Source of the DNA: Patescibacteria group bacterium
GTDB lineage: Bacteria; Patescibacteriota; Patescibacteriia; SBBC01; CAIJZX01
Direction of reading: 5' to 3'
Length of the DNA: 64,000 bases
Assembly (NCBI GenBank): GCA_038065275.1
Contig: JBBTRH010000005.1
Coordinates: 103,195-167,194, forward strand
A model generated the notes under the pieces. That model saw only the letters and a program-made list of their open reading frames with translations. It was not told the origin of the DNA and made no database searches. Positions within the stretch are counted from its first letter, which is position 1. Each line of letters begins with the position of its first letter. This document shows, piece after piece, positions 1 through 64,000 of the stretch. A program made the translations under genes and the position numbers.

Positions 1-230
1 GACAATAGAAATCGACGATGTATCGACCAATGCCAAACTGCCGTCTAAATCGCCAGCCGTGAAGCCGGTCGTTCTTAAGAAAACGCCAAAGCCGCTGTTC
101 AGCCGGCGTGGCAGTACGACGCAGTTGCCGGCGAAGAGATCTGTGAGATGTGAGATTATACAAACGTGGCATGACCCATTTAGTGAGCCAAGCCACAATT
201 GATTGTTAGTACGTTCAGGATATTCTGTCA

Positions 231-295
231 ACCCCCACCCCACCCCGGCGCACGGCACCACCCCTCCCTAATCAGGGAGGGGACGGGGGTGGGGT
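231..295 (-). terminator. GC-rich compound stem-loop immediately 3' of pilC (CCCCTCCCT-aatc-AGGGAGGGG nested in CCCCACCCC/GGGGTGGGG)
   Basis: Perfect 9-bp hairpin at 261..282 nested in an outer G/C stem. Lies directly after the pilC stop. No U-tract. Confidence 0.35.
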
Positions 296-1506
296 TACGA
301 AATCGCGCTCGACAGATTGTACATCGGCAGGAGGATGGCCATCACGATGACCGCCACCGCGCCGCCCATGATGACCAGAATCAGCGGCTCGATGATGCTG
401 ACCAGGTTGGCCACCATGTTTTCCAGCTCCTTGGCGTAGAAAGCGGCCAGCTTGTCGAGGACGATGTCGAGCTTGCCGGTCTGCTCGCCGACGATGATCA
501 TCTGCGGCAACATCGGCGGCACGACTTTGCTCTGGACTAGGGTGGTGGCGATCGAGTTGCCGGCTTCGACTTCTTGGATGGTTTGCAGGGTCAGTTCTTT
601 ATAGACCACGTTGCCGATCACGTCGGCCACGATTTCCAGGGCCTTCGTGACCGGAATGCCGGAAGCGATCAGGGTCGAGAAACTGCGCGAGAAGCGGACC
701 AGGTAGATCTTCTCGAAGATGGCGCCGAAGACCGGCAGGTGGAATTTCAGCACGTCATACTGCCGGCGGCCGGCCGGAGTCCGCAGGTATAGCCGTCCGA
801 CCGCGACGGCGATGCCGCCGACGGCGATTAACAACCACCAGTAGTGGATCAGAAAGTCGCTGGTGCCCATCAGGGCTCTGGTGGCCAGCGGCAACTTCGC
901 CCCGCCGGCGATCAGCGCGTCGGTCAGCTTCGGGATAACGAAGATCATCATCAACACGCCGATGACGATCATCGCCCCGAGGATGAAGCCGGGGTAGATC
1001 ATGGCCCCGCGAATTTTCCCTTCCAAGTCGTAGTCCTTTTCCTGCTGGTCGGCCAGGTAGTTCAGCGTCTCGTCGAGTTTGCCGGTGGTCTCGCCGGAGC
1101 GGATCATGTAGATGAAAAAATCGGAGAAGGCCTGGGGGTAGCGGGCTAAACTGGACGACAGTTTCGCACCGCCGTCGACTTCGTCGGCCACCTCGGAAAT
1201 GATGATCTTGAAGGTGATGTTCGAGGTTTGCTTGACCAGGATGCGCAGGGCCTGGACGATCGGCACGGTGGCCGAGATCATCACCGCCAGCTGGCGGGCG
1301 AACAGCACCACGTCCTTTTTCGGCACGCGGTTGAAGAACCCTAAGGACGATTGGAACAGCGTGTTCCGTTTCCGTTCGTTCAGCGACACCACGGTCATCC
1401 CCCGCTCTTTGAGCGTGTCCTGCGCGACCGCGTCGTTCGGCGCTTCGACCGCGCCGGTGATGGTCGCGCCGACGTTGTCTTTAGCTTTGTAGTCGTAGAC
1501 GGGCAT
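295..1506 (-). CDS. pilC: type IV pilus assembly platform protein PilC (GspF family)
   Basis: 403 aa. N-terminus MPVYDYKAKDNVGATITG.. matches PilC. Tandem GspF-like polytopic domains. Confidence 0.85.
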   Translation of the reverse strand: MPVYDYKAKDNVGATITGAVEAPNDAVAQDTLKERGMTVVSLNERKRNTLFQSSLGFFNRVPKKDVVLFARQLAVMISATVPIVQALRILVKQTSNITFKIIISEVADEVDGGAKLSSSLARYPQAFSDFFIYMIRSGETTGKLDETLNYLADQQEKDYDLEGKIRGAMIYPGFILGAMIVIGVLMMIFVIPKLTDALIAGGAKLPLATRALMGTSDFLIHYWWLLIAVGGIAVAVGRLYLRTPAGRRQYDVLKFHLPVFGAIFEKIYLVRFSRSFSTLIASGIPVTKALEIVADVIGNVVYKELTLQTIQEVEAGNSIATTLVQSKVVPPMLPQMIIVGEQTGKLDIVLDKLAAFYAKELENMVANLVSIIEPLILVIMGGAVAVIVMAILLPMYNLSSAIS

Positions 1507-1676
1507 CCCGTTAGAAGTTTATAAAGTTATTGGGAACTTGATTCACGGACTGGTGACGGCCTAGCCCCGCCGCTGGATTACATACATAAGTCCATGTGAA
1601 CCGCCAGTGGTTAAAAGGGAGAACGGTCGTTGTTAGAAAATAATTTGTCATATAATTTTTCCAAACTTCTAACGGG
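1507..1676. repeat. Inverted-repeat module 1: 14-bp perfect arms CCCGTTAGAAGTTT (1507..1520) and AAACTTCTAACGGG (1663..1676) around a 142-bp AT-rich spacer
   Basis: Arms are exact reverse complements. pilT stop TAA at 1678..1680. pilC ATG at 1504..1506 abuts the arm. Confidence 0.8.
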
Positions 1677-1677
1677 G

Positions 1678-2748
1678 TTAGCGAGTTGTAAGTTTTAGGT
1701 TGCTAGGATCCTGGGCGTTCTGGAGGGCGTCGTCAAGAGTGATCACGCCGGTGGCCACCAGTTGCGCCAGCGACCGGTCGAGCGAGATTAGGCCGGCCTC
1801 GCGGGAGGTTTGCAGGACGTTGCCGAGCTGGAACAGCGCCCCGTCGCGGATGACCGCCCGGACCGGCGGAGTCGGAACCATCACCTCCGTGACCGCCACC
1901 TGGCCGCCGCCGATCCGCGGCAACAGACGCTGGCTGACCACGCCGGCCAGCACGCCGGCCAGTTGGGTTCGGATTTTCCCGACGTCGGTGGAGGGGAAGC
2001 TGTTGAGGATCTTTTCGATGGTGCCCAGCACCGAGTCGGTATTCATGGTGGTCAGCACCAGCCGGCTAGCTTCGGCCGCGTCGAGGCTGGCGGCGATGAC
2101 CGAAGGCGCGGTGATTTCGGAAATGACGATGACGTCGATGTCTTCGCGGCTGGCGGCGATGATGGCCTGTTCGGAACTGAGCGCGTCGCGGCCGATTTCA
2201 CGCTGTTCAATCAAGCTCCGGTTATTAACGAACAGGTACTCAATCGGCTGTTCGATGGTGACGATGGTCACCGCCCGCGTTTCGTTGATAGTGTTGATAA
2301 TGGCGTTGAGGGTGGTCGTTTTCCCCGCGCCGTATGGACCGGTGATCAGCACCAGCCCCTTGGTCAGTTTAGCGAAGCCGGCCACCACCGGCGGCAGGTT
2401 AAGGTCTTCGATCCGGCGGACGGCCGCGGAGATGACGTGCATGGAAATGGCCGGCGAGCCGCGCTGGTAAACGGCGGTAATCTTGAAGCGCGCCTGGGGA
2501 TTGAGGCTGAAGGCGGTGGTCACTTCTTTCTGGGCCGCTAGCTGTTGGCGCTGGGGGTCGGTCAGGACCGTCTTGGCCACCAGGTCGATGAATTCCGGCG
2601 TGATGATCTGTTCGTCTTCCAGCGCTTTTAATTTACCGTCGATCCGCAGGGTCGGCTGGTTGCCGACCACGAAGTGCAGGTCCGAAGCGTGCCAGCCGGC
2701 GGCAGTGGTTAAGATGCGGTTAAAGGAAATGGAATCCGTCGCTCCCAT
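1678..2748 (-). CDS. pilT: type IV pilus retraction ATPase PilT
   Basis: 356 aa. N-terminus ...ASDLHFVVGNQPTLRIDGKL. Walker A GPYGAGKTTT. PilT/PilU size class. Confidence 0.8.
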   Translation of the reverse strand: MGATDSISFNRILTTAAGWHASDLHFVVGNQPTLRIDGKLKALEDEQIITPEFIDLVAKTVLTDPQRQQLAAQKEVTTAFSLNPQARFKITAVYQRGSPAISMHVISAAVRRIEDLNLPPVVAGFAKLTKGLVLITGPYGAGKTTTLNAIINTINETRAVTIVTIEQPIEYLFVNNRSLIEQREIGRDALSSEQAIIAASREDIDVIVISEITAPSVIAASLDAAEASRLVLTTMNTDSVLGTIEKILNSFPSTDVGKIRTQLAGVLAGVVSQRLLPRIGGGQVAVTEVMVPTPPVRAVIRDGALFQLGNVLQTSREAGLISLDRSLAQLVATGVITLDDALQNAQDPSNLKLTTR

Positions 2749-2750
2749 AG

Positions 2751-3143
2751 TTAGCGCCGTGATTTCAGTTGACGTTTAATCTTGTCCACCACTTCGGACG
2801 GCATAAAGTGGGCTTTGATCAAATAGTCGGCCGCCCCGAGGTCGAGTCCCTGGCTGACGTCGCCTTTCTGGCCCAAATTCGTCAGCAGGATGACCGGCAC
2901 GTCGCGCAGTTGCGGGTCGCCCTTCATCCGGCGCAGGACGTCGAAGCCGTTCATCTTCGGCAACAGGATATCGAGCAAGATCAGGTCCGGCCGCAGTGAT
3001 TCGGCTTTGGCCAGTCCGGCGGCCCCGTCCGTGGCCAGTTCGACTTGGAAATGCTCCATCGTCAACTTGGTGACGTACATACCGGCCAGAAAGGTGTCGT
3101 CCTCGATCAGGAGGATGATGGGTTTGGTGCGGGTGGTAGGCAT
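2751..3143 (-). CDS. single-domain response regulator (CheY-like receiver, PilH/PilG-like)
   Basis: 130 aa. IILLIEDD...D..LPKMNGFDVLRRMK receiver motifs. Embedded between pilB and pilT. Confidence 0.8.
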   Translation of the reverse strand: MPTTRTKPIILLIEDDTFLAGMYVTKLTMEHFQVELATDGAAGLAKAESLRPDLILLDILLPKMNGFDVLRRMKGDPQLRDVPVILLTNLGQKGDVSQGLDLGAADYLIKAHFMPSEVVDKIKRQLKSRR

Positions 3144-3155
3144 AGGCGTGGGTGG

Positions 3156-4910
3156 TTAGGCGCGGGTGACGTCCAAAACTTCGGTGATCGTGGTCAAACC
3201 CTGGAGGGCCTTGAAAATGCCGTCTTGTTTCATCAGGAACATCCCCTGGCCGACAAATGACTGCTGGATATTCTCGATCATGTCGCCGCCGGAGACGATG
3301 ATTTTCTTGACTTCGTCGTTGATGGCCAGCACTTCGGAAATGGCCACCCGACCCTTGTAGCCGGTGTTTTCGCAACGGACGCACCCTTGACCCTGCCAGA
3401 ACTTCAACGGCCGCTTGAGGGACAGGCCGGCGGGAATGGCGGCCGGCGTCAAGGCGCTGACGGCTTTGAGCACCTCGGCTTCGAGATCCGGCGGGATGTC
3501 GGTCGGCTGTTTACAGTACTGGCAAACCCGCCGCACCAACCGCTGGGCCATGACCACGTTGAGGGACGAGGAGATCAGAAACGGTTCAATTTTCATGTCG
3601 ATCAGCCGCGGCACGGCCCCGAAGGCGTCGTTGGTGTGGAGGGTGGACAGGACGATGTGCCCGGTCAGGGCGGCGTGGACCGCCAGGGCGGCCGTCTCGT
3701 TGTCGCGGATTTCGCCGACCATGATGATGTCCGGGTCTTGGCGCAGGATCGATCGCAGGCCGGCGGCGAAGGTCAGGCCGACCTCGGGATTGACTTGCGA
3801 CTGATTGATTCCCGGCATGTAGTACTCGACCGGGTCTTCGAGAGTAATGATGTTGACGCCCTCTTCGTTCATGATGTTCAACAGGGCGTAGAGGGTGGTC
3901 GACTTTCCGGAGCCGGTCGGACCGGTGATCAGGAACATACCGTGCGAACGGGTGGTGGCTTCTTTCATCACCTCCAGGTTCCGGCCGTCGAAGCCGAGAT
4001 TCTGGAGATTAATCAAGTTGGAGGAGGTGTCGAGAATGCGCATCACCACCTTCTCGTTGTTGATCAGCGGCAGGGTCGAGACGCGGTAGTCGATGTCGCG
4101 GCCGTCGATGGTCATGCGGAAGCGGCCGTCCTGCGGGACGCGCGTCTCGTCGATCTTCAAATTTGAAAGGACTTTGATCCGCGCCACCAACGACGAGTGG
4201 ACGTGTTTCGGCAGGATCAGCGAGGTGTGAAGGATGCCGTCGATGCGGTAGCGGATGCGGGTTTCGTTGCCGACCGGTTCGATATGCACGTCCGAGGCTT
4301 TGCCCTCGACCGCGTGACGGAGCACGACCGAGACGATCTTCGACACCGGCGCCGTCTTGACGATTTCTTCCAAGCCGGTGTCCGTCAGGTTGACTTGCTC
4401 CAACTGCTTGGCGGCGCCCTCCTCCGCTCCTTTGAGCGCTTCCTCGACTTCGGCCGATAGGCTGGCGTACTGCTGGAAAATATACTTCAAGCTGGCGCCG
4501 GAAGTAATGAAGTACTTGATCGCCAGGTTTTCCTTGCGGGCGATGAACTCGATGGCTTCCAGGGCCTGGAAATTCGTCGGATCGGCCATGGCCACCGAGA
4601 CGTCGTTGCCATCGCGGGCGAAGGCCACCATCCGGTAGTTGGTGGCCAGTTCCTGGGGGATGATGTTGAGGATCTCGGCCCGGACGATCTTGCCGAACAG
4701 ATCGACCGCCGGGATGTTGTACATCACCGACTTGGCCTTCGTCAGGTCGTCTTCACGAACCGCGCTCGACCGCTCGATGAAAGCGTCGATGGTTTCGTTG
4801 GCCTGCTGAGCCTGGGCCTGCAGTTCGCCGAGCTTGGCCGGGGTCAGGATCTTCTGCGCCAGGAGGATATCGGCCAGGCTCTGGGCGGCAGTCAGTCGGG
4901 GCAGAGGCAT
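3156..4910 (-). CDS. pilB: type IV pilus assembly ATPase PilB (GspE family)
   Basis: 584 aa. Walker A GPTGSGKSTT. N-terminal GspE-N domain. Tetra-Cys zinc motif CQYC...CVRC. Confidence 0.85.
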   Translation of the reverse strand: MPLPRLTAAQSLADILLAQKILTPAKLGELQAQAQQANETIDAFIERSSAVREDDLTKAKSVMYNIPAVDLFGKIVRAEILNIIPQELATNYRMVAFARDGNDVSVAMADPTNFQALEAIEFIARKENLAIKYFITSGASLKYIFQQYASLSAEVEEALKGAEEGAAKQLEQVNLTDTGLEEIVKTAPVSKIVSVVLRHAVEGKASDVHIEPVGNETRIRYRIDGILHTSLILPKHVHSSLVARIKVLSNLKIDETRVPQDGRFRMTIDGRDIDYRVSTLPLINNEKVVMRILDTSSNLINLQNLGFDGRNLEVMKEATTRSHGMFLITGPTGSGKSTTLYALLNIMNEEGVNIITLEDPVEYYMPGINQSQVNPEVGLTFAAGLRSILRQDPDIIMVGEIRDNETAALAVHAALTGHIVLSTLHTNDAFGAVPRLIDMKIEPFLISSSLNVVMAQRLVRRVCQYCKQPTDIPPDLEAEVLKAVSALTPAAIPAGLSLKRPLKFWQGQGCVRCENTGYKGRVAISEVLAINDEVKKIIVSGGDMIENIQQSFVGQGMFLMKQDGIFKALQGLTTITEVLDVTRA

Positions 4911-4914
4911 GCGA

Positions 4915-5196
4915 TCAGCGGAAGGGGTTGACCTGTCCGCCGTCGCGGTTGGCGTCGGCGTTGACGCTCATATCATACGACTTGAGAGTCGTGTAGCGCG
5001 GATCGTTGAGGATCGATTCGCCGAAATTAGTGATGACGGATTTAGTCCGGTTGGCGGCATTGGCGTTGCCTTCCAGGCCGCGATCGGTCAGGAAGAATTC
5101 GCGGAACAGGACGTAGCCGATGCCGGCCACCGCGATCACCACCGCCGCAACGATGACCAGGCGGGAAGCGTGGGAACGTTTTTTTGCTAGGGCCAT
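4915..5196 (-). CDS. small membrane-anchored pilus-operon protein (PilP-position, unassigned)
   Basis: 93 aa. N-terminal TM helix. Tightly packed between pilO and pilB. Confidence 0.4.
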   Translation of the reverse strand: MALAKKRSHASRLVIVAAVVIAVAGIGYVLFREFFLTDRGLEGNANAANRTKSVITNFGESILNDPRYTTLKSYDMSVNADANRDGGQVNPFR

Positions 5197-5200
5197 ACGA

Positions 5201-5887
5201 TTATCGTGGCGGGAGGTAGTAAGTCCGCAGGACCAGCGACCAGCCGGCGGCTCCGCCGCCGGGTTGACTGCCGCCGGTAGAGTCGGCGCCGCCGGCGCTG
5301 AAATTGACCGCGATCACGTCGAACAGGCGCTGGCTGGATTCGATCCGCGACAGCAGGCTTTTGAAGGCGTCATAGGACGTCCCGCCGGATACGGCGATCG
5401 CCACGTCTTGCGTCCTCAAGTTGACGCCGCTGACGGTCGCCGCTTGCACGCTTGACGAACCGCCGTCTTTGCCGGCCGCGGCGGCCGATCCGGCCGACCC
5501 CGCGGCGACCGCCAGCTGTCCCCCCTGACCGACGGTGATGCTGTCCAGCGTCAGCCGTGATTGCGTGACGATGTTCTTGACCGTCAGGATCAAACCCGGC
5601 CAATCCGGATCGGATGGGATGAAGTCGTCGATGTTCCGCCGGCGGTCGGTCGGCAACAGCGTCGAGAACTTGGCGTTCGACTGGGTCAGGGCGGCGGCGT
5701 AGTCCTCCTGGGATTTCAGTTCGGCTTCCGCATTTTTCCGGGCCGTGACTTGGCTGGTCTGGATCTCGGTGATGATCGGCGCCAGCACGATCAGGTAACC
5801 GGCGACCAGGACGATCGCCGCCACCCCGCTGATGAGCCAGCGGAAGTAGTCAGTCAGCGCTTTGATGATGATGGTGGGAGTTTTCAC
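5201..5887 (-). CDS. pilO: PilO-like pilus assembly protein
   Basis: 228 aa bitopic protein with coiled coil. 4-nt ATGA overlap with the upstream gene. Operon position after pilN. Confidence 0.5.
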   Translation of the reverse strand: MKTPTIIIKALTDYFRWLISGVAAIVLVAGYLIVLAPIITEIQTSQVTARKNAEAELKSQEDYAAALTQSNAKFSTLLPTDRRRNIDDFIPSDPDWPGLILTVKNIVTQSRLTLDSITVGQGGQLAVAAGSAGSAAAAGKDGGSSSVQAATVSGVNLRTQDVAIAVSGGTSYDAFKSLLSRIESSQRLFDVIAVNFSAGGADSTGGSQPGGGAAGWSLVLRTYYLPPR

Positions 5888-6864
5888 GGCGATGAGGGTA
5901 ACGACGGACCGGACGGCGTTGATGTATTGGTTGGCGCCGCCGGCGCGGGACCGGTGGATGGGGAACCGCTGGCTCGGTCGAATTCATCGGCGGTCATAGT
6001 AAAGTCGTTCGGCCAGAGCGTCATCGAGACGGCGAAAGTGGTCTTGGGCTGGCCCTCTTTCGTGGCCTGGCTGGCCGCGCCGGTGATGGAAAAGGCGCTG
6101 ATGAATTTCTGGTCGCGGACCAGTTGCTGAAAAATCAAGTACTGCCGGGCCACCTGTTCATAGCCGGTGGTCGTCGCCGTCAAGGTCACGGTGCCGTTGA
6201 GATCGCCGCTGAACGAGGGGCCGTAGGTCACCTCCGGCAAGGTGTACCGCTCGAGCAGGGCGAAAAACTTCGTCCAGCGCGTGTGCCGATCGACCAGCGA
6301 ACGAATGGCGCTGAGTTTTTGCACCGTGACGGCCGCCTGTTGCTGATCCTGGGCCAAGCCGGCGATGCGCTCTTTGACCGCCGTCAGGCGCTGTTCCGTG
6401 TCGGTGATGTGTTGCTTGACATTTCGCTGGTAAACGGCCAAGCCGCCATAGGCCAGGCCGACCACCAGCAACGCCCCGAGGGCGACGGCGCCCAGCAGGA
6501 TGCCGCGGCGGCGCGGATTGACCGTCGTGATCAGGTCTTCCGACAGCAGGTTGACACGATACGAAAGGTCGTCCTCGTCCGGCAGGGGAATGACGGCCGG
6601 CGCCGGCCGCTTTGATTCCGTTAAAATCCGTTCACTGCCCCTTGTTTTTGTGATCATCATTCTGGCCGGGGGCGAGACCGGCGGCGGCATCGGCGTCGTC
6701 GGCAACGGCCGCGGACGGCGGTTGAACAGGGATTTAAAAACGCCCCCTAAACCTTGGCCGGATGCGGCGGCCGGGGTGGTCAGCTCGGTCGGCCCGGGCG
6801 GCATCGGTTTGGCCGCCTGGGACGGGAGTTTCTCAGTGTCTTTGAGCAGATTAACGTCAGGCAT
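5884..6864 (-). CDS. pilN: PilN-like pilus assembly protein (Pro-rich cytoplasmic N-terminus, TM, coiled coil)
   Basis: 326 aa. Operon position immediately after pilM. The ATG abuts inverted-repeat module 2. Confidence 0.5.
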   Translation of the reverse strand: MPDVNLLKDTEKLPSQAAKPMPPGPTELTTPAAASGQGLGGVFKSLFNRRPRPLPTTPMPPPVSPPARMMITKTRGSERILTESKRPAPAVIPLPDEDDLSYRVNLLSEDLITTVNPRRRGILLGAVALGALLVVGLAYGGLAVYQRNVKQHITDTEQRLTAVKERIAGLAQDQQQAAVTVQKLSAIRSLVDRHTRWTKFFALLERYTLPEVTYGPSFSGDLNGTVTLTATTTGYEQVARQYLIFQQLVRDQKFISAFSITGAASQATKEGQPKTTFAVSMTLWPNDFTMTADEFDRASGSPSTGPAPAAPTNTSTPSGPSLPSSP

Positions 6865-7036
6865 CCCCGTTAGAAGTTCATTTAGTAAATCGAATTTCCA
6901 CTCGCGAACAGCCGGCTACCCAACCCTAACGCTGGGAACCGCGCCAAGTGCCTTGTTAGCGGACAGAGGTTGGGGACAGAATTTTCATAACTAATTGACA
7001 ATATTTCCATATTATTTTTCTGAACTTCTAACGGGG
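6865..7036. repeat. Inverted-repeat module 2: 16-bp perfect arms CCCCGTTAGAAGTTCA (6865..6880) and TGAACTTCTAACGGGG (7021..7036) around a 140-bp AT-rich spacer
   Basis: pilM stop TAA at 7037..7039 directly abuts the right arm. pilN ATG at 6862..6864 directly abuts the left arm. Confidence 0.85.
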
Positions 7037-8101
7037 TTAGGTCGGGAGCAGTTCACGCATGGCCAGGCCGATGGCTACCGCGAAGCGCGGGCCGATTTCC
7101 TGCAGGGCCGGTTTCAGCTCGACCGGATAAACTACCCGCGCCCAGGGGTCGCCGATGAAGGTTTTGATGGACAAGGTTTTTTCCAGGTAGGCCGGCAGGT
7201 TGAGCAGGAAGGCCGAGCCGCCGCTGAGCACGATGCGCTGAATCGGCCCGGCCCCTTGCGAGCGGTAGAGGTTAAGCACGAACCGAATCTCGTTGACGAT
7301 CGAACTGATGATGAACTCGACCGTCTTCGGCACTTGCGAGACCTGGCTCTGGCTGACGCTGAGGCCGAAGTCGCGTTTGAATTGCTCGGCCCGGCCGTGG
7401 TCGACGTTCAAGCTCTGGGCAATCGATTTGGTCATGGTGTTCCCGCCGACGTCGATCGAACGGTTGATCAGCGGGATGCCGTCAACCACCACCGCGATGT
7501 CGGTGGCCATGGCCCCGATGTCGACGATCATCACCGGCGCCGGATCGGTGCCGATCAACGACCGTTCGAGCGCCAAGGCTTCGGTTTCCAAATCGACGAT
7601 CTGCAGACCGGCGGCTTTGAAAATGTCGATGTACCGCCGGACCAGGGTTTTCGGAGCGGCGGTGATCAGGACGCGGAGGTTCTTCGGCGCCGCCGGACCG
7701 GCCGGCGCCGGGTGGGTGTCCTTGAGCAGTTTCCAATCCAACACCAGCTCATCGATCGGCATCGGCACGAATTTCTTGGCTTCCCAGCGGACGGCCGAGT
7801 TCAGCTCCTTGCGGTTCATCAGCGGCAGACTGATGATCGAGCTGAAGACGGTGAAACTGGGCAGAGCGGCCACGGCCCGGGTGGTCGAGACTTTGGCCTC
7901 GTGCAAGACCGTTTTTAAAGCGTTGGCCGCGGCCTCGCGGCTGGTGGCGGCGTCATTTTTGACCACGTCGGTCGCCTGCTCGATGTACCCGTAGGTCATC
8001 AGTCGCGGCCGCTGGTTATCTAACCCAAGTTGGACCGCCTTAATGCCGAAGGTCCCGATATCGACGCCGACGAAGCTTTGTTTCGGATTGAATGTTGCCA
8101 T
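7037..8101 (-). CDS. pilM: type IV pilus assembly protein PilM (actin-like ATPase)
   Basis: Likely start MATFNPKQSFVGVDIGTFGIKAVQL at 8101. The longer ORF to 8275 runs through inverted-repeat module 3 and is not believed. Confidence 0.75.
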   Translation of the reverse strand: MATFNPKQSFVGVDIGTFGIKAVQLGLDNQRPRLMTYGYIEQATDVVKNDAATSREAAANALKTVLHEAKVSTTRAVAALPSFTVFSSIISLPLMNRKELNSAVRWEAKKFVPMPIDELVLDWKLLKDTHPAPAGPAAPKNLRVLITAAPKTLVRRYIDIFKAAGLQIVDLETEALALERSLIGTDPAPVMIVDIGAMATDIAVVVDGIPLINRSIDVGGNTMTKSIAQSLNVDHGRAEQFKRDFGLSVSQSQVSQVPKTVEFIISSIVNEIRFVLNLYRSQGAGPIQRIVLSGGSAFLLNLPAYLEKTLSIKTFIGDPWARVVYPVELKPALQEIGPRFAVAIGLAMRELLPT

Positions 8102-8164
8102 AGGCCAGGTTCCCGAGCGTTTGTCCACATCGGGCCGCTTAGAAACGATTTTTGAAGCTGTTTG

Positions 8165-8173
8165 AATATAGCA
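8165..8173 (-). promoter_or_regulatory. extended -10 element TGCTATATT (minus strand), about 60 nt upstream of pilM
   Basis: Minus-strand TTTTGTGCTATATTCAAAC. Same TGcTAyAnT motif as four other promoters in the window. Confidence 0.4.
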
Positions 8174-8215
8174 CAAAAAGGGCTTGCCGTCAAAATTCGC
8201 TTCCTTCGGTTCAAA

Positions 8216-8314
8216 CCCCGTTAGAAGTGGGATAAATTTGTAGAAGCTGGTATCAAATAATCCGCTAAATTCCAAACAATTACAAAAAGAATGTTTCGGC
8301 CACTTCTAACGGGG
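8216..8314. repeat. Inverted-repeat module 3: 15-bp perfect arms CCCCGTTAGAAGTGG (8216..8230) and CCACTTCTAACGGGG (8300..8314) around a 69-bp AT-rich spacer
   Basis: Flanked on both sides by TCAAA. Here the module sits upstream of the pilM promoter, not abutting an ATG. Confidence 0.8.
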
Positions 8315-8334
8315 TCAAACCACTAGCGCAAAAG

Positions 8335-8455
8335 GTGTCGGCGTGTAATTGGTGTTGGTTACCGCTATCACTTCCCCCTCGGCTTCGCCGTATCCCCCTT
8401 CTGAATTCAGAAGGGGGACGCCAGGGGGAAGTGGCAATCTCCCCCAGCGCTTCCA
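8335..8455. repeat. 110-bp structured repeat, copy 1 (nested palindromes CACTTCCCC..GGGGAAGTG and CCCCCTTCTGAATTCAGAAGGGGG)
   Basis: About 93% identical to 40025..40145. Lies between the 3' end of the 1449-aa surface protein gene and the pilM promoter. Confidence 0.8.
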
Positions 8456-8466
8456 GGCACCGGCCC

Positions 8467-11400
8467 CTACGGTCCGCTGGCCACCGAATTCGGCAAGGCG
8501 TTGGCGAAATCGGTCATGCCCGGCAAGGGATTCGATTGCAGACGGCCGTCAAAGATGATCAGTTCCGACGGCAACGGATTTTCCACCGTCCCCGCGTACT
8601 GCCGTTTCAACACGAATTCCTTGGCGATCATCAACCCCTTAACCTCCAGCGGATATTGATTATCGCTAGCGCTGTCGATTGTATTAATCTTTCCGGTGAC
8701 GTAATAGGCGCCGACGATTTCTTGGACGGTGTTAGCGATGGTCAGGTTGCCCTTAACCACCACCGTCAAGGAGGCCAGTTTTCTCAAGTCGCCGATAGAG
8801 GCGCTGACGTAAGACAGCGGCTGGTTGATCGTCAGATTGCCGTTGACAATCAGGATACCGGCGCCGGAACCATAGGTAGCCAGGTCCGTGGCACCGTTGG
8901 GGGTATTGCTGAACGCGACAGATGTATCAATTGTGTAGTTTGAAGTTCCGTCCCCGACGACATACACCTTGCCGCCAAGTCCGTTCAATCCTGAGGGATG
9001 ATTCATTTCCGCTATCCACGAAGTTGAGATGCTGTTATTCGTTCCACTGGAAGTTAATGTCTCAATCTTAGAACCATACTTGTTCTTATGGTTCGCCGCA
9101 TCGGTTTCCGTCTCAATCCCCTTCAAATCGAACCGGCCGAGGATATTCTGGTACGTATTCTCGGCGGAGATGAGGGGGATTCGCGAGACTCCGGGTTGTA
9201 AAGCGGACGATCCCAAAGACGAGCAGAAGCCGGTGATGGATGCGGCTGAAGTGATCAGGTAGGTGGCGTTCGGCGTACCGGTGCAGGCTTGGCTGGCGGA
9301 ACCGATCTCACCGGTGGCGTAAATGTCGCCCAGTTTGGTCTGAATGAGCCGACTGCCGCCGTAACTGGTGCTCCGGAAGTCGAGCCAGCCGAAGTCCTGG
9401 CTCCAGGCATAACCGACGAACTTCCCGGTTTCGGTGTCCAGGTTGACGCCGTACTCGGCACAGGTGGCGCCGGAAACGCTACAGACCGCTCCGATAGCGC
9501 AAGTTCCCTTATTGCCCGCGCTACAAGTAGCGTCATCGGAGCAACGCAACGACTGGTCGCCGGTGCAGAATCCCGGCGCGGTGCAGGGGCCGGTTTTACC
9601 GGCCGCCGTGCAGTTGGCTGTCGTCGCACAGTGCGTAGTAAGGTCGTCCTTACAAACGTAATAACAGGCGGCGGTGGCGGCCGTATCGGACGGGACACAA
9701 CTGCGGTTTGATGCGTCCTGGCAGAAGGCACAGTTTTTAGCATTTGTTCCTCCGCCGTCACAGTCACGGCAACCGTAGAGCGACGGTTGGCCGTCGATGA
9801 TGGCCGGGGTTGGGGAAGCGACGTCATCACCGCGCAACCGCACCCACCCGCCGTCAGCTCCGTTAGCCATGGTCATAAACCGCCCCCAGCCGGAAAGTTC
9901 ATGGGCGCCTTTGTTTTGACCGTTCTGACCCACGTAATTCGCGTTGTGTCCGGGGTTCAGGGTGTTATATTTAACGCCGAAGCTCTCGGTCGGACTGTTT
10001 GGCGGAGTCGAGTTAGAAAAATCATTGGCATTGAACGACAACCACCCGACCGGCGTGCAGGCTAAGGGACTATTACCACTCGCACCCGAGCATGTCAGTT
10101 GAATACCGGGGGGGTTTTTGAGTTTACCGGTGTTACCGTCATAATTAATAGTACCACTTTCAGTTTCCGCACCGAGGCGGCAGTCGTCATCCCGGACGCA
10201 CAAAAATCCTTCATCCTTGGCGCACCGTCCGAAACAGTCGAAATCGTTGAGACAAGAACGCGTGGTTAGCGCCCCACTGGCACGATCTGATATACAGCGG
10301 CGCGCAGTAGTATCACATACTCCACAGTCGGAATTGTAAGAGCAGGAGCGCGTGGTTAGTCCACCGCCACTTAACTTACAGAGGCGCGCAACAGTATCAC
10401 ATACTCCGGTGGTGAGGTCGTATGGGTAAGTGCTTGCATCTATCAGGGCACTCGTTGACGGCGGATTGGAACACGACCCGAGATCCAGCGTTTCTTTGTC
10501 CTCGCCGCCCCCGCTTGGCTTGCCGAACCAGCCGCGGCCGGTCAATGAACCGATCAGGGTGCTATTGCTCGATGAGATTGGTTGGCGTTCAAGGCTGATG
10601 CCGTACGATTCCGGACTGCGCTGACAGAGCGTCGGGGTGCCGGTTTCAGCGCTGACACAGCTGACGGAGATATTGCCGATTGGGGACGAAGCCGCCGGGC
10701 CCGTCGGCGAGGTGGCGCCGGCCCAGATCGTGCCGGTCAGGGTGCTTGGGGTGCGGCCAAAGAGCGTCACGCCGGTCGTATCACCAGTCGAAACAACGGT
10801 TCCCTGACCGACCGCGAAGACGTGCTGGAGGCCGACGGCGGTCATGGCGTTGACATCGTTCATGATCGAGGATGTCGCATCGGACCGCACCTTGTTCGGC
10901 AGTGATTCGGCGGTGAATGCCCCGCCGCCGAGCGCGTCGGTATTGACCATGATGCCGTTAGCGGCGATATCCTTCCCAGCGGCGATGACGGTGTACGTGT
11001 CCCGCGCCGGAATCAGCGGATTGCTTATTTCCTCGACTTTCAGGTCGTCGCAAGTAACTTTGGCTCCGTAGGTGGCCTCGCAACGGACTTCGAGGACCAT
11101 CCGGCGTGGGGTGAGGCTAGCACCTTGACTGGCATAAATTGAAGAGAAAATCCGGTCTTCGCGCGAGAAGGTCAGGTCGATGGCCCGCCAGCCGTTCGTC
11201 CCATTGTGCGATCCATCGTCGACCGTAATGTACTTGCGGTTACTCAACGAGCAGTTGACGAATCCCGCTTGGCCGTACTTGATGTAGTTATTCGCCGCTC
11301 CGGCGCAACCGATGGCGACGCCGCCTTGCGGGGCCGGGGGGACAGGATACCAGACGGGCAAGGCCGGAAACTCTACCTTGACCCAACCGGTCAGGCGGAA

Positions 11401-12816
11401 CTTCTGCCCTTCGATCGTGGAGAGGTCGATCCGCTGGGTCATACCTTCGGTGTAGTACAGATCCAAATTCGCGTTGTTGCAAGTATTGTCATTGATGTAA
11501 CTTGGACTCGGTTGAATGACAACCGCGGTGTTGAGTCCCTCCGACTGGCCCTCAGCCATCCAGTAGTCGGCTGAGTTCGAAACGCAATTACCCGTACCAT
11601 CTTTATGATAGTGGGGAGCGGCATCGTAAAACAACCAGCCGTCAGGTAGGGAAGATGTAGACGACGTCGTGTGATTATCAAAATTGCCATTCGATAGGAG
11701 CGAGGTGCCGGTCCCGCCGCGATCGCGAATAGCCGTGACGGCATAGTACGGTTTACCGCTCGTTCCGGTGATCAGTGTTGTTGACGAACCCCCCGTAGCC
11801 TCATCGTACTTATATATTCCATCCGAGGCGGCGATCCACAACACGTTGCGGAGTGGGCCGCTCGTGCCGGGATCCGTTGACCGCGTCCCGACGGCTAAAC
11901 CATAGCCGCATTTACCATCAATGCTTGCGATTTGGGTCCAAGAATTTATCGCGCTGGTTGATACCTTATAGAGATATGTCTTTCGTCCACTGCCCGTGCA
12001 ATCACGATAATACGGCGCCATGGGCAGGCCATCTGAATCATTTGAGAATATCGTGGTCAGAATGTAAGCCGTGTTGTAATTCGTGAACCGGATGGCGGTA
12101 ACGTTTTCGCCGGATATTCCCGTATGCCCCACGCCTCCGTCAATGACGGCCGGAGTAATAATTTCCCAGTTAGCGCTCCCGGCGGTCTTCGCCACCAATC
12201 CGGCCTGGCCTCCGGCGATAACCGTCCCATTGTACGTCTGCGCGGCATCAATGGTATAAAAGTCTCGATTAGTATTCGTATTGTTTTCAGTGATGGTGCT
12301 TACTTGGAATTGTCCTGGGTATGGTGAATTGATATTACCGGGCGTGCGGTAATAGGTAGGGATCGTGGCTATACGACTGTCGGAGCCAACTACCCACAGC
12401 GGGTTTGGATTCCCTTCGCCGTTATTCTCTTGGCCAACGACCGCGTTCAAGCTGTAGACCGAAGCGCTATTGGCGAACGGCGCCGCGACTCTTGACCAAC
12501 GAGCGCCGTCGAAAAAGTAGAAGACGCCGTTCGTGTCGGAATTTGTGTTCGACTTGTCGACGCCAACGGCGTAAGCTTCGTATCGGTTGTACTCCGCGAG
12601 ATATTTGAACCCGCGATTAAACGCCCAGACACCGCGGAACTCGACCTGCTCGAGCGAATTCGTCGTATCGATGAACGGCACTTCGAATTCGGCTAAGGAC
12701 GAGCGGCCAAGCGCGGCCGCGGCCGCGAGCACGACCAGGATTACCCCGGGTCGCCAGATGCGCCAACGCGTTAGGAGCGGTCGGGACGGTTTGTTAGTTG
12801 GGCGTCGGAGAATCAT
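8467..12816 (-). CDS. giant secreted or surface protein (1449 aa) with internal Cys-rich tandem repeats
   Basis: Start MILRRPTNKP.. with a hydrophobic signal or anchor. It sits 2 nt after the stop of the upstream paralog. Repeats CDTVARLCKLSGGGLTTRSC... at about 10190..10440. Confidence 0.6.
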   Translation of the reverse strand: MILRRPTNKPSRPLLTRWRIWRPGVILVVLAAAAALGRSSLAEFEVPFIDTTNSLEQVEFRGVWAFNRGFKYLAEYNRYEAYAVGVDKSNTNSDTNGVFYFFDGARWSRVAAPFANSASVYSLNAVVGQENNGEGNPNPLWVVGSDSRIATIPTYYRTPGNINSPYPGQFQVSTITENNTNTNRDFYTIDAAQTYNGTVIAGGQAGLVAKTAGSANWEIITPAVIDGGVGHTGISGENVTAIRFTNYNTAYILTTIFSNDSDGLPMAPYYRDCTGSGRKTYLYKVSTSAINSWTQIASIDGKCGYGLAVGTRSTDPGTSGPLRNVLWIAASDGIYKYDEATGGSSTTLITGTSGKPYYAVTAIRDRGGTGTSLLSNGNFDNHTTSSTSSLPDGWLFYDAAPHYHKDGTGNCVSNSADYWMAEGQSEGLNTAVVIQPSPSYINDNTCNNANLDLYYTEGMTQRIDLSTIEGQKFRLTGWVKVEFPALPVWYPVPPAPQGGVAIGCAGAANNYIKYGQAGFVNCSLSNRKYITVDDGSHNGTNGWRAIDLTFSREDRIFSSIYASQGASLTPRRMVLEVRCEATYGAKVTCDDLKVEEISNPLIPARDTYTVIAAGKDIAANGIMVNTDALGGGAFTAESLPNKVRSDATSSIMNDVNAMTAVGLQHVFAVGQGTVVSTGDTTGVTLFGRTPSTLTGTIWAGATSPTGPAASSPIGNISVSCVSAETGTPTLCQRSPESYGISLERQPISSSNSTLIGSLTGRGWFGKPSGGGEDKETLDLGSCSNPPSTSALIDASTYPYDLTTGVCDTVARLCKLSGGGLTTRSCSYNSDCGVCDTTARRCISDRASGALTTRSCLNDFDCFGRCAKDEGFLCVRDDDCRLGAETESGTINYDGNTGKLKNPPGIQLTCSGASGNSPLACTPVGWLSFNANDFSNSTPPNSPTESFGVKYNTLNPGHNANYVGQNGQNKGAHELSGWGRFMTMANGADGGWVRLRGDDVASPTPAIIDGQPSLYGCRDCDGGGTNAKNCAFCQDASNRSCVPSDTAATAACYYVCKDDLTTHCATTANCTAAGKTGPCTAPGFCTGDQSLRCSDDATCSAGNKGTCAIGAVCSVSGATCAEYGVNLDTETGKFVGYAWSQDFGWLDFRSTSYGGSRLIQTKLGDIYATGEIGSASQACTGTPNATYLITSAASITGFCSSLGSSALQPGVSRIPLISAENTYQNILGRFDLKGIETETDAANHKNKYGSKIETLTSSGTNNSISTSWIAEMNHPSGLNGLGGKVYVVGDGTSNYTIDTSVAFSNTPNGATDLATYGSGAGILIVNGNLTINQPLSYVSASIGDLRKLASLTVVVKGNLTIANTVQEIVGAYYVTGKINTIDSASDNQYPLEVKGLMIAKEFVLKRQYAGTVENPLPSELIIFDGRLQSNPLPGMTDFANALPNSVASGP

Positions 12817-12818
12817 TT

Positions 12819-14120
12819 TTACCGCGGAGGAATAATGGGTTCCTCGTCGTCGCCCCCCCCGTCGCCCACGACGGTTCCGGTCGGAGTGGCCGAGGCAGAC
12901 AAGGCGGTTGAGTACCGCGGGTAGGGGTTCCCCTGATAGGCGCGGTAAGTGTAGGTCGTGTTGGCGATTAGGCCGTAGCCGGTATCGAAGAAGGAAGAAA
13001 GCGTGTTTTGGCCGTGGGTCTCGGCGTGGACGACCGCGAACGAACTCATGCCGCCGACCGCGTAAGTTAGGCCGTCGGCCGGCGCGAAGGTAAAATTCGG
13101 ATTGTCCGAACGGACGACCAGAACATTGACCGATCCCGCCGGCGATTGGCTGGCGGTGCGAAACGTCAGGCTGACCTGATTGTCGATTCCGGGCGTGGCC
13201 GTCGCCGTAAAAGAGGTCAGCGGGTTCACGGCCGCGCAATCAATCGCACAATTGTTCGCCGTTTCCGGAGCTGACCCGCCGGCGCTACAGAGGCCGTCGC
13301 CGCACTTCAGGTTAAGAGGAATATCGATCGGGTCGCCGAGGGTGATGGAGCCGGCGTTGAAGGCTGAAGCCAGGTTGACACTGCCGCTTTCGGTAACGGT
13401 CGTGGTCGAGGTTTGCAAAGTCAGTTTGTCGGCGGTCGACGCGGCGGGGATGTCCGTCCAACTGCTGATGCAGTCCGTCGGACCGGTACCGTTTAAGCAC
13501 AGGCGTCCCGAGGCACCCGATATACTCGGATTAATCGCCACCCGGCCGAAGAAATTTCCGGCGTAGTTGTCAATATTGAGACCGTCGGCAAACAAAGTGC
13601 TTAAACTGTTGCTGGACGGGCCGAGACGGAAGGTGTACGGGTTAGTTACCGATGCCGCCCCTTCCATCCGCACATAGCCATAACCCGGCTGGGGATTGGG
13701 GAGGTTAAGGTTGTCGAAACCGCTTGTAATCAAAGTTACGAACGATTCGGTCGCGGCGCCGGACAGGTCGCCCCAACTCTTGATGCATTTTGTCGTATCG
13801 TCAATAACAGCCGCGGCGTTCAGACACAGTTGGGCGCATACATTTCTATTACCACCAACCGCCAAGTCGCAAGTTGGTGAGCCAACTTGACTGCTACCCA
13901 ATATTAACGACCCGAGCTTCTGCTGGGCGACCGCTGACGCGTTGAGCGGTTTTGCGGTTTGGCCGCCGGGAGGCGGGGCGGTCGGATTGACAAGCAGGGC
14001 ATGGCTAATGAAGAACGGCCAAGCGCCTAGGCCGACGATGACCGCGGCGGCGAGCCAAACCGCCCTGGATCGGCGAAGTGTCTTACTAAGGGTGATCATT
14101 TGGTTCGAGGGTCTAGTCAT
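12819..14120 (-). CDS. secreted protein, paralog family member A (signal, 2x LCLN..C.SSW.D module, CGDGLCS..C.IDC motif, FN3-like C-terminus)
   Basis: 433 aa. Shares motifs with 14127..15668 and 15758..16732. Confidence 0.6.
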   Translation of the reverse strand: MTRPSNQMITLSKTLRRSRAVWLAAAVIVGLGAWPFFISHALLVNPTAPPPGGQTAKPLNASAVAQQKLGSLILGSSQVGSPTCDLAVGGNRNVCAQLCLNAAAVIDDTTKCIKSWGDLSGAATESFVTLITSGFDNLNLPNPQPGYGYVRMEGAASVTNPYTFRLGPSSNSLSTLFADGLNIDNYAGNFFGRVAINPSISGASGRLCLNGTGPTDCISSWTDIPAASTADKLTLQTSTTTVTESGSVNLASAFNAGSITLGDPIDIPLNLKCGDGLCSAGGSAPETANNCAIDCAAVNPLTSFTATATPGIDNQVSLTFRTASQSPAGSVNVLVVRSDNPNFTFAPADGLTYAVGGMSSFAVVHAETHGQNTLSSFFDTGYGLIANTTYTYRAYQGNPYPRYSTALSASATPTGTVVGDGGGDDEEPIIPPR

Positions 14121-14126
14121 GACGGA

Positions 14127-15668
14127 TCAGTCTCCTTCCTTGCCGCCGCCACCGCCTCCACCTCCACCTCCGCCGCCACCGCCTCCATCCGACGGAGCGA
14201 CGTTTAATTGGACGGATTTATTACCGCTGAGCTTGACCGTGCAGGTGGTCATGGTCAGCTGGTCACAGCCGCCCCATCCGGTGACAACGTAATCGGCGTC
14301 GATTGAGTTGACGGTCAGCGTCTCGGTGACGCCACGGTTATAGAGGGCCGCGCAGGAGCCGGGACAAGCGATGTTGCCGATTGTGCCGACCACCGACGCC
14401 TTGGTCTGGTTGGCCTGGTCGTTGATGCTGACCGTCAGTTGAACCGGCGTGATGGCCGCGGCTACCGTGGGCGTCGAATACCGCGGGTAAGCGTTGGCCT
14501 GGTAGGCTTGGTAGTAATACGTAGTGCCGGAGACGGGCGAGGTATCGGTCCAGTTATAGGCCCAGTTGATGTTTGGGTCCACCCTTATGATGGTGTCATT
14601 GCCGATGGTTGTTCCGGCGGTATAGGCGGTGCCATTAACCGGGCGGAAGACCGGCGGGTTCGGAGACGAGCGGACAATTAGGACGGTAACCTGGGAGCCG
14701 ACCGTCATTGACAGTTTAACATTCGGTTGGGGGAAGGCGGCCGTCAAGGCGGCGGTGAATTGCGCGGGCGACGGGACGGCGGCGCAGTCGATTGGACAGA
14801 AGGAGTCATTTTCATTGCTACTACAGACACCGTCACCGCAGGTATATGTCACATTTATTCCCGTCGGGTCGCCCAGGACCGCCGACCCGAAGCTAGCGTG
14901 GCCGCTAATGGAGGCGCCGCCGCCGAAAGTATTTTGTGTGGCTGGTGGATCACGCTGGACATAGTTTTTCGCCAGCGTGATATCGTTCCAACTGCTGATA
15001 CAGTACTGTGGTAAGACATCGGGGCCGAGGCAGATTTTGCCGGATTGGGGGGGGTTGTCGACCGCCCCGACGTAAACCCTGCCGTTGAACGATCCGGCCC
15101 AATTGGAGTTGCCGAAATTACCACCGTTGGCGTAGACCGCGGTAGCCGTGTAGCCGCAGTCGCTGTTCTTCGTACAACTCATCCCGTTGTTCAGACAAGT
15201 ACCCGGCGGTATTTGCGGTATTTGGCAAAAGACGACAGCCGGAGCTCTAACGATGGCGGCGGCGGCCTGATTACCACTCGCTTGTACATCAGCAAAACCG
15301 GACTGGGACTCGTAGGTGGTCGGAAATAAAGCCGACCCGAGCAGGATTAGGTTAGTTTTTAATCCGAGATATTGAGGCAAGGTGCCGGATAAATCGCTCC
15401 AAGAAGATACGCAATTCGCCGAATCATTCTCCCCCGCGACGGCATCGGCGTTCAGACACAACTTGCTGGTTGTCGTTCCATCGGGTCCGATTAGCAATGA
15501 GTCGGTTTTTTGCTGGGTGTTCGGACCGGCGTTCAGCGGCGGTGAAATGGAGTCAGACGAAGGAGGAATCGCCGTCACGGCTAAAGTCTGGGCGGCGCCC
15601 GAGACGGCCAGCCACCCGCCGGCGATCATTAAGACAATTAGGATGAGGCTCCGCGGGCTTACACCCAT
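14127..15668 (-). CDS. secreted protein, paralog family member B, with C-terminal poly-Gly (G15) tail
   Basis: Probable start MGVSPRSLILIVLMIAGG (ATG 15668). Motifs QQK.DSLLIG, KLCLNAD, NCVSSWSDLSG, CGDGVCS...CPIDCAAV. Confidence 0.6.
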   Translation of the reverse strand: MGVSPRSLILIVLMIAGGWLAVSGAAQTLAVTAIPPSSDSISPPLNAGPNTQQKTDSLLIGPDGTTTSKLCLNADAVAGENDSANCVSSWSDLSGTLPQYLGLKTNLILLGSALFPTTYESQSGFADVQASGNQAAAAIVRAPAVVFCQIPQIPPGTCLNNGMSCTKNSDCGYTATAVYANGGNFGNSNWAGSFNGRVYVGAVDNPPQSGKICLGPDVLPQYCISSWNDITLAKNYVQRDPPATQNTFGGGASISGHASFGSAVLGDPTGINVTYTCGDGVCSSNENDSFCPIDCAAVPSPAQFTAALTAAFPQPNVKLSMTVGSQVTVLIVRSSPNPPVFRPVNGTAYTAGTTIGNDTIIRVDPNINWAYNWTDTSPVSGTTYYYQAYQANAYPRYSTPTVAAAITPVQLTVSINDQANQTKASVVGTIGNIACPGSCAALYNRGVTETLTVNSIDADYVVTGWGGCDQLTMTTCTVKLSGNKSVQLNVAPSDGGGGGGGGGGGGGGGKEGD

Positions 15669-15757
15669 GGTATCTTTAGCTCTTGGGGCGGAGCGGAATC
15701 CGCCGAAGTCCCGCCGAGCGGGACGAAGGCGGATGAGAATGGATGGCCGTCCGTCGT

Positions 15758-16732
15758 TCATGGGACAATCGGCAATTTGCAATCAGCTGAACAGTTCTGT
15801 CGCGTTTCGTTGTTGACGATACTGCAGATTCCGTCGCCGCAACTGAAGTCGGACGATGTCGCGGACGTCGGTCCGCCGGCGACCAGCGATCCGGCCACCA
15901 GCGACCCGCCAGCCGCCGTGTTCCCCGAGTCGGAAGTTATCCTTTGGTCTAAGCCGAGATTCTGCAGGCGGACGATGGCCGCTTGGCTGGCGGTAATATC
16001 AGTCCAATTCGATATGCAGTCGTTGTCATTCAGGTTGCCATTCAGACTATCATTCAGGCAGATCTGTTGCTGGCCGCCGACCACGGCCAGCCGGCCGGCG
16101 AAGGTAGCGGCGTAACTGGCGTCCGTCAGAGCTTCACTGTATATGCCGGTCGGCGTGTTTGCAGACGCCGAGTCCGGCGCTTCGGCGATCAAGGTAATGA
16201 GTTGGGCGTTTTGGTTGCTTGAACTATAGGTATACGGCTTGGCTTGGATGGAAAACGCGCCGTTATCAATGGTATCGCCAGGCGGATCTGGGATGGCGTT
16301 ATCCGAGTGGGCCGGATTGTCTTGTCTGCGGACGTACGAGCCGCCACTACTTATCAGCCTGCTGGTTAGCATCGGCCACGAAGTAATACAGTTTCCGGTT
16401 GCCGGGTTGGAGTCGGTTGTCCCGGGGAAATTCGTCAGGTCGGGATTCAAGCATAGGCGACTGCATCCCGTTTCGCTGTCGGTGGTACAGTTCGAGAGCG
16501 CCCCGTTCCGTTCGCCGATCAGGAGACTGCCCTTTTTTTGCTGGGCGAACGCGGCACCGTTAATGAATTCGGGAATTTCGACAGTACTGACATTGTACTG
16601 CGGCGGGTTAGACAACGGTTCAGAATACGCGGCGTAACCGAAATCCGGGTGAAGAAGGGTCAGCCCCGATATGCCTCCGATGACGACCGCGGCTATCCAA
16701 AGTGTAGGGTTGTTTCGTGGTTTTGATGTCAT
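15758..16732 (-). CDS. secreted protein, paralog family member C (short form ending at CGDGICS..C.ADC)
   Basis: Probable start MTSKPRNNPTLWIAAVVIGG (ATG 16732). A TGGTATAGT -10-like element lies about 25 nt upstream. Confidence 0.55.
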   Translation of the reverse strand: MTSKPRNNPTLWIAAVVIGGISGLTLLHPDFGYAAYSEPLSNPPQYNVSTVEIPEFINGAAFAQQKKGSLLIGERNGALSNCTTDSETGCSRLCLNPDLTNFPGTTDSNPATGNCITSWPMLTSRLISSGGSYVRRQDNPAHSDNAIPDPPGDTIDNGAFSIQAKPYTYSSSNQNAQLITLIAEAPDSASANTPTGIYSEALTDASYAATFAGRLAVVGGQQQICLNDSLNGNLNDNDCISNWTDITASQAAIVRLQNLGLDQRITSDSGNTAAGGSLVAGSLVAGGPTSATSSDFSCGDGICSIVNNETRQNCSADCKLPIVP

Positions 16733-16862
16733 GACGGAATCAATAATCCGCACTAGTACTATACCACACAACACCGGTCCTGGCAACCCCGACGTTATAA
16801 GTTACATATCGTTACCGAGCGCAAATTCCGACCTGGCCGATCTGGAGAAAAGGGGGTATACT

Positions 16863-17504
16863 ATGCTTGTCAATCGCCCACAATACCGTATGCCGACCAC
16901 CCCCCCGCCGCCTGCTCCGCTTGTCCGCCGTAGTCCCAAGGACGAAGGAGGACTTGTCCGCCGACCTGTCCGCCAAAGCTTTAGCGTCGGCGGAAGTTTT
17001 AACGTAGGCGGGCTTGCCCGCCGTAGTCCCGCGGACGAAGGCGGGCCTGTCCGCCAAAGCCTTGGCGTCGGCGGACCCGTTCGCCGTTGGCCGTGGGAAG
17101 TTCTGGCTGGGTTTGGTATCGTCATCATCGCCGTCATCGTCACCCTCGTCACTCGCCCGCGGCCGCCGGCGGCGTCGGTTAGCGGTCAACCGTTGACGCG
17201 GCTGGCCGGCGTGCCCGACTCGTACTCCGACTTCGCCGGCAAGATCGTGTCGCTTGACGGGACGCGGCTGACCGTTAATTTCCGCGGCTGGGGCGCCGAC
17301 GGCCGCCTGTTCGATAAAATCTATCTCGTCCAGGTTGATCCGGCGACCGAACTGCAGATCCTTGACACGGTCAACGGCGAACGGCAAAAACGCCCCTTGA
17401 AACTGGCCGATCTCAAGCCCGACGACACGGTGCTGGTCAGCGGTGACGGCAACCTGGCCACGCAATCAAGTTTTACCGCCACCAAACTTTACCTCTACCA
17501 ATAA
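16863..17504 (+). CDS. membrane-anchored hypothetical protein with N-terminal 75-bp tandem repeat (RRSPxDEGG..VRQS..VGG x2)
   Basis: ATG 16863 is preceded by AAAGGGGG, the only strong Shine-Dalgarno in the window. The ORF-track start at 16671 is not believed. Confidence 0.55.
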   Translation: MLVNRPQYRMPTTPPPPAPLVRRSPKDEGGLVRRPVRQSFSVGGSFNVGGLARRSPADEGGPVRQSLGVGGPVRRWPWEVLAGFGIVIIAVIVTLVTRPRPPAASVSGQPLTRLAGVPDSYSDFAGKIVSLDGTRLTVNFRGWGADGRLFDKIYLVQVDPATELQILDTVNGERQKRPLKLADLKPDDTVLVSGDGNLATQSSFTATKLYLYQ

Positions 17505-17543
17505 TCATCAATTAACTCAATCACTAACCGACTGCCCTCGTTT

Positions 17544-18098
17544 ATGAACTATCTCATTACTATCGGTGCGATCGTCGTCCTTTTTCTGCTCTGGTTATGG
17601 ATGGCCTATAACGGCCTGATCCGCCTGAAGAACCAAACCGACGAAGCCTGGTCGGACATCGACGTCCAGCTCAAGCGCCGCTACGACCTGATCCCCAATC
17701 TGGTTGAGACGGTCAAAGGCTACGCCGCTCACGAACGGACCGCGTTCGAGAATGTGACTAAGGCCCGCGCCGCCGCCATGGGGGCCGCGACGCCGGAGGC
17801 CAAAGGTCAAGCCGAGAATATGCTCAGCGGCGCTTTGAAGACGATTTTCGCCCTGGCTGAAGCTTATCCCGACCTGAAGGCCAACCAGAATTTCGCCAAA
17901 CTGCAGGACGAGCTGTCCGACACCGAGAATAAAATCCAGGCCGCGCGGCGATTCTACAACGGCAACGTCCGCGATCTGAACACCCGCGTCGAATCCTTCC
18001 CGACTAATATGTTCGCGAAGCAACTCGGATTTAGTCAGCGCGAATTCTTCGAAGTCGGGAACGAAGCGGAGAAAGCCCCGGTCAAAGTGCAGTTTTAA
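17544..18098 (+). CDS. lemA: LemA family protein
   Basis: 184 aa. N-terminal TM then RLKNQTDEAWSDIDVQLKRRYDLIPNLVETVKGYAAHE. Confidence 0.85.
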   Translation: MNYLITIGAIVVLFLLWLWMAYNGLIRLKNQTDEAWSDIDVQLKRRYDLIPNLVETVKGYAAHERTAFENVTKARAAAMGAATPEAKGQAENMLSGALKTIFALAEAYPDLKANQNFAKLQDELSDTENKIQAARRFYNGNVRDLNTRVESFPTNMFAKQLGFSQREFFEVGNEAEKAPVKVQF

Positions 18099-18104
18099 GC
18101 GGTC

Positions 18105-19022
18105 ATGGCGACGACCTACGATTTCGTGGCCGCGAACAAACGGCGTTCAGCGTTGCTGATCGCCGTTTTCGTGGTGGTCATCGTGGCCGTCGGCTGGGTT
18201 TTTATGAAGCTCCTGGGTTACGGGCCGATCGGATTAGTAATCGCCGTCATCGTCGCGGTCGGCATGAGCCTAGTCGGTTATTACAGCGGTGACAAAATTG
18301 CCCTGGCCACCGCCGGCGCCCAAGGTCCGATCAAGAAAGAAGACCAGGCTTACCTCTACACAATGGTGGAAAATTTGTGTATCGCCGCCGGTTTGCCGAT
18401 GCCGCGGGTCTACCTGATGAATGATCCGCAAATCAACGCCTTCGCCACCGGTCGCGGTCCGGAGCGCGCTTCGATCGCCGTCACCACCGGCGCGATTGAA
18501 CAATTAGAGAATGAGGAATTGGAAGGCGTCCTGGCGCATGAACTGTCGCACGTAAAAAATTATGACGTTCGTTACATGACCTTAGTCGCCATTTTAGTCG
18601 GTATTCTGACTCTGCTGTCCAATTATTTTTGGCGGGCAAGTTTTTTCGGCGGGCGGCGGCGCGGTAATGACTCGGGTGGCGGGCAATTGCAAGCGATCTT
18701 CATGATTATCGGCCTGGTCCTAATCATCATCGCCCCCATTCTCGGCCAGCTAATCCAGCTGGCCGTCTCGCGCAAACGCGAATTCTTGGCCGACGCGTCG
18801 GGCACCTTGTTGACGCGGTATCCGGAAGGATTAGCTCGCGCCTTAGAAAAAATCGGCGCCACGACCAGTCCGCTGGATCACGCCAACCAAGCCACCGCGC
18901 ACCTGTACATCAGCAATCCGTTCGGCCCGCAAGCGAAAGGAATGAGTAAACTGTTCAGCACCCATCCCCCGATCGCCGAACGCGTTAAAGCATTGCGGGC
19001 AATGGATCATTCCCCGGCATAG
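18105..19022 (+). CDS. htpX: HtpX-like M48 zinc metalloprotease
   Basis: HELSHV (HExxH) motif, four TM segments, 6 nt downstream of lemA. Confidence 0.85.
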   Translation: MATTYDFVAANKRRSALLIAVFVVVIVAVGWVFMKLLGYGPIGLVIAVIVAVGMSLVGYYSGDKIALATAGAQGPIKKEDQAYLYTMVENLCIAAGLPMPRVYLMNDPQINAFATGRGPERASIAVTTGAIEQLENEELEGVLAHELSHVKNYDVRYMTLVAILVGILTLLSNYFWRASFFGGRRRGNDSGGGQLQAIFMIIGLVLIIIAPILGQLIQLAVSRKREFLADASGTLLTRYPEGLARALEKIGATTSPLDHANQATAHLYISNPFGPQAKGMSKLFSTHPPIAERVKALRAMDHSPA

Positions 19023-19049
19023 TTTTCACCCACTAAACCACCGGCGTTT

Positions 19050-19793
19050 ATGGAACAGCAGTCTGTCACGCCAACATCGAAGCCGCCGATGCGGCCGTTC
19101 ATGGACCTCTTCCGCGACGCCTGGGCGCGTTACAACCAACGGTTCATCATGCTGATGGGCATTTCTCTGCTGGCCAACGCGGGTGCGATTGGGGATTTGG
19201 TTTATCACCAGTTGGCCCGCCTGGCGGTCGCGCCCGGCAGTCTATTGGCCGCTCAAATCGCGATCTGGCTGATCGGAGCGGCGCTCAGCGTTTGGGGTTA
19301 CTTGGCGCTGTACGCCAGCGTCTGCCGGCCGAAACAGGTAGCCTCGGTCAGCCAAGCCTTTCGCGTCGGCGGGCCGTTTTTCCTGTCCAGCCTGACGACC
19401 GGCATTTTGGTCGGAGCCTGGGTACTGCTGGGGCTGATCCTGCTGATTCTGCCGGGCATTTATTGGGCTACACTGTACAGTGTGGCCATGTTCGTCGTCT
19501 TTAAGGAGGGGTTGACCAACACCGCCGCCTTGGCTCGCAGTAAGCAATTAGTCAAGCCGCATTGGTCGGGCGTGCTGTGGCGCCAATTGGGTTTTGGACT
19601 GGTGGTAGTCGTGCCGGCCACCGCCATTACGATGATATTGCCGCTCGGTTTTAAAGTCCTGCCGCCAGCCGTCGAATTGCTGGCCAATGACGCCGCCGTT
19701 TTGATTCTTAACGTCTTGTTGTATCCGGCTGGGCTGTTGTTTTTAACCACCATCTACGAGAACCTAGTCGAGCTCCAGGCTAAGCCGGCGTAA
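19050..19793 (+). CDS. polytopic membrane protein, hypothetical
   Basis: 247 aa with multiple hydrophobic helices. Confidence 0.5.
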   Translation: MEQQSVTPTSKPPMRPFMDLFRDAWARYNQRFIMLMGISLLANAGAIGDLVYHQLARLAVAPGSLLAAQIAIWLIGAALSVWGYLALYASVCRPKQVASVSQAFRVGGPFFLSSLTTGILVGAWVLLGLILLILPGIYWATLYSVAMFVVFKEGLTNTAALARSKQLVKPHWSGVLWRQLGFGLVVVVPATAITMILPLGFKVLPPAVELLANDAAVLILNVLLYPAGLLFLTTIYENLVELQAKPA

Positions 19794-19819
19794 CGCACGA
19801 CTGTTCTTCCACCACGCCA

Positions 19820-19845
19820 CATCGCACGCTTGAGAGCGTGCGATG
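19820..19845 (+). terminator. perfect 11-bp stem hairpin CATCGCACGCT-tgag-AGCGTGCGATG
   Basis: 27 nt after the stop of 19050..19793. No U-tract. Confidence 0.4.
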
Positions 19846-19917
19846 TAGAGAAGAGGGGTCACGACCTGACGACGTTTTCCTTTTTACGCGCCGCTAACTC
19901 TCCGGGGGGGTTTTTCG

Positions 19918-19946
19918 GTTGACACGGTCATTCGTTTCTGGTAGCC
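19918..19946 (+). promoter_or_regulatory. sigma70-like promoter TTGACA-N17-TAGCCT upstream of clpC
   Basis: -35 TTGACA at 19918..19923. Weak -10. Confidence 0.3.
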
Positions 19947-19950
19947 TGCG

Positions 19951-22542
19951 GTGGACGCATCTATAAACATGGACGATCTCAAACCCGACATCCTGGCCAA
20001 GTTCACGGCTCACCTCAACAGCGCCCTGACCTACGCGGCGGAGTTGACCGTCGAGCTGAAAAACCGCTATGTCAACCCCGAACATCTGCTGTTCGGCTTG
20101 GCGGAAACGAAAGGCGGCGTGGCCCACGAACTCCTGCGGAAGTCGGGCGTCAAACTCGACGCCCTGCGCGATTTAATTTCCGTGCGCAATGAACCGTTGA
20201 CCAAGCCGGGCCTTAGCCTGACCTTAACTGACGTCAAGTTTTCCCTGCCCGCTAAACGCGTCCTGGAAAAGGCCGTCTTGATCGCCGCCAACTACCACCA
20301 CAAGTACGTTGGGACCGAGCACGTGTTCGCTGGATTGCTGGAAATCGGCGACCCGACGCTCGAACAAATCATGAAGGAAAACGGCTTGAACGTCCGCGAA
20401 GCGAAACGCCAATTGGTCAGCGTCCTCAATAATACCTCGAAATTTCCCGACCTGGCCGGGTTTTTCGAGGGCGGATCCGAACCAGCTCAGCCGGAAGAGG
20501 CCATCGTCGCCCCCGGCGGGCCCGGCCGCCAGCCCGGAACCGGCCAGCATCCGGCCCTGGAATTTTTCGCCACCGATCTGACCAATGACCAGGTGCAAAC
20601 GACCATTGATCCGGTCATCGGCCGCCAGCGGGAGATTGAACGCGTCATCCACATCCTGTCCCGCCGGACGAAGAACAATCCCGTCCTGATCGGCGATCCC
20701 GGCGTCGGCAAGACGGCCATCGTTGAAGGCCTAGCCAAAAAAATTCTCCGCGGCGAGGTGCCGGAAGCGTTGCAACACAAGCGTATCTTAGCTCTCGATT
20801 TAGGCTTAGTCGTGGCTGGCACGATGTACCGCGGCGAATTCGAATCGCGCTTGAAGCAGATTATCGACGAAATCAAGGCCGATCCGAGCATTATCCTGTT
20901 CATTGACGAACTTCATACCATCATCGGCGCCGGGGCCGCCTCGGGCTCAATGGACGCCGCCAACCTGCTCAAACCGGCCCTGGCCAAGGGACAGATCCGG
21001 ACCATCGGCGCCACCACCCTGGAAGAATACAAGAAACATATCGAATCCGACGCGGCGCTGGAACGCCGTTTCCAGCCGGTGATCGTCGACGAACCGTCGC
21101 CGGCCGACACCCTCAGCATCCTCAAGGGCGTCCGGTCGAATTACGAGAAGTTCCACCATGTGGCGATTTCCGACGAAGCCATCGACGCGGCGGTCCAGCT
21201 GTCCGTCCGTTATCTCCAAGACCGCTTCTTGCCGGATAAAGCCATTGATCTGATCGACGAGGCCGCCTCAAAGCTCAAGGTCAGCCGCGGCAGTTCGCCG
21301 CTGGCCAAACAGCTCCGCCAGCTGGAAGAGCAGTTGGCTGATTTACACCGCCGCAAGCACCAGGCCGTTCAAGCTGAGCAGTTCGACGAAGCGCTGACTC
21401 TCAAGCACGACGAGCAAGCGCTACGCCAGAAGATCGTCAAACTCGAAAATCGCGAGCGGGCCGGTCCGGTCTCAACGGTCGGCACCATCGGCCAGCGGGA
21501 CATCGCCGACGTGATAGCCCGGATAACTGGCGTGCCGGTCGCCGACCTGGTCCAATCAGAGCGGCAACGGCTACTCAACCTCGACACGTTACTGCAACAG
21601 CGCATCGTCGGTCAAGATGAAGCCTTGCACACCATTGCCGACTTTATCCGCCGTTCCCGCGTCGGATTGGCCAACCCGAATAAGCCGATCGCGTCGTTCA
21701 TCTTCCTCGGCCCCTCCGGCGTCGGGAAGACCGAGACCGTTAAAGAGATCGCCCGCACGGTGTTCGAGGATGCGAGCGCGCTGATCCGCATCGATATGTC
21801 CGAATTCCAGGAGAGTTTCAACATCAGCAAGCTGATCGGCGCGCCGGCCGGTTACGTCGGCTACAAAGAGGGCGCCAAACTGACCGACGCCGTTAAGCGC
21901 AAACCGTACGCGGTCGTGCTGTTCGACGAAATAGAAAAGGCCCACCCCGACGTTTTCAATCTTCTGCTCCAGGTGCTCGACGAAGGACATTTGACCGATG
22001 CGGTGGGCAAGCGCGTGAATTTCAAGAACACCATCGTCATCATGACCTCGAACATCGGCCTGCAGGGGTTCAACCAAGCGCAGTCGATCGGGTTCGAAGT
22101 AACCGACCGGCCGGCCAAGCGGAAACTCGACGATGACTACGCCGCGCTGAAGGAGCGGGTGCTGGAAGAACTGCGCCGGACCTTCCGACCGGAGTTCCTG
22201 AACCGCATCGACCAGACCATCGTCTACCGGCCGTTGGCCCTGGCTTCAGTCGAGAAGATCGTCGAGTTGCATATGGCGGAAGTTCAATCCCGCTTGGCTA
22301 AGCAGAAGATTAAAATCAAAGTCTCGACCACCGCCCGCAAAAAGATCGCCGCCCTGGGTTTCAGCCCCGAGTACGGAGCCCGCGCCGTCCGGCGCGTCAT
22401 CCAGGAACAGGTCGAGAACCCCTTAGCCGGCCTGTTGCTCAACGGACAGTTGAAAGACGGCCAGACCGTCCAGGTCGGACTCCACCAGGGGAAGCTGGTT
22501 TTAGCCCCGTTAGAGGCGTTGAAACGGAAGGTCAGTCGATAG
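19951..22542 (+). CDS. clpC: ATP-dependent Clp chaperone ClpC/ClpB family
   Basis: 863 aa. Clp-N repeats, two AAA+ modules ([16 protein letters not shown]), short middle linker. Start may be 19969 (MDDLKPD..). Confidence 0.85.
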
Positions 22543-22578
22543 ACGGTTGTTGTTCTCCGATACGTGGCCGTAGTAGGA

Positions 22579-22607
22579 TTGACAAATCACCAGACCTAAG
22601 ATAAATT
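22579..22607 (+). promoter_or_regulatory. sigma70-like promoter TTGACA-N17-TAAATT just after clpC
   Basis: Inside the direct repeat GGATTGACAAA that recurs at 23203..23213. Confidence 0.35.
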
Positions 22608-22796
22608 AGGCCCAGTGACTTGGCACGCGTACTGCCGTTTTGTTTTCCTTGTCATTTCGAGCCCATTTTCTTTTTTGTCATTTCGACCCCGAGCCGGGTC
22701 GAGGGGGAGAAATCTGCTCTGAGATAACAGAAGCGCAACATGAACAACAAATTCTACAGGGAGTGATTACGGTCTACAATATTTTTAGCAGTTGAA

Positions 22797-23099
22797 ATGA
22801 GATGCGAACGACAATATTTCGTTTATATGATGGCTAGCGTCAATCGTCGGGCCTTGTATATTGGCGTGACGAATAACCTCATCCGACGCGTGCTTGAACA
22901 CAAACGCGGTGACGTGGCTGGTTTTACGAAACAATATCATTGCGTTGTCTTAGCTTGGTACGATGTAACCGACGACGTGGCGGGAGCAATTGATACAGAA
23001 AAACGAATTAAAAAATGGCGTCGCTCGAAAAAGAATGCCTTAATTGAAACGATCAATCCAAACTGGCTCGACTTAACGTCACAAATACTAGACGGGTAG
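22797..23099 (+). CDS. GIY-YIG nuclease superfamily small protein (UPF0213/YhbQ-like)
   Basis: YFVYMMASVNRRALYIGVTNNLIRRVLEHKRG matches the GIY-YIG core. Confidence 0.7.
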   Translation: MRCERQYFVYMMASVNRRALYIGVTNNLIRRVLEHKRGDVAGFTKQYHCVVLAWYDVTDDVAGAIDTEKRIKKWRRSKKNALIETINPNWLDLTSQILDG

Positions 23100-23243
23100 G
23101 GGGGCAGATCTCTCGCTTCGCTACGGCTTCGCTCGAGATGACAGGAGGCGTGGTGCTCTGTTCGAGATGACAGGGGGGTTTGCGTTTTAGTTGATGGGGC
23201 TGGATTGACAAAACCAAAGCTTATGTATTAACCTTAGAAGACA

Positions 23244-23969
23244 ATGGTTTGGCGTTCCGCCCTAGGCGGATTAGCTCAGTTTTTTATGTTCCTCGTCACC
23301 AAGTTCATCGATCTCATCTTCCCGCCGCTGTGCGTCCACTGCGGCCGCGAGGGCGCTTGGCTGTGCCTAACCGCCCAGACCAGCCTCAACCATGAACAAC
23401 TGTTGATTGATCCCCTGCCCATTCGCGGCGTGGATCGTGTCATCACCCGCGGCTCGTACGACTGCGAACCGCTAGCCCAGCTGATCCAGAAATTGAAATA
23501 CCACTACTGGACCGGCCTGTCCGAAGTGTTGGTTGGCGTCCTGGAACCATGCCGTTCGGAATTGTCCGGGCTGGCCGACGCGGTCCTGGTCCCGGTCCCA
23601 TTACACCGGCGCCGCCAGCGCGAACGAGGGTTCAATCAATCGCTCCTCATCAGCCAGGCCCTGCGTCGCGTCACCGGCCGGCCAATCACACCCCTGCTGG
23701 CCTGCATGAAGTACACCGCTCCGCAGGCGCGCTTGTCGGCCGTTGCCCGGCTGACGAACATGATCGGCGCCTTCGGACGCGACCGGCGGGTTGCCAGCCA
23801 CCGTCGAACTACGCGCGGCGAGGCCCCGCCTGCTGGCGGTGGGTGGCCGTCATCTGTTATACTCGTCGATGACGTCATCACCACCGGATCGACCATGGCC
23901 GAGTGCGCGTCGGTTCTTCGACAACACGGTGTCCGCGACATTACGGCCGTGGCGCTGGCGAAAGGGTAA
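23244..23969 (+). CDS. comFC: competence protein ComFC (zinc ribbon plus phosphoribosyltransferase domain)
   Basis: CVHCG..WLC ribbon. PRTase motif VILVDDVITTGSTMAE. Confidence 0.75.
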   Translation: MVWRSALGGLAQFFMFLVTKFIDLIFPPLCVHCGREGAWLCLTAQTSLNHEQLLIDPLPIRGVDRVITRGSYDCEPLAQLIQKLKYHYWTGLSEVLVGVLEPCRSELSGLADAVLVPVPLHRRRQRERGFNQSLLISQALRRVTGRPITPLLACMKYTAPQARLSAVARLTNMIGAFGRDRRVASHRRTTRGEAPPAGGGWPSSVILVDDVITTGSTMAECASVLRQHGVRDITAVALAKG

Positions 23970-23979
23970 TGCCAAGAGC

Positions 23980-24000
23980 GGAGAGGTGGCCGAGTGGCTG
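23980..24000 (+). pseudogene. truncated tRNA-Ser 5' fragment (GGAGAGGTGGCCGAGTGGCTG) followed by hairpin CCGGTCATCCGACCGG
   Basis: Identical to the first 21 nt of the intact tRNA-Ser(GCT) at 24527. No 3' half. Confidence 0.5.
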
Positions 24001-24084
24001 TCCGGTCATCCGACCGGATAAAAGGGCAGAGTTGCGGTTTATGAAATATTGGCGGCTTGGTAATGGTAATAAAGTGATTCGCTT

Positions 24085-24360
24085 ATGACATATGTTTATT
24101 TCTTACTGCTAAATAATGGTACAATCTACAAGGGCGCGACCGAATCGGTTAAACACCGTCTCGTAGAACATCGCTCCGGCCAAGTCAAATCGACGAGAAG
24201 TTACCTACCAGTGGTATTACTCGGTTATGAAGCATACAAATTGTCCAGCGACGCTTATCGAAGAGAACGATTTCTTAAAACAACCGAAGGTCGCAGGTTA
24301 TTACGTCAACAGTACCGGGATATTATTCAGGAAGAAATTATCAAACTAAAAACAACCTAA
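24085..24360 (+). CDS. GIY-YIG nuclease superfamily small protein, second copy
   Basis: YVYFLLLNNGTIYKGATESVKHRLVEHRSG. Flanked by two copies of the tRNA-Ser 5' fragment. Confidence 0.6.
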   Translation: MTYVYFLLLNNGTIYKGATESVKHRLVEHRSGQVKSTRSYLPVVLLGYEAYKLSSDAYRRERFLKTTEGRRLLRQQYRDIIQEEIIKLKTT

Positions 24361-24375
24361 ATCCTATCCCAGAGC

Positions 24376-24395
24376 GGAGAGGTGGCCGAGTGGCT
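24376..24395 (+). pseudogene. second truncated tRNA-Ser 5' fragment
   Basis: CAGAGCGGAGAGGTGGCCGAGTGGCT repeated (compare 23974..24000). Confidence 0.5.
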
Positions 24396-24526
24396 ACCCG
24401 CCTACGCCTGCTGGCTTCGGCGGATCCATCCTATCTGATCTTTGTGAAAGGAGATGGAAAGGCGGCAGGTTGTCCCGCCCCCTTAACAACACACTAGGTA
24501 ACGAAGGCGGGATCCCGCACCGGTGC

Positions 24527-24617
24527 GGAGAGGTGGCCGAGTGGCTGAAGGCGGCAGGTTGCTAACCTGTTATAGGGGGTTAAACCCTTATCGCGAGTTC
24601 GAATCTCGCCCTCTCCG
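24527..24617 (+). tRNA. tRNA-Ser (anticodon GCT)
   Basis: Full cloverleaf read by eye. Acceptor GGAGAGG/CCTCTCC, anticodon loop TTGCTAA, long variable arm, T-loop TTCGAAT. No encoded CCA. Confidence 0.75.
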
Positions 24618-25148
24618 CTCTGGTGCGGTGACTAACCTGTTATACGGGGTTAAACCCGTCCGGTCATCCGACCGGACGTCAGGGGTTAATCCCTTGACGT
24701 ATCGTGGGTTCTCCGCCTCCGTACCGCTTCGGCGGCACTGCGGCGGATCCGTCCGAAGTTGCCGCAGTAACGGAGGCGGAAAATTCCACCCTCTCCGCCC
24801 TGGGATGGTAAAATACTAAATCCTAGTCCGGTCGGATGACCGGATCGCCCTCTCCGCTCTGGGCAATAACGTCAGTTTGCCGACCACTGCCGAGCACTCT
24901 CGGCGGGGCCCGCCCGAAGGCGGTGGGTGGTCTTCCGCCTACGTCTGTCGGACTTCGGCGGATCCGCCCTACTTGACCGAAGTGAGCGGAGGCGGAAAAA
25001 CGATGGTCTTGTCACCGCACCAGAGCGGAGGAGTGCCGGAGTCCCCGAACCACTAATGGGTTCGGGGCAGGGGTTGAACGGGGCAGTCTTGTCACCGCCT
25101 TTGGCGGAAGGTTGGCTGAGTGGTCTAAACACAATTCATGGGGAGAGC

Positions 25149-25235
25149 GGAGGCGTGCGAGAGTGGTTGAATCGGGCAGTCTTGAAAACTGCTAGACCCG
25201 CAAGGGTCTCGTAGGTTCGAATCCTACCGCCTCCG
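25149..25235 (+). tRNA. tRNA-Ser (anticodon TGA)
   Basis: Acceptor GGAGGCG/CGCCTCC, anticodon loop CTTGAAA, variable arm AGACCCGCAAGGGTCT, T-loop TTCGAAT. Confidence 0.65.
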
Positions 25236-25366
25236 CTCTCCTTGTGAGTCTTGCCCGGCGGAGCCGGGTCCGGCTCTGCCGGAAAAACCGGAATACCCGC
25301 AAAGGATATCGAAAATTCCCCGCCCGCCCTTCCTATCCCCCCCTTCTCGGTTCTCAGCCGCTTCGT

Positions 25367-25375
25367 GCTATACTA
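25367..25375 (+). promoter_or_regulatory. extended -10 element TGCTATACT
   Basis: 11 nt upstream of inverted-repeat module 4. Confidence 0.4.
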
Positions 25376-25385
25376 TCCTCATGGT

Positions 25386-25455
25386 CCCGTTAGACGGGGC
25401 CTCCGACAAGTTTTAAACAATATGCAAAAACTCGTTTCCTTAACCGTCTAACGGG
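25386..25455. repeat. Inverted-repeat module 4: 12-bp arms CCCGTTAGACGG (25386..25397) and CCGTCTAACGGG (25444..25455) around a 46-bp AT-rich spacer
   Basis: Right arm plus G abuts the ATG at 25457. Variant with GAC in place of GAA. Confidence 0.75.
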
Positions 25456-25456
25456 G

Positions 25457-25948
25457 ATGCCCGACCCCCAAGAACCGCGCGGCGACGTGCTGATGGAGTG
25501 GACCTTCCCTGAGTTCGTCCGCCACGACCGCGGCCGAGCCTGGTACGTGGCCTACGCCGTCATCACCGCCGGACTGATTGTCTTCAGCGTGATGTCGAAG
25601 AACTACACCTTCGTCATGCTGTTGGTGTTACTGACCCTGGTCCTGCTCATCCGCCTCCGCCGCGAGCCGCCGCCGGTTCGTTTCGCCATCCGCGATGAAG
25701 GCATCGAAGTCGGCCATGATTACCACCCCTGGCGCGAGCTCAAAGAATTCTGGATCATCTACCGGCCGCCGATCGTCAAGAAGATTTACTTCACTTTCAA
25801 AAGCGGCCTGCGGCCGGAAATTGATGTGTCCCTGGAAACTGAGAACCCGGTCCGCGTCCGGCAATATCTCAGCGAACGGTTGCTCGAGAACGCCAGCCGC
25901 GAGGAAGAGCCGGCCGGCGACCAAATCACCCGGTACCTGAAAATTTAA
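25457..25948 (+). CDS. hypothetical membrane protein
   Basis: 163 aa with two TM helices. Start abuts module 4. Confidence 0.5.
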   Translation: MPDPQEPRGDVLMEWTFPEFVRHDRGRAWYVAYAVITAGLIVFSVMSKNYTFVMLLVLLTLVLLIRLRREPPPVRFAIRDEGIEVGHDYHPWRELKEFWIIYRPPIVKKIYFTFKSGLRPEIDVSLETENPVRVRQYLSERLLENASREEEPAGDQITRYLKI

Positions 25949-26040
25949 CGCGACGAATGCCTGACCGTCGTCCGGTCTTCTTGGCGGCGAACAGGACCGT
26001 CACGTTTTTCTAAGCACGGAAAATAATATGGAACGGAAAA

Positions 26041-26069
26041 TAGACAGCGTCTTTTCCATATGCTACCAT
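26041..26069 (+). promoter_or_regulatory. promoter TAGACA-N17-TGcTACCAT upstream of tRNA-Arg
   Basis: -35 at 26041..26046. Extended -10 at 26061..26069. Confidence 0.4.
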
Positions 26070-26082
26070 GGCCGAGCATTAC

Positions 26083-26159
26083 GCGCCCGTAGCTCAGTTG
26101 GATAGAGTACAAGCTTGCGGAGCTTGGGGTCGGAGGTTCGAATCCTCCCGGGCGCACCA
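26083..26159 (+). tRNA. tRNA-Arg (anticodon reads GCG; CCA encoded)
   Basis: Aligns position by position to E. coli tRNA-Arg(ACG), except for anticodon loop TTGCGGA. Confidence 0.8.
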
Positions 26160-26219
26160 ACTGACGGCGAGTTATGAAAGGGCGTTGTGGCCGACCGTTC
26201 GCGGGTCTGGTTGTTTGGG

Positions 26220-26228
26220 TGCTACAAT
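26220..26228 (+). promoter_or_regulatory. extended -10 TGCTACAAT 7 nt before the recG ATG (leaderless-type)
   Basis: TGCTACAAT-acccgcc-ATG. The predicted TSS coincides with the A of the start codon. Confidence 0.4.
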
Positions 26229-26235
26229 ACCCGCC

Positions 26236-28395
26236 ATGTCCCTCACTACCCCGATTGCGAAACTGCCGCGCATGCAGTCGGCGATCGCCGGGAAATTCGC
26301 GCAACTCGGGTTATTGACGCTCCGCGACGCGTTGTTCTATTTCCCGTTCCGGCATGAAGATTGGCGGCAACGGTCGACCATCAACGCGTTAGCGGTCGGA
26401 CAGGAAGTGACGGTGGCCGGGATCGTCGCGACCGTCAAATCGCGGCGGGCTTGGCACCGGCGCGGAACGACGATTACCGATGTGACCATGACCGACGACC
26501 GCCCTGAACCATCCGGTCCGGGGCGGAGCGTCGCCAAGTTGCACGTCGTCTGGTTTAATCTGCCGTTCCTGGGAACTAGCCTGAAACCGGGCGATCGACT
26601 CTACGTATCGGGGACCGTGATCACCGCCAAGGACGGCCGGCTGCAGATGAACAATCCGGTTTACGAACGGCCCAGTGACGACCCGCTCCATCAGCGGTTG
26701 GTGCCGGTCTACCGCACGACTGACGGTTTATCGCAACGGCAGTTGCGGCTGGCGGTTAAACAGGCCGTCAGTTTGGCTAATGTCGTTCCGGACCCCCTGC
26801 CCGCCGCCGCGCTCTCGGAGCTTCCGGCGGAGCCAGGCGTAGCCTGGCAGGCCGGACCCAGCCTGCCCGGCTCTGCCGGGGCTTCGCCGGGCAACCTGCT
26901 CCCGTTGCCGGAGGCGCTAACACAGATTCATTTTCCCGATACCCCGGACCTCGCTCACCGCGCCGTGGAACGGCTGAAGTTCGACGAGCTGTTGTCATGG
27001 CATCTGCGGATGGTGGCGGCGAACAACGCTATCGGTCGGCATCAGGCGCCGGTCATCCCCTTCCACGAAACCGAAATCCGCTCGTTCGTCCAGCACCTCC
27101 CATATGCCTTAACCGATGACCAGCGGGTCGCCGCTTGGCAGGTGCTCCAGGACTTAGCCCAGCCCCGGCCGATGTCCCGTCTGGTGCAAGGAGACGTTGG
27201 TTCGGGGAAAACCGTCGTGGCCGCCCTGGTCGCCTACAACGCCGCCTTGAGCCACTTGCAGGTGGCGCTGGTGGCGCCGACCGTGGTCTTAGCTGAACAA
27301 CACCGGCAGACGTTCATCAGCATGCTCGGCAAACACGCCACGCGGCTGGCGCTGTTGACCGGACAAACGGCCACTATTTTTTCCGCCGGTACGGCCACGG
27401 ACGTTTCCCCCCGGGAGTTACGCGAGTCCCTGGCCCGCGGCACCGTCGATATCATCATCGGCACTCACGCCGTGCTCCAACCGGACGTAGTCTTCCATCG
27501 CTTGGGCTTGGTCATCGTCGACGAACAGCAACGTTTCGGCGTTGACCAGCGGCAAGCCTTACTGGCCGGCCGCGACGAGACGCCGCACTTTCTCAGCCTG
27601 ACCGCCACGCCCATCCCCCGCAGTTTTGCGCTGTGGCTGAGCGGCATCCTGTCGATCAGCACCATCGCCACTAAACCGCCCGGCCGGGCGCCGATCGTCT
27701 CCGCGGTGATTGGGCCGCCGGAACGAACTGCGGTTGATCGAACGATCGCCGCCACCGTCGCCCGCGGCGAACAGGTCTACGTCATCACACCGTTGATTGA
27801 GGAATCCGACAGTCTCGGCGTGCGAGCCGCGACCGGCGAACACCAACGGTTAACTGCGGTCCTGCCGCGCGCCCGCGTCGGCCTGCTCCACGGCGCCATG
27901 CCGGCGGACGACCGCCTGGCCGAATTGGAACGCTTCCGGCGCCGCGAGCTTGACGTGCTCGTCAGCACCACCGTCATCGAAGTCGGCGTTGATGTGCCGA
28001 ATGCCACGCTGATGGTGATCGAGGGCGCCGAACGGTTCGGCCTGGCCCAGCTCCACCAGCTTCGCGGCCGGGTTGGCCGTGGGACGGCGCCCAGCCGCTG
28101 TTTGTTCGTCACTGATCGCGACGCGCCCGAAGTCCGCCGACGGCTGGAGCGCGTAGCCACGATGACAGACGGTTTTGCCGTCGCCGAGCTCGACTGGCAG
28201 GAGCGCGGCGGCGGCGACCTGTACGGTCAGCGGCAGTCCGGCTTACCGGCTTGGCGGTTGGCTAGCTTGAATGACCGCCGGCTGTTCGAACGCGTCCGCG
28301 CTTATGTCAGCCGCCTGTCGGCTGAAGAGATGACGCAACTCGAACACGCCCTGGGCGAAGACGAACCAGCCACGGGCGCGTGGCATCCGGAGTAG
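26236..28395 (+). CDS. recG: ATP-dependent DNA helicase RecG
   Basis: Wedge domain. Helicase motifs GDVGSGKT, DEQQRFG, C-terminal HQLRGRVGRG. Start at MSLTTPIAK. The upstream part of the ORF overlaps tRNA-Arg and is not believed. Confidence 0.85.
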   Translation: MSLTTPIAKLPRMQSAIAGKFAQLGLLTLRDALFYFPFRHEDWRQRSTINALAVGQEVTVAGIVATVKSRRAWHRRGTTITDVTMTDDRPEPSGPGRSVAKLHVVWFNLPFLGTSLKPGDRLYVSGTVITAKDGRLQMNNPVYERPSDDPLHQRLVPVYRTTDGLSQRQLRLAVKQAVSLANVVPDPLPAAALSELPAEPGVAWQAGPSLPGSAGASPGNLLPLPEALTQIHFPDTPDLAHRAVERLKFDELLSWHLRMVAANNAIGRHQAPVIPFHETEIRSFVQHLPYALTDDQRVAAWQVLQDLAQPRPMSRLVQGDVGSGKTVVAALVAYNAALSHLQVALVAPTVVLAEQHRQTFISMLGKHATRLALLTGQTATIFSAGTATDVSPRELRESLARGTVDIIIGTHAVLQPDVVFHRLGLVIVDEQQRFGVDQRQALLAGRDETPHFLSLTATPIPRSFALWLSGILSISTIATKPPGRAPIVSAVIGPPERTAVDRTIAATVARGEQVYVITPLIEESDSLGVRAATGEHQRLTAVLPRARVGLLHGAMPADDRLAELERFRRRELDVLVSTTVIEVGVDVPNATLMVIEGAERFGLAQLHQLRGRVGRGTAPSRCLFVTDRDAPEVRRRLERVATMTDGFAVAELDWQERGGGDLYGQRQSGLPAWRLASLNDRRLFERVRAYVSRLSAEEMTQLEHALGEDEPATGAWHPE

Positions 28396-28397
28396 GA

Positions 28398-29942
28398 TCA
28401 CCGGCCGTTGGCGCAGGCCGTAGCGTAGGCCTGTTTGAACTCAGCCATATAATTCTTTGCGTTCGCCCGGATCTGCTCAACTTTTGATCGGTCTTTGAGG
28501 AACGTAGTTGAGCAGAAACTGTCTGATGCGCCGCCGAGACCCTGGTTGTACGCCGCGGCCGCCAGTAGAAGGTTCTTTTGGACGCAACTTTGATTAAGAA
28601 GTTGCTGGCCGTAGTAATCGGAGATCATCTGCACCTGGGCTTGCATCCCGGAAATTCCCGTACCCATTTTTCCGGCCGTTCGTTTATCCAGCCAGGCTTT
28701 GCACGACTGGCTGATATGCTTTCCGTCGCAATCATACACCTCTTCGTGGGTGCATGTAGCTGGATCGGTGACGGTGGCGGTCCGACATCCCGGAGGCAAC
28801 CCGCCTGGATTGACTTTTTTTAACACCTCAACTAAAGTCGAAACTTTAAATTGTCCGAGTCCATATCCCGGCCCGGGCTGACCGTTGTCGGTCTTCCCCT
28901 CCGGGCCGGAGAATGGTTGTCCCTGCGTCGTTTTCGGACTCTCAATGGCAATGATTGCCTTGATGGCAAAAGCATCGAGATCTTTGTCCTTGCGCGCTAC
29001 GTACTGGATCACTGCGTTCAGATCGATGCATCCATAGTCAACGGCGCCGTTCTCTCCAGCTCCCGCAGTCGGACCGCTACAAGCTTTACTCGGTTCACCG
29101 GCAACTAGTTTTTTCGTGCAACGCGGTAGTTCACCGACTGAGGTGAGTAAATTATTAAGGTAGCTGGCTAATTCCTTGTCAATATAGCTCAACCCAATGC
29201 CGCGGAAGCTGGTTAGTCGCGGATTGATGGTGTTCAGCAGGACGACGGATACTAGGGCGATCAGCACGCCGATGATGGCGTCGTTGATGATCCCGCGCGC
29301 GTCGTTAATCCGGCCCGGATTTCCCGCCGCCGCGACCCATTTGATCCCGCCGTAGACGACCATCACCGTCGCCAGGATCCCGACCGCCCAGACGAAAGCG
29401 ACGAAAATAACCCTGATGTACTCGGCGATGGTGGTGTCGGAAATGTTCCACACCCCCTCTAAAAGTCCGGGGATAGTCAACTCGGGCTTGAAGGTCAGCG
29501 CGTCGGACGCCGCCGAGGCGGCCGGCGGTGTGGTAGGCTGGGTCGTCGGCGCGGTGGCTGGACAGGTTCCGCCGATGGTAAAAAAATAGCCGGCGTTCCG
29601 ACGTTCGTCCGTTTCACATTGAGCGCGGCTGGCCGCAAAACAACTATACGACGGACTGTATGTGACGCAGCGTCCAGTTTCTCCTTGCCGCCGCCACTCA
29701 ACGCATGTTCCGGCGAAGAACTTCCCCGCCGCGTACACGTCAATTCCGCCCCAGGCCTGCTTACAGGCATCAAAGGTCAGATCAACGCAGTCCGGACTGC
29801 CGACGTAGCCCGGCGGATTCAGACAGGCGCCCGTGACGCTTTGGGCCTGCACCTCGCGCGGCGGACGGAATCCGCCGGCGGCGACGGACAGGCCCGCCGT
29901 CACGGCTAGGACCAAACAGACAACCCGCGGGTAACGTGGCAT
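28398..29942 (-). CDS. secreted fusion protein: Cys-rich N-domain, VirB2/TrbC-pilin-like hydrophobic hairpin (..AAGNPG..), C-terminal lytic transglycosylase (SLT) domain
   Basis: YIRVIFVAFVWAVGILATVMVVYGGIKWVAAAGNPGRINDARGIINDAIIGVLIALVSVVLLNTINP. SLT motifs IAIES, GLGQF, AAYNQG. Convergent with recG (2-nt gap). Confidence 0.5.
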   Translation of the reverse strand: MPRYPRVVCLVLAVTAGLSVAAGGFRPPREVQAQSVTGACLNPPGYVGSPDCVDLTFDACKQAWGGIDVYAAGKFFAGTCVEWRRQGETGRCVTYSPSYSCFAASRAQCETDERRNAGYFFTIGGTCPATAPTTQPTTPPAASAASDALTFKPELTIPGLLEGVWNISDTTIAEYIRVIFVAFVWAVGILATVMVVYGGIKWVAAAGNPGRINDARGIINDAIIGVLIALVSVVLLNTINPRLTSFRGIGLSYIDKELASYLNNLLTSVGELPRCTKKLVAGEPSKACSGPTAGAGENGAVDYGCIDLNAVIQYVARKDKDLDAFAIKAIIAIESPKTTQGQPFSGPEGKTDNGQPGPGYGLGQFKVSTLVEVLKKVNPGGLPPGCRTATVTDPATCTHEEVYDCDGKHISQSCKAWLDKRTAGKMGTGISGMQAQVQMISDYYGQQLLNQSCVQKNLLLAAAAYNQGLGGASDSFCSTTFLKDRSKVEQIRANAKNYMAEFKQAYATACANGR

Positions 29943-29945
29943 GCC

Positions 29946-31196
29946 TTAGCGCAGTTGAACGCGCTGAATTGTGCCGGTGGCGGCGTCGGTGAAGAACAAA
30001 CTGCTCTCGTCGGCGGCCACTCGCAGGTTGGCGGCGCTGAAACGCTGGTTCTTATTCTGGTCAACCGGCCGGGCGACCAGCCCGACCGTGCCGGTGCGGA
30101 GATCGACTCGATAAATGTTGTCCGGGATGCCCCGCGAGAGTTCCGGCTGGGGTCCCGAGCCGGGATTGTAATAGTACGGCACCGCGCAATAAACCGACGA
30201 CCCGCTCGAGGCGAAAGCGCACTTGTCGGCGCTGGTGTCGAGGCCGAGGTCGAGGGAGTTCGTCCCTAAGCTTTCCGGCGAGCCGTTCATCAGATACAGG
30301 TGCGGATTGTCGTTGGTCAGCGGACTGTAGGCGCTGTACAGCAGTTTGCGGCCGTCCGGCGACCAGGCGGGAGTGAACCCGCGACCGGCGACGTTGACCG
30401 AGGGAAAGTTCTCGTTGTTGGCGCCCAAGAAAATGATTTCCTGCTGGTCGCCGCTGGTCGACTTGGCGTAGCTGGCGATAATCTGGTTGTTCGGCGACCA
30501 GGCGACCGTCACTTTATCGGCGTTCCCGCCGAGATGCTCGGCCGTCTGCGACTGCGTGCCGTCCGGCTTGCTGACCACCAGCCACTGGTTTTCTTCATCG
30601 CGCGGGTCGAGGTACTTGGCGGCGATCTGGTCGGACTGCGGCGAGAACGAAAAGTTGTTCAATTCCGACGGCAGGGTGGTCTGCTTCTTGGCGGTGAAAT
30701 CGTAGAGGACTTTCGATCCGTCCGGAAAACCGAGAATGGCCTGGTTGCCGTTCGGCGCCCAGTCGACCGACCGGACATCGGGATAGGGGTCGGTCGTCAG
30801 CGGCGTTTTTGTCGACCCGTCCGGGCTGATCTTGTAGAACAATCCCGAGGCGCGGTCATAAAACTGGAGGTCGCCGTTGTCCGGGTTGACCGCCAGCCCC
30901 CCGGCCGGACCGGTCGTCACCGGACTGGCGAAGGTGGCGCCGCCGTTGGCCACATTGCTCGGTTCGGATATCGGCGCGTTCACGGCCGGCAGAGCGTTGA
31001 CGTTCCGCGCCGGCCGGACGCGGTTGGCGTTGCCATTCTGTGGGCTGGGCAGGCCGTTGGTGATGCCGCCGGGGCGGTTGGTGGTTACCGGCGTGCCGCC
31101 CGGCCGGAAAAAGACGTACCAAATCAGGAAAAAGAATCCAACCACAACCAGGGCGAAGGCGGTGATGAAGAGAGATTTTTTTAGGCGATCGTTCAT
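29946..31196 (-). CDS. TolB-like beta-propeller protein, N-terminal membrane anchor
   Basis: Repeated WAPNG/WSPDG propeller-blade motifs. Probable start MNDRLKKSLFITAF (ATG 31196). Confidence 0.55.
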   Translation of the reverse strand: MNDRLKKSLFITAFALVVVGFFFLIWYVFFRPGGTPVTTNRPGGITNGLPSPQNGNANRVRPARNVNALPAVNAPISEPSNVANGGATFASPVTTGPAGGLAVNPDNGDLQFYDRASGLFYKISPDGSTKTPLTTDPYPDVRSVDWAPNGNQAILGFPDGSKVLYDFTAKKQTTLPSELNNFSFSPQSDQIAAKYLDPRDEENQWLVVSKPDGTQSQTAEHLGGNADKVTVAWSPNNQIIASYAKSTSGDQQEIIFLGANNENFPSVNVAGRGFTPAWSPDGRKLLYSAYSPLTNDNPHLYLMNGSPESLGTNSLDLGLDTSADKCAFASSGSSVYCAVPYYYNPGSGPQPELSRGIPDNIYRVDLRTGTVGLVARPVDQNKNQRFSAANLRVAADESSLFFTDAATGTIQRVQLR

Positions 31197-31204
31197 TGGA
31201 GAAT

Positions 31205-32218
31205 TCAATAAATCTTCTCGTGCGGACAAGTTTTACCCGGACAGCAAATATTGGGTATAAAATCTATTCCAGTTTGGGACTTTTCCGGTTTGGTTTTCGG
31301 GCCAACCAGGTAGCACTGGGGGTCAACATTTTCACCTGCCGATATATAACTACCAGCACACCACGGCCAGACTCCATCACGAGCTGGTGCAATGACACCG
31401 CAGTATCCCCGTAGCTGAGCCACGAACCAAAAATTAGTAGCTTGACTAACTTCCCATGTTCCACCTTCTTCCTTGGCTAAGACGTCCGTACACCCTTGAT
31501 GCGGTTTATAGTTGTTTTTTGAATCCATCTTAAGGGAACAAATATTTGTGTGTTCAGCGAAACCCGCGGCACCGCCCCGCGAACATGTCGTGCCCATGCA
31601 ATAATCGTCAACTTCCTTATCTTTACCGTCAACCTTTACTTTTACCGTACCGATTTTTTTCACCTCACCGCAGGTTATTCTTGGTTCGCTGGGGCAGATT
31701 ACCAGGGCGCGGACACCTTCGAAGTATTTTACCGAAATGGACGTTAGCCCTGGGATAGCTAACTGCGTAAGTTTCGGGTTGATAATGTTCAACAGCACGA
31801 CCGACACCAAAGCGATCAGCACCCCGATGACCGCGTTGTCAATAATGTCTCGCGCCTCTTTGATCTGACCGGGATTGCCGGCGGCGGACACCCAACGTAT
31901 CCCGCCGTACATGACCATCACCACCGCCACGATGCCGACCACCCAGACGAAGTAGATGTAGATCGCCCGGATGTAACGCGTCAGCAGGGTGTCGTCGGCG
32001 TTCTGCTCGCCGGTGAATACGACCGGGATGGGAATTTCCGGCGTGAACTTTTCGGATTTATCCGCCGCGGCCGGTTCCGCCGCGGCCGCACTGGGTTTGC
32101 TTTGGGCTTGCACCTCGCGCGGCGAACGGAATCCGAAGATGGCGACGGACAGGCCTGCCAGCATGGTCAGAAACACCGCTAGAGTGATGGCCGCGTTTCT
32201 TACGTGCGGAGCAGTCAT
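31205..32218 (-). CDS. VirB2/TrbC-pilin-like protein, paralog of 28398..29942, with Cys-rich C-terminal domain
   Basis: YIRAIYIYFVWVVGIVAVVMVMYGGIRWVSAAGNPGQIKEARDIIDNAVIGVLIALVSVVLLNIINP. Its leader FRSPREVQAQS and a 45-bp stretch of DNA are near-identical to the paralog. Confidence 0.45.
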   Translation of the reverse strand: MTAPHVRNAAITLAVFLTMLAGLSVAIFGFRSPREVQAQSKPSAAAAEPAAADKSEKFTPEIPIPVVFTGEQNADDTLLTRYIRAIYIYFVWVVGIVAVVMVMYGGIRWVSAAGNPGQIKEARDIIDNAVIGVLIALVSVVLLNIINPKLTQLAIPGLTSISVKYFEGVRALVICPSEPRITCGEVKKIGTVKVKVDGKDKEVDDYCMGTTCSRGGAAGFAEHTNICSLKMDSKNNYKPHQGCTDVLAKEEGGTWEVSQATNFWFVAQLRGYCGVIAPARDGVWPWCAGSYISAGENVDPQCYLVGPKTKPEKSQTGIDFIPNICCPGKTCPHEKIY

Positions 32219-32273
32219 CCGAGGCAAGCGTTGATCATGACGGTAGATGGTGGGCATGGTCGGTACGAGAAGT

Positions 32274-34526
32274 TTACTGGCCGGTGAAGAAATTGACAAT
32301 AGCTCCGATCGTCTTCAGTCCGAGTTTAGCGGCTTCAACGGGATTGGCGATAAGCCAAAGAAAGACAAAAATGAAGCCGTAAATGACTCCGGTCCAGGCG
32401 GCGACAATCATGAATTTCATGTGCCGCACGTAGTCGATCGGGTCGCTGATGCTGTAGCCGGGGATGAGTTGGACCGATACGCTCGTGTCCGGTTGATTGG
32501 CGGCGCTGTCCGGAGGCGGACGGGCGGTGATTTCTTTCGTGAACATATTGCCCATCATGTTTCCGCCCATCCACCGCAGGAGGTAGAGGCCGACGACCAC
32601 CGGACCGGAGAAAAGAAACAGGTCGGTCATGGACAGGGCTTGATCCTCGGCCACTTCTTGAGCGATTTGCCAGCCCCGTTTGTAGATTTTTTCGAGTCGT
32701 TCTTTTTCCGACTCATACTGCACCGGAATCTGCTTCGCCTTCTGCCCCGCTTGGATCGCCTGCCGCTGGCGGGCGCGGTCGGCCGCTTCAAATTGCGCCC
32801 GCCGCTGGGCGGCGAGTTTCTGCGACCGGAGTTCCTGGGCCATCATCTCCGGTGATTGTCCTTCCGCGTCTCCGGCCGCCTCCGGCGCGGTAGTGTCTTG
32901 AAATTCCGACGACTCTTCGGCGCTCGGCGCGGTGCGCTCCGTCGGGGTGGCGGCCGGAGTCGGGGCCGGCGCGGTGAACGGTTGATATTCTTCATCGACT
33001 CCCTCGAGCCGGCCGCCGCCGACCATTTCAGGCGGTCGAGGTTGGTCAGTCGGCACCGGTTGTTGTGCAATTGGTGTCGGAACCTTGGCTTCCGCCGCTG
33101 GAGCTTCCGGACTTGGGGTTTGGACGGGAAGTGTACTGCTAACTGGCACTCCTTCGACCGTGGCTTCAAACTCGGGCGGCGCGGCCGGCACGCTCGGCCG
33201 GTAGGCTTGGTGGTCGGGGTGTGACGGCGGGGGCGCGGACGGCGGCGGTGACGTCGTCTGGGCCGGTTGGCCGATTTGATCTGCCGGTAATCCCGGCGGC
33301 CCGGATGGCGCAGGTTCAGCGCCGCCGGCTATCGGTTCGACGCGCCTGGGAGAAATTGCCGGGTGAACACCGGTCTGGGCGAAAGCGGGCGATGGGGTCT
33401 GGTCAACCGGAGTCGTAGCTGGCGCCGGCCCACTGCCTCGAGGCGTCGCCCGCCGCGGACGTCGTCCATAACGCGGTGACGCTGATGGTGTTGCCACTGG
33501 CTGGCCGGTGGTGGGCGTCGGTTCGGACACTCCCGTCGGAGTAGCGCCGGTTGGAGATGGCCCTCCCTCCTCCTCTCGCCCCTCGCGCCGTCGCCAAAGC
33601 GGCTTTGGCGCGTCGGCGACCTCGGGCAGGAGGGGTGTAATACCTCGCCCATCTTCTGGCGGGGGGGGTGTGATGCCTTGCCCCTTTTCTGGCGGGGGGA
33701 GCGTGACGGGTGACTGTGGTGTACTTTCTTGTATTCCTGGAACCAGTAGCACTGTAGCCGGAGCCGCGCCGGCCGTGTCGGCTGAGACGTCGATACTGGG
33801 AACCTCGGCATTGATTCCTGGCGGAGTTTCTCCGACATCGGGTATTGTCACCGTCGGCGGAATCGAGGGCGGTACCGGACTGACCGGCGGAACTTCACTG
33901 CGCGGTTGAACCGGCAGTGTTGGAGTCACCGCGGTTGGCCCGGCGGACGATGCGGCCGGCGGTCCAATCGGCGGTGTAGAAACTCGCGGCGGGATTGGCG
34001 GAGCTGACACTCGGGCCGCTGGCGGCGCAGTATCGGTCACCGGCGGCGTGACTAAACGCTCAACCGCTTCCACGGCTTCGAGATGCCGATCCATCAACCG
34101 GTGCTGTTCGTTGGCCGGCAGATGCAACGATCTCGTCAGGTCACTGCTGGGGATGACCGGATCGAGCGCGACGACGCTGTGGCCGCTTGGTTCAAGGCGG
34201 CCGCGGTACACCCGGCCATTGCGCTTGACGTAGATCGGCCGGCCGCTCGAGCGCGCGGCGGCCAGCAGGCGCGCCGTGGCGATGCCGGTGTCATTGACAA
34301 TCCGGCCGTCGTTATCGAGCGTCACAAAATAGCCGGACACGATGTCCGGTTCATCGCCCCGGCCGGGAGCGACGACCACGCCGATATCCGTCTCGCCGAT
34401 GGCCGGATTCGGCTCGTCAGGCGGCGCGGTGGCGGGCTTGTCAGTGCGCTTGCCGCGCACCGCGGCTGAATCGTTTACCGCGGAGTCGGTTGTTTGGTCG
34501 AGTTCATCATCGACAACGGTGGCCAT
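32274..34526 (-). CDS. proline-rich membrane protein (750 aa), C-terminal TM helices; possible VirB10-like scaffold
   Basis: Long P/T/A-rich low-complexity region, then a coiled coil and three C-terminal TM segments. Confidence 0.4.
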   Translation of the reverse strand: MATVVDDELDQTTDSAVNDSAAVRGKRTDKPATAPPDEPNPAIGETDIGVVVAPGRGDEPDIVSGYFVTLDNDGRIVNDTGIATARLLAAARSSGRPIYVKRNGRVYRGRLEPSGHSVVALDPVIPSSDLTRSLHLPANEQHRLMDRHLEAVEAVERLVTPPVTDTAPPAARVSAPPIPPRVSTPPIGPPAASSAGPTAVTPTLPVQPRSEVPPVSPVPPSIPPTVTIPDVGETPPGINAEVPSIDVSADTAGAAPATVLLVPGIQESTPQSPVTLPPPEKGQGITPPPPEDGRGITPLLPEVADAPKPLWRRREGREEEGGPSPTGATPTGVSEPTPTTGQPVATPSASPRYGRRPRRATPRGSGPAPATTPVDQTPSPAFAQTGVHPAISPRRVEPIAGGAEPAPSGPPGLPADQIGQPAQTTSPPPSAPPPSHPDHQAYRPSVPAAPPEFEATVEGVPVSSTLPVQTPSPEAPAAEAKVPTPIAQQPVPTDQPRPPEMVGGGRLEGVDEEYQPFTAPAPTPAATPTERTAPSAEESSEFQDTTAPEAAGDAEGQSPEMMAQELRSQKLAAQRRAQFEAADRARQRQAIQAGQKAKQIPVQYESEKERLEKIYKRGWQIAQEVAEDQALSMTDLFLFSGPVVVGLYLLRWMGGNMMGNMFTKEITARPPPDSAANQPDTSVSVQLIPGYSISDPIDYVRHMKFMIVAAWTGVIYGFIFVFLWLIANPVEAAKLGLKTIGAIVNFFTGQ

Positions 34527-34535
34527 AGGAAACCC

Positions 34536-35093
34536 CTATTTCCACACCGCCGCGCTGACTTTCCAATCGGCCCCAACTTTGACCAGGTCTATTAATAAGT
34601 CTTTGGTTTGGACGGTCGCGGCCGTCCCGACCGTGACCGTTTGCTGGGTGGCCACGACCACCGACGCGGCCGCGGTTGTTTGCTTCAGCACGTTGAACAC
34701 CAGCGCCCGGGTGACGGTGCCGTGGTACTCCTTCGGCGGCGGGGCTGATCGCGCCTGGGCTATCTGCGCGCCGAGGAAATCGCCGTAGGCGGCGGTGGCG
34801 TACGCTTGGGCGTCAGTCAGATTGCGACCGCCGTTCTGATTCGATCCACTGCCGTACCGTTCGGTGAAGTTCCGCGCCACGTAGATTATGGCTTGACGAT
34901 CCGGGGTATAGGGCGAGCGGTTGGCGTTGGCGGGCGCGTCGGTCGGGCGATTGGTGACCGGCGGCGCGGTATTAGTCACCCGGTAGACGGCGTTCTGGAG
35001 ACGCGGGCTCCGGGTGACGCTGAGGATGATAACCAGGGCCAGGCCGATCATGACGACCAGGGCCGAGGCGAAAAAGATGATCCGGCGTCCCAT
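34536..35093 (-). CDS. bitopic membrane protein, hypothetical (VirB8-position)
   Basis: 185 aa. N-terminal TM. Sits directly downstream of the VirB4 genes. Confidence 0.35.
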   Translation of the reverse strand: MGRRIIFFASALVVMIGLALVIILSVTRSPRLQNAVYRVTNTAPPVTNRPTDAPANANRSPYTPDRQAIIYVARNFTERYGSGSNQNGGRNLTDAQAYATAAYGDFLGAQIAQARSAPPPKEYHGTVTRALVFNVLKQTTAAASVVVATQQTVTVGTAATVQTKDLLIDLVKVGADWKVSAAVWK

Positions 35094-35096
35094 CGG

Positions 35097-37025
35097 TTAG
35101 GCGTTTAACGGCGGAGCTGAGTCCATCACCGTCCCGGCGCCGGTGGCGACGCCGGCGCTGGCCGACTGCTCGAACTCCTTCTTCGCCGCTTCGATCTCGA
35201 GCAGCTGCTGCGGGTTGGTCGTCACGATCTGGTCCTCGGCAATCGAGGCCACGATTTTGATGGCGGCGTGCTTGCTGCCGGCGAAGAAAATCCCCTCCCC
35301 CAGGCCGGATTCGAGGAGCAAGTAGCGTTCCTGTTGGGTCAGGAGGAAAGTCTTGGTGACGATGTCGATGGCGGCCGGCGACTGTTTCATCAGCAGGGTC
35401 AAGGCCGAGTTGTTGATGATCGCCTGGCCGTAGGGGCTGAGCAAAAAGTCGTTGACGTCCTGGGTAATCGTGGTCACGCCGAGGTAGTACTTGCGCGAAC
35501 GTTTGACCAGGCCGTAGACGAACTTGGCCGAGTCTTCGTGCTGCATCAGCCACCAGGCTTCGTCAATCACCAGGATGCGGCGTTTCAAACTTGACCGGGC
35601 CAGGTTCCAGATGTAGGAGATGATGATTGACATGCCGATCGGCCTCAGCTCGTCCTCGAGGTCGCGGACGGAGAAGACCACCAATTGGTTGTTCAGCTCG
35701 ATGTTGGTCGGGCTGTTGAACAAGCCGGAGAAGGTGCCCTCGGTGTACTTCTTCAGCCGTTCCACCAGGCTGTCCGCGCCGGTCATGCCGCTCAAGACTT
35801 CCTGGAAATCAGCCATCACCGGCGTTTCGACGTTGGCCAGGTCGGCCTCGGGAGTGATGTCTTTCTTGGCGTATGTTTCCAGCAGGGCGCGATCAACGAT
35901 TGAATCTTCTTCATGGGTCAAGGCGCCGAGCATCAGGCGAAACATCGACTTGAGCGTGATGACCGCCGAGCGGATGATGTCGGCCGTCGTTTCGTCGCTA
36001 CTAATCGCCCGCGGCAAGTCGAAGGGGTTGATTTTGCTCTCAGCGTTGAGCGAGACATTGATGTAGGTGCCGCCGACCGCGTCGGACAGATACTTGTATT
36101 CGTGCTCCGGGTCGATGACGATGATGTCGGTGCCGAACATCATCGCCCGGATGATTTCCAGCTTGACGGCGTACGACTTGCCCGAACCGGCGGTGGCAAA
36201 AACGGTGTAGTTCGGGTTCTGCAAGCTGAAGCGGTCAAACAGGATCAGCGAGTTGTTATGCCGGTTGATGCCGTAGAGAATGCCGCTGTCCGAGGACAGG
36301 TCGGCGGAGATGAAGGGGAAGCTCGAAGCGATCGGCGAAGAGTTCATGTTGAACGTCACCTGGAGCTGGTCCACCCCGACCGGCAGAGTTGAGGCGAATC
36401 CTTGTTCGGTCTGGAAAAAGGCGCGCTTGGAAAACACCAGTCGCGAACCGAACAGCCCTTCGATCCGGCCGGTCAGGTTCTTCAGCTCCTCCACGGAATC
36501 GGCGTAGAGCGTGACGTACAGGGCGAACTGGAAGAATTTTTCCGTCCCTTGGGTCAGGTCGTCGCGTAGCTTCTCGATGTCCCGCAGGGCAGTCTCGCGC
36601 ATCGGGTCGCGCGGGGCGCCTTTTTCGCTGTCGGTAATCAACTGGGCTTCGAGGGCGCCGACTTTGTTCTTCAGCTGTTTCAGGATGATGTCCGACGGCA
36701 CCGGATAGAAGAACATGGCGATGTCCAGCGGGGTGTTGTAGTTGATGATCGGCGCAAACCAGCCGACGGAAATGTAGCGCGGGTAGGTGACCACAAACAG
36801 CGTCTGCAGGTATTTGCCGTTCAAACGGAGGAACGTCGGATCAACCTTCATCGCCGCCGGCGCGATCAAGTCGCGGACGGTGACCACGCCCTGGCGGTAA
36901 ACGCGCTCCGCGGTAATCAGTTCGCGCTCGTCCGACGGGCGGCTGACAGTCGGAGTCGGCGGCGGAGCGCCGGCCGCCTGATCGCGGAGGATGTCCGGTC
37001 GGGAGAGGTTAACGTTGGTGGGCAT
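35097..37025 (-). CDS. VirB4/TrbE-family T4SS ATPase, C-terminal ATPase portion
   Basis: Walker A FATAGSGKS. Walker B ILVIDEAWWL. 642 aa. Confidence 0.75.
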   Translation of the reverse strand: MPTNVNLSRPDILRDQAAGAPPPTPTVSRPSDERELITAERVYRQGVVTVRDLIAPAAMKVDPTFLRLNGKYLQTLFVVTYPRYISVGWFAPIINYNTPLDIAMFFYPVPSDIILKQLKNKVGALEAQLITDSEKGAPRDPMRETALRDIEKLRDDLTQGTEKFFQFALYVTLYADSVEELKNLTGRIEGLFGSRLVFSKRAFFQTEQGFASTLPVGVDQLQVTFNMNSSPIASSFPFISADLSSDSGILYGINRHNNSLILFDRFSLQNPNYTVFATAGSGKSYAVKLEIIRAMMFGTDIIVIDPEHEYKYLSDAVGGTYINVSLNAESKINPFDLPRAISSDETTADIIRSAVITLKSMFRLMLGALTHEEDSIVDRALLETYAKKDITPEADLANVETPVMADFQEVLSGMTGADSLVERLKKYTEGTFSGLFNSPTNIELNNQLVVFSVRDLEDELRPIGMSIIISYIWNLARSSLKRRILVIDEAWWLMQHEDSAKFVYGLVKRSRKYYLGVTTITQDVNDFLLSPYGQAIINNSALTLLMKQSPAAIDIVTKTFLLTQQERYLLLESGLGEGIFFAGSKHAAIKIVASIAEDQIVTTNPQQLLEIEAAKKEFEQSASAGVATGAGTVMDSAPPLNA

Positions 37026-37740
37026 GGTCGTCTTTGATGCTGGAAGTCTCTTCGAGGGTAATCTTGGCGGCGGGTTGGAGCGGCTGGGCGCGCGAGGTTT
37101 CCGGATTATAGGTGTTGTAGTACAGCTCGATCAGGTCCTGGGTGCGGAGGAACAACGATTTCAAGCCGGCCGAGCTGAGCGCGTTGGCGACGTTGTCGAC
37201 CCGCTTGAAGAGCTCGGTGCGGTACTGTTCGAACTGCTTCTGCTTGAGGTGGATGGTGGCCGTCGGCCGGAAGGTGTCAAACAGGCGGGTGAAGAACTTG
37301 CCGGGCCGGTCGACTTTCGGCGTGTAGGGCACCACTACGTAGAACCGCTTGGTCATGATGTCCGAGCCGGCCACTAAGTCGCTGACGAATTGCCGATAGT
37401 CGCGGATTTGCAACTGCAGGAGTTCGTTGGTCTGTTGTTTTTCCGTCGTCTTGAGGGTGGCCAGGTAGCTGTCGATGTTCAATCGCCGCGACTGGATGAC
37501 GATTTGGAGCGGGTAATCAATGGTGTTGAGGAAGGAGGTGTAAGCGGCGATCACCGCGTCTTGCTCTTCGTCCGACTTGAGCATGAAGTTGATCGAGGCC
37601 ACCAGCATCACCGCCACCACGCTCCCGTTCCGGAGGATGACCGTGTCATCGCGGATCTCCAGGATGTCCAGGTACTGCTGGGTCGAGGGGGTGGTTTTTT
37701 GGCGGCGGGGCTTGACCGCGGATGGGCGTGGCGGAGGCAT
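37009..37740 (-). CDS. VirB4-family N-terminal domain as a separate ORF overlapping the ATPase ORF by 17 nt
   Basis: DILEIRDDTVILRNGSVVAVMLVASINFMLKSDEEQDAVIAAYTSFLN resembles Gram-positive VirB4 (TraE/PrgJ-type) N-termini. Confidence 0.5.
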   Translation of the reverse strand: MPPPRPSAVKPRRQKTTPSTQQYLDILEIRDDTVILRNGSVVAVMLVASINFMLKSDEEQDAVIAAYTSFLNTIDYPLQIVIQSRRLNIDSYLATLKTTEKQQTNELLQLQIRDYRQFVSDLVAGSDIMTKRFYVVVPYTPKVDRPGKFFTRLFDTFRPTATIHLKQKQFEQYRTELFKRVDNVANALSSAGLKSLFLRTQDLIELYYNTYNPETSRAQPLQPAAKITLEETSSIKDDHAHQR

Positions 37741-37745
37741 TGTGG

Positions 37746-38237
37746 TTACGATTTTGCCGGTCGTGATGGATTCGGGAGATCGGTTCCCCAGAACGACGAT
37801 TCCTCTTCGTCCTCATGGAAGGCGCCGCCGGTATCGACCAGCAGGGCCAGTTTGGCTAAGGTGGTCTCCGCCAGCGGCTGTTTGGTCGGCCACGGCGGCG
37901 GAGGCGGCGGTTCACGGCGGTATTGGAGCCGTTCATTCACCATGTTGTTCCATAATCGCATCCGCGGGTTCTTGACCGACTGGAGCAGGCTGAGCACAAA
38001 AACATGGAACGGCCGGCCGTTGATCCGGACGAAGGCGAACAAAATGATGCCGATGAAAATGCCGACGGCGGTGAAGACAAAAGCTACCGTCAGGTTGGCC
38101 AATTTGAACAGGATCTGGTAAGCGCCAACAATCAGTCCGCCGCCGACCAAAAAAATGATGAATTGCCGGACGCTGATCGGACCGAGGATCTTGTCCTCGA
38201 CGTCGATGAATTGCGGGACTATAAACTGGTTGGCCAT
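37746..38237 (-). CDS. PrgI/TcpE-like (VirB3-analog) small membrane protein
   Basis: MANQFIVPQFIDVEDKILGPISVRQFIIFLVGGGLIVG.. Two TM helices. Sits immediately upstream of VirB4. Confidence 0.5.
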   Translation of the reverse strand: MANQFIVPQFIDVEDKILGPISVRQFIIFLVGGGLIVGAYQILFKLANLTVAFVFTAVGIFIGIILFAFVRINGRPFHVFVLSLLQSVKNPRMRLWNNMVNERLQYRREPPPPPPWPTKQPLAETTLAKLALLVDTGGAFHEDEEESSFWGTDLPNPSRPAKS

Positions 38238-38414
38238 CCCCGTTAGAGGTTCGACAAGTAAATTTTTAAGCAGTTGCGAACGTCTTGCCTGTCCACGCCT
38301 GAATGGAGATAGTTCTCACGAGCTCGCGCGTCTTTCATCGATTCGTCAACCTCGTCGTAAATCAATTTCATAAGTACATTGGTTTATTTCGTATCTCGGA
38401 AATCTCTAACGGGG
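38238..38414. repeat. Inverted-repeat module 5: 11-bp arms CCCCGTTAGAG (38238..38248) and CTCTAACGGGG (38404..38414) around a 155-bp AT-rich spacer
   Basis: PrgI-like ATG at 38235..38237 abuts the arm. The upstream stop is 6 nt from the other arm. Confidence 0.75.
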
Positions 38415-38420
38415 CATTGG

Positions 38421-39920
38421 CTAGACCTGAAGTTGGCGGTTAAGATCGGCGACCACGGTGAATTCGTGTTCGGATAGATAGGGCTGGCCGCGGCGGCCGC
38501 GGTCAGCGATAATCTGCGAAATGGGTTGGCCTAGTTCCAGGCTGTCCCGCCCCATGGACACGTACAGCTGGAAGACGTCGCTCTGCCGCCAACCGGCGAC
38601 CGCTTCCACCCAGACGGTGAATGACTCGCGCTGGAAGTGCTGGAACTTGTCAAGCAACTTGCGCGCCACCTCGGTCGCGCCCTGTCCCAGGCGTCGGAAC
38701 TCCAGCAAGGTCAGACTCCGCATTTCCTCGCCCGGACCAAGGGCCAGGGTCGGACGGACCACGTCGGCCACGGTCGGACGGTCGGTCAGGCGCGCCCCCG
38801 TCATCACGGTCGCGGCCGGGCGAGCGGGCGGCGGCGCCGGCCGGGGGATCGTCGTGGGCGTCGTCGCGGGCGACGGAATATCGGCCGGACGAATAATCGG
38901 GCGGCTCGGCCGCGGCGGTTCGGTCACGTTCGGCGGGATAACCGGCGCCGCCAACGGCGCGTCGCGGCGTAGCGGCGGCAACGGGGGCGGCGGCGCCTGG
39001 ACGACTGACGGGACGACCGGCGGGCGGGGCGGTTGAGGCGTCGCGGGCGTCTGGACCATGCCGCGCGATTTCAATTCGCCGGCGGAACGCTCCGCCGCCG
39101 CCGCGACCTGAGCGGCGATATCCGGGTCCAGGCCGAGTCCGCCGACTTTCGGATCGCGGGTCAGCAGGTCGGCCGTGGCCCCCGTCTGGCGGATATTTTT
39201 CAGGCGGGCCTTAATAATTGATACCGCGCGGCGACTCAGGAGTTCGTCGGCGAAAGCTAGGTTCTGCGCGGTCAGAATCGTCCGGGCCAGGCTGTCGAAA
39301 TCCTGGTTCGGATTAACGGTCGTCAAGGTCCGCAACTTCGCCGCCTGACGTTCGATTTCCGCCGCGTCATCATCGGAGTACTGGGTGATCGGCGCCTGAC
39401 TGCCGACCGGCGCAGCCGGGGTCAGCCAGGGAGCGGTCGGCGGTCTGATCGCGGCGACCGCCGGCGCGGTCTTTGGCGGTGGCCCGGGCGGCGCCGGCGG
39501 TCGGCTCGGAGCGCTCTCCGCCACCGGCAGATTCACCGGCGGGGCTGATCGCGGTGCGGGGGATACCGGCTGACGACCGGCCGGTGGAGCGGACGGCGGT
39601 TGAGAGGCGGGTTTCAAACCCGCCTCTTCGCCCCGGGCCAGCCCAAGATAATCCGCAATGTCGCCGACGAAGACTTCCTGCCGCAACCGCCGGGAAACCT
39701 CTTCGGCCGCCGGCCGATCGAGCGAGCATTCGGCCTGCAGTTTGGCCGACAGCTCACCGACCGGAAACTCGTGCACCACGACCCGCATGATCAGGTTCGC
39801 CAAATCGACCCCCGGGTACCGCTGTTCAAGGTCATCAACGGTGGCGATGGCTGACGGGGTCGCGACGCCGTCCCGAATCGCTTTCGGCAAGCTATGGAAT
39901 TGTTGCCAGATATCGACCAT
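38421..39920 (-). CDS. hypothetical protein (499 aa, central Pro-rich linker)
   Basis: First gene after structured-repeat copy 2 and the TGCTATAAT promoter. Confidence 0.5.
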   Translation of the reverse strand: MVDIWQQFHSLPKAIRDGVATPSAIATVDDLEQRYPGVDLANLIMRVVVHEFPVGELSAKLQAECSLDRPAAEEVSRRLRQEVFVGDIADYLGLARGEEAGLKPASQPPSAPPAGRQPVSPAPRSAPPVNLPVAESAPSRPPAPPGPPPKTAPAVAAIRPPTAPWLTPAAPVGSQAPITQYSDDDAAEIERQAAKLRTLTTVNPNQDFDSLARTILTAQNLAFADELLSRRAVSIIKARLKNIRQTGATADLLTRDPKVGGLGLDPDIAAQVAAAAERSAGELKSRGMVQTPATPQPPRPPVVPSVVQAPPPPLPPLRRDAPLAAPVIPPNVTEPPRPSRPIIRPADIPSPATTPTTIPRPAPPPARPAATVMTGARLTDRPTVADVVRPTLALGPGEEMRSLTLLEFRRLGQGATEVARKLLDKFQHFQRESFTVWVEAVAGWRQSDVFQLYVSMGRDSLELGQPISQIIADRGRRGQPYLSEHEFTVVADLNRQLQV

Positions 39921-39941
39921 TTAGTCTGTGTTTGAGGCGTT

Positions 39942-39950
39942 TATTATAGC
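39942..39950 (-). promoter_or_regulatory. extended -10 TGCTATAAT (minus strand) 21 nt upstream of the ATG at 39920
   Basis: Minus-strand GATTTGTGCTATAATAAACGCC. Confidence 0.45.
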
Positions 39951-40024
39951 ACAAATCGAGGGCCGTCGCAAAACTCCGCTTTAGCCGGCAACAGTGCCTT
40001 CGGGCCTCCAACCAATGATAGGAT

Positions 40025-40145
40025 GTGATTGATGTTGGTTACTGCTATCACTTTCCCCTCGGCTTCGCCGTATCCCCCTTCTGAATTCAGAAGGGGGACG
40101 CCAGGGGGAAGTGGCAATCTCCCCCAGCATTTCCAGCTCCGCTTC
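40025..40145. repeat. 110-bp structured repeat, copy 2
   Basis: See copy 1 (8335..8455). Same nested palindromes, including the central EcoRI-site palindrome. Confidence 0.8.
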
Positions 40146-40200
40146 CGTGTTGTTGATCGCCTGGCCTACGAACTCGGTGCGGGCGCTTTTTTGTCCGGTA

Positions 40201-40494
40201 TTAGCTCAGAGCTACGTACAATCGATCGGCTTCGGCTTGGACCGTCGGACCGTCATACTCGCCGCTGTGCTTATGAAACCCCTGGTAGGAGGGTTGTTTC
40301 TGATCGAGATGGAGGTTGAGACGGAGCTGGTCGCCCTGGTCCTCGAGGTAGAGGTGGAAGCGCGGGTAGAAGTGCGTCCCCAGCCGCCGCAAGTAGGAAC
40401 GCTCGCCGCTCCGCGGGTCGCGGAACGGAAAGTACCCGACGCGGCGGAGAACGACGTCGGACTGATAGGCCGGGCGCGGGACGCGGATGATCAC
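40201..40494 (-). CDS. small His-rich hypothetical protein
   Basis: 97 aa. ATGA overlap with the upstream gene suggests translational coupling. Confidence 0.35.
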   Translation of the reverse strand: MIIRVPRPAYQSDVVLRRVGYFPFRDPRSGERSYLRRLGTHFYPRFHLYLEDQGDQLRLNLHLDQKQPSYQGFHKHSGEYDGPTVQAEADRLYVALS

Positions 40495-41186
40495 GCCGCC
40501 CCCAGTTTCAGCACCACGTTCTTCAACCGCCGTTTGATGGCCGCCACTTCCAGCGGGTTGAGATCCTTAGTGTTGACGGCGTAGCTGAGGGCGTCGAGGC
40601 TGTGGAGCAGTTCCTCCCCCGCGGCTTCGTCAAGGCGCTGGGCTTTGACCGCCTCCTCGATTTGCTGCGACAGCGCCGTCAAACGCAGTAACACTTCGGC
40701 CCGGCCTTTAGTCGAGGTTAAACGTTCTTCAATCTGGCGCAGGATCGAGGGTTCTTCGCCCGTGTCTTTAGCCGCGGCCGGCTCCTTAGCCGGCGCCGTT
40801 TCCGTTTTTGCCTGGGGCGCGTAAACTTCCGGATAATTTTTCTTAGCCTCGGCGACGTATTTTTCCAAGTTGCCGCCAAGTTCTTTGATCAGCCCCTCGA
40901 CGTTGCCGACGTACCACTGCATCGGCAGGAACTTCCGGCCGAGCAAGTCGAGGGCCATTCCTTTGGCCTTGGTCTCGTCAAGCCCAAGGTCCTTCTTGAT
41001 CGTCGCCACCAGTTCGGCCGGAGTGATGGTCTTAAAGATGACCTTGCGAATGACCTTGACAAAGACGCCGATCTGCTTGCTGTTGATGCCGTACTTCTTC
41101 CCGATCTCCATGTTGATATCAACCGACACATCCTCGGCCAGGATGTCCTTCAACAGATCAGGAAGATTGGTAAAGAGATTGGCCAT
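40491..41186 (-). CDS. hypothetical protein
   Basis: 231 aa, no recognisable motifs. Confidence 0.45.
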   Translation of the reverse strand: MANLFTNLPDLLKDILAEDVSVDINMEIGKKYGINSKQIGVFVKVIRKVIFKTITPAELVATIKKDLGLDETKAKGMALDLLGRKFLPMQWYVGNVEGLIKELGGNLEKYVAEAKKNYPEVYAPQAKTETAPAKEPAAAKDTGEEPSILRQIEERLTSTKGRAEVLLRLTALSQQIEEAVKAQRLDEAAGEELLHSLDALSYAVNTKDLNPLEVAAIKRRLKNVVLKLGAA

Positions 41187-41189
41187 ATT

Positions 41190-44100
41190 TTATGGTGGAT
41201 CGGTGCGGGTGGAAAACGGTGAGAGTTCTTCCTTCCACCGTGCCCGATCGGATTTCTGCTTCATCATGACGTCGTTTGGTCCTGGCATTCCTGCATTAAC
41301 ACGTCCATAAGCATCATCCCAGGCTTTGACGACTTTTTCGGTAATGCCTTCTCTGATGCTATCAGCCAGTTTGGTCAATCCAGGTACTGAAACATGAGTC
41401 TGGAGTTCGTTTATAACCGTATCCCGAGCTGCATCGCTTGAGTATGCACCGACAGTGTGGTCTCCTTCGTCATAATTGTAGAACTTATACTTTCCGCCGT
41501 CGACACGGATTGCCGTCCGGAACTGAGATGTCGCCTGAGGCTGTATGACTGGGATGAAGCCAGTGGACATGGTCTCTAAAGCATTGTGCCGTACACCAGC
41601 ATCATCATCGAAGTACCCGCCACGAGCGGACACGCCGAGCCCGCGCTGCATGAGTATGTACTGCCGTCCACCGATGGTTGACCGATCGAAGCTGGCCTTC
41701 GCACCTCCAGTAATGACCCCTCCCGGTCCCATAATGCCCGTTCGATCGTGGATGGCCATTGCCGCCGCTGAAACTGGATCTTTCATCGTCTGGAAGGTGC
41801 TACCGACCGCGCGGTTGTAGACGGCGGCCACCTGCAGGTCCTTGGTCATCTTCTCGATCGAATCCTGGTCGAAGCCGGCGGTCTTGTGGAGGAGGAGTTC
41901 GATATCCACGTCACCGATGGTTGAGAGCGACAGTTTGCCGCCTTCGGCGTTCTCCACGATCTTGGCGGCATTGGCTTCGCGGTACTGTTCTGCTTGGGGA
42001 GCCTCGTAATCCGTCATGAACTGGCGGCGAGCGGCATCATATTGGATCCGCCCGGTGGCCGGGTCTCGTCGGTAGGTGTGGTAGGCCTCGCCGAGGAACC
42101 CTTCGTCAGCCAGCCAGCGCTTCTGTTCGCTGTTGATCTCGTCGTGGTCGAAGTAGGCACCGTCGCCGATAGCTTTGCGAGTCTGACGGTCGAGCGGGCT
42201 GAGCCAGCCGTTCAACTGTTTTTGACTCTTGGCCCGTTTGGTTAATTCTTTAAACAGGTAATTGGACCCCATTTGTTGTGCCGAGCGTCGATCGGTATCA
42301 TTTGTTGGATCAAGCGCGCGTCCATCGATCCCTCTAGTCGTGCTGATCTGATGTTTATAAAGCTGGTTGCTGAGCTGACCGAGGATTTCCGGCGTAAATC
42401 CTTCGAGCGACACCTCGCCGCGCTCGATGTCGTCAGCCAGGCGTTGCGCGTCAGACAATCCGTTTTGCCAGTTGCGATAGACCGATGACAATAGCAGGGC
42501 TGGATTATTCTTAGCCAACATACTCTTGAGCTTGCGATACTGTTCCGGGACGTTGCCGACGCTTCTGACGGCTAGGTCGGTTATCGTTCGTCCGTTGGCG
42601 TCATCTTGAACTTGATTATTCTCGAGCAACTGCCGAGCCGCGGCGCTGCGCTGGCCGCCATTCATGTTTTGATTGAGCGCCATCGCTTCAAGTTCGGCCT
42701 TTGAACGGCCGGCCGTGTCGAATTCTTTGGCTGTGGCGGCTTGCTGTCGGGCTTTCGTCTCGGCGATTCTTCCTTGGGCTTGTCGGTAACCGCGCGTGCC
42801 TTCCGCTAATCCGCTTCTGGCCGCTTGGCCGGCTTTTTCCAGCGCTTCCTGGGGAGTTTGTTTACCTCGGATGACTTTCCAGGCTCCCCGCGCGCCGGCA
42901 CCCATGGCACTTGTTACGGCGGCTCGTCCGCGGCCGATCTGTCCGATAGTTTTATTCGTCACCTGATCGGCGCGCATACCCAACGCCGCCGTCCGTTCGG
43001 CGACCGCTTCCTGTCGCCGTCTAGTTCGTTCTTTAAAGTACCCCTGCACCGGCGCCAGCGTCCGATCCCGAATCGCGTTCAGTCCGGTCAGCGTCGCGCC
43101 GACCCCGAAGCCGGTCGTCGCCACCTTGCCGGCGAAGCTGGCGCCGACCGCGCCGGATTTCTGGGCGTACTGCAGGCCCATCAGCAGGAAAATGATGCCG
43201 ACGATGAAGGTCATCAGCCGGTCGATGCTCAACAGCTCGCTCATGAAATCGCTACGCAGGTCTACGGTGTCGGTTTTGGCCTGGTCCATGGCGGTGTTGA
43301 CCGTCGGGTCGAAACGGAGCGGGTTTTTATCGCAATTCCCGTTACTGGGACAGCTGGTACTGCCGACCAGGGCCAGGGAGATCCACAGGAAAAAAGCCAG
43401 CACCGGCCCCAGGACGGCGTACTTGGTGAACTCGCTCCACCACTGGCTGGCGTATTTCTCGGTGTTCGGCAGGATGCGCAGGGCGTAGGCGATCGGCGAC
43501 AGGATGATCAACAGCCACAGGGCGATAATCCGGACGAAGAGCATGATCGTAATGGCCAGCATCACGACGAAAGCCACGATCATCATCGCCAGGCCGGCCA
43601 GCAAGGTGATAAAAATGCTCATGTTGGAGCCGGCCGAGCGGCTGTAAGTTTGACCGAAGTTGATCACCGCGTCGAGCCCGAACATGTGCGAAAAGTTGCC
43701 GAAGGCCACGTCGCGGAAGGCGTTGACGAAGGTGATCATCACCACCTGCGCGAATTGGAGGAGGAAGACGGCGATGAACTTGGAGAAATTGACCAGGAAG
43801 GCCATGATGATCAGTTTCCCGAGCAGGCGGTTGTAGCGGTAATTCTGCAGGCGCAGGACGGTGCCGGCCGAGATGATCAGCAGGGCGATGATAAACACCA
43901 TGTTCATCAGGTCGCGGACGATCGGCCAGCCGGATTTGACCACCGGCGCGTCGAGAAAGGTGTTGTAGCGGGCGACGACGACCAGGAGCGAAATGAAGAC
44001 GCCGGTCAGCGAAGCGAACATTTTCGTCATGGCCATGACGATATTGTTCAGGAGAAGAAAAATGGTGTTGCCGACGACGTCGACGACCACATTGGCGTGC

Positions 44101-44273
44101 GCTACCGGCCCGATGATCGCGCCGGCCAGGACGATCAGGCCGATGATGATGAGCGCGCGGCGTTGACCCAGTACCACTTTGGTCGAATTATGGATATTTC
44201 CCCAAAAGCTCATTTTAGAACCAATAGCATTTCTTAATAAGAACCGTATTTTAGCCAAAGTGGTGCTGGACAT
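41190..44273 (-). CDS. VirB6/TrbL-like polytopic membrane protein with large C-terminal soluble domain
   Basis: About seven N-terminal TM helices followed by a roughly 700-aa hydrophilic region. 4-nt gap to the upstream giant gene. Confidence 0.45.
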   Translation of the reverse strand: MSSTTLAKIRFLLRNAIGSKMSFWGNIHNSTKVVLGQRRALIIIGLIVLAGAIIGPVAHANVVVDVVGNTIFLLLNNIVMAMTKMFASLTGVFISLLVVVARYNTFLDAPVVKSGWPIVRDLMNMVFIIALLIISAGTVLRLQNYRYNRLLGKLIIMAFLVNFSKFIAVFLLQFAQVVMITFVNAFRDVAFGNFSHMFGLDAVINFGQTYSRSAGSNMSIFITLLAGLAMMIVAFVVMLAITIMLFVRIIALWLLIILSPIAYALRILPNTEKYASQWWSEFTKYAVLGPVLAFFLWISLALVGSTSCPSNGNCDKNPLRFDPTVNTAMDQAKTDTVDLRSDFMSELLSIDRLMTFIVGIIFLLMGLQYAQKSGAVGASFAGKVATTGFGVGATLTGLNAIRDRTLAPVQGYFKERTRRRQEAVAERTAALGMRADQVTNKTIGQIGRGRAAVTSAMGAGARGAWKVIRGKQTPQEALEKAGQAARSGLAEGTRGYRQAQGRIAETKARQQAATAKEFDTAGRSKAELEAMALNQNMNGGQRSAAARQLLENNQVQDDANGRTITDLAVRSVGNVPEQYRKLKSMLAKNNPALLLSSVYRNWQNGLSDAQRLADDIERGEVSLEGFTPEILGQLSNQLYKHQISTTRGIDGRALDPTNDTDRRSAQQMGSNYLFKELTKRAKSQKQLNGWLSPLDRQTRKAIGDGAYFDHDEINSEQKRWLADEGFLGEAYHTYRRDPATGRIQYDAARRQFMTDYEAPQAEQYREANAAKIVENAEGGKLSLSTIGDVDIELLLHKTAGFDQDSIEKMTKDLQVAAVYNRAVGSTFQTMKDPVSAAAMAIHDRTGIMGPGGVITGGAKASFDRSTIGGRQYILMQRGLGVSARGGYFDDDAGVRHNALETMSTGFIPVIQPQATSQFRTAIRVDGGKYKFYNYDEGDHTVGAYSSDAARDTVINELQTHVSVPGLTKLADSIREGITEKVVKAWDDAYGRVNAGMPGPNDVMMKQKSDRARWKEELSPFSTRTDPP

Positions 44274-44277
44274 GCGC

Positions 44278-47200
44278 TTACTGTTGAACGATAACTTTCA
44301 GGCCGGTGTCAACCCACTGTTTGGGGTCGTAGCGGTTATTGCCGAGGATATCGGTATCGTGACAGGCCGTATCGTTGCCGCTCAAATTGTCCGTCGCGTC
44401 GTTACACCAGCCCCAGCCGTCCTTAACCTGGATTTTGATGGCGAACTGGCAGGAGGTGCGGCCGTTGGTTGTGGCGCAGTTCTTGGTGTCGCCGCGGTTG
44501 ACGGCGTAAACATGGGAGAAGATGTGCGGCTTGGCCGGGTCATTGCGCGGCGCGAAGGGGTAGGCGAAGTCGTCCTGGCCGTCGCCCCAGTCGATGCGGA
44601 TCTTGCTCAGCGGCACCTGTTCCGGATCGGCGTTGGTGTTGAACTTGAGGCCGACGCTGCCGCCGCCGCCGACGATGGTGGCGGTTGTCGCCGACCCGGT
44701 CACGAACTTGACGTTGGTCACCGCGGGCGGAATGGCGCAGTAGTCGGCTTGACTGCCGGCCGCGTAGGGCGGACGGAGGTATTTCGCCTGCGGGGCGGCG
44801 GTCGGCTTGGCGGCGTTGGTGTACGTCGTATCCGATGTGCACCGACCGGTACAAGTGTATTTTCCATTGGTCGGTCCACCAGCATACGAACATGGGTTTT
44901 CCAACTTAAAGGTCGTGTACGGTACGATTGTTCCGGACAGGCCAGGGCAGTCTTCGGGATGGTTACCGTTACACGCGGTTTGGGTAGCGATATCACACCT
45001 ACCGGTGGTGTTACCGGTCGGTTGGCAATCAGTAACGGTCGTACAGGCTATACCGATGCGATTATTCGTCGTCGACGTATCGGAACACACTTTAACGGCA
45101 ATCGCATTGCACAGGGCGGTGGTGTTTACGGGTGGCCCGGATGGCCGGCAATCCGCATCGGTGGCGCATGTTTTTCCGATTCTAGAATTTGTAACTGTAT
45201 CTGAACACGCTTTCGGTACCGGCATCGTGATCGCCGTATTTGGGGCAATCGGAATGGTACCGGCGTAGGTTATCCCGCATCGTGTCAGGGCGTCCCTCAT
45301 GGCCGCCTGACGCAACTCCGCGTTATCGACTCCGGGAACAGGCGAGACCCCCGAAACTTGAGTTGAAGCCGAACACGTTTGCGGCACCGCTGAACAGGCG
45401 TTGGGGTCGGTGTAGGCCGGATTGGCCGGGCAGATCACGGCCGGCGGTTTCCAGCCGACGAAGGCCGCCGCGTCGGGATCTTCCGAATTGGGAACCAGCG
45501 TGTACTTCCCGCCGGAATAATTCCAAATACCATGCGACTGGGCGAACAGCCGCTTGATCCGCTCTTGCGCGAAATATGAATCACCGGTCGAGAGGGTCGA
45601 GCTGAAAAGTTGCGGCCCCTTTCCCGAGGCGGCATTGCTGGTGACGCCAGCACACTCGCCAGGGTCGGGCAAACCGTTCGTCTCGTGCTTCTGGCAGTTC
45701 TGAACAAGTTGCGGCGTTGAACAATTATTGCCCGGGTCGACCGTACAGACCATCTTGTCGCACGGCCCGTTGCAGGCGTACGGCGCGCCGCCGCGCGACT
45801 GGCCCGGCGCGGAGCGATTCACATAGTTAGGCTGTTCGACCGGGAGCAACGGCCAATCGGACGGATTATCCGAAATCTGCGGTTGAAGCGCCCCGCCGTA
45901 CGGAGTCAGGTCGGTTTTGAGGGAGTAGTCAAGGTCGGGTACTTTGTAAGTCGACGAATTAATGCGGCCGGCGAAGGAACTGTTTTGACCGGACGAGTTG
46001 ACGACTTGGACAAGTTTACTGCATTTTTCTTTCATGAAGAACCTGGCTTTGTACCATAGACCTCCGGCTCCAGACGTACCGTCATCGAAAGCGGCGTGAA
46101 TATACTTCAGGAATCCAGTAGTTGAATCAAATTCAAATCGTACCGCCAACCAGTCTGCAGGATTGCCCCCTTCAATACATATCGACCATGGTTGGTCACT
46201 GTAATACCCTCCGCATCCGCCATTAGCCGCTGTGCTCTGGGCTATCTTAACTGTTCCCGGCCAGCTGTTGCCACCGATCTGGTCCTGGAAATTCAACTCA
46301 ACGAAGTAAAGGTCCTGGACATTCACCTGGGTGTCGCTACCTAAAGGTGGGTAGGCATTACCCAATGCCGCACCGGTTGATTTCACGCAAATCCCTTTCG
46401 TTGATCCTGGGTTGCCGCATGTTGAACCACCCGAGAGCTGGCTCACGATCGGAGAACAAACACAACTAAAATTGCTATTACACTCTCCCAGGTCACTATC
46501 ACCACAAATCTTGGCTTGAATATTTGTAGCCATCTCCTGATAATAACCACTTGAATAACCGCTATTCACGGGGTAGCCAGCCGCCTCCGCGCACAAGAAC
46601 AACGGCGCGCGGTCTTGGTAGCCGGCCGTTTTTTCCGAGCCGAAGATTGAGCTTTCGCCTTTGATGATGTCCACCGGCCACCAGGATAGGCAAGTGCCGG
46701 TTTGCGAATCGCGTTCCAGGCAGTAGCCTTTCCAGCCTTTGTAGACGATGCCGTTCGGATCGGCGTAGTCGCAAGACGGCGAGTCGTTCTTCGGATACAA
46801 GCGGCAGGAGGGGGTGATGTAGTTGGGGTTGGTGTTGACCTGCAGGATCGGCTTGATGATCACGTCGTCAACCTGGAACTTGATGCCGCAGGAGGCTTTG
46901 TCGGCGCAGACGAAAGCCAGCCGGGTGGCGCCGCTCATACCTTTAATCGGCCCGATCGTCACCCGTTGCCAGGCGGACGTCGTCGGCACGTCAACGTAGG
47001 AATTGGTGGTGACGCTCTTAGTACTCGAACAGGTGCCCGGCGCGACGCACTCGCTGTCGGCTGAGCAGGCGCGGTTGAGGTCGTTACTGCAGACCTGGAC
47101 CTTGTCGTTGACGGAGAACTTCGTGTAGCCGCCGTGTCCGAACTGCATCCGCACGACCGGATTGCCGCCGTCGGCTTTGATCCGCGCTTCGGCGTAGTAG

Positions 47201-48969
47201 TATTCCGACGGCGCGGCGGTGAAGACGTTCGAAGCGGCGCCGGAGAATGGCGCGTCGATATTCTGATTGGTGCACGTTCCCGCCGGCGCCGGTGTAGCGC
47301 AATCAGTCGCTTGGGTAGCAACGGTACAGACCTTCGCTGAGCTGTTTGAACAGCGCAGGTCTTGAAATTGCGTAATCGGCTCGACGACGAGGACGTGGTT
47401 CGGGCCGCTGTCCCGATCTTCAAAATCAACGCGGATGGCCTCGGGCGGGGTAACGCCGGCCGGCACGGCGGACCACGGATCGACTTCCGGCGCGCGGTAT
47501 TCGAAGTCGCCGTTCTTGATCTGCGTCTCGCCGCCGATTTGGCGCATCAACTGCCACGGCAACTGCCCCTGGATGACGTTCGCCCCGCCCTGCTGACCCC
47601 AGTCCAGGCCGGCCGCCACGTGGCCGGACAGGTCGGCCACCTTGGCCACGTCGGCCGGCGTCCGGTAGGTCAGGGTTTGGAGGGCCTTGGTCGGGGCGCT
47701 CGGGTCGGGATTGTTGCAGGAGCCGCCGCCCTGGCAGTCGGTATCGGCACTGCAAAAGCGCAACGGATCGTTATTGCACTGCCCCTGGGGGAGATAGCGG
47801 TTGCACTGCCCCTTGGTGTTCAGGCTGTTGCAGGCGCCGAGGTTCAAGCACAGGTTCTCGCCGGGGCCGCTAGCCGAAGCGTCGGTTTGGATGCTGGTGG
47901 CGCAGGTCAGCCACAGGTTACAGCCGCGGTCGTTGCGGACTTTGAGGATGGTGTTGGCGTTGCACCGCGGCCAGGACGAGGAGCACCGGGCCGCGGCCGG
48001 GGAGATGAAATTTCCTTTGCTGTCGTAACAGGACGATTCGTTGCACTGGGTCGGCGCGTCGTTGAGCGGCGTGTCAATCGAGCACTCCCCGCTCGTCGCG
48101 CCGGAGCGGCACGTCTCTCCAGCCTGACAGGTATAGCCGCACTGGGTACAGTCCTTAATCAGTTGGCCGGCGGACGAACAGTATTGCGTCCCCAGACAAC
48201 TGCCGATATCGACCGTGGTGCCGCCGCTCGAACAGGAGCCGGTGGCAAAGACGTGGTCAGACGAGCTTAAACTGGTGGTCAAGGTCAGGTCGCCGGTGGT
48301 GAAGGTGGCGTTATTCGCGCCGGTCGCCATCAGGCGGTAGTGGTACTTAGTATCCCGATTGAACGGCGTTTGGGTGGCGGTCGGAATGCGTAGCGAACGG
48401 AAGGCGTCGCTGGCCGTCGCTTCGGACGCGCCGGCGGCGTAGTCGGTGAAGTTGAGCTGGCCGGCCGCGTCCCAGCGAACCTCGACCGTGGCCGGTTTGG
48501 TGGTCGCGAAGTAGACGGAGCAGTACCGGTCGACGCAGTCGGTGCGGATGCGTTCGATGATCAGCAAACCCGAATCGCCGCTGGCGGTGGTAAAGGTCCG
48601 GTCGGCGCTGGCGGTCAGCATCTCGTTGCCGGCGGCGGGGAAAATCTGAATGGAAAAGTGGTAGGTGGTGCCGGGGTTGAGGCCGGAGACGGTGACGCTG
48701 TCGTTGCCGGCCGGATCAGCCAGCGATTTCTTCGGCACCAGCCGGCCGTAGGCGGTCGTCGGCCCGTAGGCGACCTGATAGCGCAAGCCGCCGGTGGCGG
48801 AACTGGTGTAGCTGAAGGACAGAGTGGCGTTGGTGGCCGAGGTAATGACGATATTGACGGCGGTAATGGTGGCGCTGGCCGACGTCTGGGCCAGCGAGGA
48901 GCGGCCCAATACCAGCACCGCGGCCAGCAGGCCGAAAATGACGGTCAACGATGTCAGGCGGGCGCGCAT
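44278..48969 (-). CDS. giant Cys-rich surface protein with N-terminal FN3-like domains (1563 aa)
   Basis: Signal peptide MRARLTSLTVIFGLLAAVLVLG. TATLSFSY...YHFSIQ FN3 signatures. Dense CxxC patterns. Confidence 0.6.
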   Translation of the reverse strand: MRARLTSLTVIFGLLAAVLVLGRSSLAQTSASATITAVNIVITSATNATLSFSYTSSATGGLRYQVAYGPTTAYGRLVPKKSLADPAGNDSVTVSGLNPGTTYHFSIQIFPAAGNEMLTASADRTFTTASGDSGLLIIERIRTDCVDRYCSVYFATTKPATVEVRWDAAGQLNFTDYAAGASEATASDAFRSLRIPTATQTPFNRDTKYHYRLMATGANNATFTTGDLTLTTSLSSSDHVFATGSCSSGGTTVDIGSCLGTQYCSSAGQLIKDCTQCGYTCQAGETCRSGATSGECSIDTPLNDAPTQCNESSCYDSKGNFISPAAARCSSSWPRCNANTILKVRNDRGCNLWLTCATSIQTDASASGPGENLCLNLGACNSLNTKGQCNRYLPQGQCNNDPLRFCSADTDCQGGGSCNNPDPSAPTKALQTLTYRTPADVAKVADLSGHVAAGLDWGQQGGANVIQGQLPWQLMRQIGGETQIKNGDFEYRAPEVDPWSAVPAGVTPPEAIRVDFEDRDSGPNHVLVVEPITQFQDLRCSNSSAKVCTVATQATDCATPAPAGTCTNQNIDAPFSGAASNVFTAAPSEYYYAEARIKADGGNPVVRMQFGHGGYTKFSVNDKVQVCSNDLNRACSADSECVAPGTCSSTKSVTTNSYVDVPTTSAWQRVTIGPIKGMSGATRLAFVCADKASCGIKFQVDDVIIKPILQVNTNPNYITPSCRLYPKNDSPSCDYADPNGIVYKGWKGYCLERDSQTGTCLSWWPVDIIKGESSIFGSEKTAGYQDRAPLFLCAEAAGYPVNSGYSSGYYQEMATNIQAKICGDSDLGECNSNFSCVCSPIVSQLSGGSTCGNPGSTKGICVKSTGAALGNAYPPLGSDTQVNVQDLYFVELNFQDQIGGNSWPGTVKIAQSTAANGGCGGYYSDQPWSICIEGGNPADWLAVRFEFDSTTGFLKYIHAAFDDGTSGAGGLWYKARFFMKEKCSKLVQVVNSSGQNSSFAGRINSSTYKVPDLDYSLKTDLTPYGGALQPQISDNPSDWPLLPVEQPNYVNRSAPGQSRGGAPYACNGPCDKMVCTVDPGNNCSTPQLVQNCQKHETNGLPDPGECAGVTSNAASGKGPQLFSSTLSTGDSYFAQERIKRLFAQSHGIWNYSGGKYTLVPNSEDPDAAAFVGWKPPAVICPANPAYTDPNACSAVPQTCSASTQVSGVSPVPGVDNAELRQAAMRDALTRCGITYAGTIPIAPNTAITMPVPKACSDTVTNSRIGKTCATDADCRPSGPPVNTTALCNAIAVKVCSDTSTTNNRIGIACTTVTDCQPTGNTTGRCDIATQTACNGNHPEDCPGLSGTIVPYTTFKLENPCSYAGGPTNGKYTCTGRCTSDTTYTNAAKPTAAPQAKYLRPPYAAGSQADYCAIPPAVTNVKFVTGSATTATIVGGGGSVGLKFNTNADPEQVPLSKIRIDWGDGQDDFAYPFAPRNDPAKPHIFSHVYAVNRGDTKNCATTNGRTSCQFAIKIQVKDGWGWCNDATDNLSGNDTACHDTDILGNNRYDPKQWVDTGLKVIVQQ

Positions 48970-48973
48970 GGGA

Positions 48974-51148
48974 TCAGTTGGTGCAAAGATTGGAAATATT
49001 ACAGCTGGTGATGCGGTAGTGATAGAGCTTGTCGGGCTGGAGGTTCGTCAGGGTGACGCGGTGATCGGTGTAATTTGCGCCGGCATCCGTCGGGTTGGCG
49101 TCATCATACCGCTCGCCGAGCGAGTAGGTACAGGGCACCGACGTCCCGTCGGGACGGGTTTTTTGCTGGCTGCAATCGGTGGTCAGGCCGTATTCGACTT
49201 CGCTGGTCGAGGCTTCGTCGGTCTGCCAGTGAATCGTCGCTTGGCAGGTGCCGCCCGGACCGGTGCAGGAGATATTGATGGCTTCGGGTTCGCAAATGGT
49301 CTGCCCGGGGAGACACTGGACTTGCGGCGGCGAGGTGTCGTTGTTGACGGTCACCGTCACGCTGGTCCACGGCGAGGTAGTGGCTGGGCCGGCCGTCGAA
49401 ACCGCCTGGGCGGAGAGGACATAGTCGCCGTTCGGGACTGACCCGCTCATGGTGTTCCACTGGTAGGAGAACGGGCACGATGAAGCGGCGGAAGGTCCAC
49501 CGCCGGTACAGCTTTGCGAGAGCGGCGGACGATTCGCGGTGGTGCCGCAACTGTTGGCGTCGGTGCAGGTGCGGGACTGACTATTGTTCGTACAGGCCGA
49601 CCATGCGCTACACGACCAGTTTTCGGTGCATGACGAGGTACAGGTTTGGGTGAGCGCCGGTCGATTCGTCGTCGTGCCACAGCTATTCGCGTCAGTACAC
49701 GTCCGACTTTGGGAATTATTGACGCAGGTCGACCAGTTGCCGCACGACCAGTTCTCCGTACAACCCGGAATGGCGGCCAAGGAAGCGCCGACATCCGAGC
49801 CGCCGCTCCCGGCGCCCCGCGCCGGCGAGCCGGATTGCAGGGTGAAATCTCCGGCTCCGGCGTTAACGAACAAGGGGTCGGCTTCACGGGAATTTGCGTC
49901 ACTGCCGGTAGTCGAGCGCCAAGCTGATAGGCTTCCGCCTTGGTTGCCGAAAGAAACCGCGCCGGCGCGATTGTGGAAAAGGTTGTAGTCGCCGCTGTAC
50001 CGGTTATTAGCCCAGCCGTCGTAGGAAAAAACAGCGGAGCCGCTGTAATCGAAAATGTTGTTCGTCCACGTGTCAGCCGGCGGACCGTCGCGGTAGGACA
50101 TGGTTTGTATCCCTTGATTTGACCCCCGCACAACGAAGGTGTTGTGATCAAAGGTATTGCCGAAACCGCCGACAATTGATCCGGCCGTTTGGCCCCAAAA
50201 GATGTTGTTAGAAAAAGTGTTATTGCCGCCGATGGCTTGAAAATAGGTCGCGCCGGCCGCGTCGGATCGGAAGGTGTTGCGGATAAAAGCGTTGTTGGCG
50301 GGAAACGTTTTGTCGACGTTCCCGGAAGCAATCCGGATCGCTTCCTGACTGTTCGTCCAGAAGGTGTTGTTTTCATAACGACCGTTGTCGGATTCGTCCC
50401 GCATATACAGCCCGATCGTGGTGCCGGTGGAGCGAATCGAATTACCAGTAAAAACGGTGTGCGTGGCGCAACGGATGCGAACCGAGGCGGTCGCTTCCGG
50501 CGGCGGGTCGTTGCGAGTGTTCAGGATGGTATTATTCGTCACCTGAGCGTCCAGGCGCGGGCAGGGGTGGACGTTGTCGCCCCAAATCTCCAACAATATT
50601 TTTACATTGGTCGACCCGCCGGTAATGGTGTTATTGGTCACGATCGGACGCAACGGGTGCCAGCCGATGGTATCGCTGTCATTGACCTGAATGCCGCCGG
50701 CCCCGACTGTGTTATTTTGAATGACCGCGTCGTCGCTCCCGAGGATGTAGATGCCGTTGACCGTCAAATTCTGGAAAGTGACGTGATTGACGGTGTTCCC
50801 ATACGTTCGCACGCTGGAACTTGACGTAAAATTACTAACCGTCACATTGCTTGGCGCGCCGGACCCGTAATCGACCACTTCGAGCGCGTCACCACCCGTC
50901 GTGGTAATCGTTTTTCCGTTGCCGTCGAACGTCAGATTGGTGACGTTCCCGCGAATGGAAAAACACGTACTACTACTGCTGACGTCATTGGCTAACCGAT
51001 AGTTCCCGTTATTGGTAATATTTTGACAGCCGGTCAGTGAGATGACGGTTTGCGCCGAGCTCCGGGTGACAAAGAAACCAGCCACGGCCACGCCGGCCAA
51101 GATCAGGAATAGGCGCGGTTGAAAGAATGACTGATGGCTGGTATTCAT
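48974..51148 (-). CDS. secreted right-handed beta-helix (pectate-lyase/NosD-like) repeat protein with tandem Cys repeats and C-terminal FN3
   Basis: Repeating NNT..N/GN motifs. Duplicated 40-aa CTENWSC..SQSRTCTDANSCGTT unit. Confidence 0.6.
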   Translation of the reverse strand: MNTSHQSFFQPRLFLILAGVAVAGFFVTRSSAQTVISLTGCQNITNNGNYRLANDVSSSSTCFSIRGNVTNLTFDGNGKTITTTGGDALEVVDYGSGAPSNVTVSNFTSSSSVRTYGNTVNHVTFQNLTVNGIYILGSDDAVIQNNTVGAGGIQVNDSDTIGWHPLRPIVTNNTITGGSTNVKILLEIWGDNVHPCPRLDAQVTNNTILNTRNDPPPEATASVRIRCATHTVFTGNSIRSTGTTIGLYMRDESDNGRYENNTFWTNSQEAIRIASGNVDKTFPANNAFIRNTFRSDAAGATYFQAIGGNNTFSNNIFWGQTAGSIVGGFGNTFDHNTFVVRGSNQGIQTMSYRDGPPADTWTNNIFDYSGSAVFSYDGWANNRYSGDYNLFHNRAGAVSFGNQGGSLSAWRSTTGSDANSREADPLFVNAGAGDFTLQSGSPARGAGSGGSDVGASLAAIPGCTENWSCGNWSTCVNNSQSRTCTDANSCGTTTNRPALTQTCTSSCTENWSCSAWSACTNNSQSRTCTDANSCGTTANRPPLSQSCTGGGPSAASSCPFSYQWNTMSGSVPNGDYVLSAQAVSTAGPATTSPWTSVTVTVNNDTSPPQVQCLPGQTICEPEAINISCTGPGGTCQATIHWQTDEASTSEVEYGLTTDCSQQKTRPDGTSVPCTYSLGERYDDANPTDAGANYTDHRVTLTNLQPDKLYHYRITSCNISNLCTN

Positions 51149-54100
51149 TGGCAGGTGAATTGCGTATCGAGCAGCGGCATTGACGCGCCCGGGGCGGTAA
51201 TTTTGAAGTTGATTCGGCTCATCGGATTATTGTCCGCTCCGACGCCGGTGACGGTCACCGTGCCCCGGACTTCGGTGCCGCCGGCCGGCTGGGTGATGGA
51301 AATAGTCGGCGGGGTGTTGTCCGGCGCGGCCGAGGTGGTGAAGCGCAACGGTCCGCCGGCATCGGTTTTCAGAGTTGAAACGTTGCCGGTTGGGTAGGCC
51401 TGGTCTCGCGAGGTCAGGCCGTAGTAATAGGTAGTCAGCGGATTTAGGCCGGTGTAGGTAATGACGTGACAACCGGCGGTGCAATTGGCCGCGTCGTACC
51501 TGGTGCCGACGATGTTGGCGTCGTTTTGCGTCGCGTCGGGGTAGATGGTAATGCGCGAATCGGCCAGCTCATTGGTCTGCCAGGAAATCGTCACCTGATC
51601 GAAGCTGACGCTGGCCGTCGGGTTGGTAATCGTCGGCGGAATAATGTCGGGCATGACGCTGAGCGCGGCCGTGGTTTGTTTTTGGATGACGTCCGGCAGG
51701 GTGCCCGACGTGCCGGTCAGGGTCAGGGTAAAATTGCACGGTCCGGGCGGCGCACATTGGACCGGACTGCCGGCCGTCGCGTTGATCGTCACGCCGGTTC
51801 CGCCGCCGCCGGCCGGCACGAAATCATTGGGGCTGATGACGGCGGTGATGTTCGGGTCGGTTGACGTCAGGGCGAGGTGGACGGCGCCGGTAAAGCCGCT
51901 CAAGGCGGTGACGGCGGCGTTGAAGAACGCCGGCACTCCGGAACCCGCCACGACCGACCCGGCGGCGCTCCCGAGGGTCAGATCGAAGTCCGGCGGCGGC
52001 GTGGCCGTCAAGTAAACGGTCACGGAGTGCGTCAGCGTGCCGTCGTTAGCGGTCACGATAATCGGCGTATCCGTCGCCACGGTGACGGTCGTCGCCAGCG
52101 TCAAAATCGAGGTGGCGGTGCCGCCGCCGCTGGGGTTGCCGCTGAGGGGGGTGGAGGCGGCGGTCACGCCGGCCGGCAAGGCGCCGGTGGTCCAGCTCAG
52201 GCCGGGCGGTGAATTGTAGACGTAGGTCGACGAACCGGCGACATTCAGCGTAAAGCTGGCGCTTTGCCCGGCCACCACGGTCCGGCTGACCGGGACCGCG
52301 GACAGCGTGAAGTCCGGCGTGGCGGTCAGCGACAAGGTGACTTGCGCGGTCTTGGTGATGCCGCCGGAAGTTCCGGTCACGGTCAGGGTGTACGGTCCGC
52401 CGCCGGCGCCGGGGGTTGAAGTGACGATCAGCACCGAGTAGTCGGCGGTGACGCCGGCCGTCAAGGCGACGCCCGGCGACGACATCAAGGCGGTCAAACC
52501 GGTCGGCGGGCTGGTCGGCGTCAACCCCACCGTTCCGATGAAACCGTTCACCGCCGCCACCTTGATCGTGAAGAGCGCCGTCGTGCCGGCCGCGACCGTT
52601 CGGCTGGCCGGCGGGACGGGGGTTAGGTCGAAGGTCGGGACGTTGTAGGTGACGTTGGTGCTGGCCGAGCCTTCGTTGCCGGCCCGATCGGTCGCAAACG
52701 CCACCAGCGTGTTCAAGCTCGGGTTAAGCGCCAGCCCGCTGGCGGACCAACTGACGGCGGCGCTCGGAACGATGGAGACGTTCGAACGCGGCCCGCCGTT
52801 GACCGAGATTTCAATCTTCGACACTTGATCATTATCGTTCGCCGCGCCGTTAGCCGTCACGGTTGGCGTGGTCACGGTCGCCGGAGCGCTGATCGTCACC
52901 GTCGGTACGGTGTTGTCGAAAATAAACGCCGCCGTGGCGGGAGTCGAATTATTCGTGCCGTCGTTGGCTATGGCGGTGATCACATGATTCACCGCTCCGG
53001 TCAGCTGGGCGCAGGGCAACGACACTGACCACGAGGTCGTGCCGATCGCCGTCACCGGCGGGTTGCCGTCCAGCGTCACGGTCACGTTCTGGACCGCGCC
53101 GGGCGCCGTGTCAGACGCGGTGCCGGTAATCGTCAGCGGACAGGTTTTGTTGAACGGCGGGATGGGGTTGATGGCGATGGTGGGGGGGATGGCGTCGAGC
53201 GCGGGGGTGGTGAAGGAACCGCCAAAGGCACCTGAGCCGACGCTGGAGCCGAAAGATTCAGCGGCGTAGTAATATGTTGTATTTGCCATCAGGTTACTGA
53301 TAACCGGACTATGGCTGTAGGATGCGCTTCCGCCAGACCACGCTATTGCGCTGGAGGTCGGCATAGCGTATTTTGCGATACCTGTATTAAGACCGGTTGC
53401 TATCAGCTCATTTCCACGAACAACAGTAATACCAATGATACCTCCAGGAAGCAAGACTCCAGGATTACTATCAAACACCGCCGAGGGAATGGCTGTAGCT
53501 TTATAGTGTAGTATCGAACCCTCTGTTGCTGCCCAAAATTCATTAGCAGCCACCATGTGTATTTTTTCGATACGAACTGCGCCGGTGTTAACAAACACCG
53601 GTGCATTCCAAGTTGCTCCGTTATCTGGCGTAGTTATTTTATAGAGAAGACCGCTCGTAGAAAGGCCACCTATCCAAATGGTTTGACCATCGAAAGTGGC
53701 CACCGTAGAGAAGCTGTCTGAGATTGAAGTGATAACCGGCGTCCAGGTACACGCGCCTGGGTTCAGTATGTTCTCGCAGTGAATAATCGTTCCATTTCTT
53801 CCCACCGCCCAAACATCGCGGTTGCCAGATACCGTCATGGCATTCAACGACGTTGCACCGCTGTAGACTTGGTTCCAAGTCGTTCCGTTGTAATAATAGA
53901 TATACGATCCAACGCCATTATTCGGGGTTACCGAGACGACTGCCGTTGTCGACGAGGTAGCCACTATTGAAAAAACATTGTAATTCGAGGGTGACGGAGC
54001 AATAAATGGAAGCGGTACTGGCATCCAGGTTTGTCCGCCATTCGTTGACTGTAAAACAGTGTTGTTCTGTCCGGCTGCCCAAACAATTGAATCATTATAC

Positions 54101-54843
54101 GCTGAAATCGAATAAATGTAGGAGGTCGTCCCTGAGTTTTGCGCTCCCCAAACACCGGCGGGGTTGCGGTGAACGATATAGCCTTGCGTGCCACCTGCCC
54201 ACACATGCCCAGAACTCGTTGACTCGACGGATCCCAAGTGATAGCCGGAAACGAAAGGATTTGTTTCCATGGTCCAACTCGGAGGATTTGGCCCGTAGAT
54301 CACTGTTGAATCCCCCGGAAACGGCGTCGTCCAGCTTATGTTCCGTTTACAAGTAGTGGTGCATCCCGCATCGGCATCCGATGGGGTGAATTGAGGAGCC
54401 GGCCAGGTGGTGACCGGACCGACATTGACGTTATCGTACTGCGCGCCGCTCACCGCTTCGATAAAAATGTTCTGGTACGTCCGGCTGCTACGTAAGCCGG
54501 CGTAGGTTACGTTGCAGGGAGAAGATTCGCAGATACCCTGCGACAGATTCTTCCACATGGTCGGGTCGGAGAACTGGGAACCGACGCACTGCGTCGAGTT
54601 GCCGAGACAGGCATACACCTCGTAGCCCACGGCGCGGGCGGCATAGACATCGACGGTGAAACCGTCGGCCGTCGGCCGGAGATTGTCATAGCCGACAGTC
54701 AAGTCAGGACAGTTGTTGGGATAACATGGCGGGATTTCGGCTCGGACGCGTTCGGATCGGCTGAACACGAGCGTCGCCACGACCAGCGCTCCCAGCAACA
54801 GCGTGGTTTTCATCAGGTGCGAATGAGAAGACGATCGATTCAT
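51145..54843 (-). CDS. giant surface protein with BNR/YCF48-like propeller repeats and multiple Ig-like domains (1232 aa)
   Basis: BNR motifs STNGGQTW, DNGATWN. 4-nt overlap with the upstream gene. Confidence 0.6.
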   Translation of the reverse strand: MNRSSSHSHLMKTTLLLGALVVATLVFSRSERVRAEIPPCYPNNCPDLTVGYDNLRPTADGFTVDVYAARAVGYEVYACLGNSTQCVGSQFSDPTMWKNLSQGICESSPCNVTYAGLRSSRTYQNIFIEAVSGAQYDNVNVGPVTTWPAPQFTPSDADAGCTTTCKRNISWTTPFPGDSTVIYGPNPPSWTMETNPFVSGYHLGSVESTSSGHVWAGGTQGYIVHRNPAGVWGAQNSGTTSYIYSISAYNDSIVWAAGQNNTVLQSTNGGQTWMPVPLPFIAPSPSNYNVFSIVATSSTTAVVSVTPNNGVGSYIYYYNGTTWNQVYSGATSLNAMTVSGNRDVWAVGRNGTIIHCENILNPGACTWTPVITSISDSFSTVATFDGQTIWIGGLSTSGLLYKITTPDNGATWNAPVFVNTGAVRIEKIHMVAANEFWAATEGSILHYKATAIPSAVFDSNPGVLLPGGIIGITVVRGNELIATGLNTGIAKYAMPTSSAIAWSGGSASYSHSPVISNLMANTTYYYAAESFGSSVGSGAFGGSFTTPALDAIPPTIAINPIPPFNKTCPLTITGTASDTAPGAVQNVTVTLDGNPPVTAIGTTSWSVSLPCAQLTGAVNHVITAIANDGTNNSTPATAAFIFDNTVPTVTISAPATVTTPTVTANGAANDNDQVSKIEISVNGGPRSNVSIVPSAAVSWSASGLALNPSLNTLVAFATDRAGNEGSASTNVTYNVPTFDLTPVPPASRTVAAGTTALFTIKVAAVNGFIGTVGLTPTSPPTGLTALMSSPGVALTAGVTADYSVLIVTSTPGAGGGPYTLTVTGTSGGITKTAQVTLSLTATPDFTLSAVPVSRTVVAGQSASFTLNVAGSSTYVYNSPPGLSWTTGALPAGVTAASTPLSGNPSGGGTATSILTLATTVTVATDTPIIVTANDGTLTHSVTVYLTATPPPDFDLTLGSAAGSVVAGSGVPAFFNAAVTALSGFTGAVHLALTSTDPNITAVISPNDFVPAGGGGTGVTINATAGSPVQCAPPGPCNFTLTLTGTSGTLPDVIQKQTTAALSVMPDIIPPTITNPTASVSFDQVTISWQTNELADSRITIYPDATQNDANIVGTRYDAANCTAGCHVITYTGLNPLTTYYYGLTSRDQAYPTGNVSTLKTDAGGPLRFTTSAAPDNTPPTISITQPAGGTEVRGTVTVTGVGADNNPMSRINFKITAPGASMPLLDTQFTCQ

Positions 54844-54847
54844 AACA

Positions 54848-57800
54848 TTACTGCCCCCGGAAATTCAGGGCCGGATTAGTCGTATCGTTGAACGGCCGAC
54901 AGCCGATAGCGGCGTCAACTTTGCCGTTGCAGGAGCCGGCGTTCGTTTCCAGCGACTGGCGCAGGTAGTAGTACGGCCGACAACCGGGCAGGCCGAGGCT
55001 GGGCTGGGTGTCGCCGCCGATGCAGAAGTGAACGCCGTCGGCGTCTTGGCAATCCAGGTCGTTCTGGCAATTCTGGCCGGCGCGTTCGCCGTCGGCGCAT
55101 TGCGTCCGCCGACAGGCGCCGTCGACGTAGTCCGGACTGCCGCCTTGCGACAAGGATAGCGGGCATTCCGAGCGGCAACCGGCCGGGTCGGTCGGGTCGC
55201 GGTATTCGGTACACCCGTTCTGTTCGGCCGGACAACTGCCGGCCAGATAGACGCAACTGTTCCGATTGACATCGGTCGGATTGTAACAATCACTGTCGTT
55301 ACTGCATGCTCCGACGGCGTACCGACCGTCGACGGGCGAGTAGATTTGACCGATCCGCGAGGCGTCTCCGGCGCAGACCCCGCCACCCGGACATTCATCA
55401 GCCGCCGCCGGCAACATCGTACAGGCTCGGCCGTCTCGGTCGCCCCCCACGCAACGCGGACTGCACGACGGCCCGACCGGTCGCCCCACCAACGGCGGGG
55501 TGACGATCGGGCAGGGTTGGCTGGTGCCGGTGATGTACCATTGGCCGTTGCCGTCGCCGCCGGTGCGGTAATCGCAGACTCGCTGTCCGGGGTCTTTGAA
55601 GTAGGCGGCCGTGCCGTCGGCGGTGGTGTAGACCTGGCAGGAGAGTTCATTGTTTTCGCACAAGTCCCGGCTATGGCGATCGGGATCGTTGATCAGGTAC
55701 TGCGACAGATAGCTGATGAGCTTCTGGTCCGGTCCGTAAGTCGGGCGGCCGACCGCTTCGCAACCTTTAGCCGCCGCCGGACAATAGACCGCCGGGTTGT
55801 TGACCAGGGTGTAGATGGTGTCGGCCGGCGTGGTGACGCCCTTGACCGTCTGGGCGAACGGGCTGGCGCTGTTGCGGGTGTCAATCAGCGCTTCACAGCC
55901 GACCACCTGTTCCGAGCAGAGACGGGTGAACGAGGTTAGGTAGTTGGTCGTCCCGCGGCGATCGCGGTAAGCCGCGCAACCGACTTCGGCGTCGGAGCAT
56001 TGCGGCAAAGTGGAACTGATTAGGTAGACATGGTCGTTAACCTCGGTCAGCGCCACGTTGTCGACGTAGGCTGAGCCGCCAGCCAAGAGCAAAGCCAGCT
56101 GAGCGTCCGACCGGTCTTGATTAACCAATATCGGACCGAGGGTATAGCTCCGCCATTCCGGCCCCTTGGGGGTGATGTTATCGTTCCAGGTGGCGGCCGC
56201 GGTACCCGGGAAAGTAGTTTCGTTGGCTAAACCGGCGTTAAAGGGCTGGAAAGTATTGCCGTTCAACCGGCCGAAGGCGGCGGTGATCGTGGCTGGTGTC
56301 GAGCTCGCCGCCGCCGCCGTGAAGGTCAGCAGGTAGGTGCGGCCGGCGTAGATTTGGTTGGCCAGGGCCGCGTTTTTGGTCACAGCCGCCGATGACGGAC
56401 CGGCGGCGTCGATCAGCATCGAGTGGCCGTTGAGGTTGACCGACGCGTTCGAAGCCGTGCCGCCGTTCCAATTAGCGGTGCCGTTGTTTTCAAAATTGTC
56501 GCTGAATACTTGGCGGGTGGTGCCGCTGGCGTTGCCGGTGTAGGCCCGACAACCGGCCGCGGCGGCGCCGCAAGTCAGGTTTTCCTTGGTCGACAGGTAG
56601 TAGATATCATTCTGATGGGCTGGATCAGACTGGTCGATGGTATTGCGGTAGGGGTGACAATCTTCGGTAATGGAAACTGTTTTGGCTCGCAGGCGGTAAT
56701 AAATATTCAGCGCTGAGTCATAGTACTGCGAGCAGTCGGCGTTCTTGGCCAGGTCGCCGGCCGCGCTACAGTTGACTTGGGCGGCGCTTACCGTCGCGTC
56801 CGTATCGTTGCAGACCGGATTGTCGGTCACCGTGCCAATCTTCAACGACGTGCATGGTGCGCCGTCGGGGCGATTCGACTTGACCAGGTCATATGAACGC
56901 AGAACGTAGCCGAGTTTCGCGTCGCCGACCCAGGTATAATACGTGGCCGATTCGACCGGCGACTTGATTTGGGCGGGTTTCAGGCATTGCTTGACCGACT
57001 TGAAGTACTCCTTTCCTTCCCCGCCTTTTGCCACTTCATCGAGGTTGGTGTACTCTTCGCACCCGACGTCGGCGGCCGAGCAGATTTGACCCTGCGGGAT
57101 AACGACATTGACTGCTCCGCCGGAGCGGGGCGGCACGCCGGTAATCGGTTCGAGCTGGTAGGTCGCGCAGCCGACTTTATCGGCGCTGCAGCGGTTGCTG
57201 TTGCGCACCTGGCCGTTGATGTCGCTCCCGCCGGCCAGCGGCGTGTAGGTTTGGCAACCGACGTCGGCGACCGCGCATTGCTGGCGCTGGCCGTTGAGGT
57301 AGACGGCGTTGATCGTGCCGTAGTCGCGGTACGGCGACGGACCGGCCGACTCTTCAAGTTGGGCGCTGTCGATGATAAGTTCCTTGTCGGCGCAGTCGTT
57401 CAGCCGAATGGCCGCTTTCAGGTCGAGGGTCGGCGACGTGAACGTTATTTGATCCGTCCCGGGGATACTCAACGTCACGTCGTACGTATCCCACTCGGTC
57501 GTGACGGCTATGTTCGGCTGGTCGTTGCCCGGTACGCGCGGCCGATCACCCTGGGTAGTATCCGGTTCAAGCATCAGGGTCGCCGCGCAGGCGGTCTGGG
57601 CCTTGGCGCGAACCGACAGCGTGAATGAGCGTTCATACAGGTCGTAACCGGTATAGACGACCTGGGTTAAGGTAGCGGACGGAGTGTCGGACAGAGCGCC
57701 GGCCAGACTAACCGCGGCCGTGTTATTGGCCGTAAAGGCCGAGTCGCTGGCCGTGACCGGGAGAGCGCCGAGCGTCAGACTTTTGGCCCAACCGGCGTAG

Positions 57801-60532
57801 TTGGCGGAGAAGCCGCTGTCGAGCGGCTGATCGAAAGTTTCAAATCCGCTGTTGGCCAGGAGGTTCGTGCCGTCGGCGGTGCGCAAGAACTGGCGACAGC
57901 CGGCTTGCGATGACTGGCACTGTTGGACCTGGCCGGTGAAGTTGATAGTGTCGGGGTCGGAGCCGGGGCAGGTCTGGGTGATCGGGTCGTAACTCGTCGT
58001 GCTACAGTATTGCGTACAGCCGGCGTTATCGGCGTTGCAATTCCGGCTATCGAGCGTATTCGCCAGATAGGCTACCTGTTGGCCGACCGGATCGATGTAA
58101 GCGGTGCAACTGCTGTTCTCGGCCGAACACTGCGTGCCGTCGAACTTAAACTGCTGGCGCTCCTGGACGCAGTAGCCGAACGCTTGGCAACTGCCGTCTT
58201 CATTTTCGGCGATGCAGGACTGCGCGTCGGCGCAGGTGTCGCTGTTCCGCTCGATCACCCAGCGTCCGACGTCGGGGCGGGGGTTATTAGTAGTCGAGGC
58301 GACGCAATTCGGGGCTCCAGTATCCTGGCAGTCGCTGTTCGGCCCGCACGTTACGCCGGCCGGGATGACGTTGCCGGTCGTGGCGTCGACGTTGTTCTGG
58401 TCGCAGACGAATTCCTTGGCGATGATTTCTTCGCCGGCGCCTTGGCGGCGGCAGTACGTCTGCGGCGCCTTCAGGACCCAGTTCGGGTCGACCAGGCCGC
58501 AATACGGACTGGCGCCGCAAGTGATGGTGGCGTTATTTTCATCAACACCGCAGTCGTTGTCCTGCTGGCAAGATTGGTCGGCTTTAGTACCACGGGTGCA
58601 AACCGCATTTGTCTTGACGCGTGACGACACGACGCACGTATTCGTCGGATCAACATCGGTCGGGCACTGAGTATTCGTAGTGCAGTCGTTCCCGCCGACC
58701 GTACAGGTTTTTTTCACTTCCTCCTGACCGCACATGTTGTACCGGCTGGTCAAGTAACCGAGGCTGAGATCGCGGTGGTCGAAGAGCTGGCTGTACTTGG
58801 CCGCCAGTTCCCACCCGACCGGCGTGACCCGGAACTTGCGCAGATACTGCAGGGCCCGGAACGGATAGCCGTCGCGCGGCTCGACGCCGTTCTTGTCGAA
58901 CCCGAACGTCTTTTGCGGATCCAACAAACGCTGATCGAGCGCTTCTTTAACCGTCATCGTCCCCTCGATCGCCTGCCGGAACTGGGCGTCGATCAATCCG
59001 TTGCTGGACAATTGGTCGGTAATGCTGATTTCGTTCCGGCCGGGATCGCCGGTGGTAATCTGCGCTTGGCCGAGCTTGGCGTACAGGAGCTGGGCCCCGG
59101 CCGTTCCGGTCGGGCCGCCCGATCCGAAGACCAGCTGGCCGATGGTTGACCGGGCGTTCGACGGCCCCTTGCATAAATCCGGGTTCAGCCCGCACTTGCT
59201 CTTGAAATAATTGGCCAGCGCCTTGCCGACCGGACTGTTGAGAAACGAGGCGATGCCCTTAAGGACGTCGGCCACCGATGTTCCGGTATAAGTAAACTGG
59301 CCGCTCTGGCCGATGAAGGGGATGCCGAGCAAAGTGGAAGCGGTCGACGATGGCGATTTTACTTCTTCGCTGACCTTGGTCGTGACCGGCAGGACGTTCG
59401 GGTTGAGGTTCGTTTGTTCGCCGGTGACGACTTCCTGGATCTTCGCCGTCATTGCTCCGGCGGCGGTCAGAAACTGGCCGAGATCGCTCTTGTCGAGGGA
59501 TAAAGCGTTGGCTAACGCCGCCGGCGCCTTCCGCGGATCGGCGTTTTGGACGGCGCTGAAGATGTCGGTGGCGGTGAACCCGCTGATGGCGTTGGTGGCC
59601 GCGGTACCCTGCGCCTGGCAGGATTGATAACACTGGTTCGTCTCGGCTTGGGCGGCGGCTCCTTCATTATAAAAGGCCTCCTCTTGGCGTGTGTCACAGT
59701 CATCTAGTGTCATCGAGCCCTCAGTATATGAAGCCTCGGGATCGATAATCCAGGTCGTAGCGGTGCCGTTCGTCCGGCCTTCAGTCACGCCGCGGCAGAC
59801 GAAGTCCGTCGCTGTTTTAGCTTCCTTGGTTAGAAGCTGTAGGGTTCCGCCGGGTCCCAGCATGAAAAATTTCAGTTTCAAAATTTTCGCCTCATGGTCA
59901 TTGCGGGTCATGTTCATGAGCATTTCCGGTAAGTCGGTTTCTTTTACTTTTGTCCAATCTATTGAATCGATCGCGGCGGTCGATATGCTGAAGTTGTTAT
60001 CGCAATCCTGTTTGCACTGGGTCGTCAATCCGCCGACGACTTGCCCGGCTTGAGCGCGCAGGAGTCGTGTAATCAAAAATTTTCCGCGGGCGCCGCTGAA
60101 GGACGTGCCCGGCCCGGTTTCGCCGGTCGCGCCGCGCGAGAAGTCGTCGATAAAGTCGCCGGCCGCGGCGTTGGAGACGTTCTTGAAAAACTTCTTGGGG
60201 TTGGTCAGGAACAGCGGTTTCTGGCCCGGTCCGACGGTGGCCAGCTGGGTTTGAACTTCCCTAAGCAGTCGCGCTTGAAAAATTTCCAATGAGCTCTTGA
60301 AAGCGATATCGCCGACGGTTTTATATTTGCTAGCAACTTTTTTTACAACATCATCAATTTTTTTGGCAACCTTCGCAGGAATGTCGACGATAATTTGAAC
60401 TAGTGTAGGTGGGACAACCTGAACGGCAAATTGTGCTTTAGCCGACTGCGGGAAAACCGCCAACAGCGCCACCGACAGTAGCGTCAGAGTGGCAAGGGCT
60501 AACCGATATCGTCTCGAGGACGGTCGGGACAT
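54848..60532 (-). CDS. giant Cys-rich surface protein (about 1894 aa)
   Basis: Probable start MSRPSSRRYRLALATLTLLSVALLAVFPQSAKAQ (ATG 60532), 4 nt after the upstream stop. Confidence 0.6.
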   Translation of the reverse strand: MSRPSSRRYRLALATLTLLSVALLAVFPQSAKAQFAVQVVPPTLVQIIVDIPAKVAKKIDDVVKKVASKYKTVGDIAFKSSLEIFQARLLREVQTQLATVGPGQKPLFLTNPKKFFKNVSNAAAGDFIDDFSRGATGETGPGTSFSGARGKFLITRLLRAQAGQVVGGLTTQCKQDCDNNFSISTAAIDSIDWTKVKETDLPEMLMNMTRNDHEAKILKLKFFMLGPGGTLQLLTKEAKTATDFVCRGVTEGRTNGTATTWIIDPEASYTEGSMTLDDCDTRQEEAFYNEGAAAQAETNQCYQSCQAQGTAATNAISGFTATDIFSAVQNADPRKAPAALANALSLDKSDLGQFLTAAGAMTAKIQEVVTGEQTNLNPNVLPVTTKVSEEVKSPSSTASTLLGIPFIGQSGQFTYTGTSVADVLKGIASFLNSPVGKALANYFKSKCGLNPDLCKGPSNARSTIGQLVFGSGGPTGTAGAQLLYAKLGQAQITTGDPGRNEISITDQLSSNGLIDAQFRQAIEGTMTVKEALDQRLLDPQKTFGFDKNGVEPRDGYPFRALQYLRKFRVTPVGWELAAKYSQLFDHRDLSLGYLTSRYNMCGQEEVKKTCTVGGNDCTTNTQCPTDVDPTNTCVVSSRVKTNAVCTRGTKADQSCQQDNDCGVDENNATITCGASPYCGLVDPNWVLKAPQTYCRRQGAGEEIIAKEFVCDQNNVDATTGNVIPAGVTCGPNSDCQDTGAPNCVASTTNNPRPDVGRWVIERNSDTCADAQSCIAENEDGSCQAFGYCVQERQQFKFDGTQCSAENSSCTAYIDPVGQQVAYLANTLDSRNCNADNAGCTQYCSTTSYDPITQTCPGSDPDTINFTGQVQQCQSSQAGCRQFLRTADGTNLLANSGFETFDQPLDSGFSANYAGWAKSLTLGALPVTASDSAFTANNTAAVSLAGALSDTPSATLTQVVYTGYDLYERSFTLSVRAKAQTACAATLMLEPDTTQGDRPRVPGNDQPNIAVTTEWDTYDVTLSIPGTDQITFTSPTLDLKAAIRLNDCADKELIIDSAQLEESAGPSPYRDYGTINAVYLNGQRQQCAVADVGCQTYTPLAGGSDINGQVRNSNRCSADKVGCATYQLEPITGVPPRSGGAVNVVIPQGQICSAADVGCEEYTNLDEVAKGGEGKEYFKSVKQCLKPAQIKSPVESATYYTWVGDAKLGYVLRSYDLVKSNRPDGAPCTSLKIGTVTDNPVCNDTDATVSAAQVNCSAAGDLAKNADCSQYYDSALNIYYRLRAKTVSITEDCHPYRNTIDQSDPAHQNDIYYLSTKENLTCGAAAAGCRAYTGNASGTTRQVFSDNFENNGTANWNGGTASNASVNLNGHSMLIDAAGPSSAAVTKNAALANQIYAGRTYLLTFTAAAASSTPATITAAFGRLNGNTFQPFNAGLANETTFPGTAAATWNDNITPKGPEWRSYTLGPILVNQDRSDAQLALLLAGGSAYVDNVALTEVNDHVYLISSTLPQCSDAEVGCAAYRDRRGTTNYLTSFTRLCSEQVVGCEALIDTRNSASPFAQTVKGVTTPADTIYTLVNNPAVYCPAAAKGCEAVGRPTYGPDQKLISYLSQYLINDPDRHSRDLCENNELSCQVYTTADGTAAYFKDPGQRVCDYRTGGDGNGQWYITGTSQPCPIVTPPLVGRPVGPSCSPRCVGGDRDGRACTMLPAAADECPGGGVCAGDASRIGQIYSPVDGRYAVGACSNDSDCYNPTDVNRNSCVYLAGSCPAEQNGCTEYRDPTDPAGCRSECPLSLSQGGSPDYVDGACRRTQCADGERAGQNCQNDLDCQDADGVHFCIGGDTQPSLGLPGCRPYYYLRQSLETNAGSCNGKVDAAIGCRPFNDTTNPALNFRGQ

Positions 60533-60536
60533 GGAA

Positions 60537-61361
60537 TTACTGGCTGGTTTTGATTGCTTCTTGAAAAATTTGTCGGAGAGTGGCGTCATCGACCGCGTTG
60601 AGGGTGGCCTGGTCGAGGCCGTTCTGAACAAGGAGCTGGCGGATTTCGGCCGGCGTCAACTGTTGAAGCTGGGACAGCGCCGGCGGCGTGGACGCGTTGG
60701 TATTGGCGATTGATGGGACGGCGGTATTGGCGTTTTCGGCGGAACCGTTGGTGTTAGCGGTTGCATTAGTATTAGTCGCCGGCTGGCTCTTGACCACCTG
60801 CCGGTAGATGCCGAGCAGGCTGGCGTCATCCGTTTGATCGAGCGTCGACTGCGACACTCCGGCCGAAGCCAGGGCGCGGCGGAGGAATTCGGGGGTCAGC
60901 TGGCCCTGGGCGTCGACCGGCGAGGTCAAGAGGCGGAATCCTTCACAGACCTTCCCCTGCGGACAGTTCGGGTCGGTGCCTTTGTCGATTTCCGCTTGGT
61001 CCGACGCGCCGTCGCCGTCGGAGTCCTTCAGGTAGGGGCTGGTGCGGGTTTTGTACAGCTCGTCGTAGTCGGAGATGCCGTCGCCGTCGGTGTCTTTCTG
61101 TTTCAACTTCTCCAGTTCAGCCACGGCGGCGACGGCGACCGCGTTCGCATTGGCCGTCGGCTGGGGCCTTGCCGTAGTGGCGACGATGCCGCGGTAGATG
61201 AGCCAGCCGCTCGCCCCCAGCGCCAGTAATCCGATGATGACAATCGACCGGTAGGCGCGCGGCGTATCAAGCGCTCCGACCGGCGTCGAACCGGACGTAA
61301 CTCCAACCAGACCGTCGGAAACTCGTCGGCCCAGGTTTTTCAACCATGCTGGGGTGAGCAT
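60537..61361 (-). CDS. membrane-anchored protein with thrombospondin type-3-like Ca-binding repeats (DTDGDGISDYDE, DSDGDGASDQAE)
   Basis: First gene downstream of the 61479..61512 promoter. Confidence 0.5.
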   Translation of the reverse strand: MLTPAWLKNLGRRVSDGLVGVTSGSTPVGALDTPRAYRSIVIIGLLALGASGWLIYRGIVATTARPQPTANANAVAVAAVAELEKLKQKDTDGDGISDYDELYKTRTSPYLKDSDGDGASDQAEIDKGTDPNCPQGKVCEGFRLLTSPVDAQGQLTPEFLRRALASAGVSQSTLDQTDDASLLGIYRQVVKSQPATNTNATANTNGSAENANTAVPSIANTNASTPPALSQLQQLTPAEIRQLLVQNGLDQATLNAVDDATLRQIFQEAIKTSQ

Positions 61362-61478
61362 TATTTTACTTTATGTATGTGAGAGAAAAAACTTGCTCGA
61401 GCCGACTCGAGCCGAGGCGACGTTATCCAGAAAAATGCGGATCTATCCACAAGGGAAAGGGGCGAAAAAACTGTCTTT

Positions 61479-61512
61479 ACTATAGCACAGAAGACCCCTA
61501 TCGTCAACTGAA
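61479..61512 (-). promoter_or_regulatory. strong sigma70-like promoter TTGACG-N17-(TG)cTATAGT (minus strand) heading the surface-protein/T4SS supercluster
   Basis: Minus-strand GTTGACGATAGGGGTCTTCTGTGCTATAGT. Overlaps the 3' end of rsmA. Confidence 0.45.
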
Positions 61513-62319
61513 CTTTTTCGCCATACTCAGCCAATTTTCGAGGCTAAGCTCTTGCGGCCGGACCGTGGCCGGCAGGCCGATGGACGCGAGGTGTTGAATG
61601 ACTACTTCCGATTCAAGACGGCGAGTGGCGGCGATGGTATTGTGCAGTTGTTTACGACGCGAGGAAAAACCGGCGCGCATTAGGCGGAACAGCGCGCGAT
61701 CGAAGTCCGGGTTAACTGGCCGGAGGTCGTGGCCGTGTACCACCGACGAAGTGACCTTGGGAGCGGGGAAAAAACTTGACGGCGGAACGTCGAACAGGCA
61801 GGTCGGGCGGCAGTAGTGCTGTACCGTCAACGCCAGCAAGCTCATCGCGCCCGGCCGAGCGGTGATTCGTTTGGCGACGTCGCGCTGGATCATGACGGTC
61901 ATTGACGATGGCCGCGGGGAGAGGGTTAAAAAATTTCGAAAAACCAGTGACGTGGCGCTGTAAGGTAAATTCGCGACCAAGGCGTACTCACCCTCTTTAA
62001 ACAATTCGCTCAGGTTAACTTTGAAAATATCATTATTGATTAACCGTAATCGGGTTTGCCCCTTGAAGGCCTGTTTCATGTAAGCATACAGTCGCGTATC
62101 CAATTCAACGGCAATCACCTTCGCCCCGTGATGCAATAATGCTCGAGTTAGAATTCCCAACCCTGGGCCGATTTCCAAAACCGGCTGTCCGTCCTTGATC
62201 CCAGCGGCATCAACCATCGATTCCGCGATCCTCTCTTCAAGCAAAAAATTTTGTCCGGCGGCCTGTTGCGGACGGAGGCCGATGGTGCGGAGTATGCGTC
62301 GAGCTTCGATCGGGGTCAT
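61504..62319 (-). CDS. rsmA: 16S rRNA (adenine1518/1519-N6)-dimethyltransferase RsmA/KsgA
   Basis: QNFL, LEIGPGLG, ANLPY motifs. Confidence 0.85.
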   Translation of the reverse strand: MTPIEARRILRTIGLRPQQAAGQNFLLEERIAESMVDAAGIKDGQPVLEIGPGLGILTRALLHHGAKVIAVELDTRLYAYMKQAFKGQTRLRLINNDIFKVNLSELFKEGEYALVANLPYSATSLVFRNFLTLSPRPSSMTVMIQRDVAKRITARPGAMSLLALTVQHYCRPTCLFDVPPSSFFPAPKVTSSVVHGHDLRPVNPDFDRALFRLMRAGFSSRRKQLHNTIAATRRLESEVVIQHLASIGLPATVRPQELSLENWLSMAKKFS

Positions 62320-62349
62320 CCCATTAGAATGTTCTAGCTTCTAACGGGG
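62320..62349. repeat. Inverted-repeat module 6 (minimal): CCCATTAGAA-tgttctagc-TTCTAACGGGG hairpin between the MFS stop and the rsmA ATG
   Basis: Stop TGA at 62350..62352 and ATG at 62317..62319 abut the arms. One mismatch in the stem. Confidence 0.7.
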
Positions 62350-63519
62350 TCATCGGACCAGGAACAGAAAGTACAGGAGCGAGACTGCGGCGGCGGCGGT
62401 GAAGGCGGCGGTAAACGGCGGGACGAAAGCGGCCAGGACGATGACCGCGGCGGCGATCAACGTCTTGCCGAGCGCGAACCCTTGCTCGTACAGCACCGAC
62501 CGTTCAATGACCTTGTGCTCCCGTAATGCTTTGCTGTAACTGGCGGTCGTCAAGCTGACGTAGGTGGTGTTTTTCGCGATCCGGCCGATAGTATCGCTGG
62601 TGAAGACCGCGCCGACGGTGTTCAGGAACGGTCGGATCAGCCAGACTGCGACCGTCACCAGCGCCCCCCAACGGAGCGTCCGGACCGGCTGGTTGCGGTC
62701 AATCAGGCGGCCGATGTACAGCGTCACCAGCGCCGTCAGGAACGCCGCCGCGGCCAGCGCCCCGCCCATCCGCTCGTAAGTCGTGAAGGTCAGCGCGATG
62801 AACACCGGCCAGACGACGAGCATTATCAACTCCTCGCCCAGGGACAAGTAGGCCAGCGTACTGCGGAGGTGGAACCTGGTGAACGGTTGGATGAGCATCC
62901 GGCCGTAACTCATCAGCGTCCCGTGGTAAGTTGTCGGCGCGATGAACAGCGGCAGGTTGGACAGCACAATCAGCGCCATCACCAGGATGAACAGCACGTT
63001 GAAACCGGACTGCTGGATGATCAAGCCGCCGAGCGCCGGACCGATGATGTACACCATAGTCGACAGCGACCACAGTCCGGAGAACTCTTTGCCCCGCTCA
63101 TCCGGATCGGAGTTGAGGATGAAGTCGGTGTGATAGGCCGGCCAGTAGAGCGTCTTCTGGAGCGAGAAAAAGATCGGCGCGATCCAGAAGAACGCTCCCG
63201 CCCGGGCGACCAGGAGCAAGCTGAGGTAGTAGCCGATGAGCATGATCGAGCTGGCGGCCATGCTCCGGGCCGGACCGACCCGGGCCACGACTTGGCCGCC
63301 TAAGGGGACCAGGAAGTAGTACAACCCGTAGACGACGACGTAGTAGAGCAGGATATGCTGGATGGTGTACCCCAGCCGGTAGAGATAAACCGGCTCGAAC
63401 AGCACGACCATGGCCAAAGCGAAATCCAGCACCGTCACGGCGATATACAATCCGCCCAGCCGGCGGTTGATCCGCCGGTGAAAGTAGGAAGGGAAATGGT
63501 GGGCGGCGAGGTTAAACAT
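62350..63519 (-). CDS. MFS transporter
   Basis: 389 aa, about 12 TM helices. Confidence 0.75.
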   Translation of the reverse strand: MFNLAAHHFPSYFHRRINRRLGGLYIAVTVLDFALAMVVLFEPVYLYRLGYTIQHILLYYVVVYGLYYFLVPLGGQVVARVGPARSMAASSIMLIGYYLSLLLVARAGAFFWIAPIFFSLQKTLYWPAYHTDFILNSDPDERGKEFSGLWSLSTMVYIIGPALGGLIIQQSGFNVLFILVMALIVLSNLPLFIAPTTYHGTLMSYGRMLIQPFTRFHLRSTLAYLSLGEELIMLVVWPVFIALTFTTYERMGGALAAAAFLTALVTLYIGRLIDRNQPVRTLRWGALVTVAVWLIRPFLNTVGAVFTSDTIGRIAKNTTYVSLTTASYSKALREHKVIERSVLYEQGFALGKTLIAAAVIVLAAFVPPFTAAFTAAAAVSLLYFLFLVR

Positions 63520-64000
63520 GGACTGCGCCTAAGCGGTGGGTGATGATGCGGCGGCGTTGATATTCGATGACGGTCGACGGTTTCTGTTGATTTCCGCACC
63601 GACCAGGCATGATCAGTATACCAGGAAAATCACGTTTGACCTTGTGCCTAGATTTCGTCGGGGGTTGACTGGAGATATTGGCGCTGGTCGCCGTTAACGG
63701 CACACCCGCGTTTTTCGCCAACCGCCGCGCTCCCGCGTGCGCCGGCACCCGGACGCCGACTTTCGCTTGCCCCCTCCTTCGCGGAAGGAGGGGCGAAGGG
63801 GTGGTTAAACCAAGTAGTGCAGAAACCGCGATTTGCCTTTTAGGTTTCAGCAACATCGTCAACGCCCCAGGCCAATACTTCTTCGCCAACCGTAATTCCT
63901 CCGCCGACAGATAAAAAAACTTCCGCACTTGGCGTAAATCTGCCGCGATCAGCGCGATTGGATTTCCGCGCGCACGATGTTTCACGAGGAACAGTTGGCG
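63512..64000 (-). CDS. tsaC: L-threonylcarbamoyladenylate synthase TsaC/YrdC (5' end beyond window)
   Basis: VGVRVP.H...PLTATSANISSQP YrdC motifs. Contains an in-frame 26-nt perfect palindrome at 63769..63794. Confidence 0.5.
   Translation of the reverse strand, partial: RQLFLVKHRARGNPIALIAADLRQVRKFFYLSAEELRLAKKYWPGALTMLLKPKRQIAVSALLGLTTPSPLLPRRRGQAKVGVRVPAHAGARRLAKNAGVPLTATSANISSQPPTKSRHKVKRDFPGILIMPGRCGNQQKPSTVIEYQRRRIITHRLGAVHV

Follow-up and report, generated by a model that had tools for sequence, protein, structure and literature searches.

SegB of phages T4 and T6 is a free-standing GIY-YIG homing endonuclease encoded within a tRNA gene cluster, and for target recognition it depends on the T-loop DNA motif GGTTCRANTCC (PMC2330249; PMC13096335). 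It associates with many tRNA isotypes, and the breaks that it makes lead, by homologous recombination, to co-conversion and to ladder-like duplications that carry a full-length tRNA together with the nuclease gene (PMC2330249; PMC13096335). By analogy with I-TevI, the C-terminal part of SegB would bind DNA; SegB(short) is a C-terminal truncation of SegB. To our knowledge, SegB is the only nuclease studied so far that exploits the T-loop motif. Few biological sequences are as highly conserved as tRNA genes, and this makes them ideal targets for selfish DNA.

The tRNA-Ser locus analyzed here, which lies in a 64,000-nucleotide (64-kb) stretch of Patescibacteria DNA that we refer to as the window, is probably a CPR-specific chromosomal analogue of phage T4 SegB, with a minimal putative GIY-YIG nuclease at tRNA loops. 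Both systems have the GIY-YIG domain and a gene located among tRNAs, and the SegB T-loop motif is the sequence that is split by a hairpin pair at the CPR loci. However, SegB is more than twice as long as the CPR protein, which lacks the DNA-binding extension that confers specificity on SegB and I-TevI. Moreover, SegB is phage borne, whereas the CPR protein is chromosomal, belongs to the UPF0213/Slx1-like branch, and is absent from viral collections except for one weak phage match. In contrast to the CPR loci, SegB loci contain no conserved hairpin pair and no gene-within-gene nesting, nor are their intact tRNAs systematically accompanied by a truncated copy. Our literature search turned up no report of bacterial GIY-YIG elements nested in tRNA genes, and the element family, which is widespread beside tRNA genes in the ultra-small CPR bacteria, seems to be undescribed.

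Within the same host group, rRNA genes carry non-intron insertions at stem-loop tips, some with GIY-YIG ORFs and many of them short and ORF-less; these, too, reside in genes for structured RNAs and show no group I or II intron features (PMC11270868). However, that study concerns rRNA, with tRNA unmentioned, and reports no hairpin-pair motif, gene duplication, or nesting, and the rRNA inserts interrupt the sole functional copy, with the RNA presumably being freed of them afterwards (PMC11270868).

The features listed in the first-pass annotation were all confirmed at their given positions. ARAGORN and Rfam agreed with it on two intact genes at the locus, tRNA-Ser(GCT) at 24527-24618 and tRNA-Ser(TGA) at 25149-25236. 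Around the former, the window contains three nested tRNA-Ser(GCT) layers, with copy A around copy B and copy B around copy C. The features on this side, together with a neighboring unit, are as follows.

22651-23171, plus strand: neighboring related unit with GIY-YIG ORF 1 (22797-23099, 100 aa, 44.6% GC)
23978-24000, plus strand: 5' piece of copy A, the outermost tRNA-Ser(GCT), from the 5' strand of the acceptor through the end of the D-loop
24001-24018, plus strand: hairpin h1 (TCCGG-TCATCCGA-CCGGA), located where copy A is broken in its D-loop
24085-24360, plus strand: GIY-YIG ORF 2, 91 aa, a bare UPF0213/Slx1-like nuclease domain
24374-24395, plus strand: piece 1 of copy B, a second tRNA-Ser(GCT) allele, from the 5' strand of the acceptor to the D-loop
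24396-24457, plus strand: insert Hc, a GC-rich hairpin element with CTTCGGCGGATCC, at the D-loop site of copy B
24458-24472, plus strand: piece 2 of copy B, comprising the 3' strand of the D-stem and the 5' strand of the anticodon stem, up to anticodon G34
24473-24524, plus strand: start of the 159-nt anticodon-loop insert of copy B (hairpin 24473-24512, leader TCCCGCACCGGT 24513-24524)
24527-24618, plus strand: copy C, intact tRNA-Ser(GCT), within the anticodon loop of copy B
24619-24631, plus strand: trailer TCTGGTGCGGTGA, end of the anticodon-loop insert of copy B
24632-24659, plus strand: copy B, piece 3, anticodon C35 to variable arm
24660-24675, plus strand: second copy of hairpin h1 (CCGGTCATCCGACCGG); a duplicate of the variable-arm hairpin comes next, at 24678-24700
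24701-24711, plus strand: copy B, piece 4, T-stem 5' strand and T-loop TTC
24712-24780, plus strand: insert Ha, a 69-nt three-way hairpin element (CCGCCTCCGT...ACGGAGGCGG; DNA-fold z-score -5.8)
24781-24799, plus strand: copy B, piece 5, AAAT, T-stem 3' strand, acceptor 3' strand
24827-24844, plus strand: hairpin h2 (TCCGG-TCGGATGA-CCGGA), an inverted copy of h1
24845-24858, plus strand: 3' piece of copy A, made up of the 3' strands of T-stem and acceptor, pairing with 23978-23986
24933-24997, plus strand: insert Hb, third member of the Ha/Hc hairpin-element family

The tRNA-Ser pieces are colinear and nested, which the first-pass annotation had missed, such that the 3' piece at 24781-24799 matches the 5' piece at 24376 and the one at 24845-24858 matches that at 23978. 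The 5' piece of copy A, with tRNA +1 at 23980, is identical to the intact gene; in copy B, +1 lies at 24376. ORF 2 is located between copies A and B and is bracketed by the 26-nt direct repeat described earlier, AGAGCGGAGAGGTGGCCGAGTGGCT(G/A), at 23975-24000 and 24371-24396 (96% identity). Copy B is a full but interrupted different allele: after in silico removal of its four inserts it was called as a 94-nt tRNA-Ser(gct), and it differs from copy C by compensatory changes in the variable arm, including one in piece 3, and in the T-stem. The variable-arm duplicates of the first-pass annotation were likewise recovered, with one copy (24627-24657) that shares 90% identity with 24557-24587 and a third at 24682-24695. 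When copy B was rebuilt with the second variable-arm hairpin (B_b), no tRNA was called; the first arm alone works.

Short hairpins are interspersed among these pieces, and the GC-rich repeats in both orientations that had been reported proved to be real, with CCGGTCATCCGACCGG occurring three times (24002, plus; 24660, plus; 24828, minus; 0.14 occurrences expected) and a fourth match with 2 mismatches lying elsewhere in the window. In inverted orientation, hairpin h2 reproduces exactly both h1 at 24001-24018 (18 nt) and the other h1 hairpin at 24659-24677 (19 nt). A 20-nt inverted repeat of 100% identity links 24613-24632, the trailer with its adjoining tRNA bases, to 25011-25030, where the partner of the trailer is the leader TCACCGCACCAGA at 25012-25024. 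The anticodon-loop insert of copy B is composed of hairpin plus tRNA, and insert Ha sits exactly at the canonical T-loop site of the hairpin-element family, between GGTTC and AAAT. Inserts measure about 0.04 to 0.85 kb, with insert bodies of 159 to 844 nt. In a search for the three short elements across the 64-kb window, they were present solely at the tRNA-Ser locus.

We then compared the locus with more than 200 relatives, comprising 80 GTDB loci and 128 motif-selected metagenome instances. The ORF lies at most 60 nt from a same-strand tRNA in 64 of the 80 GTDB loci; of the remaining 16, four stop immediately behind the ORF. Generally, a truncated outer tRNA copy bears the hairpin pair in a loop, mostly the T-loop and sometimes the anticodon loop or D-loop, and an intact tRNA copy is almost always retained in both sets. 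Outer copies start at tRNA +1 and end 7 to 11 nt beyond the hairpin pair; they consist of contiguous blocks, most of which match the inner tRNA at 100% identity. The commoner variant has the order 5' copy-ORF-tRNA; in its mirror image, V2, an intact tRNA is followed by the ORF and a 3' remainder. These 3' remainders are diverged alleles in 28 of 57 cases, for 8 of which a matching 5' acceptor strand was found upstream (∼1 expected). A motif-only scan identified at least 120 metagenome contigs with the hairpin motif and no viral contig carrying it. Its 128 instances, or ∼117 after overlapping cut-outs of multimotif contigs were collapsed, include ∼50 with an ORF within 700 nt on the tRNA strand, and most of the remainder lie within ∼60 nt of an intact same-strand tRNA, which as a rule terminates immediately upstream of the motif.

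The first-pass annotation had interpreted the locus as a probable integration/excision scar field with integrase att sites at the anticodon loop. In such a scenario, phage-like or ICE-like elements with tyrosine integrases would have used the anticodon and T-loops of tRNA-Ser as att sites, and excision or decay would have left partial repeats. The more general claim of the annotation, that successive mobile-DNA events at tRNA-Ser left this locus as their residue, was supported, and breakpoints do fall in tRNA loops. Breakpoints in the anticodon loop and T-loop correspond to classical integrase sublocations (integration sites in tRNA and tmRNA genes were reportedly surveyed by K. P. Williams in 2002), variant V2 is formally like an attL/attR arrangement, and a T4SS-like cluster lies downstream in the window. 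Integrative elements that target tRNA genes also keep or restore an intact tRNA beside a displaced partial copy, and their fragments can stack through serial events. Nevertheless, the integrase att-site mechanism is highly improbable. Our Pfam scan of the 20 main ORFs of the 64-kb window, which include type IV pilus, T4SS-like, KsgA, and MFS proteins, revealed no integrase or recombinase, and none adjoining the locus. Site-specific integration should leave an intact gene, the element, and one displaced 3' or 5' repeat, un-nested, whereas the CPR loci show inserts of only 159 to 844 nt, nested 5' and 3' partial copies, and whole foreign tRNA alleles in loops, a layout that is not a product of reciprocal site-specific recombination. 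Furthermore, the mirror arrangement of V2 is commoner, the hairpin pair occupies only one of the two junctions, and the motif is absent from viral contigs. The recurrent partner of the fragments in the related loci is instead a GIY-YIG nuclease gene with the hairpin pair.

The repeats in both orientations correspond to a conserved pair, h1 (N5-TCATNCGA-N5') and h2 (N5-TCGNATGA-N5'), which is present in 46 of the 80 GTDB loci in a fixed order (45:0). In 44 aligned cases it splits the T-loop between GGTTCG and AATCC. The dinucleotide CG bounds the pair three times in the T-loop form, and the D-loop forms have no CG repeats. Pairing reaches 100% and 98.5% in the two stems; both bases change in 10 of the 14 pairs, and G-U pairs number only 3 among ∼518 cells of the hairpin stems. 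This near-absence of G-U in covarying stems points to a constraint at the level of DNA rather than RNA. Conserved loops and covarying stems imply a structure-dependent role, which a simple homing model does not predict. The T-arm with its h1-h2 insert folds as a three-way junction of perfect hairpins. Kissing between the h1 and h2 loops was considered and rejected, since the variable loop bases do not covary (e.g., ATCC with GAAT).

These stems also bear on whether the interruptions behave as introns, with the hairpins, and perhaps the ORF-bearing inserts, being removed from the transcript and interrupted copies such as B being functional. Removal could involve a protein endonuclease and a ligase, or excision without religation as for rRNA intervening sequences. 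Inserts occupy D-, anticodon, variable, and T-loops, often with no base lost, copy B yields a valid tRNA in silico, and the exon blocks of outer copies are 100% identical to the inner gene. At one locus (L005) only a split tRNA is present, and at two others (L019 and L058) single hairpins interrupt outer copies precisely, with no flanking bases lost, a pattern more suggestive of targeted insertion or introns than of scars from repair. The stem-loop-tip insertions of CPR rRNA genes, some of them encoding GIY-YIG proteins, fit as well (PMC11270868). Similarly, the multi-intron, split, and permuted tRNA genes of archaea (e.g., Thermoproteales) have short inserts in the same four loops that appear mobile between tRNA genes, and their colinear exons give a valid tRNA, as in copy B. 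Still, we regard this reading as quite unlikely. Most outer copies are truncated, without the acceptor 3' strand or the whole 5' part, and therefore cannot give a tRNA. An uninterrupted copy, which splicing would render unnecessary, is kept in nearly every locus. Moreover, G-U pairs are almost missing from the stems, and the three-way junction has no 3-nt bulges flanking a 4-bp helix (bulge-helix-bulge). The archaeal genes differ accordingly: the CPR host is bacterial, and its copies combine Watson-Crick covariation and absence of the bulge-helix-bulge with truncation, a retained uninterrupted copy, and a linked nuclease ORF. No splicing endonuclease (EndA) or ligase was found among the ORFs scanned in the 64-kb window, and Rfam scans, at gathering thresholds and, for 23900-25450, at permissive ones, returned the two tRNAs and one artefact, with no group I or II intron or ribozyme. 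The artefact was an antisense "Plastid-psbl-rps4" match on the tRNA minus strand. The finding that, according to the first-pass annotation, would refute its own reading, namely intact intron-containing or permuted tRNAs in place of fragments, was half borne out: copy B is complete once its four inserts are removed, but without any sign of splicing.

The conserved hairpins could also be read as the cis-acting ends of a transposon, with the adjacent h1-h2 pair as its miniature ORF-less derivative, the minimal GIY-YIG protein mobilizing it on folded single-stranded DNA into CG or loop positions of tRNA genes, and the partial tRNA copies as by-products. This scheme appears unlikely. In the window, the ORF and the inner tRNAs are enclosed by an exact h1 on one side and an exact inverted h2 on the other, and GIY-YIG ORF 1 is likewise bracketed by a mirror-image related motif, with two copies of GTCATTTCGA upstream (22651 and 22677) and two of its near reverse complement TCGAGATGAC downstream (23133 and 23162). 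The triple CG bounds are what 2-bp target duplications would give, and GIY-YIG enzymes leave 2-nt overhangs (SegB; PMC2330249; PMC13096335). The stems are Watson-Crick paired and covarying, single hairpins insert independently at other loops, and ORF-less copies are common. IS200/IS605 elements, REP/RAYT, and integron attC sites resemble the CPR element in their short DNA hairpins, of which the structure and not the stem sequence is conserved, in site-specific insertion, and in ORF-less miniatures that outnumber ORF-bearing copies. However, the CPR element has no HUH/Y1 transposase, TnpB, or integron integrase: no HUH (Y1) transposase or TnpB was found in the window, and the sole recurrent hairpin-linked ORF is the GIY-YIG gene. 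Unlike in those systems, its targets are tRNA-gene loops, and long target-gene duplications accompany its inserts. For most relatives, the adjacent h1-h2 pair does not enclose the ORF, D-loop forms have no CG repeats, and transposition by itself leaves the long tRNA duplications and imported tRNA alleles unaccounted for. We know of no strand-transfer or ligation activity of the GIY-YIG domain.

ORF 2 matches the Pfam GIY-YIG family PF01541 over residues 2 to 70 (E = 3.6e-8; 34 bits, cut-off 22.6) and has a GC content of 40.6%, compared to 59.4% for the window. In length and in having no auxiliary domain it conforms to the stand-alone prokaryotic Slx1-like/UPF0213 class (∼85 to 110 aa), a classification that follows PMC1564403. 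It received no NCBIfam or PHROG assignment and consists of the catalytic domain alone, lacking a SegB-like C-terminal DNA-binding module. Across 28 family members, 25 columns are invariant, among them Y5, Y15, G17, R25, H29, and E68, and the catalytic-type residues are kept. The family profile matches PDB entries 1zg2 (BH0048; E = 5.9e-10) and 1ywl (EF2693; E = 1.1e-8), two UPF0213 proteins of the same minimal architecture and detectable sequence similarity. E. coli YhbQ is another UPF0213/stand-alone Slx1-like GIY-YIG protein. BH0048 and EF2693 are uncharacterized structural-genomics targets with no reported linkage to tRNA genes, and the CPR clade is set apart from them by its tRNA context and hairpin motif. 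A phage origin was considered and rejected, as the motif occurred in none of the viral contigs and the protein gave a single weak match (36% identity) among 50,697 phage records.

Such conservation might be expected if the nuclease and hairpins had an accessory host function at tRNA loci, such as repairing or amplifying tRNA genes, processing the transcripts of tRNA operons, or defending against tRNA-integrating elements, with the fragments as side effects. The ORF invariably shares the strand of the tRNA that it abuts, and the two are therefore probably cotranscribed. SegB-driven amplification can benefit its phage (PMC2330249; PMC13096335), and fusion of a prokaryotic Slx1-like domain to TrmH hints at RNA-related roles (PMC1564403). 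Nonetheless, a domesticated function is very unlikely. The family is distributed patchily, with several ORF paralogues per genome at different tRNAs; truncated and pseudogenized GIY-YIG copies exist among the relatives, ORF-less relics are common, and contigs often break at these tRNA/GIY-YIG loci. Strains are also polymorphic for its presence: of two loci that are 99.7% identical (L133 and L134), one has the ORF and the other instead has a tRNA-Thr ladder of three partial copies ending in the T-loop, and strain L002 (99.5% identity) has one extra layer. All these traits, together with the foreign base composition, are typical of selfish elements, not of housekeeping genes.

We favor a SegB-like selfish nuclease. 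It is fairly likely that the tRNA-Ser stack was repeatedly invaded by a small selfish element whose sole gene encodes a ∼90-aa GIY-YIG nuclease and whose signature is the 18-nt hairpin pair, and the tRNA-Ser fragments are in our judgment likely to be older tRNA genes layered around working replacement copies. The nuclease would break the DNA of tRNA-gene loops, as SegB does at GGTTCRANTCC, and the break would be repaired by homologous recombination from element copies with partial or complete tRNA homology. Two insertion-duplications could result, one in which a truncated 5' copy joined to the hairpins precedes the ORF and an intact tRNA and one in which an intact tRNA precedes the ORF and the hairpins joined to a 3' remainder; survivors would be limited to products that keep one clean tRNA. 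Repetition of such events, together with ectopic repair among repeats and import of foreign tRNA alleles, would yield nested, ladder-like arrays. The hairpins travel with the element and are placed exactly where the loop motif of the dead copy is destroyed, which suggests that they immunize the site or serve as a nuclease binding site, and the breakpoints at the T-loop motif would reflect cleavage. Several observations count against this SegB-like reading, among them the missing DNA-binding extension, the structure-dependent role implied by the hairpins, and the precise single-hairpin interruptions at L019 and L058. In addition, the T-loop of the inner tRNA is unmodified, so that a T-loop-cutting nuclease should attack its own locus and every tRNA gene; outer copies often start exactly at tRNA +1, an RNA-level boundary; and the locus with only a split tRNA has no intact copy of it. 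Nearest protein neighbors have the same loop class in 38 of 45 cases (24.5 ± 3.5 expected), a correlation of lineage and loop class that could partly stem from shared ancestry of the loci. Together with the strain polymorphism, it lends indirect support to site-specific cleavage and to preferential inheritance driven by the nuclease.

More tentatively, and on the whole doubtfully, the paired hairpins and the minimal Slx1-like nuclease may constitute a previously unrecognized class of mobile DNA. A structure-specific nuclease may then recognize the folded hairpins and cloverleaf-forming tRNA-gene DNA, insertion may occur only into tRNA-gene loops, with a replacement tRNA carried or regenerated, and horizontal replacement of tRNA alleles may be driven across CPR bacteria. 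In a variant of this possibility, the hairpin inserts may leave the transcripts, and interrupted bacterial tRNA genes may be functional.

The chromosomal CPR/Patescibacteria family spans hundreds of contigs and tRNA genes of at least 20 amino acid isotypes. It accounts for assembly breaks at tRNA loci in CPR genomes and predicts frequent horizontal replacement of tRNA alleles, and the 90-aa nuclease with its 18-nt hairpins is a compact candidate system for structure-guided DNA targeting. Annotation of such loci calls for caution, as the fragments resemble att scars or pseudogenes and tRNA finders silently skip interrupted copies.

The Ser(TGA) side of the locus shows the same kind of layering as the GCT side in a more degraded form.

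25000-25024, plus strand: outer Ser(TGA) copy, anticodon-arm piece ACGATGGTCTTG, broken after anticodon TG, then leader TCACCGCACCAGA
25025-25091, plus strand: 5' half of a different tRNA-Ser(TGA) allele, broken after anticodon TG
25092-25130, plus strand: hairpin TCACCGCCTTTGGCGG, overlapping a 5' fragment of a further type-II tRNA (GCGGAAGGTTGGCTGAGTGGTCTAAAC)
25149-25236, plus strand: intact tRNA-Ser(TGA), whose flanks lengthen the acceptor stem by 7 bp
25244-25328, plus strand: degenerate outer Ser(TGA)-like 3' half, starting GTGAGTCTTG

GTCTTGTCACCGC occurs at 25006-25018 and again at 25086-25098, and at least two TGA-like 5' halves had been proposed here. Only the second (25025-25091) is a real half, whereas the first is a 12-nt anticodon-arm piece (25000-25011). 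The real half differs in its D-stem (CCG/CGG versus CGA/TCG) and carries the D-loop insertion that had been noted, a 26-nt hairpin at 25042-25067. The 3' half contains a 29-nt perfect hairpin in its anticodon loop (25254-25282) followed by AAAAACC, and ends with a variable-arm-like stretch and a T/acceptor-like remnant. In strain L002, this outer 3' half is better preserved than in the window.

ARAGORN and Rfam agreed on three tRNA genes in the window, all on the plus strand, and this tRNA prediction bore out the two intact tRNA-Ser genes reported in the first-pass annotation. The 26-nt direct repeats of a tRNA-Ser 5' end which it had placed around an embedded ORF are present at 23975-24000 and 24371-24396, either side of a 91-aa ORF (ORF #2) that encodes a bona fide GIY-YIG domain. 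Variable-arm duplicates were likewise found, as were the GTCTTGTCACCGC repeat (two occurrences), the GC-rich hairpin repeat CCGGTCATCCGACCGG (three occurrences versus 0.14 expected) and the CCGCCTCCGT...ACGGAGGCGG hairpin, whose fold is very stable. Within the 64 kb these short elements are restricted to this locus, and its flanking genes (LemA, HtpX, a Clp ATPase, ComF and RecG) are of an ordinary chromosomal kind. The tRNA-Ser fragments thus exist, and they are not scattered: the intact genes, aligned back to the region, gave colinear, nested pieces. We refer to the outermost, the middle (interrupted) and the innermost (intact) tRNA-Ser(GCT) layers as copies A, B and C; h1 and h2 are a signature pair of 18-nt hairpins, and Ha and Hc are other hairpin inserts.

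Features of the tRNA-Ser locus (window positions)
24527-24618, plus strand: tRNA-Ser(GCT), intact (copy C)
25149-25236, plus strand: tRNA-Ser(TGA), intact
26083-26159, plus strand: tRNA-Arg(GCG)
23978-24000: copy A, 5' piece, followed by hairpin h1
24845-24858: copy A, 3' piece, preceded by h2, the exact inverted copy of h1
24376-24395, 24458-24472, 24632-24659, 24701-24711 and 24781-24799: pieces of copy B, from alignment of the intact genes to the region
Copy B, first interruption: D-loop, insert Hc
Copy B, second interruption: anticodon, between G34 and C35, 159-nt insert containing intact copy C
Copy B, third interruption: variable arm/T-stem boundary, h1 hairpin and duplicate arm
Copy B, fourth interruption: T-loop, GGTTC/AAAT, insert Ha
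23967-23986 and 24849-24868: inverted flanks of a tRNA-Ser layer
24366-24382 and 24790-24806: inverted flanks of a tRNA-Ser layer
24515-24533 and 24610-24628: inverted flanks of a tRNA-Ser layer
25142-25155 and 25228-25241: inverted flanks of a tRNA-Ser layer

Together, the colinear pieces of copy B span the whole tRNA-Ser(GCT) gene, and removing its four inserts in silico yielded an ARAGORN call of a 94-nt tRNA-Ser(gct). Since the differences between copies B and C in the variable arm and T-stem are compensatory, we conclude that copy B is a different allele rather than a decayed duplicate. Copy A in turn encloses copy B, with ORF #2 lying between the 5' piece of A and B. Inserts Hc and Ha belong to a locus-specific hairpin family distinct from h1/h2, yet they are located exactly at the D-loop and T-loop sites of the element family described below. 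A 10-nt direct repeat, CTAAATCCTA, at 24357-24366 and 24816-24825 brackets the whole copy-B unit (∼450 nt) and overlaps the ORF #2 stop codon; it may be a target duplication created when that unit was inserted.

The Ser(TGA) side follows the same logic but is more degraded. It contains an anticodon-arm piece and the 5' half of another allele, each broken after the TG of the anticodon and the latter with a hairpin insert in its D-loop, as well as a 5' fragment from one more type-II tRNA. Downstream of the intact tRNA-Ser(TGA) comes a degenerate 3' half, its anticodon loop occupied by a perfect hairpin of 29 nt. Over 20 nt, the trailer of copy C and the leader of the TGA-type 5' half are inverted repeats of each other with 100% identity, which indicates exchange between the two Ser loci.

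In every tRNA-Ser layer of the window, leader and trailer prolong the acceptor stem, giving inverted repeats of 14 to 20 nt in total that reach ∼5 to 11 bp past the stem; the tRNA-Arg control in the window has no such extension. Among the tRNAs of relatives, extension is limited to 0 to 1 bp in 221/247, with 5 to 15 perfect bp in ∼8%, mostly cassette-borne Ser, Gln or Lys genes. The extended tRNAs look as though they capped a long DNA hairpin.

ORF #2 has ∼100 close homologues (54 to 73% identity), all of them small and all from Patescibacteria/CPR, often on very short contigs. In GTDB species representatives, 64 of 80 loci have a same-strand tRNA no more than 60 nt from the family ORF, and four of the remaining 16 end directly after the ORF. 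Most commonly the ORF is directly upstream of tRNA-Ser with any anticodon, and this position also occurs at Lys, Arg, Met and Gln tRNAs; in the mirror form it is directly downstream of Ser, Ile, Glu, Val, Gly or Lys tRNAs. Several genomes carry paralogues at different tRNAs, and truncated ORFs occur. The protein is the bare domain of the UPF0213/stand-alone Slx1-like branch, described as the minimal GIY-YIG form (PMC1564403), and resembles two uncharacterised PDB entries, 1zg2 and 1ywl. Both GIY-YIG ORFs of the window are compositionally foreign (41% GC for ORF #2 and 45% for its neighbour, ORF #1, versus 59% for the window). ORF #1 (22797-23099, 44.6% GC) belongs to a different subfamily. Its unit (22651-23171) has GTCATTTCGA twice upstream and the near reverse complement TCGAGATGAC twice downstream, exactly four matches in the window, with a core like that of h1/h2 plus one extra base; outside these copies, an 11-nt direct repeat, GGATTGACAAA, is found at 22576 and 23202. 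Many metagenome-assembled records with the CPR-type gene and motif (L006-L083, TPA_asm binchicken assemblies) bear the title 'uncultured Gammaproteobacteria bacterium'; to judge from the gene content and the names of homologues, this title appears to be a placeholder or a mistake.

The far side of the ORF typically carries a partial copy of the neighbouring tRNA. In the main variant (V1), this outer 5' copy starts at tRNA +1 and consists of contiguous blocks that are mostly 100% identical to the inner gene (1-13, 14-34 and 35-71 in locus L019; 1-21, 22-35 and 36-74 in L058), and it stops 7 to 11 nt past the hairpin pair, at the stem end of the arm hosting the pair. The mirror variant (V2) has the order intact tRNA, ORF, hairpin-interrupted arm and 3' remainder. 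Some loci (L027, L028 and L062) have remnants on both sides, nested as in the window. In L040 (1-700), two tandem GIY-YIG ORFs are each followed by a T-arm unit interrupted by h1 and h2 and by a different acceptor 3' remainder; this is two elements stacked head to tail.

What had been noted as a hairpin repeat in both orientations is the signature of the family, h1 being N5-TCATNCGA-N5' and h2 N5-TCGNATGA-N5'. The canonical T-loop form reads GGTT-CG-[h1]-CG-[h2]-CG-AATCC. Two other loops also host the pair: the anticodon loop (of Ser(TGA), and of Ser(CGA) and Arg(CCG) at CG) and the D-loop (of Met, Lys and Arg tRNAs, at GGTTA/GAGC). The pair was present in 46/80 loci, always in the order h1 then h2 (45:0), and its T-loop context was on the ORF strand in 36/39 cases. 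Pairing across 37 T-loop units aligned without gaps was 100% in h1 and 98.5% in h2, and both sides changed in 10 of 14 hairpin pairs (covariation score of 0.427 versus 0.163 in shuffles, 0/500, and at most 0.137 in slid controls). G-U pairs occupied only 3 of ∼518 stem cells, and this near-absence suggests complementarity at the DNA level, as a folded single strand or cruciform, rather than an RNA-only constraint. Folding prediction gave a three-way junction for the T-loop unit, with perfect hairpins seated on the host T-stem (z-score of about -6). Such strict hairpin structure leaves room for a hairpin-guided transposon, which we nevertheless consider unlikely. No HUH transposase was found in the window.

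The T-loop hairpin motif alone, used as a query without the ORF, was found in at least 120 metagenome contigs and in none of the viral contigs scanned. Among the 128 instances listed (∼117 after collapsing overlapping cut-outs of multi-motif contigs), ∼50 were accompanied by a family ORF at a distance of at most 700 nt, invariably on the same strand. In most remaining listed instances, the neighbour within ∼60 nt was an intact same-strand tRNA, which as a rule ended just upstream of the motif, and these ORF-less cases covered many more specificities (Arg, Ile, Leu, Pro, Val, Glu, Cys, Asn, Ala, Tyr and others). Their layout is an intact tRNA, 0 to 50 nt, and then GG-TTCG-h1-CG-h2-CG-AATC with the T-stem and acceptor 3' strands. 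This remainder was identical to the neighbouring tRNA in 29/57 listed cases and a diverged allele of the same tRNA type in 28/57; in 8 of these 28, a matching 5' acceptor strand lay upstream of the intact gene (∼1 expected). The diverged remainders and upstream strands imply that, as in the window, intact genes have often come in from outside and displaced an older resident.

The class of interrupted loop (T, anticodon or D) was common to nearest neighbours of the protein in 38/45 cases (expected, 24.5 ± 3.5; 0/5,000 shuffles), and the D-loop protein clade covers Met, Lys and Arg tRNAs. We take this sequence-level association as evidence that the protein may choose the site.

Other assemblies of the source organism break within the locus. 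In a strain of 99.5% identity, one contig (L002) has one more 5' layer, situated between ComF and copy A: a 5' piece, then Hc, an anticodon-arm piece, a hairpin and a variant leader. Point differences of its own show that this layer is no assembly chimera. We infer that this layer is the expected product of ectopic repair of a broken 5' fragment templated on another. At its far end, L002 also has a Ser-like 3' half that is better preserved than in the window. Contigs L133 and L134, with 99.7% identical flanks, differ at tRNA-Thr: L134 (560-1060) has a hairpin-interrupted 5' copy, the GIY-YIG ORF and an intact tRNA-Thr(GGT), whereas L133 (700-1060) has, without an ORF, three tandem partial tRNA-Thr copies (∼100 nt) before the same intact tRNA. 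Each copy of this ladder ends in the T-loop, with progressively fewer hairpins; these are perfect hairpins of other types (CACCGCCGATGGCGGGG and CCCCGCATCTGCGGGG), lost stepwise along it. In L005 (CAZKOU010000055.1, 1850-2420), h1, h2 and the ORF interrupt the T-loop of a type-II tRNA (anticodon GTA); a clean T-arm and 3' end follow, then a second hairpin-bearing remainder, and the 2.9-kb contig holds no intact copy of the split tRNA. For L005, three readings are conceivable: that it arose as a primary insertion product, that it is a dead locus, or that its insert is removed. Intron-like removal of inserts, for which a locus with only a split tRNA leaves some room, seems to us quite improbable in general, and Rfam detected no group I/II intron or ribozyme at the window locus.

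Phage T4 SegB is a GIY-YIG homing endonuclease encoded in a tRNA cluster; its essential recognition element is the T-loop DNA GGTTCRANTCC, and it leaves 2-nt 3' overhangs (PMC2330249). In phage T6, SegB breaks and UvsX/UvsY recombination produce unstable ladder-like segmental amplifications that include a full tRNA gene and segB, and SegB homologues colocalise with tRNAs across phages (PMC13096335). The CPR elements resemble SegB in the class of gene targeted, in the breakpoint motif and in their duplication products, and on these grounds we propose a nuclease-break/recombination mechanism. By analogy, the small nuclease would break tRNA-gene loops, and recombination with element copies bearing partial tRNA homology would generate insertion-duplications. 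A Campbell-type crossover in long homology on one side of the hairpins would give V1 or V2 and leave the hairpins in the truncated copy, matching what is observed. Selection would retain only products with one clean tRNA, and iteration, ectopic repair and import of foreign alleles would create nesting and ladders. We consider this SegB-like account probably the best explanation. The transposon and intron-like readings, the latter the less credible, are kept alive by the strict hairpins and by L005, and also by the specificity of a 90-aa domain, the escape of intact T-loops from cleavage, the precise single-hairpin interruption of dead copies, the many outer copies starting exactly at +1 and some cassette-borne tRNAs between long inverted flanks.

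The earlier view of the locus as a residue of serial mobile-element insertions was right in spirit, but its integrase/att mechanism was not supported: none of the 20 main ORFs of the window encodes an integrase or any other recombinase. No phage link of motif or protein was found in viral contigs and phage records. A study of CPR rRNA insertions reports GIY-YIG ORFs in non-intron rRNA insertions and never mentions tRNA (PMC11270868), and we found no description of tRNA-nested GIY-YIG elements or this hairpin pair in the literature searched, an absence that is not proof. We regard the locus as a probable tRNA-targeting, free-standing GIY-YIG selfish element with a distinctive, apparently undescribed architecture.

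Several further features of the window were observed. The RecG ORF as mechanically listed (26068-28395, 775 aa) begins within tRNA-Arg (26083-26159), and its true start must be further downstream. The cluster downstream of RecG (28398-37025) encodes two T4SS-pilin-domain proteins and a TraG/VirB4-like ATPase, and the window start (295-8275) encodes PilC-, PilT-, PilB- and PilM-like type IV pilus proteins; this is typical CPR surface machinery, without an accompanying integrase. A permissive Rfam scan gave 'Plastid-psbl-rps4 3'UTR' matches antisense to both tRNA-Ser genes (24562-24617 and 25189-25235, minus strand) at 42 and 21 bits versus a gathering score of 68, presumably an artefact of a model containing antisense tRNA.

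Follow-up and report, generated by a model that had tools for sequence, protein, structure and literature searches.

Here, we describe a stretch of 64,000 nt (the window) in which a gene for a conserved 163-aa membrane protein (25457..25948, plus strand) is preceded by a hairpin. The protein matched no Pfam family. The start of the gene is confirmed by an orthologue alignment, in which the N-terminus M[AP][DE]PQEPRGD is kept in 14 orthologues, arguing that the ATG at 25457 is the genuine start codon. Upstream on the same strand, the extended −10 promoter element TGCTATACT, recognised from the sequence and its conservation before orthologues, is located at 25366..25374; an earlier note on this DNA had found the element and placed it one position too far right, at 25367 to 25375. 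The rest of the layout is as that note had read it: 11 nt (25375-25385) separate the element from the left arm CCCGTTAGACGG (25386..25397), a 46-nt AT-rich interior (25398..25443) with a G+C content of 36% compared with 57-59% in the genome follows, and the right arm CCGTCTAACGGG (25444..25455) is separated by a single G at 25456 from the ATG. We refer to the 70-nt module from arm to arm (25386-25455, plus strand), at the start of the 163-aa gene, as M4.

We confirm that the hairpin upstream of the 163-aa gene is a real feature of the sequence. When M4 is folded as RNA, the predicted centroid contains the 12-bp stem, and the minimum free energy is −29.2 kcal/mol (z = −2.3), with four of 200 shuffled sequences being equally stable. 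By our own estimate, ~0.8 perfect 12-nt inverted repeats within 200 nt are expected per 64 kb, so that the M4 repeat taken alone is not significant. It rises above chance because its arm sequence is shared with other sites in the window: TCTAACGGGG occurs with at most one mismatch at 12 sites, whereas 4.05 ± 2.06 are expected and none of 100 shuffles reached 12, and these sites yield five inverted pairs besides M4 (M1, M2, M3, M5, and M6).

Promoter and probable leaderless ancestry of the 163-aa gene

The assignment of TGCTATACT as an extended −10 promoter is upheld by the orthologues, before which TGCTATACT or TGCTATAGT is kept at protein identities of 56-86%; the box is conserved before orthologues L001, L002, L003, L013, L015, L024, L031, L032, and L034, and TGCTATAnT occurs just three times in the window, TGCTATACT included. 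The predicted transcript start at ~25381 is 5 nt before the left arm, and the leader would therefore consist essentially of the hairpin, as previously proposed. Two other readings of the signals around the gene were rejected. An archaeal promoter with leaderless translation (a TATA-like box ~25 nt before the ATG) is countered by the bacterial nature of the genes (type IV pilus, ClpC, KsgA, and PrgI) and by the conserved sigma-70-type extended −10 boxes. The right arm as the −10 box of a leaderless mRNA is countered by its sequence (TCTAAC/TTCTAA), which does not have the TAnnnT pattern, and by its distance of only 4-5 nt from the ATG.

In most orthologues, a conserved TGCTATA(C/G)T box is located 6-9 nt upstream of the ATG without a hairpin. 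The arrangement of TG(n)TAnnnT, 6-9 nt, and ATG with no hairpin is seen in L002, L003, L005, L013, L024/L025, L031, L032, and L011, so that a leaderless mRNA is the normal state of the 163-aa gene. Read-through of the leaderless promoter accounts for the long N-termini of P0007 and P0017. In the window, an ATG is present at 25381-25383, 6 nt after TATACT, and the spacing between the −10 box and this ATG matches that between the box and the gene's own ATG in the element-free orthologues (6-9 nt). This vestigial leaderless ATG opens mini-ORF1 (25381..25416, plus strand; inferred translation MVPLDGASDKF*), which crosses the left arm and ends with the TAA at 25414-25416, and an ATG at the equivalent position is retained in L015 and L001. 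Because the old ATG opens a mini-ORF, the arrangement at M4 equals that of the intercistronic copies described below. The emphasis in the earlier note on the module not being between two genes is therefore misleading, since the order of ORF stop, element, and ATG also holds at M4.

The hairpin module is found at the 163-aa gene in four lineages (the window, L033, L001, and L015), which are scattered on the protein tree, and is missing in at least nine leaderless orthologues. The covariation of the arms that the earlier note had suggested looking for in orthologous leaders is present in the form of a compensatory change from GAC...GTC in the window to GAG...CTC in L015.

A dispersed inverted-repeat family

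The organisms from which the orthologues derive are named Candidatus Kerfeldbacteria, and M4 is one of six copies of a repeat family in the window, with 10 more copies at eight further sites in other Kerfeldbacteria loci. The copies are 30-266 nt long and have no transposase gene and internal ORFs of 3-80 codons. The other five copies in the window are on the minus strand. M1 (1507..1677, 171 nt) is located between pilT-like and pilC genes in the order TAA, element, ATG, and has a 46-codon bridging ORF. M2 (6865..7036, 172 nt), between pilM and the next gene, is an M1 paralogue, homologous to it from end to end, with ORFs of 42 and three codons. M3 (8216..8314, 99 nt) is flanked by the direct repeat TTTGA, has no internal ORF, and lies upstream of the pilM promoter TTGACG-17-TGTGCTATATT, which precedes the pilM ATG at 8101; because M3 is upstream of the −35 and −10 boxes, it is outside the pilM leader. 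M5 (38238..38414, 177 nt) precedes a PrgI-like gene, is bordered by an ATG on either side, and is bridged by an ORF of 42 codons, and M6 (62320..62349), between MFS and ksgA genes, is a minimal 30-nt hairpin remnant with the direct repeat (G)ATGA(CCCCG). The interior of M4 is homologous to the interiors in L001, L015, L033, and L029a (8387-8462). A solitary left-arm-like site, CCCCGTTAGAGGC (22505..22517, plus strand), for which no partner arm was found, lies within the 3' end of a clpC-like ORF and may be a chance match or a remnant.

All copies share terminal inverted repeats with a 9-bp core, CCCGTTAGA/TCTAACGGG, that is invariant or nearly so among 13 copies, the left core CCCGTTAGA being invariant in 12-13 of them. 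In the alignment of the 13 stems, columns 2-10 are invariant and columns 11-15 covary. The stem covariation score is 0.276 compared with 0.119 for shuffles (0/500 shuffles reach 0.276), and 83.7% of the cells over 17 stem positions are paired, whereas sliding the partner gives 34-50%. A simple transposase-binding repeat would not be expected to covary in its inner stem, and this counts against a miniature inverted-repeat transposable element (MITE). An excess of G:U pairs on the sense strand was sought as a sign of RNA-level selection and is not present: the wobble pairs are four G:U and five A:C, and pairing at the RNA level is therefore not favoured over pairing at the DNA level. We also considered and rejected integron attC sites, as the arms hold cores resembling GTTRRRY/RYYYAAC; the flanking genes are core operon genes with no cassette array, and the cores do not stand in the order relative to the genes that attC sites would require.

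Direct repeats flank most copies: TTTGA at M3, TTGA at L013, TACA at L027, TAA at L026, ATGA at M6 and L035, TGGA/ATGGAT at L014, ATG at M5, and ATG(G) at M4 and L015. Their length is non-uniform (3-6 nt), and for M4 itself only ATG is shared. None were seen at M1, M2, L001, and L029a, and this and the variable length count against a MITE.

The family is mobile on the evidence of filled and empty sites. The M1 site is empty in L026, L028, L029, and L030, and the M2 site in L027, L029, and L030. At the M6 junction, L035 carries a full 169-nt copy and L036 has the empty sequence TAA-TCAC-ATG. An M1-like copy is located at a different junction in L026, in which the M1 site itself is empty (TAA-CCATCACCC-ATG), and the mean column identity in a three-way alignment of M1, M2, and the L026 copy is 78%. 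Similarly, an M4-type copy with identical arms is present in L029 between pilB and a response-regulator gene, a junction that is empty in the window and occupied by an M1-type copy in L026. Altogether, near-identical copies occupy different gene junctions in different species, and empty orthologous sites were found for M1, M2, M4, and M6. A scan of ORFs of the window showed no transposase, no Y1 transposase or RAYT gene was found in the scanned ORFs (part of one genome), and no autonomous element or transposase with the ends of the family was found in the ~0.55 Mb examined; the missing autonomous element also counts against a MITE.

Translation in the host and ORFs across the element

The host, a Candidatus Kerfeldbacteria bacterium, shows no Shine-Dalgarno (SD) usage. 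SD-like motifs are located upstream of one of 27 ATG starts compared with a background of 9.6%, and the genes in operons have a stop codon 2-12 nt ahead of the next ATG. The anti-SD motif is missing from a subgroup of the Parcubacteria (PMC9297842). The GGGG before the ATG was rejected as an SD sequence, its spacing being 0 nt and SD sequences being absent genome-wide.

Five nucleotides after the stop of mini-ORF1, mini-ORF2 begins (25422..25451, plus strand; MQKLVSLTV*), and its TAA (25449-25451) is within the right arm, 5 nt before the gene ATG. Such an ORF arises in shuffled sequences with P = 0.018-0.034, and an ORF with the same end is retained with nine codons in L001, L015, and L033 and with 11 codons in L029a. 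In gene-adjacent copies generally, a sense ORF often ends at the right-arm TAA, 4-5 nt before the gene ATG: 9 of 13 copies have a sense-strand ATG-ORF ending at the arm TAA, where chance would give 2.7 (P = 1.4e-4, or P = 0.005 once related copies are merged). In the long copies, ORFs of 42-80 codons span 72-90% of the element (P = 0.003-0.025 each), and the opposite strand has almost no such ORFs. No ORF is present in M3, the only copy that is not part of a transcript leader. The loop does not appear to encode a conserved small protein; this reading was rejected, because the peptides of the M1, L026, and M2 copies are not conserved and diverge by frameshift after ~11 residues.

The copies seem to be built so that ribosomes still reach the next gene. 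For M4, we infer a termination-reinitiation relay from the positions of the start and stop codons: ribosomes would enter at the 5'-terminal AUG (25381) and read mini-ORF1 as far as the UAA at 25414-25416, reinitiate 5 nt further on at the AUG at 25422 and read mini-ORF2 to the right-arm UAA at 25449-25451, and then reinitiate after another 5 nt at the AUG at 25457. Two observations in other copies count against this relay, i.e., the gap between mini-ORF1 and mini-ORF2 is 22 nt in L015 and 35 nt in L001, and the arm TAA is unused in the L014, L026, and L027 copies. Moreover, the pilM leader in the window is 57 nt long and has neither an SD sequence nor an element, arguing that the organism is able to initiate internally without a relay. 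More tentatively, and in our estimation with clearly less than an even chance, the element could be adapted to an SD-free host, in that it would insert at stop and start codons, carry stops in both terminal repeats, and relay ribosomes by means of a translated bridge ORF. The only function of the bridge ORF would be to be translated, by ribosomes that come either from the gene upstream or from a leaderless AUG at the 5' end, and an element adapted in this way would be transparent to translation in the way that an intron is to splicing.

Origin of the hairpin and alternative explanations

The M4 hairpin is not a dedicated initiation signal; rather, it is a copy of a mobile inverted-repeat element, and the family to which it belongs is probably a new MITE family of Candidatus Kerfeldbacteria. 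We suggest, with a probability of roughly two in three for the reading as a whole, that M4 is a copy of a non-autonomous MITE-like palindromic element that inserted on the start codon of a leaderless gene, which would now be expressed by means of the relay. The arms would be the terminal inverted repeats of the element, each made up of the 9-bp core and a copy-specific complementary extension. The target would have been the start codon of a gene expressed leaderless from the extended −10 promoter, and duplication of the ATG would have left one ATG 6 nt after TATACT (25381) and the right arm abutting the other at 25457. That the right arm ends at the ATG is best accounted for if the element inserted at the start codon and duplicated it. 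The outcome would be a new leader of ~76 nt able to fold into a hairpin, which would primarily be a DNA-level consequence of the inverted repeats and which translation of the mini-ORFs would melt.

The earlier note had proposed a self-contained leader or initiation element. A dedicated cis-acting hairpin, selected as such and presenting the AUG at the foot of the stem, would account for the right arm ending 0-2 nt before an ATG in 10 of 15 scored copies, for the promoter immediately ahead of the left arm, for the compensatory change in L015, and for the stem being the centroid fold. We nevertheless consider it very unlikely. Most orthologues do not have the hairpin and are leaderless, only 6-9 nt separating the −10 box and the ATG; the module belongs to a dispersed mobile repeat with filled and empty sites and, at most copies, flanking direct repeats; M3, outside the pilM leader, and the L013 copy are upstream of promoter boxes, and for M3 this argues that the module is not in itself an initiation element; the L026, L027, and L029 copies end 13-19 nt before the ATG; and seven of nine ATG-adjacent copies have a second ATG on the left flank, as a target duplication predicts. 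Rfam is likewise not in favour of it, as only tRNAs were matched at gathering scores, and a search of 24600-25560 by E-value gave only chance-level matches. Even less probable is a shunt-like mechanism, analogous to the shunt of cauliflower mosaic virus (CaMV) or the bypass in T4 gene 60, in which the folded stem would bring an upstream stop or mini-ORF beside the downstream AUG and the ribosome would cross the base of the hairpin with the interior untranslated. At M1, M2, M5, M6, and L035, a stop codon precedes the left arm by 0-6 nt and an ATG follows the right arm by 0-1 nt, and these distances, as well as the L001 mini-ORF stopping at a TAG within the left arm, would fit such a mechanism. 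However, a stem of 13-16 bp would already be open by the time a ribosome reached the stop codon, the M4 mini-ORF passes through the arm into the loop, the long interior ORFs ending at the arm TAA would be left unexplained, and we know of no bacterial precedent apart from gene 60.

Two further alternatives, which we regard as unlikely, concern the fate and the mobility of the element. The somewhat better of the two is that the element was exapted for RNA processing or stability, in the manner of Correia or ERIC repeats, with a duplex of the co-transcribed inverted repeats that would be cut by RNase III or another nuclease or that would protect the 5' end, thereby uncoupling or stabilising the downstream mRNA and possibly giving a near-leaderless mRNA from the foot of the stem. 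The perfect stems of 12-16 bp and the location of copies within operons would suit this, and a cut at the base of the stem would create a 5' end at a distance of only 0-1 nt from the AUG, as leaderless translation would favour; however, the stems are shorter than classical RNase III substrates (~20 bp), the sense strand has no G:U excess, and the sense-strand ORFs would be left unexplained. Correia repeats are known to be cut by RNase III (PMC10969869, PMC2649163), and RNase III is kept in candidate phyla radiation (CPR) bacteria (PMC12641178); the duplexes predicted here are of 12-16 bp. Such processing would be compatible with insertion of a MITE and does not exclude it. The other alternative, to which we give still less weight, is that the element moves not by cut-and-paste transposition but as a hairpin or single strand (REPIN/RAYT-like or IS200/IS605-like), in which case the conserved core would serve as the hairpin that is recognised and selection on stem complementarity would act on the DNA. 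In REPINs, inner stem positions covary between copies, as they do here, and this mechanism would also fit wobble pairs without strand bias and no DDE transposase with matching ends having been seen. Arguing against it are the direct repeats of 3-5 nt flanking most copies, which such systems do not make, and the result that no Y1 transposase gene was seen in the scanned ORFs, which covered part of one genome.

Among known families, the closest likeness to the MITE-like family described here is with the Correia elements (CREE/NEMIS) of Neisseria, MITEs of ~100-155 bp with terminal inverted repeats, short target duplications, and no transposase, of which many strain-variable copies are intergenic or intra-operonic beside gene starts and are co-transcribed as hairpins (PMC2649163, PMC10969869). 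The Kerfeldbacteria family is also small, inverted-repeat-ended, dispersed, variable in presence, and next to gene starts; however, the sequences are unrelated. The target duplication of Correia elements is TA, whereas the putative duplication here is variable (3-5 nt) and often includes ATG, TGA, or TAA; moreover, the elements of the present family directly adjoin stop and start codons, show covariation in the inner stem, have sense ORFs that terminate within the right repeat, and are found in a host that does not use SD-based initiation. RNase III cleavage and promoter creation are features of the Correia elements. ERIC/IRU and YPAL elements of enterobacteria and Yersinia are imperfect palindromes in transcribed intergenic regions of operons, are orientation-dependent, and in some cases have small ORFs (PMC10969869). 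They resemble the present family as intra-operonic palindromes with small ORFs and differ in sequence family and phylum, and the effects of ERIC are on mRNA stability (RNase E) and not on translational coupling. Rickettsia palindromic elements are mobile palindromes of ~150 bp tolerated through in-frame, translation-compatible insertion (PMC10969869); in contrast to the copies here, which lie between stop and start and have a separate ORF and a non-conserved peptide, they are within coding sequences and become part of the protein. REPINs are doublets of hairpin repeats between genes, with a conserved core and compensatory stem changes. The present family shares these features; however, REPINs make no target duplications and need a RAYT, whereas the present copies have direct repeats and no RAYT was seen in the scanned ORFs. 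Ways in which a downstream AUG could be reached without an SD sequence are suggested by leaderless translation and termination-reinitiation coupling, as in mycobacteria, and by the uORF-plus-hairpin shunt of CaMV. The short ORF ending a few nucleotides before the next AUG and the 5'-terminal AUG as a loading site may be compared with these, as a functional analogy only, because they are translation mechanisms and not sequence families. Literature searches for MITEs together with translational coupling gave no match and for Patescibacteria together with leaderless translation nothing relevant.

Our findings turn a conspicuous hairpin from a regulatory leader into selfish DNA, which matters for the annotation of CPR genomes, and document an active MITE-like family in Kerfeldbacteria, whose genomes are very small and gene-dense, so that an insertion can persist only where one gene ends and another begins. 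Filled and empty sites form natural before-and-after pairs, and these show that the 163-aa family is normally leaderless and that operon genes are chained by the proximity of stop and start codons without SD sequences. If the relay by bridge ORFs is true, the family would be a directly testable case of a mobile element and a host translation system accommodating each other, and its copies would be natural constructs for studies of reinitiation in organisms without an anti-SD. Moreover, if the element is adapted to its host as tentatively suggested, it would provide a handle on start-codon choice in CPR bacteria that do not have an anti-SD.

M4 and its dispersed relatives

M4, read from the sequence on the plus strand, lies before the gene for a 163-aa membrane protein (25457-25948) and is preceded by an extended −10 box, TGCTATACT (25366-25374), and an 11-nt spacer (25375-25385); it consists of the left arm CCCGTTAGACGG (25386-25397), a 46-nt loop (25398-25443) with 36% G+C compared with 57-59% for the genome, and the right arm CCGTCTAACGGG (25444-25455), after which come G25456 and the ATG at 25457. 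Promoter, arms, loop, and ATG are as the earlier note described them, except that it placed the promoter one base off. Because the N-terminus of the ORF is conserved in every aligned orthologue, the ATG at 25457 is the true start. Folded as RNA, the region has the 12-bp stem as its centroid structure (−29.2 kcal/mol, z = −2.3). By our estimate, ~0.8 perfect 12-nt inverted repeats within 200 nt are expected by chance per 64 kb; a lone repeat of this kind is not significant in itself, and what counts is the sequence shared among copies. TCTAACGGGG, allowing at most one mismatch, occurs at 12 sites in the window (expected, 4.05 ± 2.06; 0/100 shuffles reach 12), and these sites make five inverted pairs besides M4, i.e., M1 (1507-1677), M2 (6865-7036), M3 (8216-8314), M5 (38238-38414), and M6 (62320-62349). 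A solitary left-arm-like site, CCCCGTTAGAGGC (22505-22517, plus strand), lies without a partner arm within the 3' end of a clpC-like ORF. No Rfam family matches the module.

The flanking genes in the window are bacterial (type IV pilus PilB/T/C/M, ClpC, KsgA, PrgI, and T4SS pilins), and orthologues of the 163-aa protein and PilC are from Candidatus Kerfeldbacteria (CPR/Patescibacteria). Gene starts lack a Shine-Dalgarno (SD) motif, with GGAG, GAGG, or AGGA at −20 to −4 in one of 27 ATG-start ORFs compared with 9.6% of background windows, which fits the loss of the anti-SD motif reported for a Parcubacteria subgroup in a published survey (PMC9297842). Within operons, the next ATG follows 2-12 nt after the upstream stop. 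Second codons show a strong preference for CCN or GCC (Pro/Ala; 12/27 ATG-start ORFs), and ATGCC opens many of the genes. TGCTATAnT boxes occur only three times in the window.

The window also holds other repeats. Repeated tRNA-Ser fragments lie between and around two tRNA-Ser genes (24360-25150), including the 5' half GGAGAGGTGGCCGAGTGG at ~24376, the 3'-end motif CCCTCTCCGC at ~24610, 24790, and 24850, and GGGGCAGTCTTG at ~25079 and 25174; they resemble what integration or duplication at tRNA genes would leave behind. The inverted repeat TCCGGTCATCCGACCGGAC (24659-24677/24826-24844) is perfect over 19 nt, with its arms 148 nt apart; it shows no sequence relationship to the module and is a candidate second palindromic element. 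The variable region from clpC to the tRNA-Ser genes encodes two small stand-alone GIY-YIG nuclease-domain ORFs on the plus strand (22797-23099, 100 aa; 24085-24360, 91 aa), while the syntenic region of the related locus L024 instead has CBASS-like genes (SMODS/CD-NTase and Cap15) and a LexA-like gene.

Site occupancy across related loci

The module is a mobile repeat, with orthologous sites that are either filled or empty, based on the pil-operon loci of five relatives and the ksgA loci of two. The M1 site (pilT to pilC) is filled in the window and empty in L026 (TAA-CCATCACCC-ATG), L028, L029, and L030, and the M2 site (pilM to the next gene) is filled in the window and empty in L027, L029, and L030 (TAA-1 to 5 nt-ATG). 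Between pilB and the response regulator gene, the window is empty (TAA-12 nt-ATG), while L026 has an M1-like copy and L029 a 76-nt copy of the M4 type, whose arms match those of M4 exactly. At the M6 site (MFS gene to ksgA), the window retains a 30-nt remnant, L035 has a full 169-nt copy, and L036 is empty (TAA-TCAC-ATG). Homology between M1 and M2 extends over the entire element; the L026 copy aligns with M1 end to end, and the three-way alignment with M2 has a mean column identity of 78%. The GC-rich 266-nt family member at L029 6362-6627 has inverted repeats in its interior and an ORF of 80 codons. In L028, the pilM-to-next-gene spacer holds a different, 117-nt insert (2897-3013) with short GCTAAC/CGAAT-like repeats, which is not the module.

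Short direct repeats flank most copies: TTTGA (M3), TTGA (L013), TACA (L027), TAA (L026), ATGA (M6, L035), TGGA/ATGGAT (L014), ATG (M5), and ATG(G) (M4, L015); none were found at M1, M2, L001, or the 76-nt L029 copy. Fragments with only the right end lie directly before the starts of pilT in L029 (8872-8914; ..TCTGTCTCTAAGGATC-ATG) and an MFS gene in L035 (2571-2641; ..AAACTTCTAACGGGATAC-ATG). In the ~0.55 Mb examined, no transposase partner with the element's ends was found.

The module is not intrinsically the self-contained leader or initiation element proposed earlier, because the pilM promoter (TTGACG-17-TGTGCTATATT) is downstream of M3, placing that copy outside the pilM leader, which is 57 nt long (pilM start, 8101) and contains neither a module nor an SD. 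A pilM leader of ~57-65 nt is conserved behind TGTGCTATA(T/C)T in the window (8101-8175, minus strand), L027 (3571-3689), and L030 (3636-3753), in all cases without an SD. The latter two have the pattern TTTTCGAGCC...GTGTGGACAA...GCTCGnAAAA, of which the window retains only the ..ATGTGGACAAACGCTCGGGAA.. part; this may be a separate regulatory leader.

Leaderless orthologues and probable insertion at the start codon

Among 25 related loci with the 163-aa gene, L002, L003, L005, L011, L013, L024/L025, L031, and L032 have no hairpin, and their gene ATG comes 6-9 nt after the conserved extended −10 box (TGCTATACT, TGCTATAGT, or similar). The mRNA of this gene is therefore normally leaderless. The longer N-termini of the database proteins P0007 and P0017 are mere read-through of the −10 promoter. 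Four lineages have the module here: the window, the sister locus L033 (86% protein identity; the contig ends inside the module), L001 (78%), and L015 = L016 = L022 (56%). In a neighbour-joining tree, these orthologues are interspersed among module-free relatives, which implies several gains or many losses. The orthologue in L034 (82% identity; ~2610-2709) has the conserved TGCTATAGT box and then a ~90-nt leader without module arms but with its own small hairpin (GGTTTCA..TGAAACC), which is either a decayed module copy or an unrelated insertion.

Each module-bearing leader has an ATG 6-8 nt past the −10 box and immediately before the left arm (window, 25381; L015, ATGGTCCCGTTAG; L001, ATGAAATCCCGTTAG), i.e., at the position of the real start codon in leaderless orthologues. 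More generally, the right arm lies 0-2 nt before an ATG in 10 of the 15 copies scored, and seven of the nine ATG-abutting copies with an available left flank also have an ATG 0-4 nt before the left arm. The simplest reading is that the element inserted at a start codon and duplicated a short ATG-containing target, which would account for the right arm abutting the ATG; insertions elsewhere in these gene-dense genomes would be removed by selection. Copies inserted beside a stop codon (L026, L027, and the 76-nt L029 copy) end 13-19 nt from the ATG.

Stem, open reading frames, and proposed mode of translation

Across 13 copies, stem positions 2-10 vary little or not at all (CCCGTTAGA/TCTAACGGG), while positions 11-15 are variable yet complementary (A:U, G:C, and C:G at position 11; 13 and 14 are similar). 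Paired cells amount to 83.7% compared with 75.2 ± 1.6% in shuffles (reached by 0/500) and 34-50% with the partners slid out of register, and the covariation score is 0.276 compared with 0.119 (0/500). At the orthologous loci, the arm covariation that the earlier note called for is found, L015 having GAG...CTC and the window GAC...GTC. Departures from Watson-Crick pairing comprise four G:U and five A:C, without strand bias; stem complementarity is clearly maintained, be it at the RNA or the DNA level.

On the strand of the flanking gene, an ATG-ORF ends at the right-arm TAA, 4-5 nt before the gene ATG, in 9/13 copies (2.7 expected from dinucleotide shuffles of the interiors, P = 1.4e-4; P = 0.005 with related copies collapsed) and, as read by eye, also in the L035 copy; no ORF is present in M3, which lies outside a leader. 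In long copies, the ORFs span 72-90% of the element (P = 0.003-0.025 each), with 46 codons in M1, 42 + 3 in M2, 43 in L026, 42 in M5, and 80 in the 266-nt L029 copy, compared with longest opposite-strand ORFs of 0-1 codons (M1, M2, M5), 34 (L026), and 13 (the 266-nt L029 copy). The M1, L026, and M2 peptides part by frameshift past ~11 residues; the long interiors conserve openness rather than protein. In M4, mini-ORF1 (ATG 25381, 11 codons, TAA 25414-25416) is followed after 5 nt by mini-ORF2 (ATG 25422, nine codons), whose TAA (25449-25451) lies in the right arm, 5 nt before the gene ATG. L001, L015, and L033 retain a 9-codon ORF with the same end, despite interiors that differ in length and sequence; the gap between the mini-ORFs is 22 nt in L015 and 35 nt in L001.

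We suggest that transcription of M4 would start at ~25381, that ribosomes would load on the 5'-terminal AUG, and that they would reach the ATG at 25457 via two termination-reinitiation steps, which may be the coupling mode throughout this SD-less genome. The hairpin would then be a by-product of the terminal repeats, its stem melted by translation. Direct internal initiation at 25457 without this relay is a possible alternative, because pilM initiates after an SD-less 57-nt leader, and the organism can thus also start in this way. It is also possible, by analogy to Correia repeats, for which RNase III processing is documented (PMC2649163, PMC10969869), that the same enzyme processes the element transcript to a near-leaderless mRNA.

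The element corresponds to a MITE in its size, its terminal inverted repeats, the number of its copies, and its insertion polymorphism, with putative target duplications at most copies, not all. It lacks the features of a conserved cis-regulatory leader and, because flanking repeats are present, does not fit REPINs. Our literature search turned up no account of a comparable family in CPR bacteria. Within operons, the element works most like Correia or ERIC elements; Rickettsia RPEs are similarly compatible with translation but lie inside genes, whereas this element lies between stop and start codons. More speculatively, the element may be a transposon that is transparent to translation and adapted to reinitiation without an SD.

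Follow-up and report, generated by a model that had tools for sequence, protein, structure and literature searches.

The gene train that lies on the minus strand between KsgA and RecG in the window (the whole stretch of DNA analysed, 64 kb in length) is very probably the ABY1/Kerfeldbacteria-type version of the chromosomal, relaxase-free type IV secretion system (T4SS) of the Patescibacteria (CPR). Based on HMMs, profile-profile comparison and one fold model, it encodes a VirB4 and, as a protein of its own, a TrsD-like counterpart of the VirB4 N-terminal domain; the other parts identified are PrgI/VirB3, an extended VirB6, a VirB8-like candidate with an NTF2 fold, two VirB2-family hairpin proteins and a putative SLT hydrolase. 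An earlier note on this DNA had described a T4SS-like module, and every component which it named was found in its place on the minus strand, with HMM searches supporting VirB4, VirB6, VirB2 and PrgI. The same note had regarded the system as unusual, which does not hold: the system is real but not new, as its kind is already described in the survey of Patescibacteria T4SS by Quiñonero-Coronel et al. 2025 (PMC12102498). That survey defined a monophyletic VirB4 clade inside MPF_FATA with TrsD, PrgI, VirB6 and PF18895 pilins and with rare relaxases, noted the comF/recG/radA linkage in the class ABY1, and listed KsgA among the common neighbours of virB4. Wang et al. 2023 (PMC10633639) showed that a saccharibacterium cannot grow as an epibiont without the homologous system, a property known only from S. 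epibionticum, and uptake or effector delivery have been proposed as roles (PMC12857230, PMC11665869). Two features of the locus appear to be absent from the survey, which reports no adhesins and does not mention p499 as a locus member: the conserved KsgA–TSP3–giant-protein block upstream of virB6, and a pilin-like membrane hairpin fused to swappable cell-wall hydrolases. The features of the locus and its flanks are presented in Table 1.

Table 1. Positions (in the window) and strands of the features of the T4SS locus and its flanking genes.
Feature	Position	Strand	Remarks
ComF-family protein	23244..23969	+	4.4 kb from module; TIGR00201
RecG helicase	26068..28395	+	convergent with last T4SS gene, 2-nt spacing; downstream boundary
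Pilin-domain protein 1, 514 aa	28398..29942	-	PF18895 34.2 bits (cut-off 26.6)
Membrane-anchored beta-propeller (PD40/TolB-like)	29946..31229	-	between the two pilin-domain genes
Pilin-domain protein 2, 364 aa	31205..32299	-	PF18895 38.0 bits (cut-off 26.6)
Pro-rich protein, 750 aa, 15.7% Pro, 0 Cys	32274..34526	-	C-terminal hydrophobic anchor
VirB8-like candidate p185	34536..35093	-	N-terminal TM helix, linker, NTF2-like domain
VirB4-type ATPase, 642 aa, CD1110 family	35097..37025	-	PF19044 2e-28; NF045971
TrsD-like protein, 243 aa (VirB4 N-terminal domain)	37009..37740	-	TIGR00929, TrsD model, CD1110
PrgI/VirB3-like membrane protein, 163 aa, 2 TM segments	37746..38237	-	PF12666
p499, conserved unknown protein	38421..39920	-	three all-alpha domains
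Intergenic control region	39943..40098	-	palindrome and promoter-like site ahead of p499
p97, small conserved protein	40201..40494	-	no family match
p231, conserved	40491..41186	-	no family match, no Cys
Extended VirB6/TrbL-like protein, 1027 aa	41190..44273	-	PF04610, hydrophobic segments
Giant secreted protein G1, 1563 aa, 4.8% Cys, N-terminal fn3	44278..48969	-	4 nt upstream of virB6
Secreted beta-helix protein G2, 724 aa, 3.5% Cys	48974..51148	-	variable member
Giant secreted protein G3, 1232 aa	51145..54843	-	Big_7, BNR/Ycf48-like propeller domains
Giant secreted protein G4, ORF 1927 aa, 4.2% Cys, CBM_4_9	54848..60631	-	
TSP3-repeat (thrombospondin type 3, Ca-binding) membrane protein	60537..61361	-	first gene after KsgA
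KsgA rRNA dimethyltransferase	61504..62319	-	conserved housekeeping gene; upstream boundary

The best NCBIfam model for the ATPase is NF045971 (conju_CD1110), which scores 359.5 bits (cut-off 325) and aligns from position 178 to position 730 of its 752; the first ~180 positions have no counterpart in the ATPase, and Walker A (GSGKS) and Walker B (ILVIDEAW) are both intact. The missing N-terminus is supplied by the upstream TrsD-like protein, which covers positions 3-178 of TIGR00929, 21-119 of CD1110 and 21-142 of the TrsD model (E 5e-7), and which also has a precomputed PF26593 TraC-like match. The two genes overlap by 17 nt. As the separate arrangement is kept in 81/81 relatives, the ‘split VirB4’ of the earlier note is confirmed and represents an old TrsD-type split, not a frameshift. 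PrgI matches PF12666 with 40.6 bits (cut-off 27) and is present in 77/77 relatives. VirB6, which matches PF04610 with 29.1 bits (cut-off 25.9), has seven hydrophobic segments in aa 40-365, followed by a Cys-free hydrophilic C-terminal domain of ~660 aa, and sits upstream of p499 in the relatives too. The TrsD-like, PrgI/VirB3, VirB6 and PF18895 genes all have the orientation of virB4 and lie no more than 9 kb from it. With CD1110 as the best model and both PrgI and TrsD present, the minimal T4SS is of the Gram-positive (MPF_FATA-like) type, in agreement with the earlier proposal of such a channel.

The placement of the VirB4 in the Patescibacteria clade is judged from its best matches. The best 120 homologues are 72-100% identical, and every one of those with a source name belongs to the Patescibacteria; when 80 genome loci are added (VirB4 67-100% identical), the same is true wherever the label is credible, some MAG titles being mislabelled (Gammaproteobacteria and one Nanoarchaeota). 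An identical VirB4 is annotated as ‘Patescibacteria group bacterium’, and the closest named relatives are Kerfeldbacteria. The nearest plasmid-borne VirB4s are found in Bacillota and Actinomycetota, with 28-35% identity. The Patescibacteria-clade T4SS descends from monoderm MPF_FATA conjugation machinery.

Concerning the p185 protein, whose gene begins 3 nt after the end of virB4, the VirB8 family model gives no match to the sequence itself; 2/41 orthologues match it at E 0.02, and one homologue (57% identical) has a precomputed match to PF04335 (VirB8). The AF2 model of p185, with a pLDDT of 61 (about 72 for the domain), resembles NTF2 folds, among them those of the VirB8 homologues CagV (6iqt), TcpC (3ub1) and PrgL (7aed) and that of an IcmL-like protein, with E from 3e-3 to 8e-3, and the orthologue in L078 matches SnoaL_4. 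The NTF2 fold is common to many unrelated families. Based on this moderate-confidence model, p185 is a VirB8-like candidate. The adjacent Pro-rich protein has one detected hydrophobic segment (705-723) and a second one seen by eye near 660-680; its long Pro-rich part is lineage-specific, the counterpart in L007 having 181 aa.

Both pilin-domain proteins contain a signal-like segment and two TM segments. In protein 2 the signal-like segment is followed by the T4SS_pilin TM hairpin and a Cys-rich C-terminal domain, and the protein has a weak match to NF045849 (the Mbov_0395 pilin-like family). Protein 1 comprises a Cys-rich N-terminal domain, the hairpin and a diverged SLT domain with a Cys-containing insertion. 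The Pfam score of the SLT domain is below threshold (13.1 bits, E 0.07; cut-off 21.3), but when it is compared by hhalign, profile to profile, with positional orthologues whose SLT domains are clear (65-75 bits), the result is 97.2% with E 3e-11, the E-S, GLxQ and AYNxG motifs being aligned; the SLT assignment of the earlier note is thus below threshold in the first search and supported by the second. Orthologues of protein 1 carry either SLT or Peptidase_M23, and its SLT lytic-transglycosylase domain is predicted to have a VirB1-like function. As for the proposed VirB2-like pilins, the PF18895 hairpin was found, whereas the expected subunit size of ~100 aa was not (Table 1). All 55 ABY1 pilin-domain proteins have 208-1006 aa with 76-494 residues after the hairpin; their large size and long post-hairpin part therefore fit membrane anchors better than polymerising pilins. 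The TolB-like propeller is present where it had been reported and its position is conserved in relatives, but its PD40/TolB match is weak.

The p499 protein is present in 75/75 relatives and is a universally conserved three-domain helical protein; its confident all-alpha domains span residues 1-95, 180-290 and 390-499, and the linkers are Pro-rich and disordered. It is probably cytoplasmic, because it has no TM segment and one Cys; p231 is also probably cytoplasmic, because it has no Cys, the Cys content being a heuristic guide to cytoplasmic versus extracellular location. The p97 protein is 45-75% identical across Kerfeldbacteria-like loci. The genes of the train are tightly packed: neighbours overlap slightly or are separated by ~10 nt at most, except at two places, where there are gaps of 280 nt (39921-40200) and 183 nt (38238-38420). 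The claim of a single tightly packed operon was right as regards the tight, co-oriented train, but because of these gaps there are probably at least two transcription units. Within the 280-nt gap lie a perfect 26-bp palindrome (40073-40098) and, at 39971-39943, the sequence TTGCGA-17-TATAAT with a TG upstream, which resembles a promoter more than any other site of the region does. In the position of the palindrome L011 and L091 have hairpins which differ in sequence but whose arms are again CCCC(T)C...G(A)GGGG.

Upstream of virB6 there is a conserved block of giant Cys-rich secreted proteins. All four giants have N-terminal hydrophobic segments; they had been described as four Cys-rich surface proteins, of which three have 3.5-4.8% Cys and the fourth has 1.4%. 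In L007, L010 and many further loci a G1 homologue immediately precedes VirB6. G2 is missing at the corresponding position in L091, and in L014 the terminal pilin-SLT protein carries fused beta-helix and Big_7 domains. G3 is conserved in L091 and L093. The true start of G4 is probably near 60532, because the call in a near-identical strain has 1894 aa. G4 is conserved after TSP3 in 10 metagenome loci, the order KsgA-TSP3-giant is found in 8 metagenome loci, and in four loci (L096, L100, L102 and L103) G4 and G1-like sequence form single fused proteins of 2558-3948 aa.

The comparison with related genomes that had been suggested was positive: the gene order is conserved in 82 genome loci (VirB4s 67-91% identical) and 13 metagenome loci of Kerfeld-, Falkow- and Komeilibacteria, the latter with the order KsgA-TSP3-giants-VirB6-...-VirB4. 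Among the nearest relatives the identity is 90% for VirB4, 83-85% for TrsD and 73-80% for PrgI; it is 65% for RecG, 44-50% for p185, 41% for the pilin and 40% for G1. RecG is found in 35/41 of the genome-locus comparison and is convergent in 45/48 relatives; in the window its true start is probably near 26233, because the listed ORF start runs through a tRNA-Arg. The ComF protein matches TIGR00201 over its full length (E 4e-23, 82 bits; curated cut-off 233), and in relatives comF comes after the VirB8-like gene, in the same orientation, in 8/11 such cases. The radA gene is present in 48/82 relatives, in 47/48 of them as the co-oriented last gene of the T4SS train; the 64-kb window contains no radA. 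A separate type IV pilus operon is also present in the window. The ten gene families found most often less than 10 kb from virB4 in the 82 relatives were scanned against Pfam: the recurrent neighbours include RadA, DsbA (inside the locus in 30 relatives), PPDK, SAM synthetase, AdoHcyase, PfkB and a SnoaL-like p185 homologue, and two of the ten families have no Pfam match.

No sizeable ORF of the 64-kb window matches a coupling protein (T4CP), relaxase or integrase family, and no T4CP or relaxase is found among those ten neighbour families. The GC content (~0.55-0.64) is alike within the module and around it and does not change abruptly at the module boundaries. The locus is not an ordinary conjugative element. 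Since its gene order is conserved between the housekeeping genes KsgA and RecG, it is vertically inherited and not a mobile element. The earlier view that the module lacks a relaxase and a coupling protein thus extends to the flanking sequence of the window, and the housekeeping flanks, the even GC and the conserved gene order also speak against an ordinary conjugative element.

In the mechanism which we propose, the membrane parts would form an ATP-driven channel across a single membrane, and a hydrolase tethered by the pilin-like hairpin would open the cell wall locally. The giants, the propeller and the Cys-rich ectodomains of the pilin-domain proteins may contact the host cell surface; these surface parts diverge fast (40-50% identity where VirB4 has 90%), which would suit host-specific parts. 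The Cys-free proteins (p231, p97, the C-terminal domain of VirB6, the Pro-rich protein and, counted with them, p499) would sit in the cytoplasm, where they may stand in for a coupling protein. Such a machine would move macromolecules between epibiont and host and serve a host-dependent lifestyle, with no plasmid transfer. The earlier note had suggested a DNA-uptake or cell-cell contact apparatus. Contact is supported by the conserved giant secreted proteins and by the published essentiality for epibiotic growth; DNA uptake comes down to gene linkage (comF and recG, with radA in relatives) in one class, which is possibly inherited synteny.

Concerning the substrate and its direction, we lean towards import of host nucleic acid over effector export, tentatively and at less than an even chance. 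The T4SS would run inward and take up host or environmental DNA or RNA, which RadA, RecG and ComF would process. The linkage of radA, comF and recG in relatives is consistent with this, as are the distance of less than 5 kb of comF and recG from the module, the absence of both T4CP and relaxase, the precedents and proposals in PMC11665869 and PMC12102498, and a 2026 preprint on a cultivated relative, which reports host-RNA uptake and suggests tubular structures as possible T4SS pili (10.64898/2026.06.21.733656). However, the linkage is confined to one class and may be synteny inherited in tiny genomes, the window itself is without radA, and VirB4 matches the CedB model of DNA import weakly. 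In S. epibionticum the loss of comEC abolishes transformation and leaves growth unharmed (PMC12857230); as comEC is dispensable and the T4SS essential, the essential role of the T4SS there is not classical competence (PMC12857230, PMC10633639). Export of effectors or other proteins into or onto the host cell, which would manipulate or permeabilise it, is a rather less probable reading. Wang et al. suggested it, or else some other role, in view of the lack of coupling and relaxase proteins (PMC10633639), delivery of effectors is a speculation cited in PMC11665869, and effector systems without T4CP exist, e.g. Ptl and Brucella VirB (PMC12857230). The p499, p231 and p97 proteins encoded inside the locus could be substrates or adaptors, but these proteins belong to the strongly conserved core of the locus (75/75), whereas effectors are typically variable; also, no recognisable effector, toxin or immunity gene was found in the locus, and the giants have Sec-type N-termini, hence need no T4SS.

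An organelle for attachment only, i.e. a pilus-like or fibrous surface structure for host adhesion without substrate translocation, is unlikely. The two pilin-family proteins, the adhesin-type domains (fn3, Big_7, beta-helix, CBM, TSP3) of the four large secreted proteins, the DsbA inside the locus of relatives and the fast divergence of the surface parts would suit it; against it, the ABY1 pilin-domain proteins are large in 55/55 cases and are better explained as anchors, adhesion is already provided by the type IV pilus operon, and a VirB4-VirB6-VirB8 channel exceeds what a pilus needs. Conjugation or export of chromosomal DNA, in which the channel would work with a coupling protein and a relaxase from another part of the genome, is the least probable and very unlikely. 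The VirB4 belongs to a conjugative family above the NCBI cut-off, VirD4 homologues occur in most Patescibacteria genomes and are usually far from virB4 (PMC12102498), and the absence of T4CP and relaxase covers 64 kb of the genome; however, that absence extends to the recurrent neighbours in 82 relatives, relaxases are found in only 103/3,035 Patescibacteria genomes (PMC12102498), and the locus is fixed between KsgA and RecG, tracks species divergence and has no composition step at its boundaries. Returning to import, a bolder form of it, which we consider doubtful, is that the ABY1 T4SS is an inward-running machine for feeding and DNA acquisition, with the hairpin as a membrane anchor displaying swappable enzymes. 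If so, the giants, together with wall hydrolases anchored through the hairpin, would attach to the host envelope and break through it, and the VirB4/VirB6 channel would draw in host nucleic acid, to be processed in the epibiont by the co-transcribed RadA together with ComF and RecG; the ‘pilin’ hairpin would then not be a pilus subunit here.

Compared with named systems, the conjugative MPF_FATA T4SS (CTn2 CD1110-type, pGO1 TrsD/TrsE, pCF10 PrgH-PrgL) share with the locus the VirB4 family, the TrsD-like split, PrgI, VirB6, the candidate NTF2/VirB8-like protein and the putative VirB1-type hydrolase, and are likewise without an outer-membrane core. The locus differs in that it has no relaxase, T4CP, oriT or integrase and is not on a mobile element, in a VirB4 identity of only 28-35% to the best plasmid copies, and in that it has pilin-family genes and giant secreted proteins where those systems have a PrgB-type adhesin. 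Among plasmid-borne VirB4s the best match (35% identity) lies in a cluster at 351-361 kb of the megaplasmid of Pontibacillus sp. ALD_SL1 (NZ_CP062975), with the order two Mbov_0395-family pilin-like genes, VirB6-like, small protein, TrsD-like (29% identity, E 6e-32), VirB4 and a large M23 hydrolase, which is the same core order as here. This plasmid is typed as non-mobilizable and has no T4CP or relaxase annotated within 15 kb in a PLSDB gene table that is incomplete. It differs in its Bacillota host and small pilin-like proteins (145-151 aa), and the cluster is without the giant-protein block, p499, the propeller and the RecG/KsgA frame. H. pylori ComB and the Sulfolobales Ced system combine a VirB4-type ATPase and membrane parts without relaxase or coupling protein, and are precedents for inward transport. 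Membership in a Ced/ComB type was rejected: the CedB (37.7 bits, cut-off 700) and CedD (18.5 bits, cut-off 600) models are far below their cut-offs, and no homologues of VirB7, VirB9 and VirB10, which form the diderm core of ComB, were found at the locus; ComB also hands its DNA to ComEC. The Patescibacteria-clade T4SS shares the most features: the chromosomal site, MPF_FATA-type VirB4 with adjacent TrsD-like protein, PrgI/VirB3, VirB6, a PF18895 VirB2-like array interrupted by a non-pilin gene, a cell-wall hydrolase, no nearby relaxase or T4CP, the ABY1-specific comF and recG linkage, and KsgA nearby. Within this clade, radA is common in ABY1 loci and missing in this window, and S. epibionticum ML1 (SEML1_0006-0019, PMC10633639) has six tandem pilins, compared with two here, one of which carries the hydrolase itself.

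The minus-strand gene train runs, with all genes co-oriented, from ~63985 down to 28398, and the module at its lower end is a real T4SS of a known kind, rightly recognised in the earlier note. The component list given there (PrgI, VirB4, VirB6, pilins) was upheld by Pfam and NCBIfam HMM scans; the coordinates are collected in the table below. Based on the NCBI model 'VirB4-like conjugal transfer ATPase, CD1110 family', VirB4 scores 359.5 bits (cut-off 325) and covers profile positions 178-730 only. The N-terminal positions which it misses are matched by the adjoining TrsD-like protein, which also matches the TrsD model, and 'split VirB4' was thus a fair wording. The split is kept in 81/81 relatives, some of which have an intergenic gap between the halves; it is therefore an old TrsD-type arrangement, and a recent frameshift is ruled out. 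PDB sequence searches with VirB6 and the p185 profile returned nothing useful.

Features of the locus and its surroundings (window positions unless a relative's locus is named)
Feature	Position	Strand	Remarks
VirB4 ATPase, 642 aa	35097-37025	-	TraG P-loop, AAA_10 and DUF87 domain matches
TrsD-like protein, 243 aa	37009-37740	-	directly upstream of virB4, 17-nt overlap
PrgI	37746-38237	-	above Pfam gathering score
VirB6/TrbL	41190-44273	-	above Pfam gathering score
PF18895 T4SS_pilin protein	31205-32299	-	above Pfam gathering score
PF18895 T4SS_pilin protein	28398-29942	-	above Pfam gathering score
p185	34536-35093	-	begins 3 nt past virB4 end; one N-terminal TM helix
p499	38421-39920	-	found in every relative
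p97	40201-40494	-	conserved locus protein
p231	40491-41186	-	conserved locus protein
Pro-rich protein	32274-34526	-	
G1, giant secreted protein	44278-48969	-	
G2, giant secreted protein	48974-51148	-	
G3, giant secreted protein	51145-54843	-	
G4, giant secreted protein	54848-60631	-	
Palindrome, 26 bp	40073-40098	-	
Sigma-70-like promoter	39971-39943	-	extended -10
42-aa ORF	38243-38371	-	
Small GIY-YIG genes	22797-23099, 24085-24360	+	
RecG ORF as listed, first part	26068-26232		
tRNA-Arg	26083-26159		
Type IV pilus operon	295-16786	-	PilC, PilT-like, response regulator, PilB, PilM
Terminal pilin protein, SLT C-terminus	L010, L023, L024, L026, L035		
Terminal pilin protein, Peptidase_M23 C-terminus	L007, L012		
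Terminal pilin protein, 1010 aa	L014:15421-18450		Kerfeldbacteria CAVSWO010000002; beta-helix, Big_7, T4SS_pilin, SLT

Two universally conserved, unannotated core proteins, the putatively VirB8-like p185 and p499, offer a testable lead. The AlphaFold model of p185, built on seven sequences (pLDDT 61, ~72 in the domain), has three helices on a four-stranded sheet; its Foldseek matches are NTF2-like and include the VirB8 homologues CagV, TcpC and PrgL and an IcmL-like protein. A homologue with 57% identity has a precomputed VirB8 Pfam match. We predict, with moderate confidence, that p185 is VirB8-like. A SnoaL-like cluster among the neighbours in relatives is a distant form of it. The model of p499 is confident (pLDDT 78) and consists of three all-alpha domains with Pro-rich disordered linkers between them, for which Foldseek found no fold match in the PDB. 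The N-termini of p231 and p499 are alike by eye, but the BLASTP E value is 0.34 and no kinship is claimed. The Pro-rich protein has 750 aa in the window vs 181 aa in its counterpart in locus L007; the long N-terminal region, rich in Pro and free of Cys, is an expansion specific to the lineage.

Concerning transcription, most genes of the train overlap slightly or are separated by no more than ~10 nt; two gaps, of 280 nt before p499 and 183 nt before PrgI, break this pattern. The 280-nt gap, which follows p97, contains the perfect palindrome (TCCCCCTTCTGAA/TTCAGAAGGGGGA) and, past it and just before p499, the site of the region that most resembles a promoter. In relatives that have a gap here, as in L011 and L091, the hairpin differs in sequence but has the same C-rich and G-rich arms and the same position. 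This suggests a conserved RNA hairpin, a transcript boundary or a processing site, and the locus thus probably comprises at least two transcription units. Terminator-like sites are not enriched relative to shuffled sequence, and Rfam gave three tRNAs and no other match. The 42-aa ORF of the 183-nt gap is ruled out as a small T4SS subunit: it is non-conserved, resembles a GIY-YIG C-terminus and may be the remnant of an inserted GIY-YIG gene. Small GIY-YIG nuclease-domain genes are also found on both sides of comF.

No coupling protein, relaxase or integrase is found among all the sizeable ORFs of the 64-kb window, as the earlier note had stated for relaxase and VirD4 over 33 kb. The flanks contain Sua5, an MFS transporter and KsgA on one side, and RecG, three tRNAs, ComF, a Clp ATPase and the type IV pilus operon on the other. 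GC is ~0.55-0.64 within and beyond the module and does not shift where the module begins or ends. Composition, housekeeping frame and conserved synteny rule out an integrated ICE, and the locus is vertically inherited. As listed, the RecG ORF begins within tRNA-Arg or ahead of it; since its first ~55 codons translate the tRNA gene, RecG probably starts at a Met near 26233. Four large unannotated proteins (1590, 433, 551 and 342 aa) adjoin the type IV pilus operon and have no Pfam match; no secretin is found with this operon, as expected of a monoderm.

Synteny, a comparison already suggested, was analysed by BLASTP in 80 species-level genome loci and two from complete or long contigs; 13 metagenome loci found with the giant G1 as query were added. 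The module order is conserved. The usual order is [giant]-VirB6-(p231, p97)-p499-PrgI-TrsD-VirB4-p185-(Pro-rich)-pilin-propeller-pilin/hydrolase, with RecG mostly convergent at the end. Counting only loci with enough flank, TrsD is present in 81/81, PrgI in 77/77, p499 in 75/75, p185 in 62/76 and RecG in 35/41; for the divergent VirB6 (40/63) and for G1 (26/59), the values obtained at E 1e-6 are minimum estimates. The metagenome loci extend this order upstream, with KsgA-TSP3 repeat protein-giant(s)-VirB6-...-VirB4 as a repeated arrangement, and the giant secreted proteins thus belong to the locus as a conserved component, not as chance neighbours. Four of these loci (L096, L100, L102 and L103) have the G4- and G1-like parts joined in a single ORF of 2558-3948 aa, placed after the TSP3 protein and before VirB6. 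This conserved block may represent the missing adhesins, a further testable lead.

For the neighbour census, the ORFs of the 82 loci that had no match and measured 200 aa or more were clustered, and the ten most frequent clusters were each compared with Pfam through one representative. These clusters include RadA (47 loci), DsbA (30), pyruvate phosphate dikinase fragments, SAM synthetase, AdoHcy hydrolase and PfkB; one is SnoaL-like, two have no Pfam match, and none is a recurrent T4CP or relaxase. The closest named relatives by VirB4 are Candidatus Kerfeldbacteria, followed by Falkowbacteria and Komeilibacteria (67-91% identity), and three exact-protein look-ups found copies of window proteins also on short duplicate contigs from Hainich groundwater assemblies. 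Identity to the nearest relatives is 90% for VirB4, 65% for RecG, 44-50% for p185, 41% for the pilin and 40% for G1. Many MAG records with the locus (L013, L016, L017 and others) are titled 'uncultured Gammaproteobacteria bacterium' and one (L066) 'Nanoarchaeota archaeon'; these are mislabelled Patescibacteria, since their gene content and VirB4 identity are those of Patescibacteria.

The last gene of the train always encodes the PF18895 hairpin, whereas its C-terminal enzyme differs between genomes. In the 514-aa pilin protein, the SLT domain named in the earlier note scores 13 bits in Pfam, under threshold, and a PDB sequence search gave nothing useful; the call is supported by hhalign. A profile made from this C-terminal domain and the four homologues nearest to it aligns (97.2% probability, E 3e-11) to unambiguous SLT domains that other genomes encode at the corresponding position, with the catalytic E-S, GLxQ and AYNxG motifs in register. 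From this alignment we accept it as a probable, diverged SLT domain with a Cys-containing insertion. In the window, the first two domains of the L014 terminal protein occur in a separate giant, G2; evidently, modules pass between giants and pilin-anchored proteins. All 55 pilin-domain ORFs in ABY1 loci have 208-1006 aa, with 76-494 residues C-terminal to the hairpin, and the 'pilin' of this class seems closer to a membrane anchor that carries displayed domains than to the classical pilus subunit of ~100 aa. The hairpin as anchor for exchangeable wall hydrolases is likewise a testable lead.

Cysteine content separates the parts of the locus. It is 3.3-4.8% in the giants and pilin-domain proteins, except for G3 (1.4%); no Cys occurs in VirB4, TrsD, PrgI, p185, p97, p231 or the Pro-rich protein, and p499 has a single one. 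The two Cys of VirB6 are both in the loop joining hydrophobic segments six and seven. By this heuristic, the 660-aa VirB6 C-terminal domain, p499, p231, p97 and most of the Pro-rich protein would be cytoplasmic. The presence of DsbA within the locus in 30 relatives agrees with this partition.

Patescibacteria constitute a large share of bacterial diversity and lack their own synthesis of nucleotides, amino acids and lipids. Their T4SS is the leading candidate machine for taking host-cell material, and is essential in the one species tested. The parts list and the absences are established here. VirB4/TrsD, PrgI, VirB6 and the VirB8-like protein would form an ATP-driven single-membrane channel, the hairpin-anchored hydrolase would open the wall locally, and the fast-diverging surface proteins would make host contact.

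Import of nucleic acid is a tentative reading: radA is co-oriented in 47/48 relatives, comF is co-oriented in 8/11 and recG is convergent in 45/48; however, this linkage is within one class, radA is absent from the window and the CedB-type similarity is weak. 'DNA uptake', as first proposed, is a reasonable but unproven lead. Export of effectors is rather doubtful; reviews propose effector delivery or host-molecule uptake as the role of the T4SS, and describe ComEC-dependent competence as dispensable (PMC11665869, PMC12857230). A role in adhesion only, on which the giants as possible adhesins bear, is unlikely. True conjugation is very improbable: the lack of T4CP, relaxase and integrase in the window and the housekeeping flanks support the earlier view that this is not plasmid transfer.

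The window presents nothing new in principle, but is a clean ABY1 example with three testable leads. VirB4 is found in 2,417/3,035 Patescibacteria genomes, mostly as one clade nested in MPF_FATA, with TrsD, PrgI, VirB6 and PF18895 pilins near virB4 (Quiñonero-Coronel et al. 2025, PMC12102498). In the same survey, relaxases occur in only 103 genomes, VirD4 homologues are mostly distant from virB4, VirB8 matches are nearly confined to class ABY1, whose loci show linkage to comF, recG and radA and often have KsgA as a neighbour, and no adhesins were detected. Only the giant proteins, the pilin-hydrolase fusions and p499, absent from its account, go beyond it. A homologous saccharibacterial cluster is essential for epibiotic growth by Tn-seq (Wang et al. 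2023, PMC10633639), and host-RNA uptake and tubular structures suggested as T4SS pili are described in a cultivated relative (2026 preprint, 10.64898/2026.06.21.733656). The conclusion of the earlier note agrees with published opinion, because the system and the uptake and effector proposals are already in the literature.

The best plasmid VirB4s belong to Bacillota and Actinomycetota, with only 28-35% identity. The best match lies at 351-361 kb of the Pontibacillus sp. megaplasmid NZ_CP062975, which is typed non-mobilizable, in a cluster with the same core order as the window: two Mbov_0395-family pilin-like genes, then genes for a VirB6-like protein, a small protein, a TrsD-like protein, VirB4 and an M23 hydrolase of 1050 aa. 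Pilin-like genes are therefore also found in a Bacillota MPF_FATA-type cluster, which is relevant to a possible origin of the Patescibacteria pilins by co-option from diderm systems.
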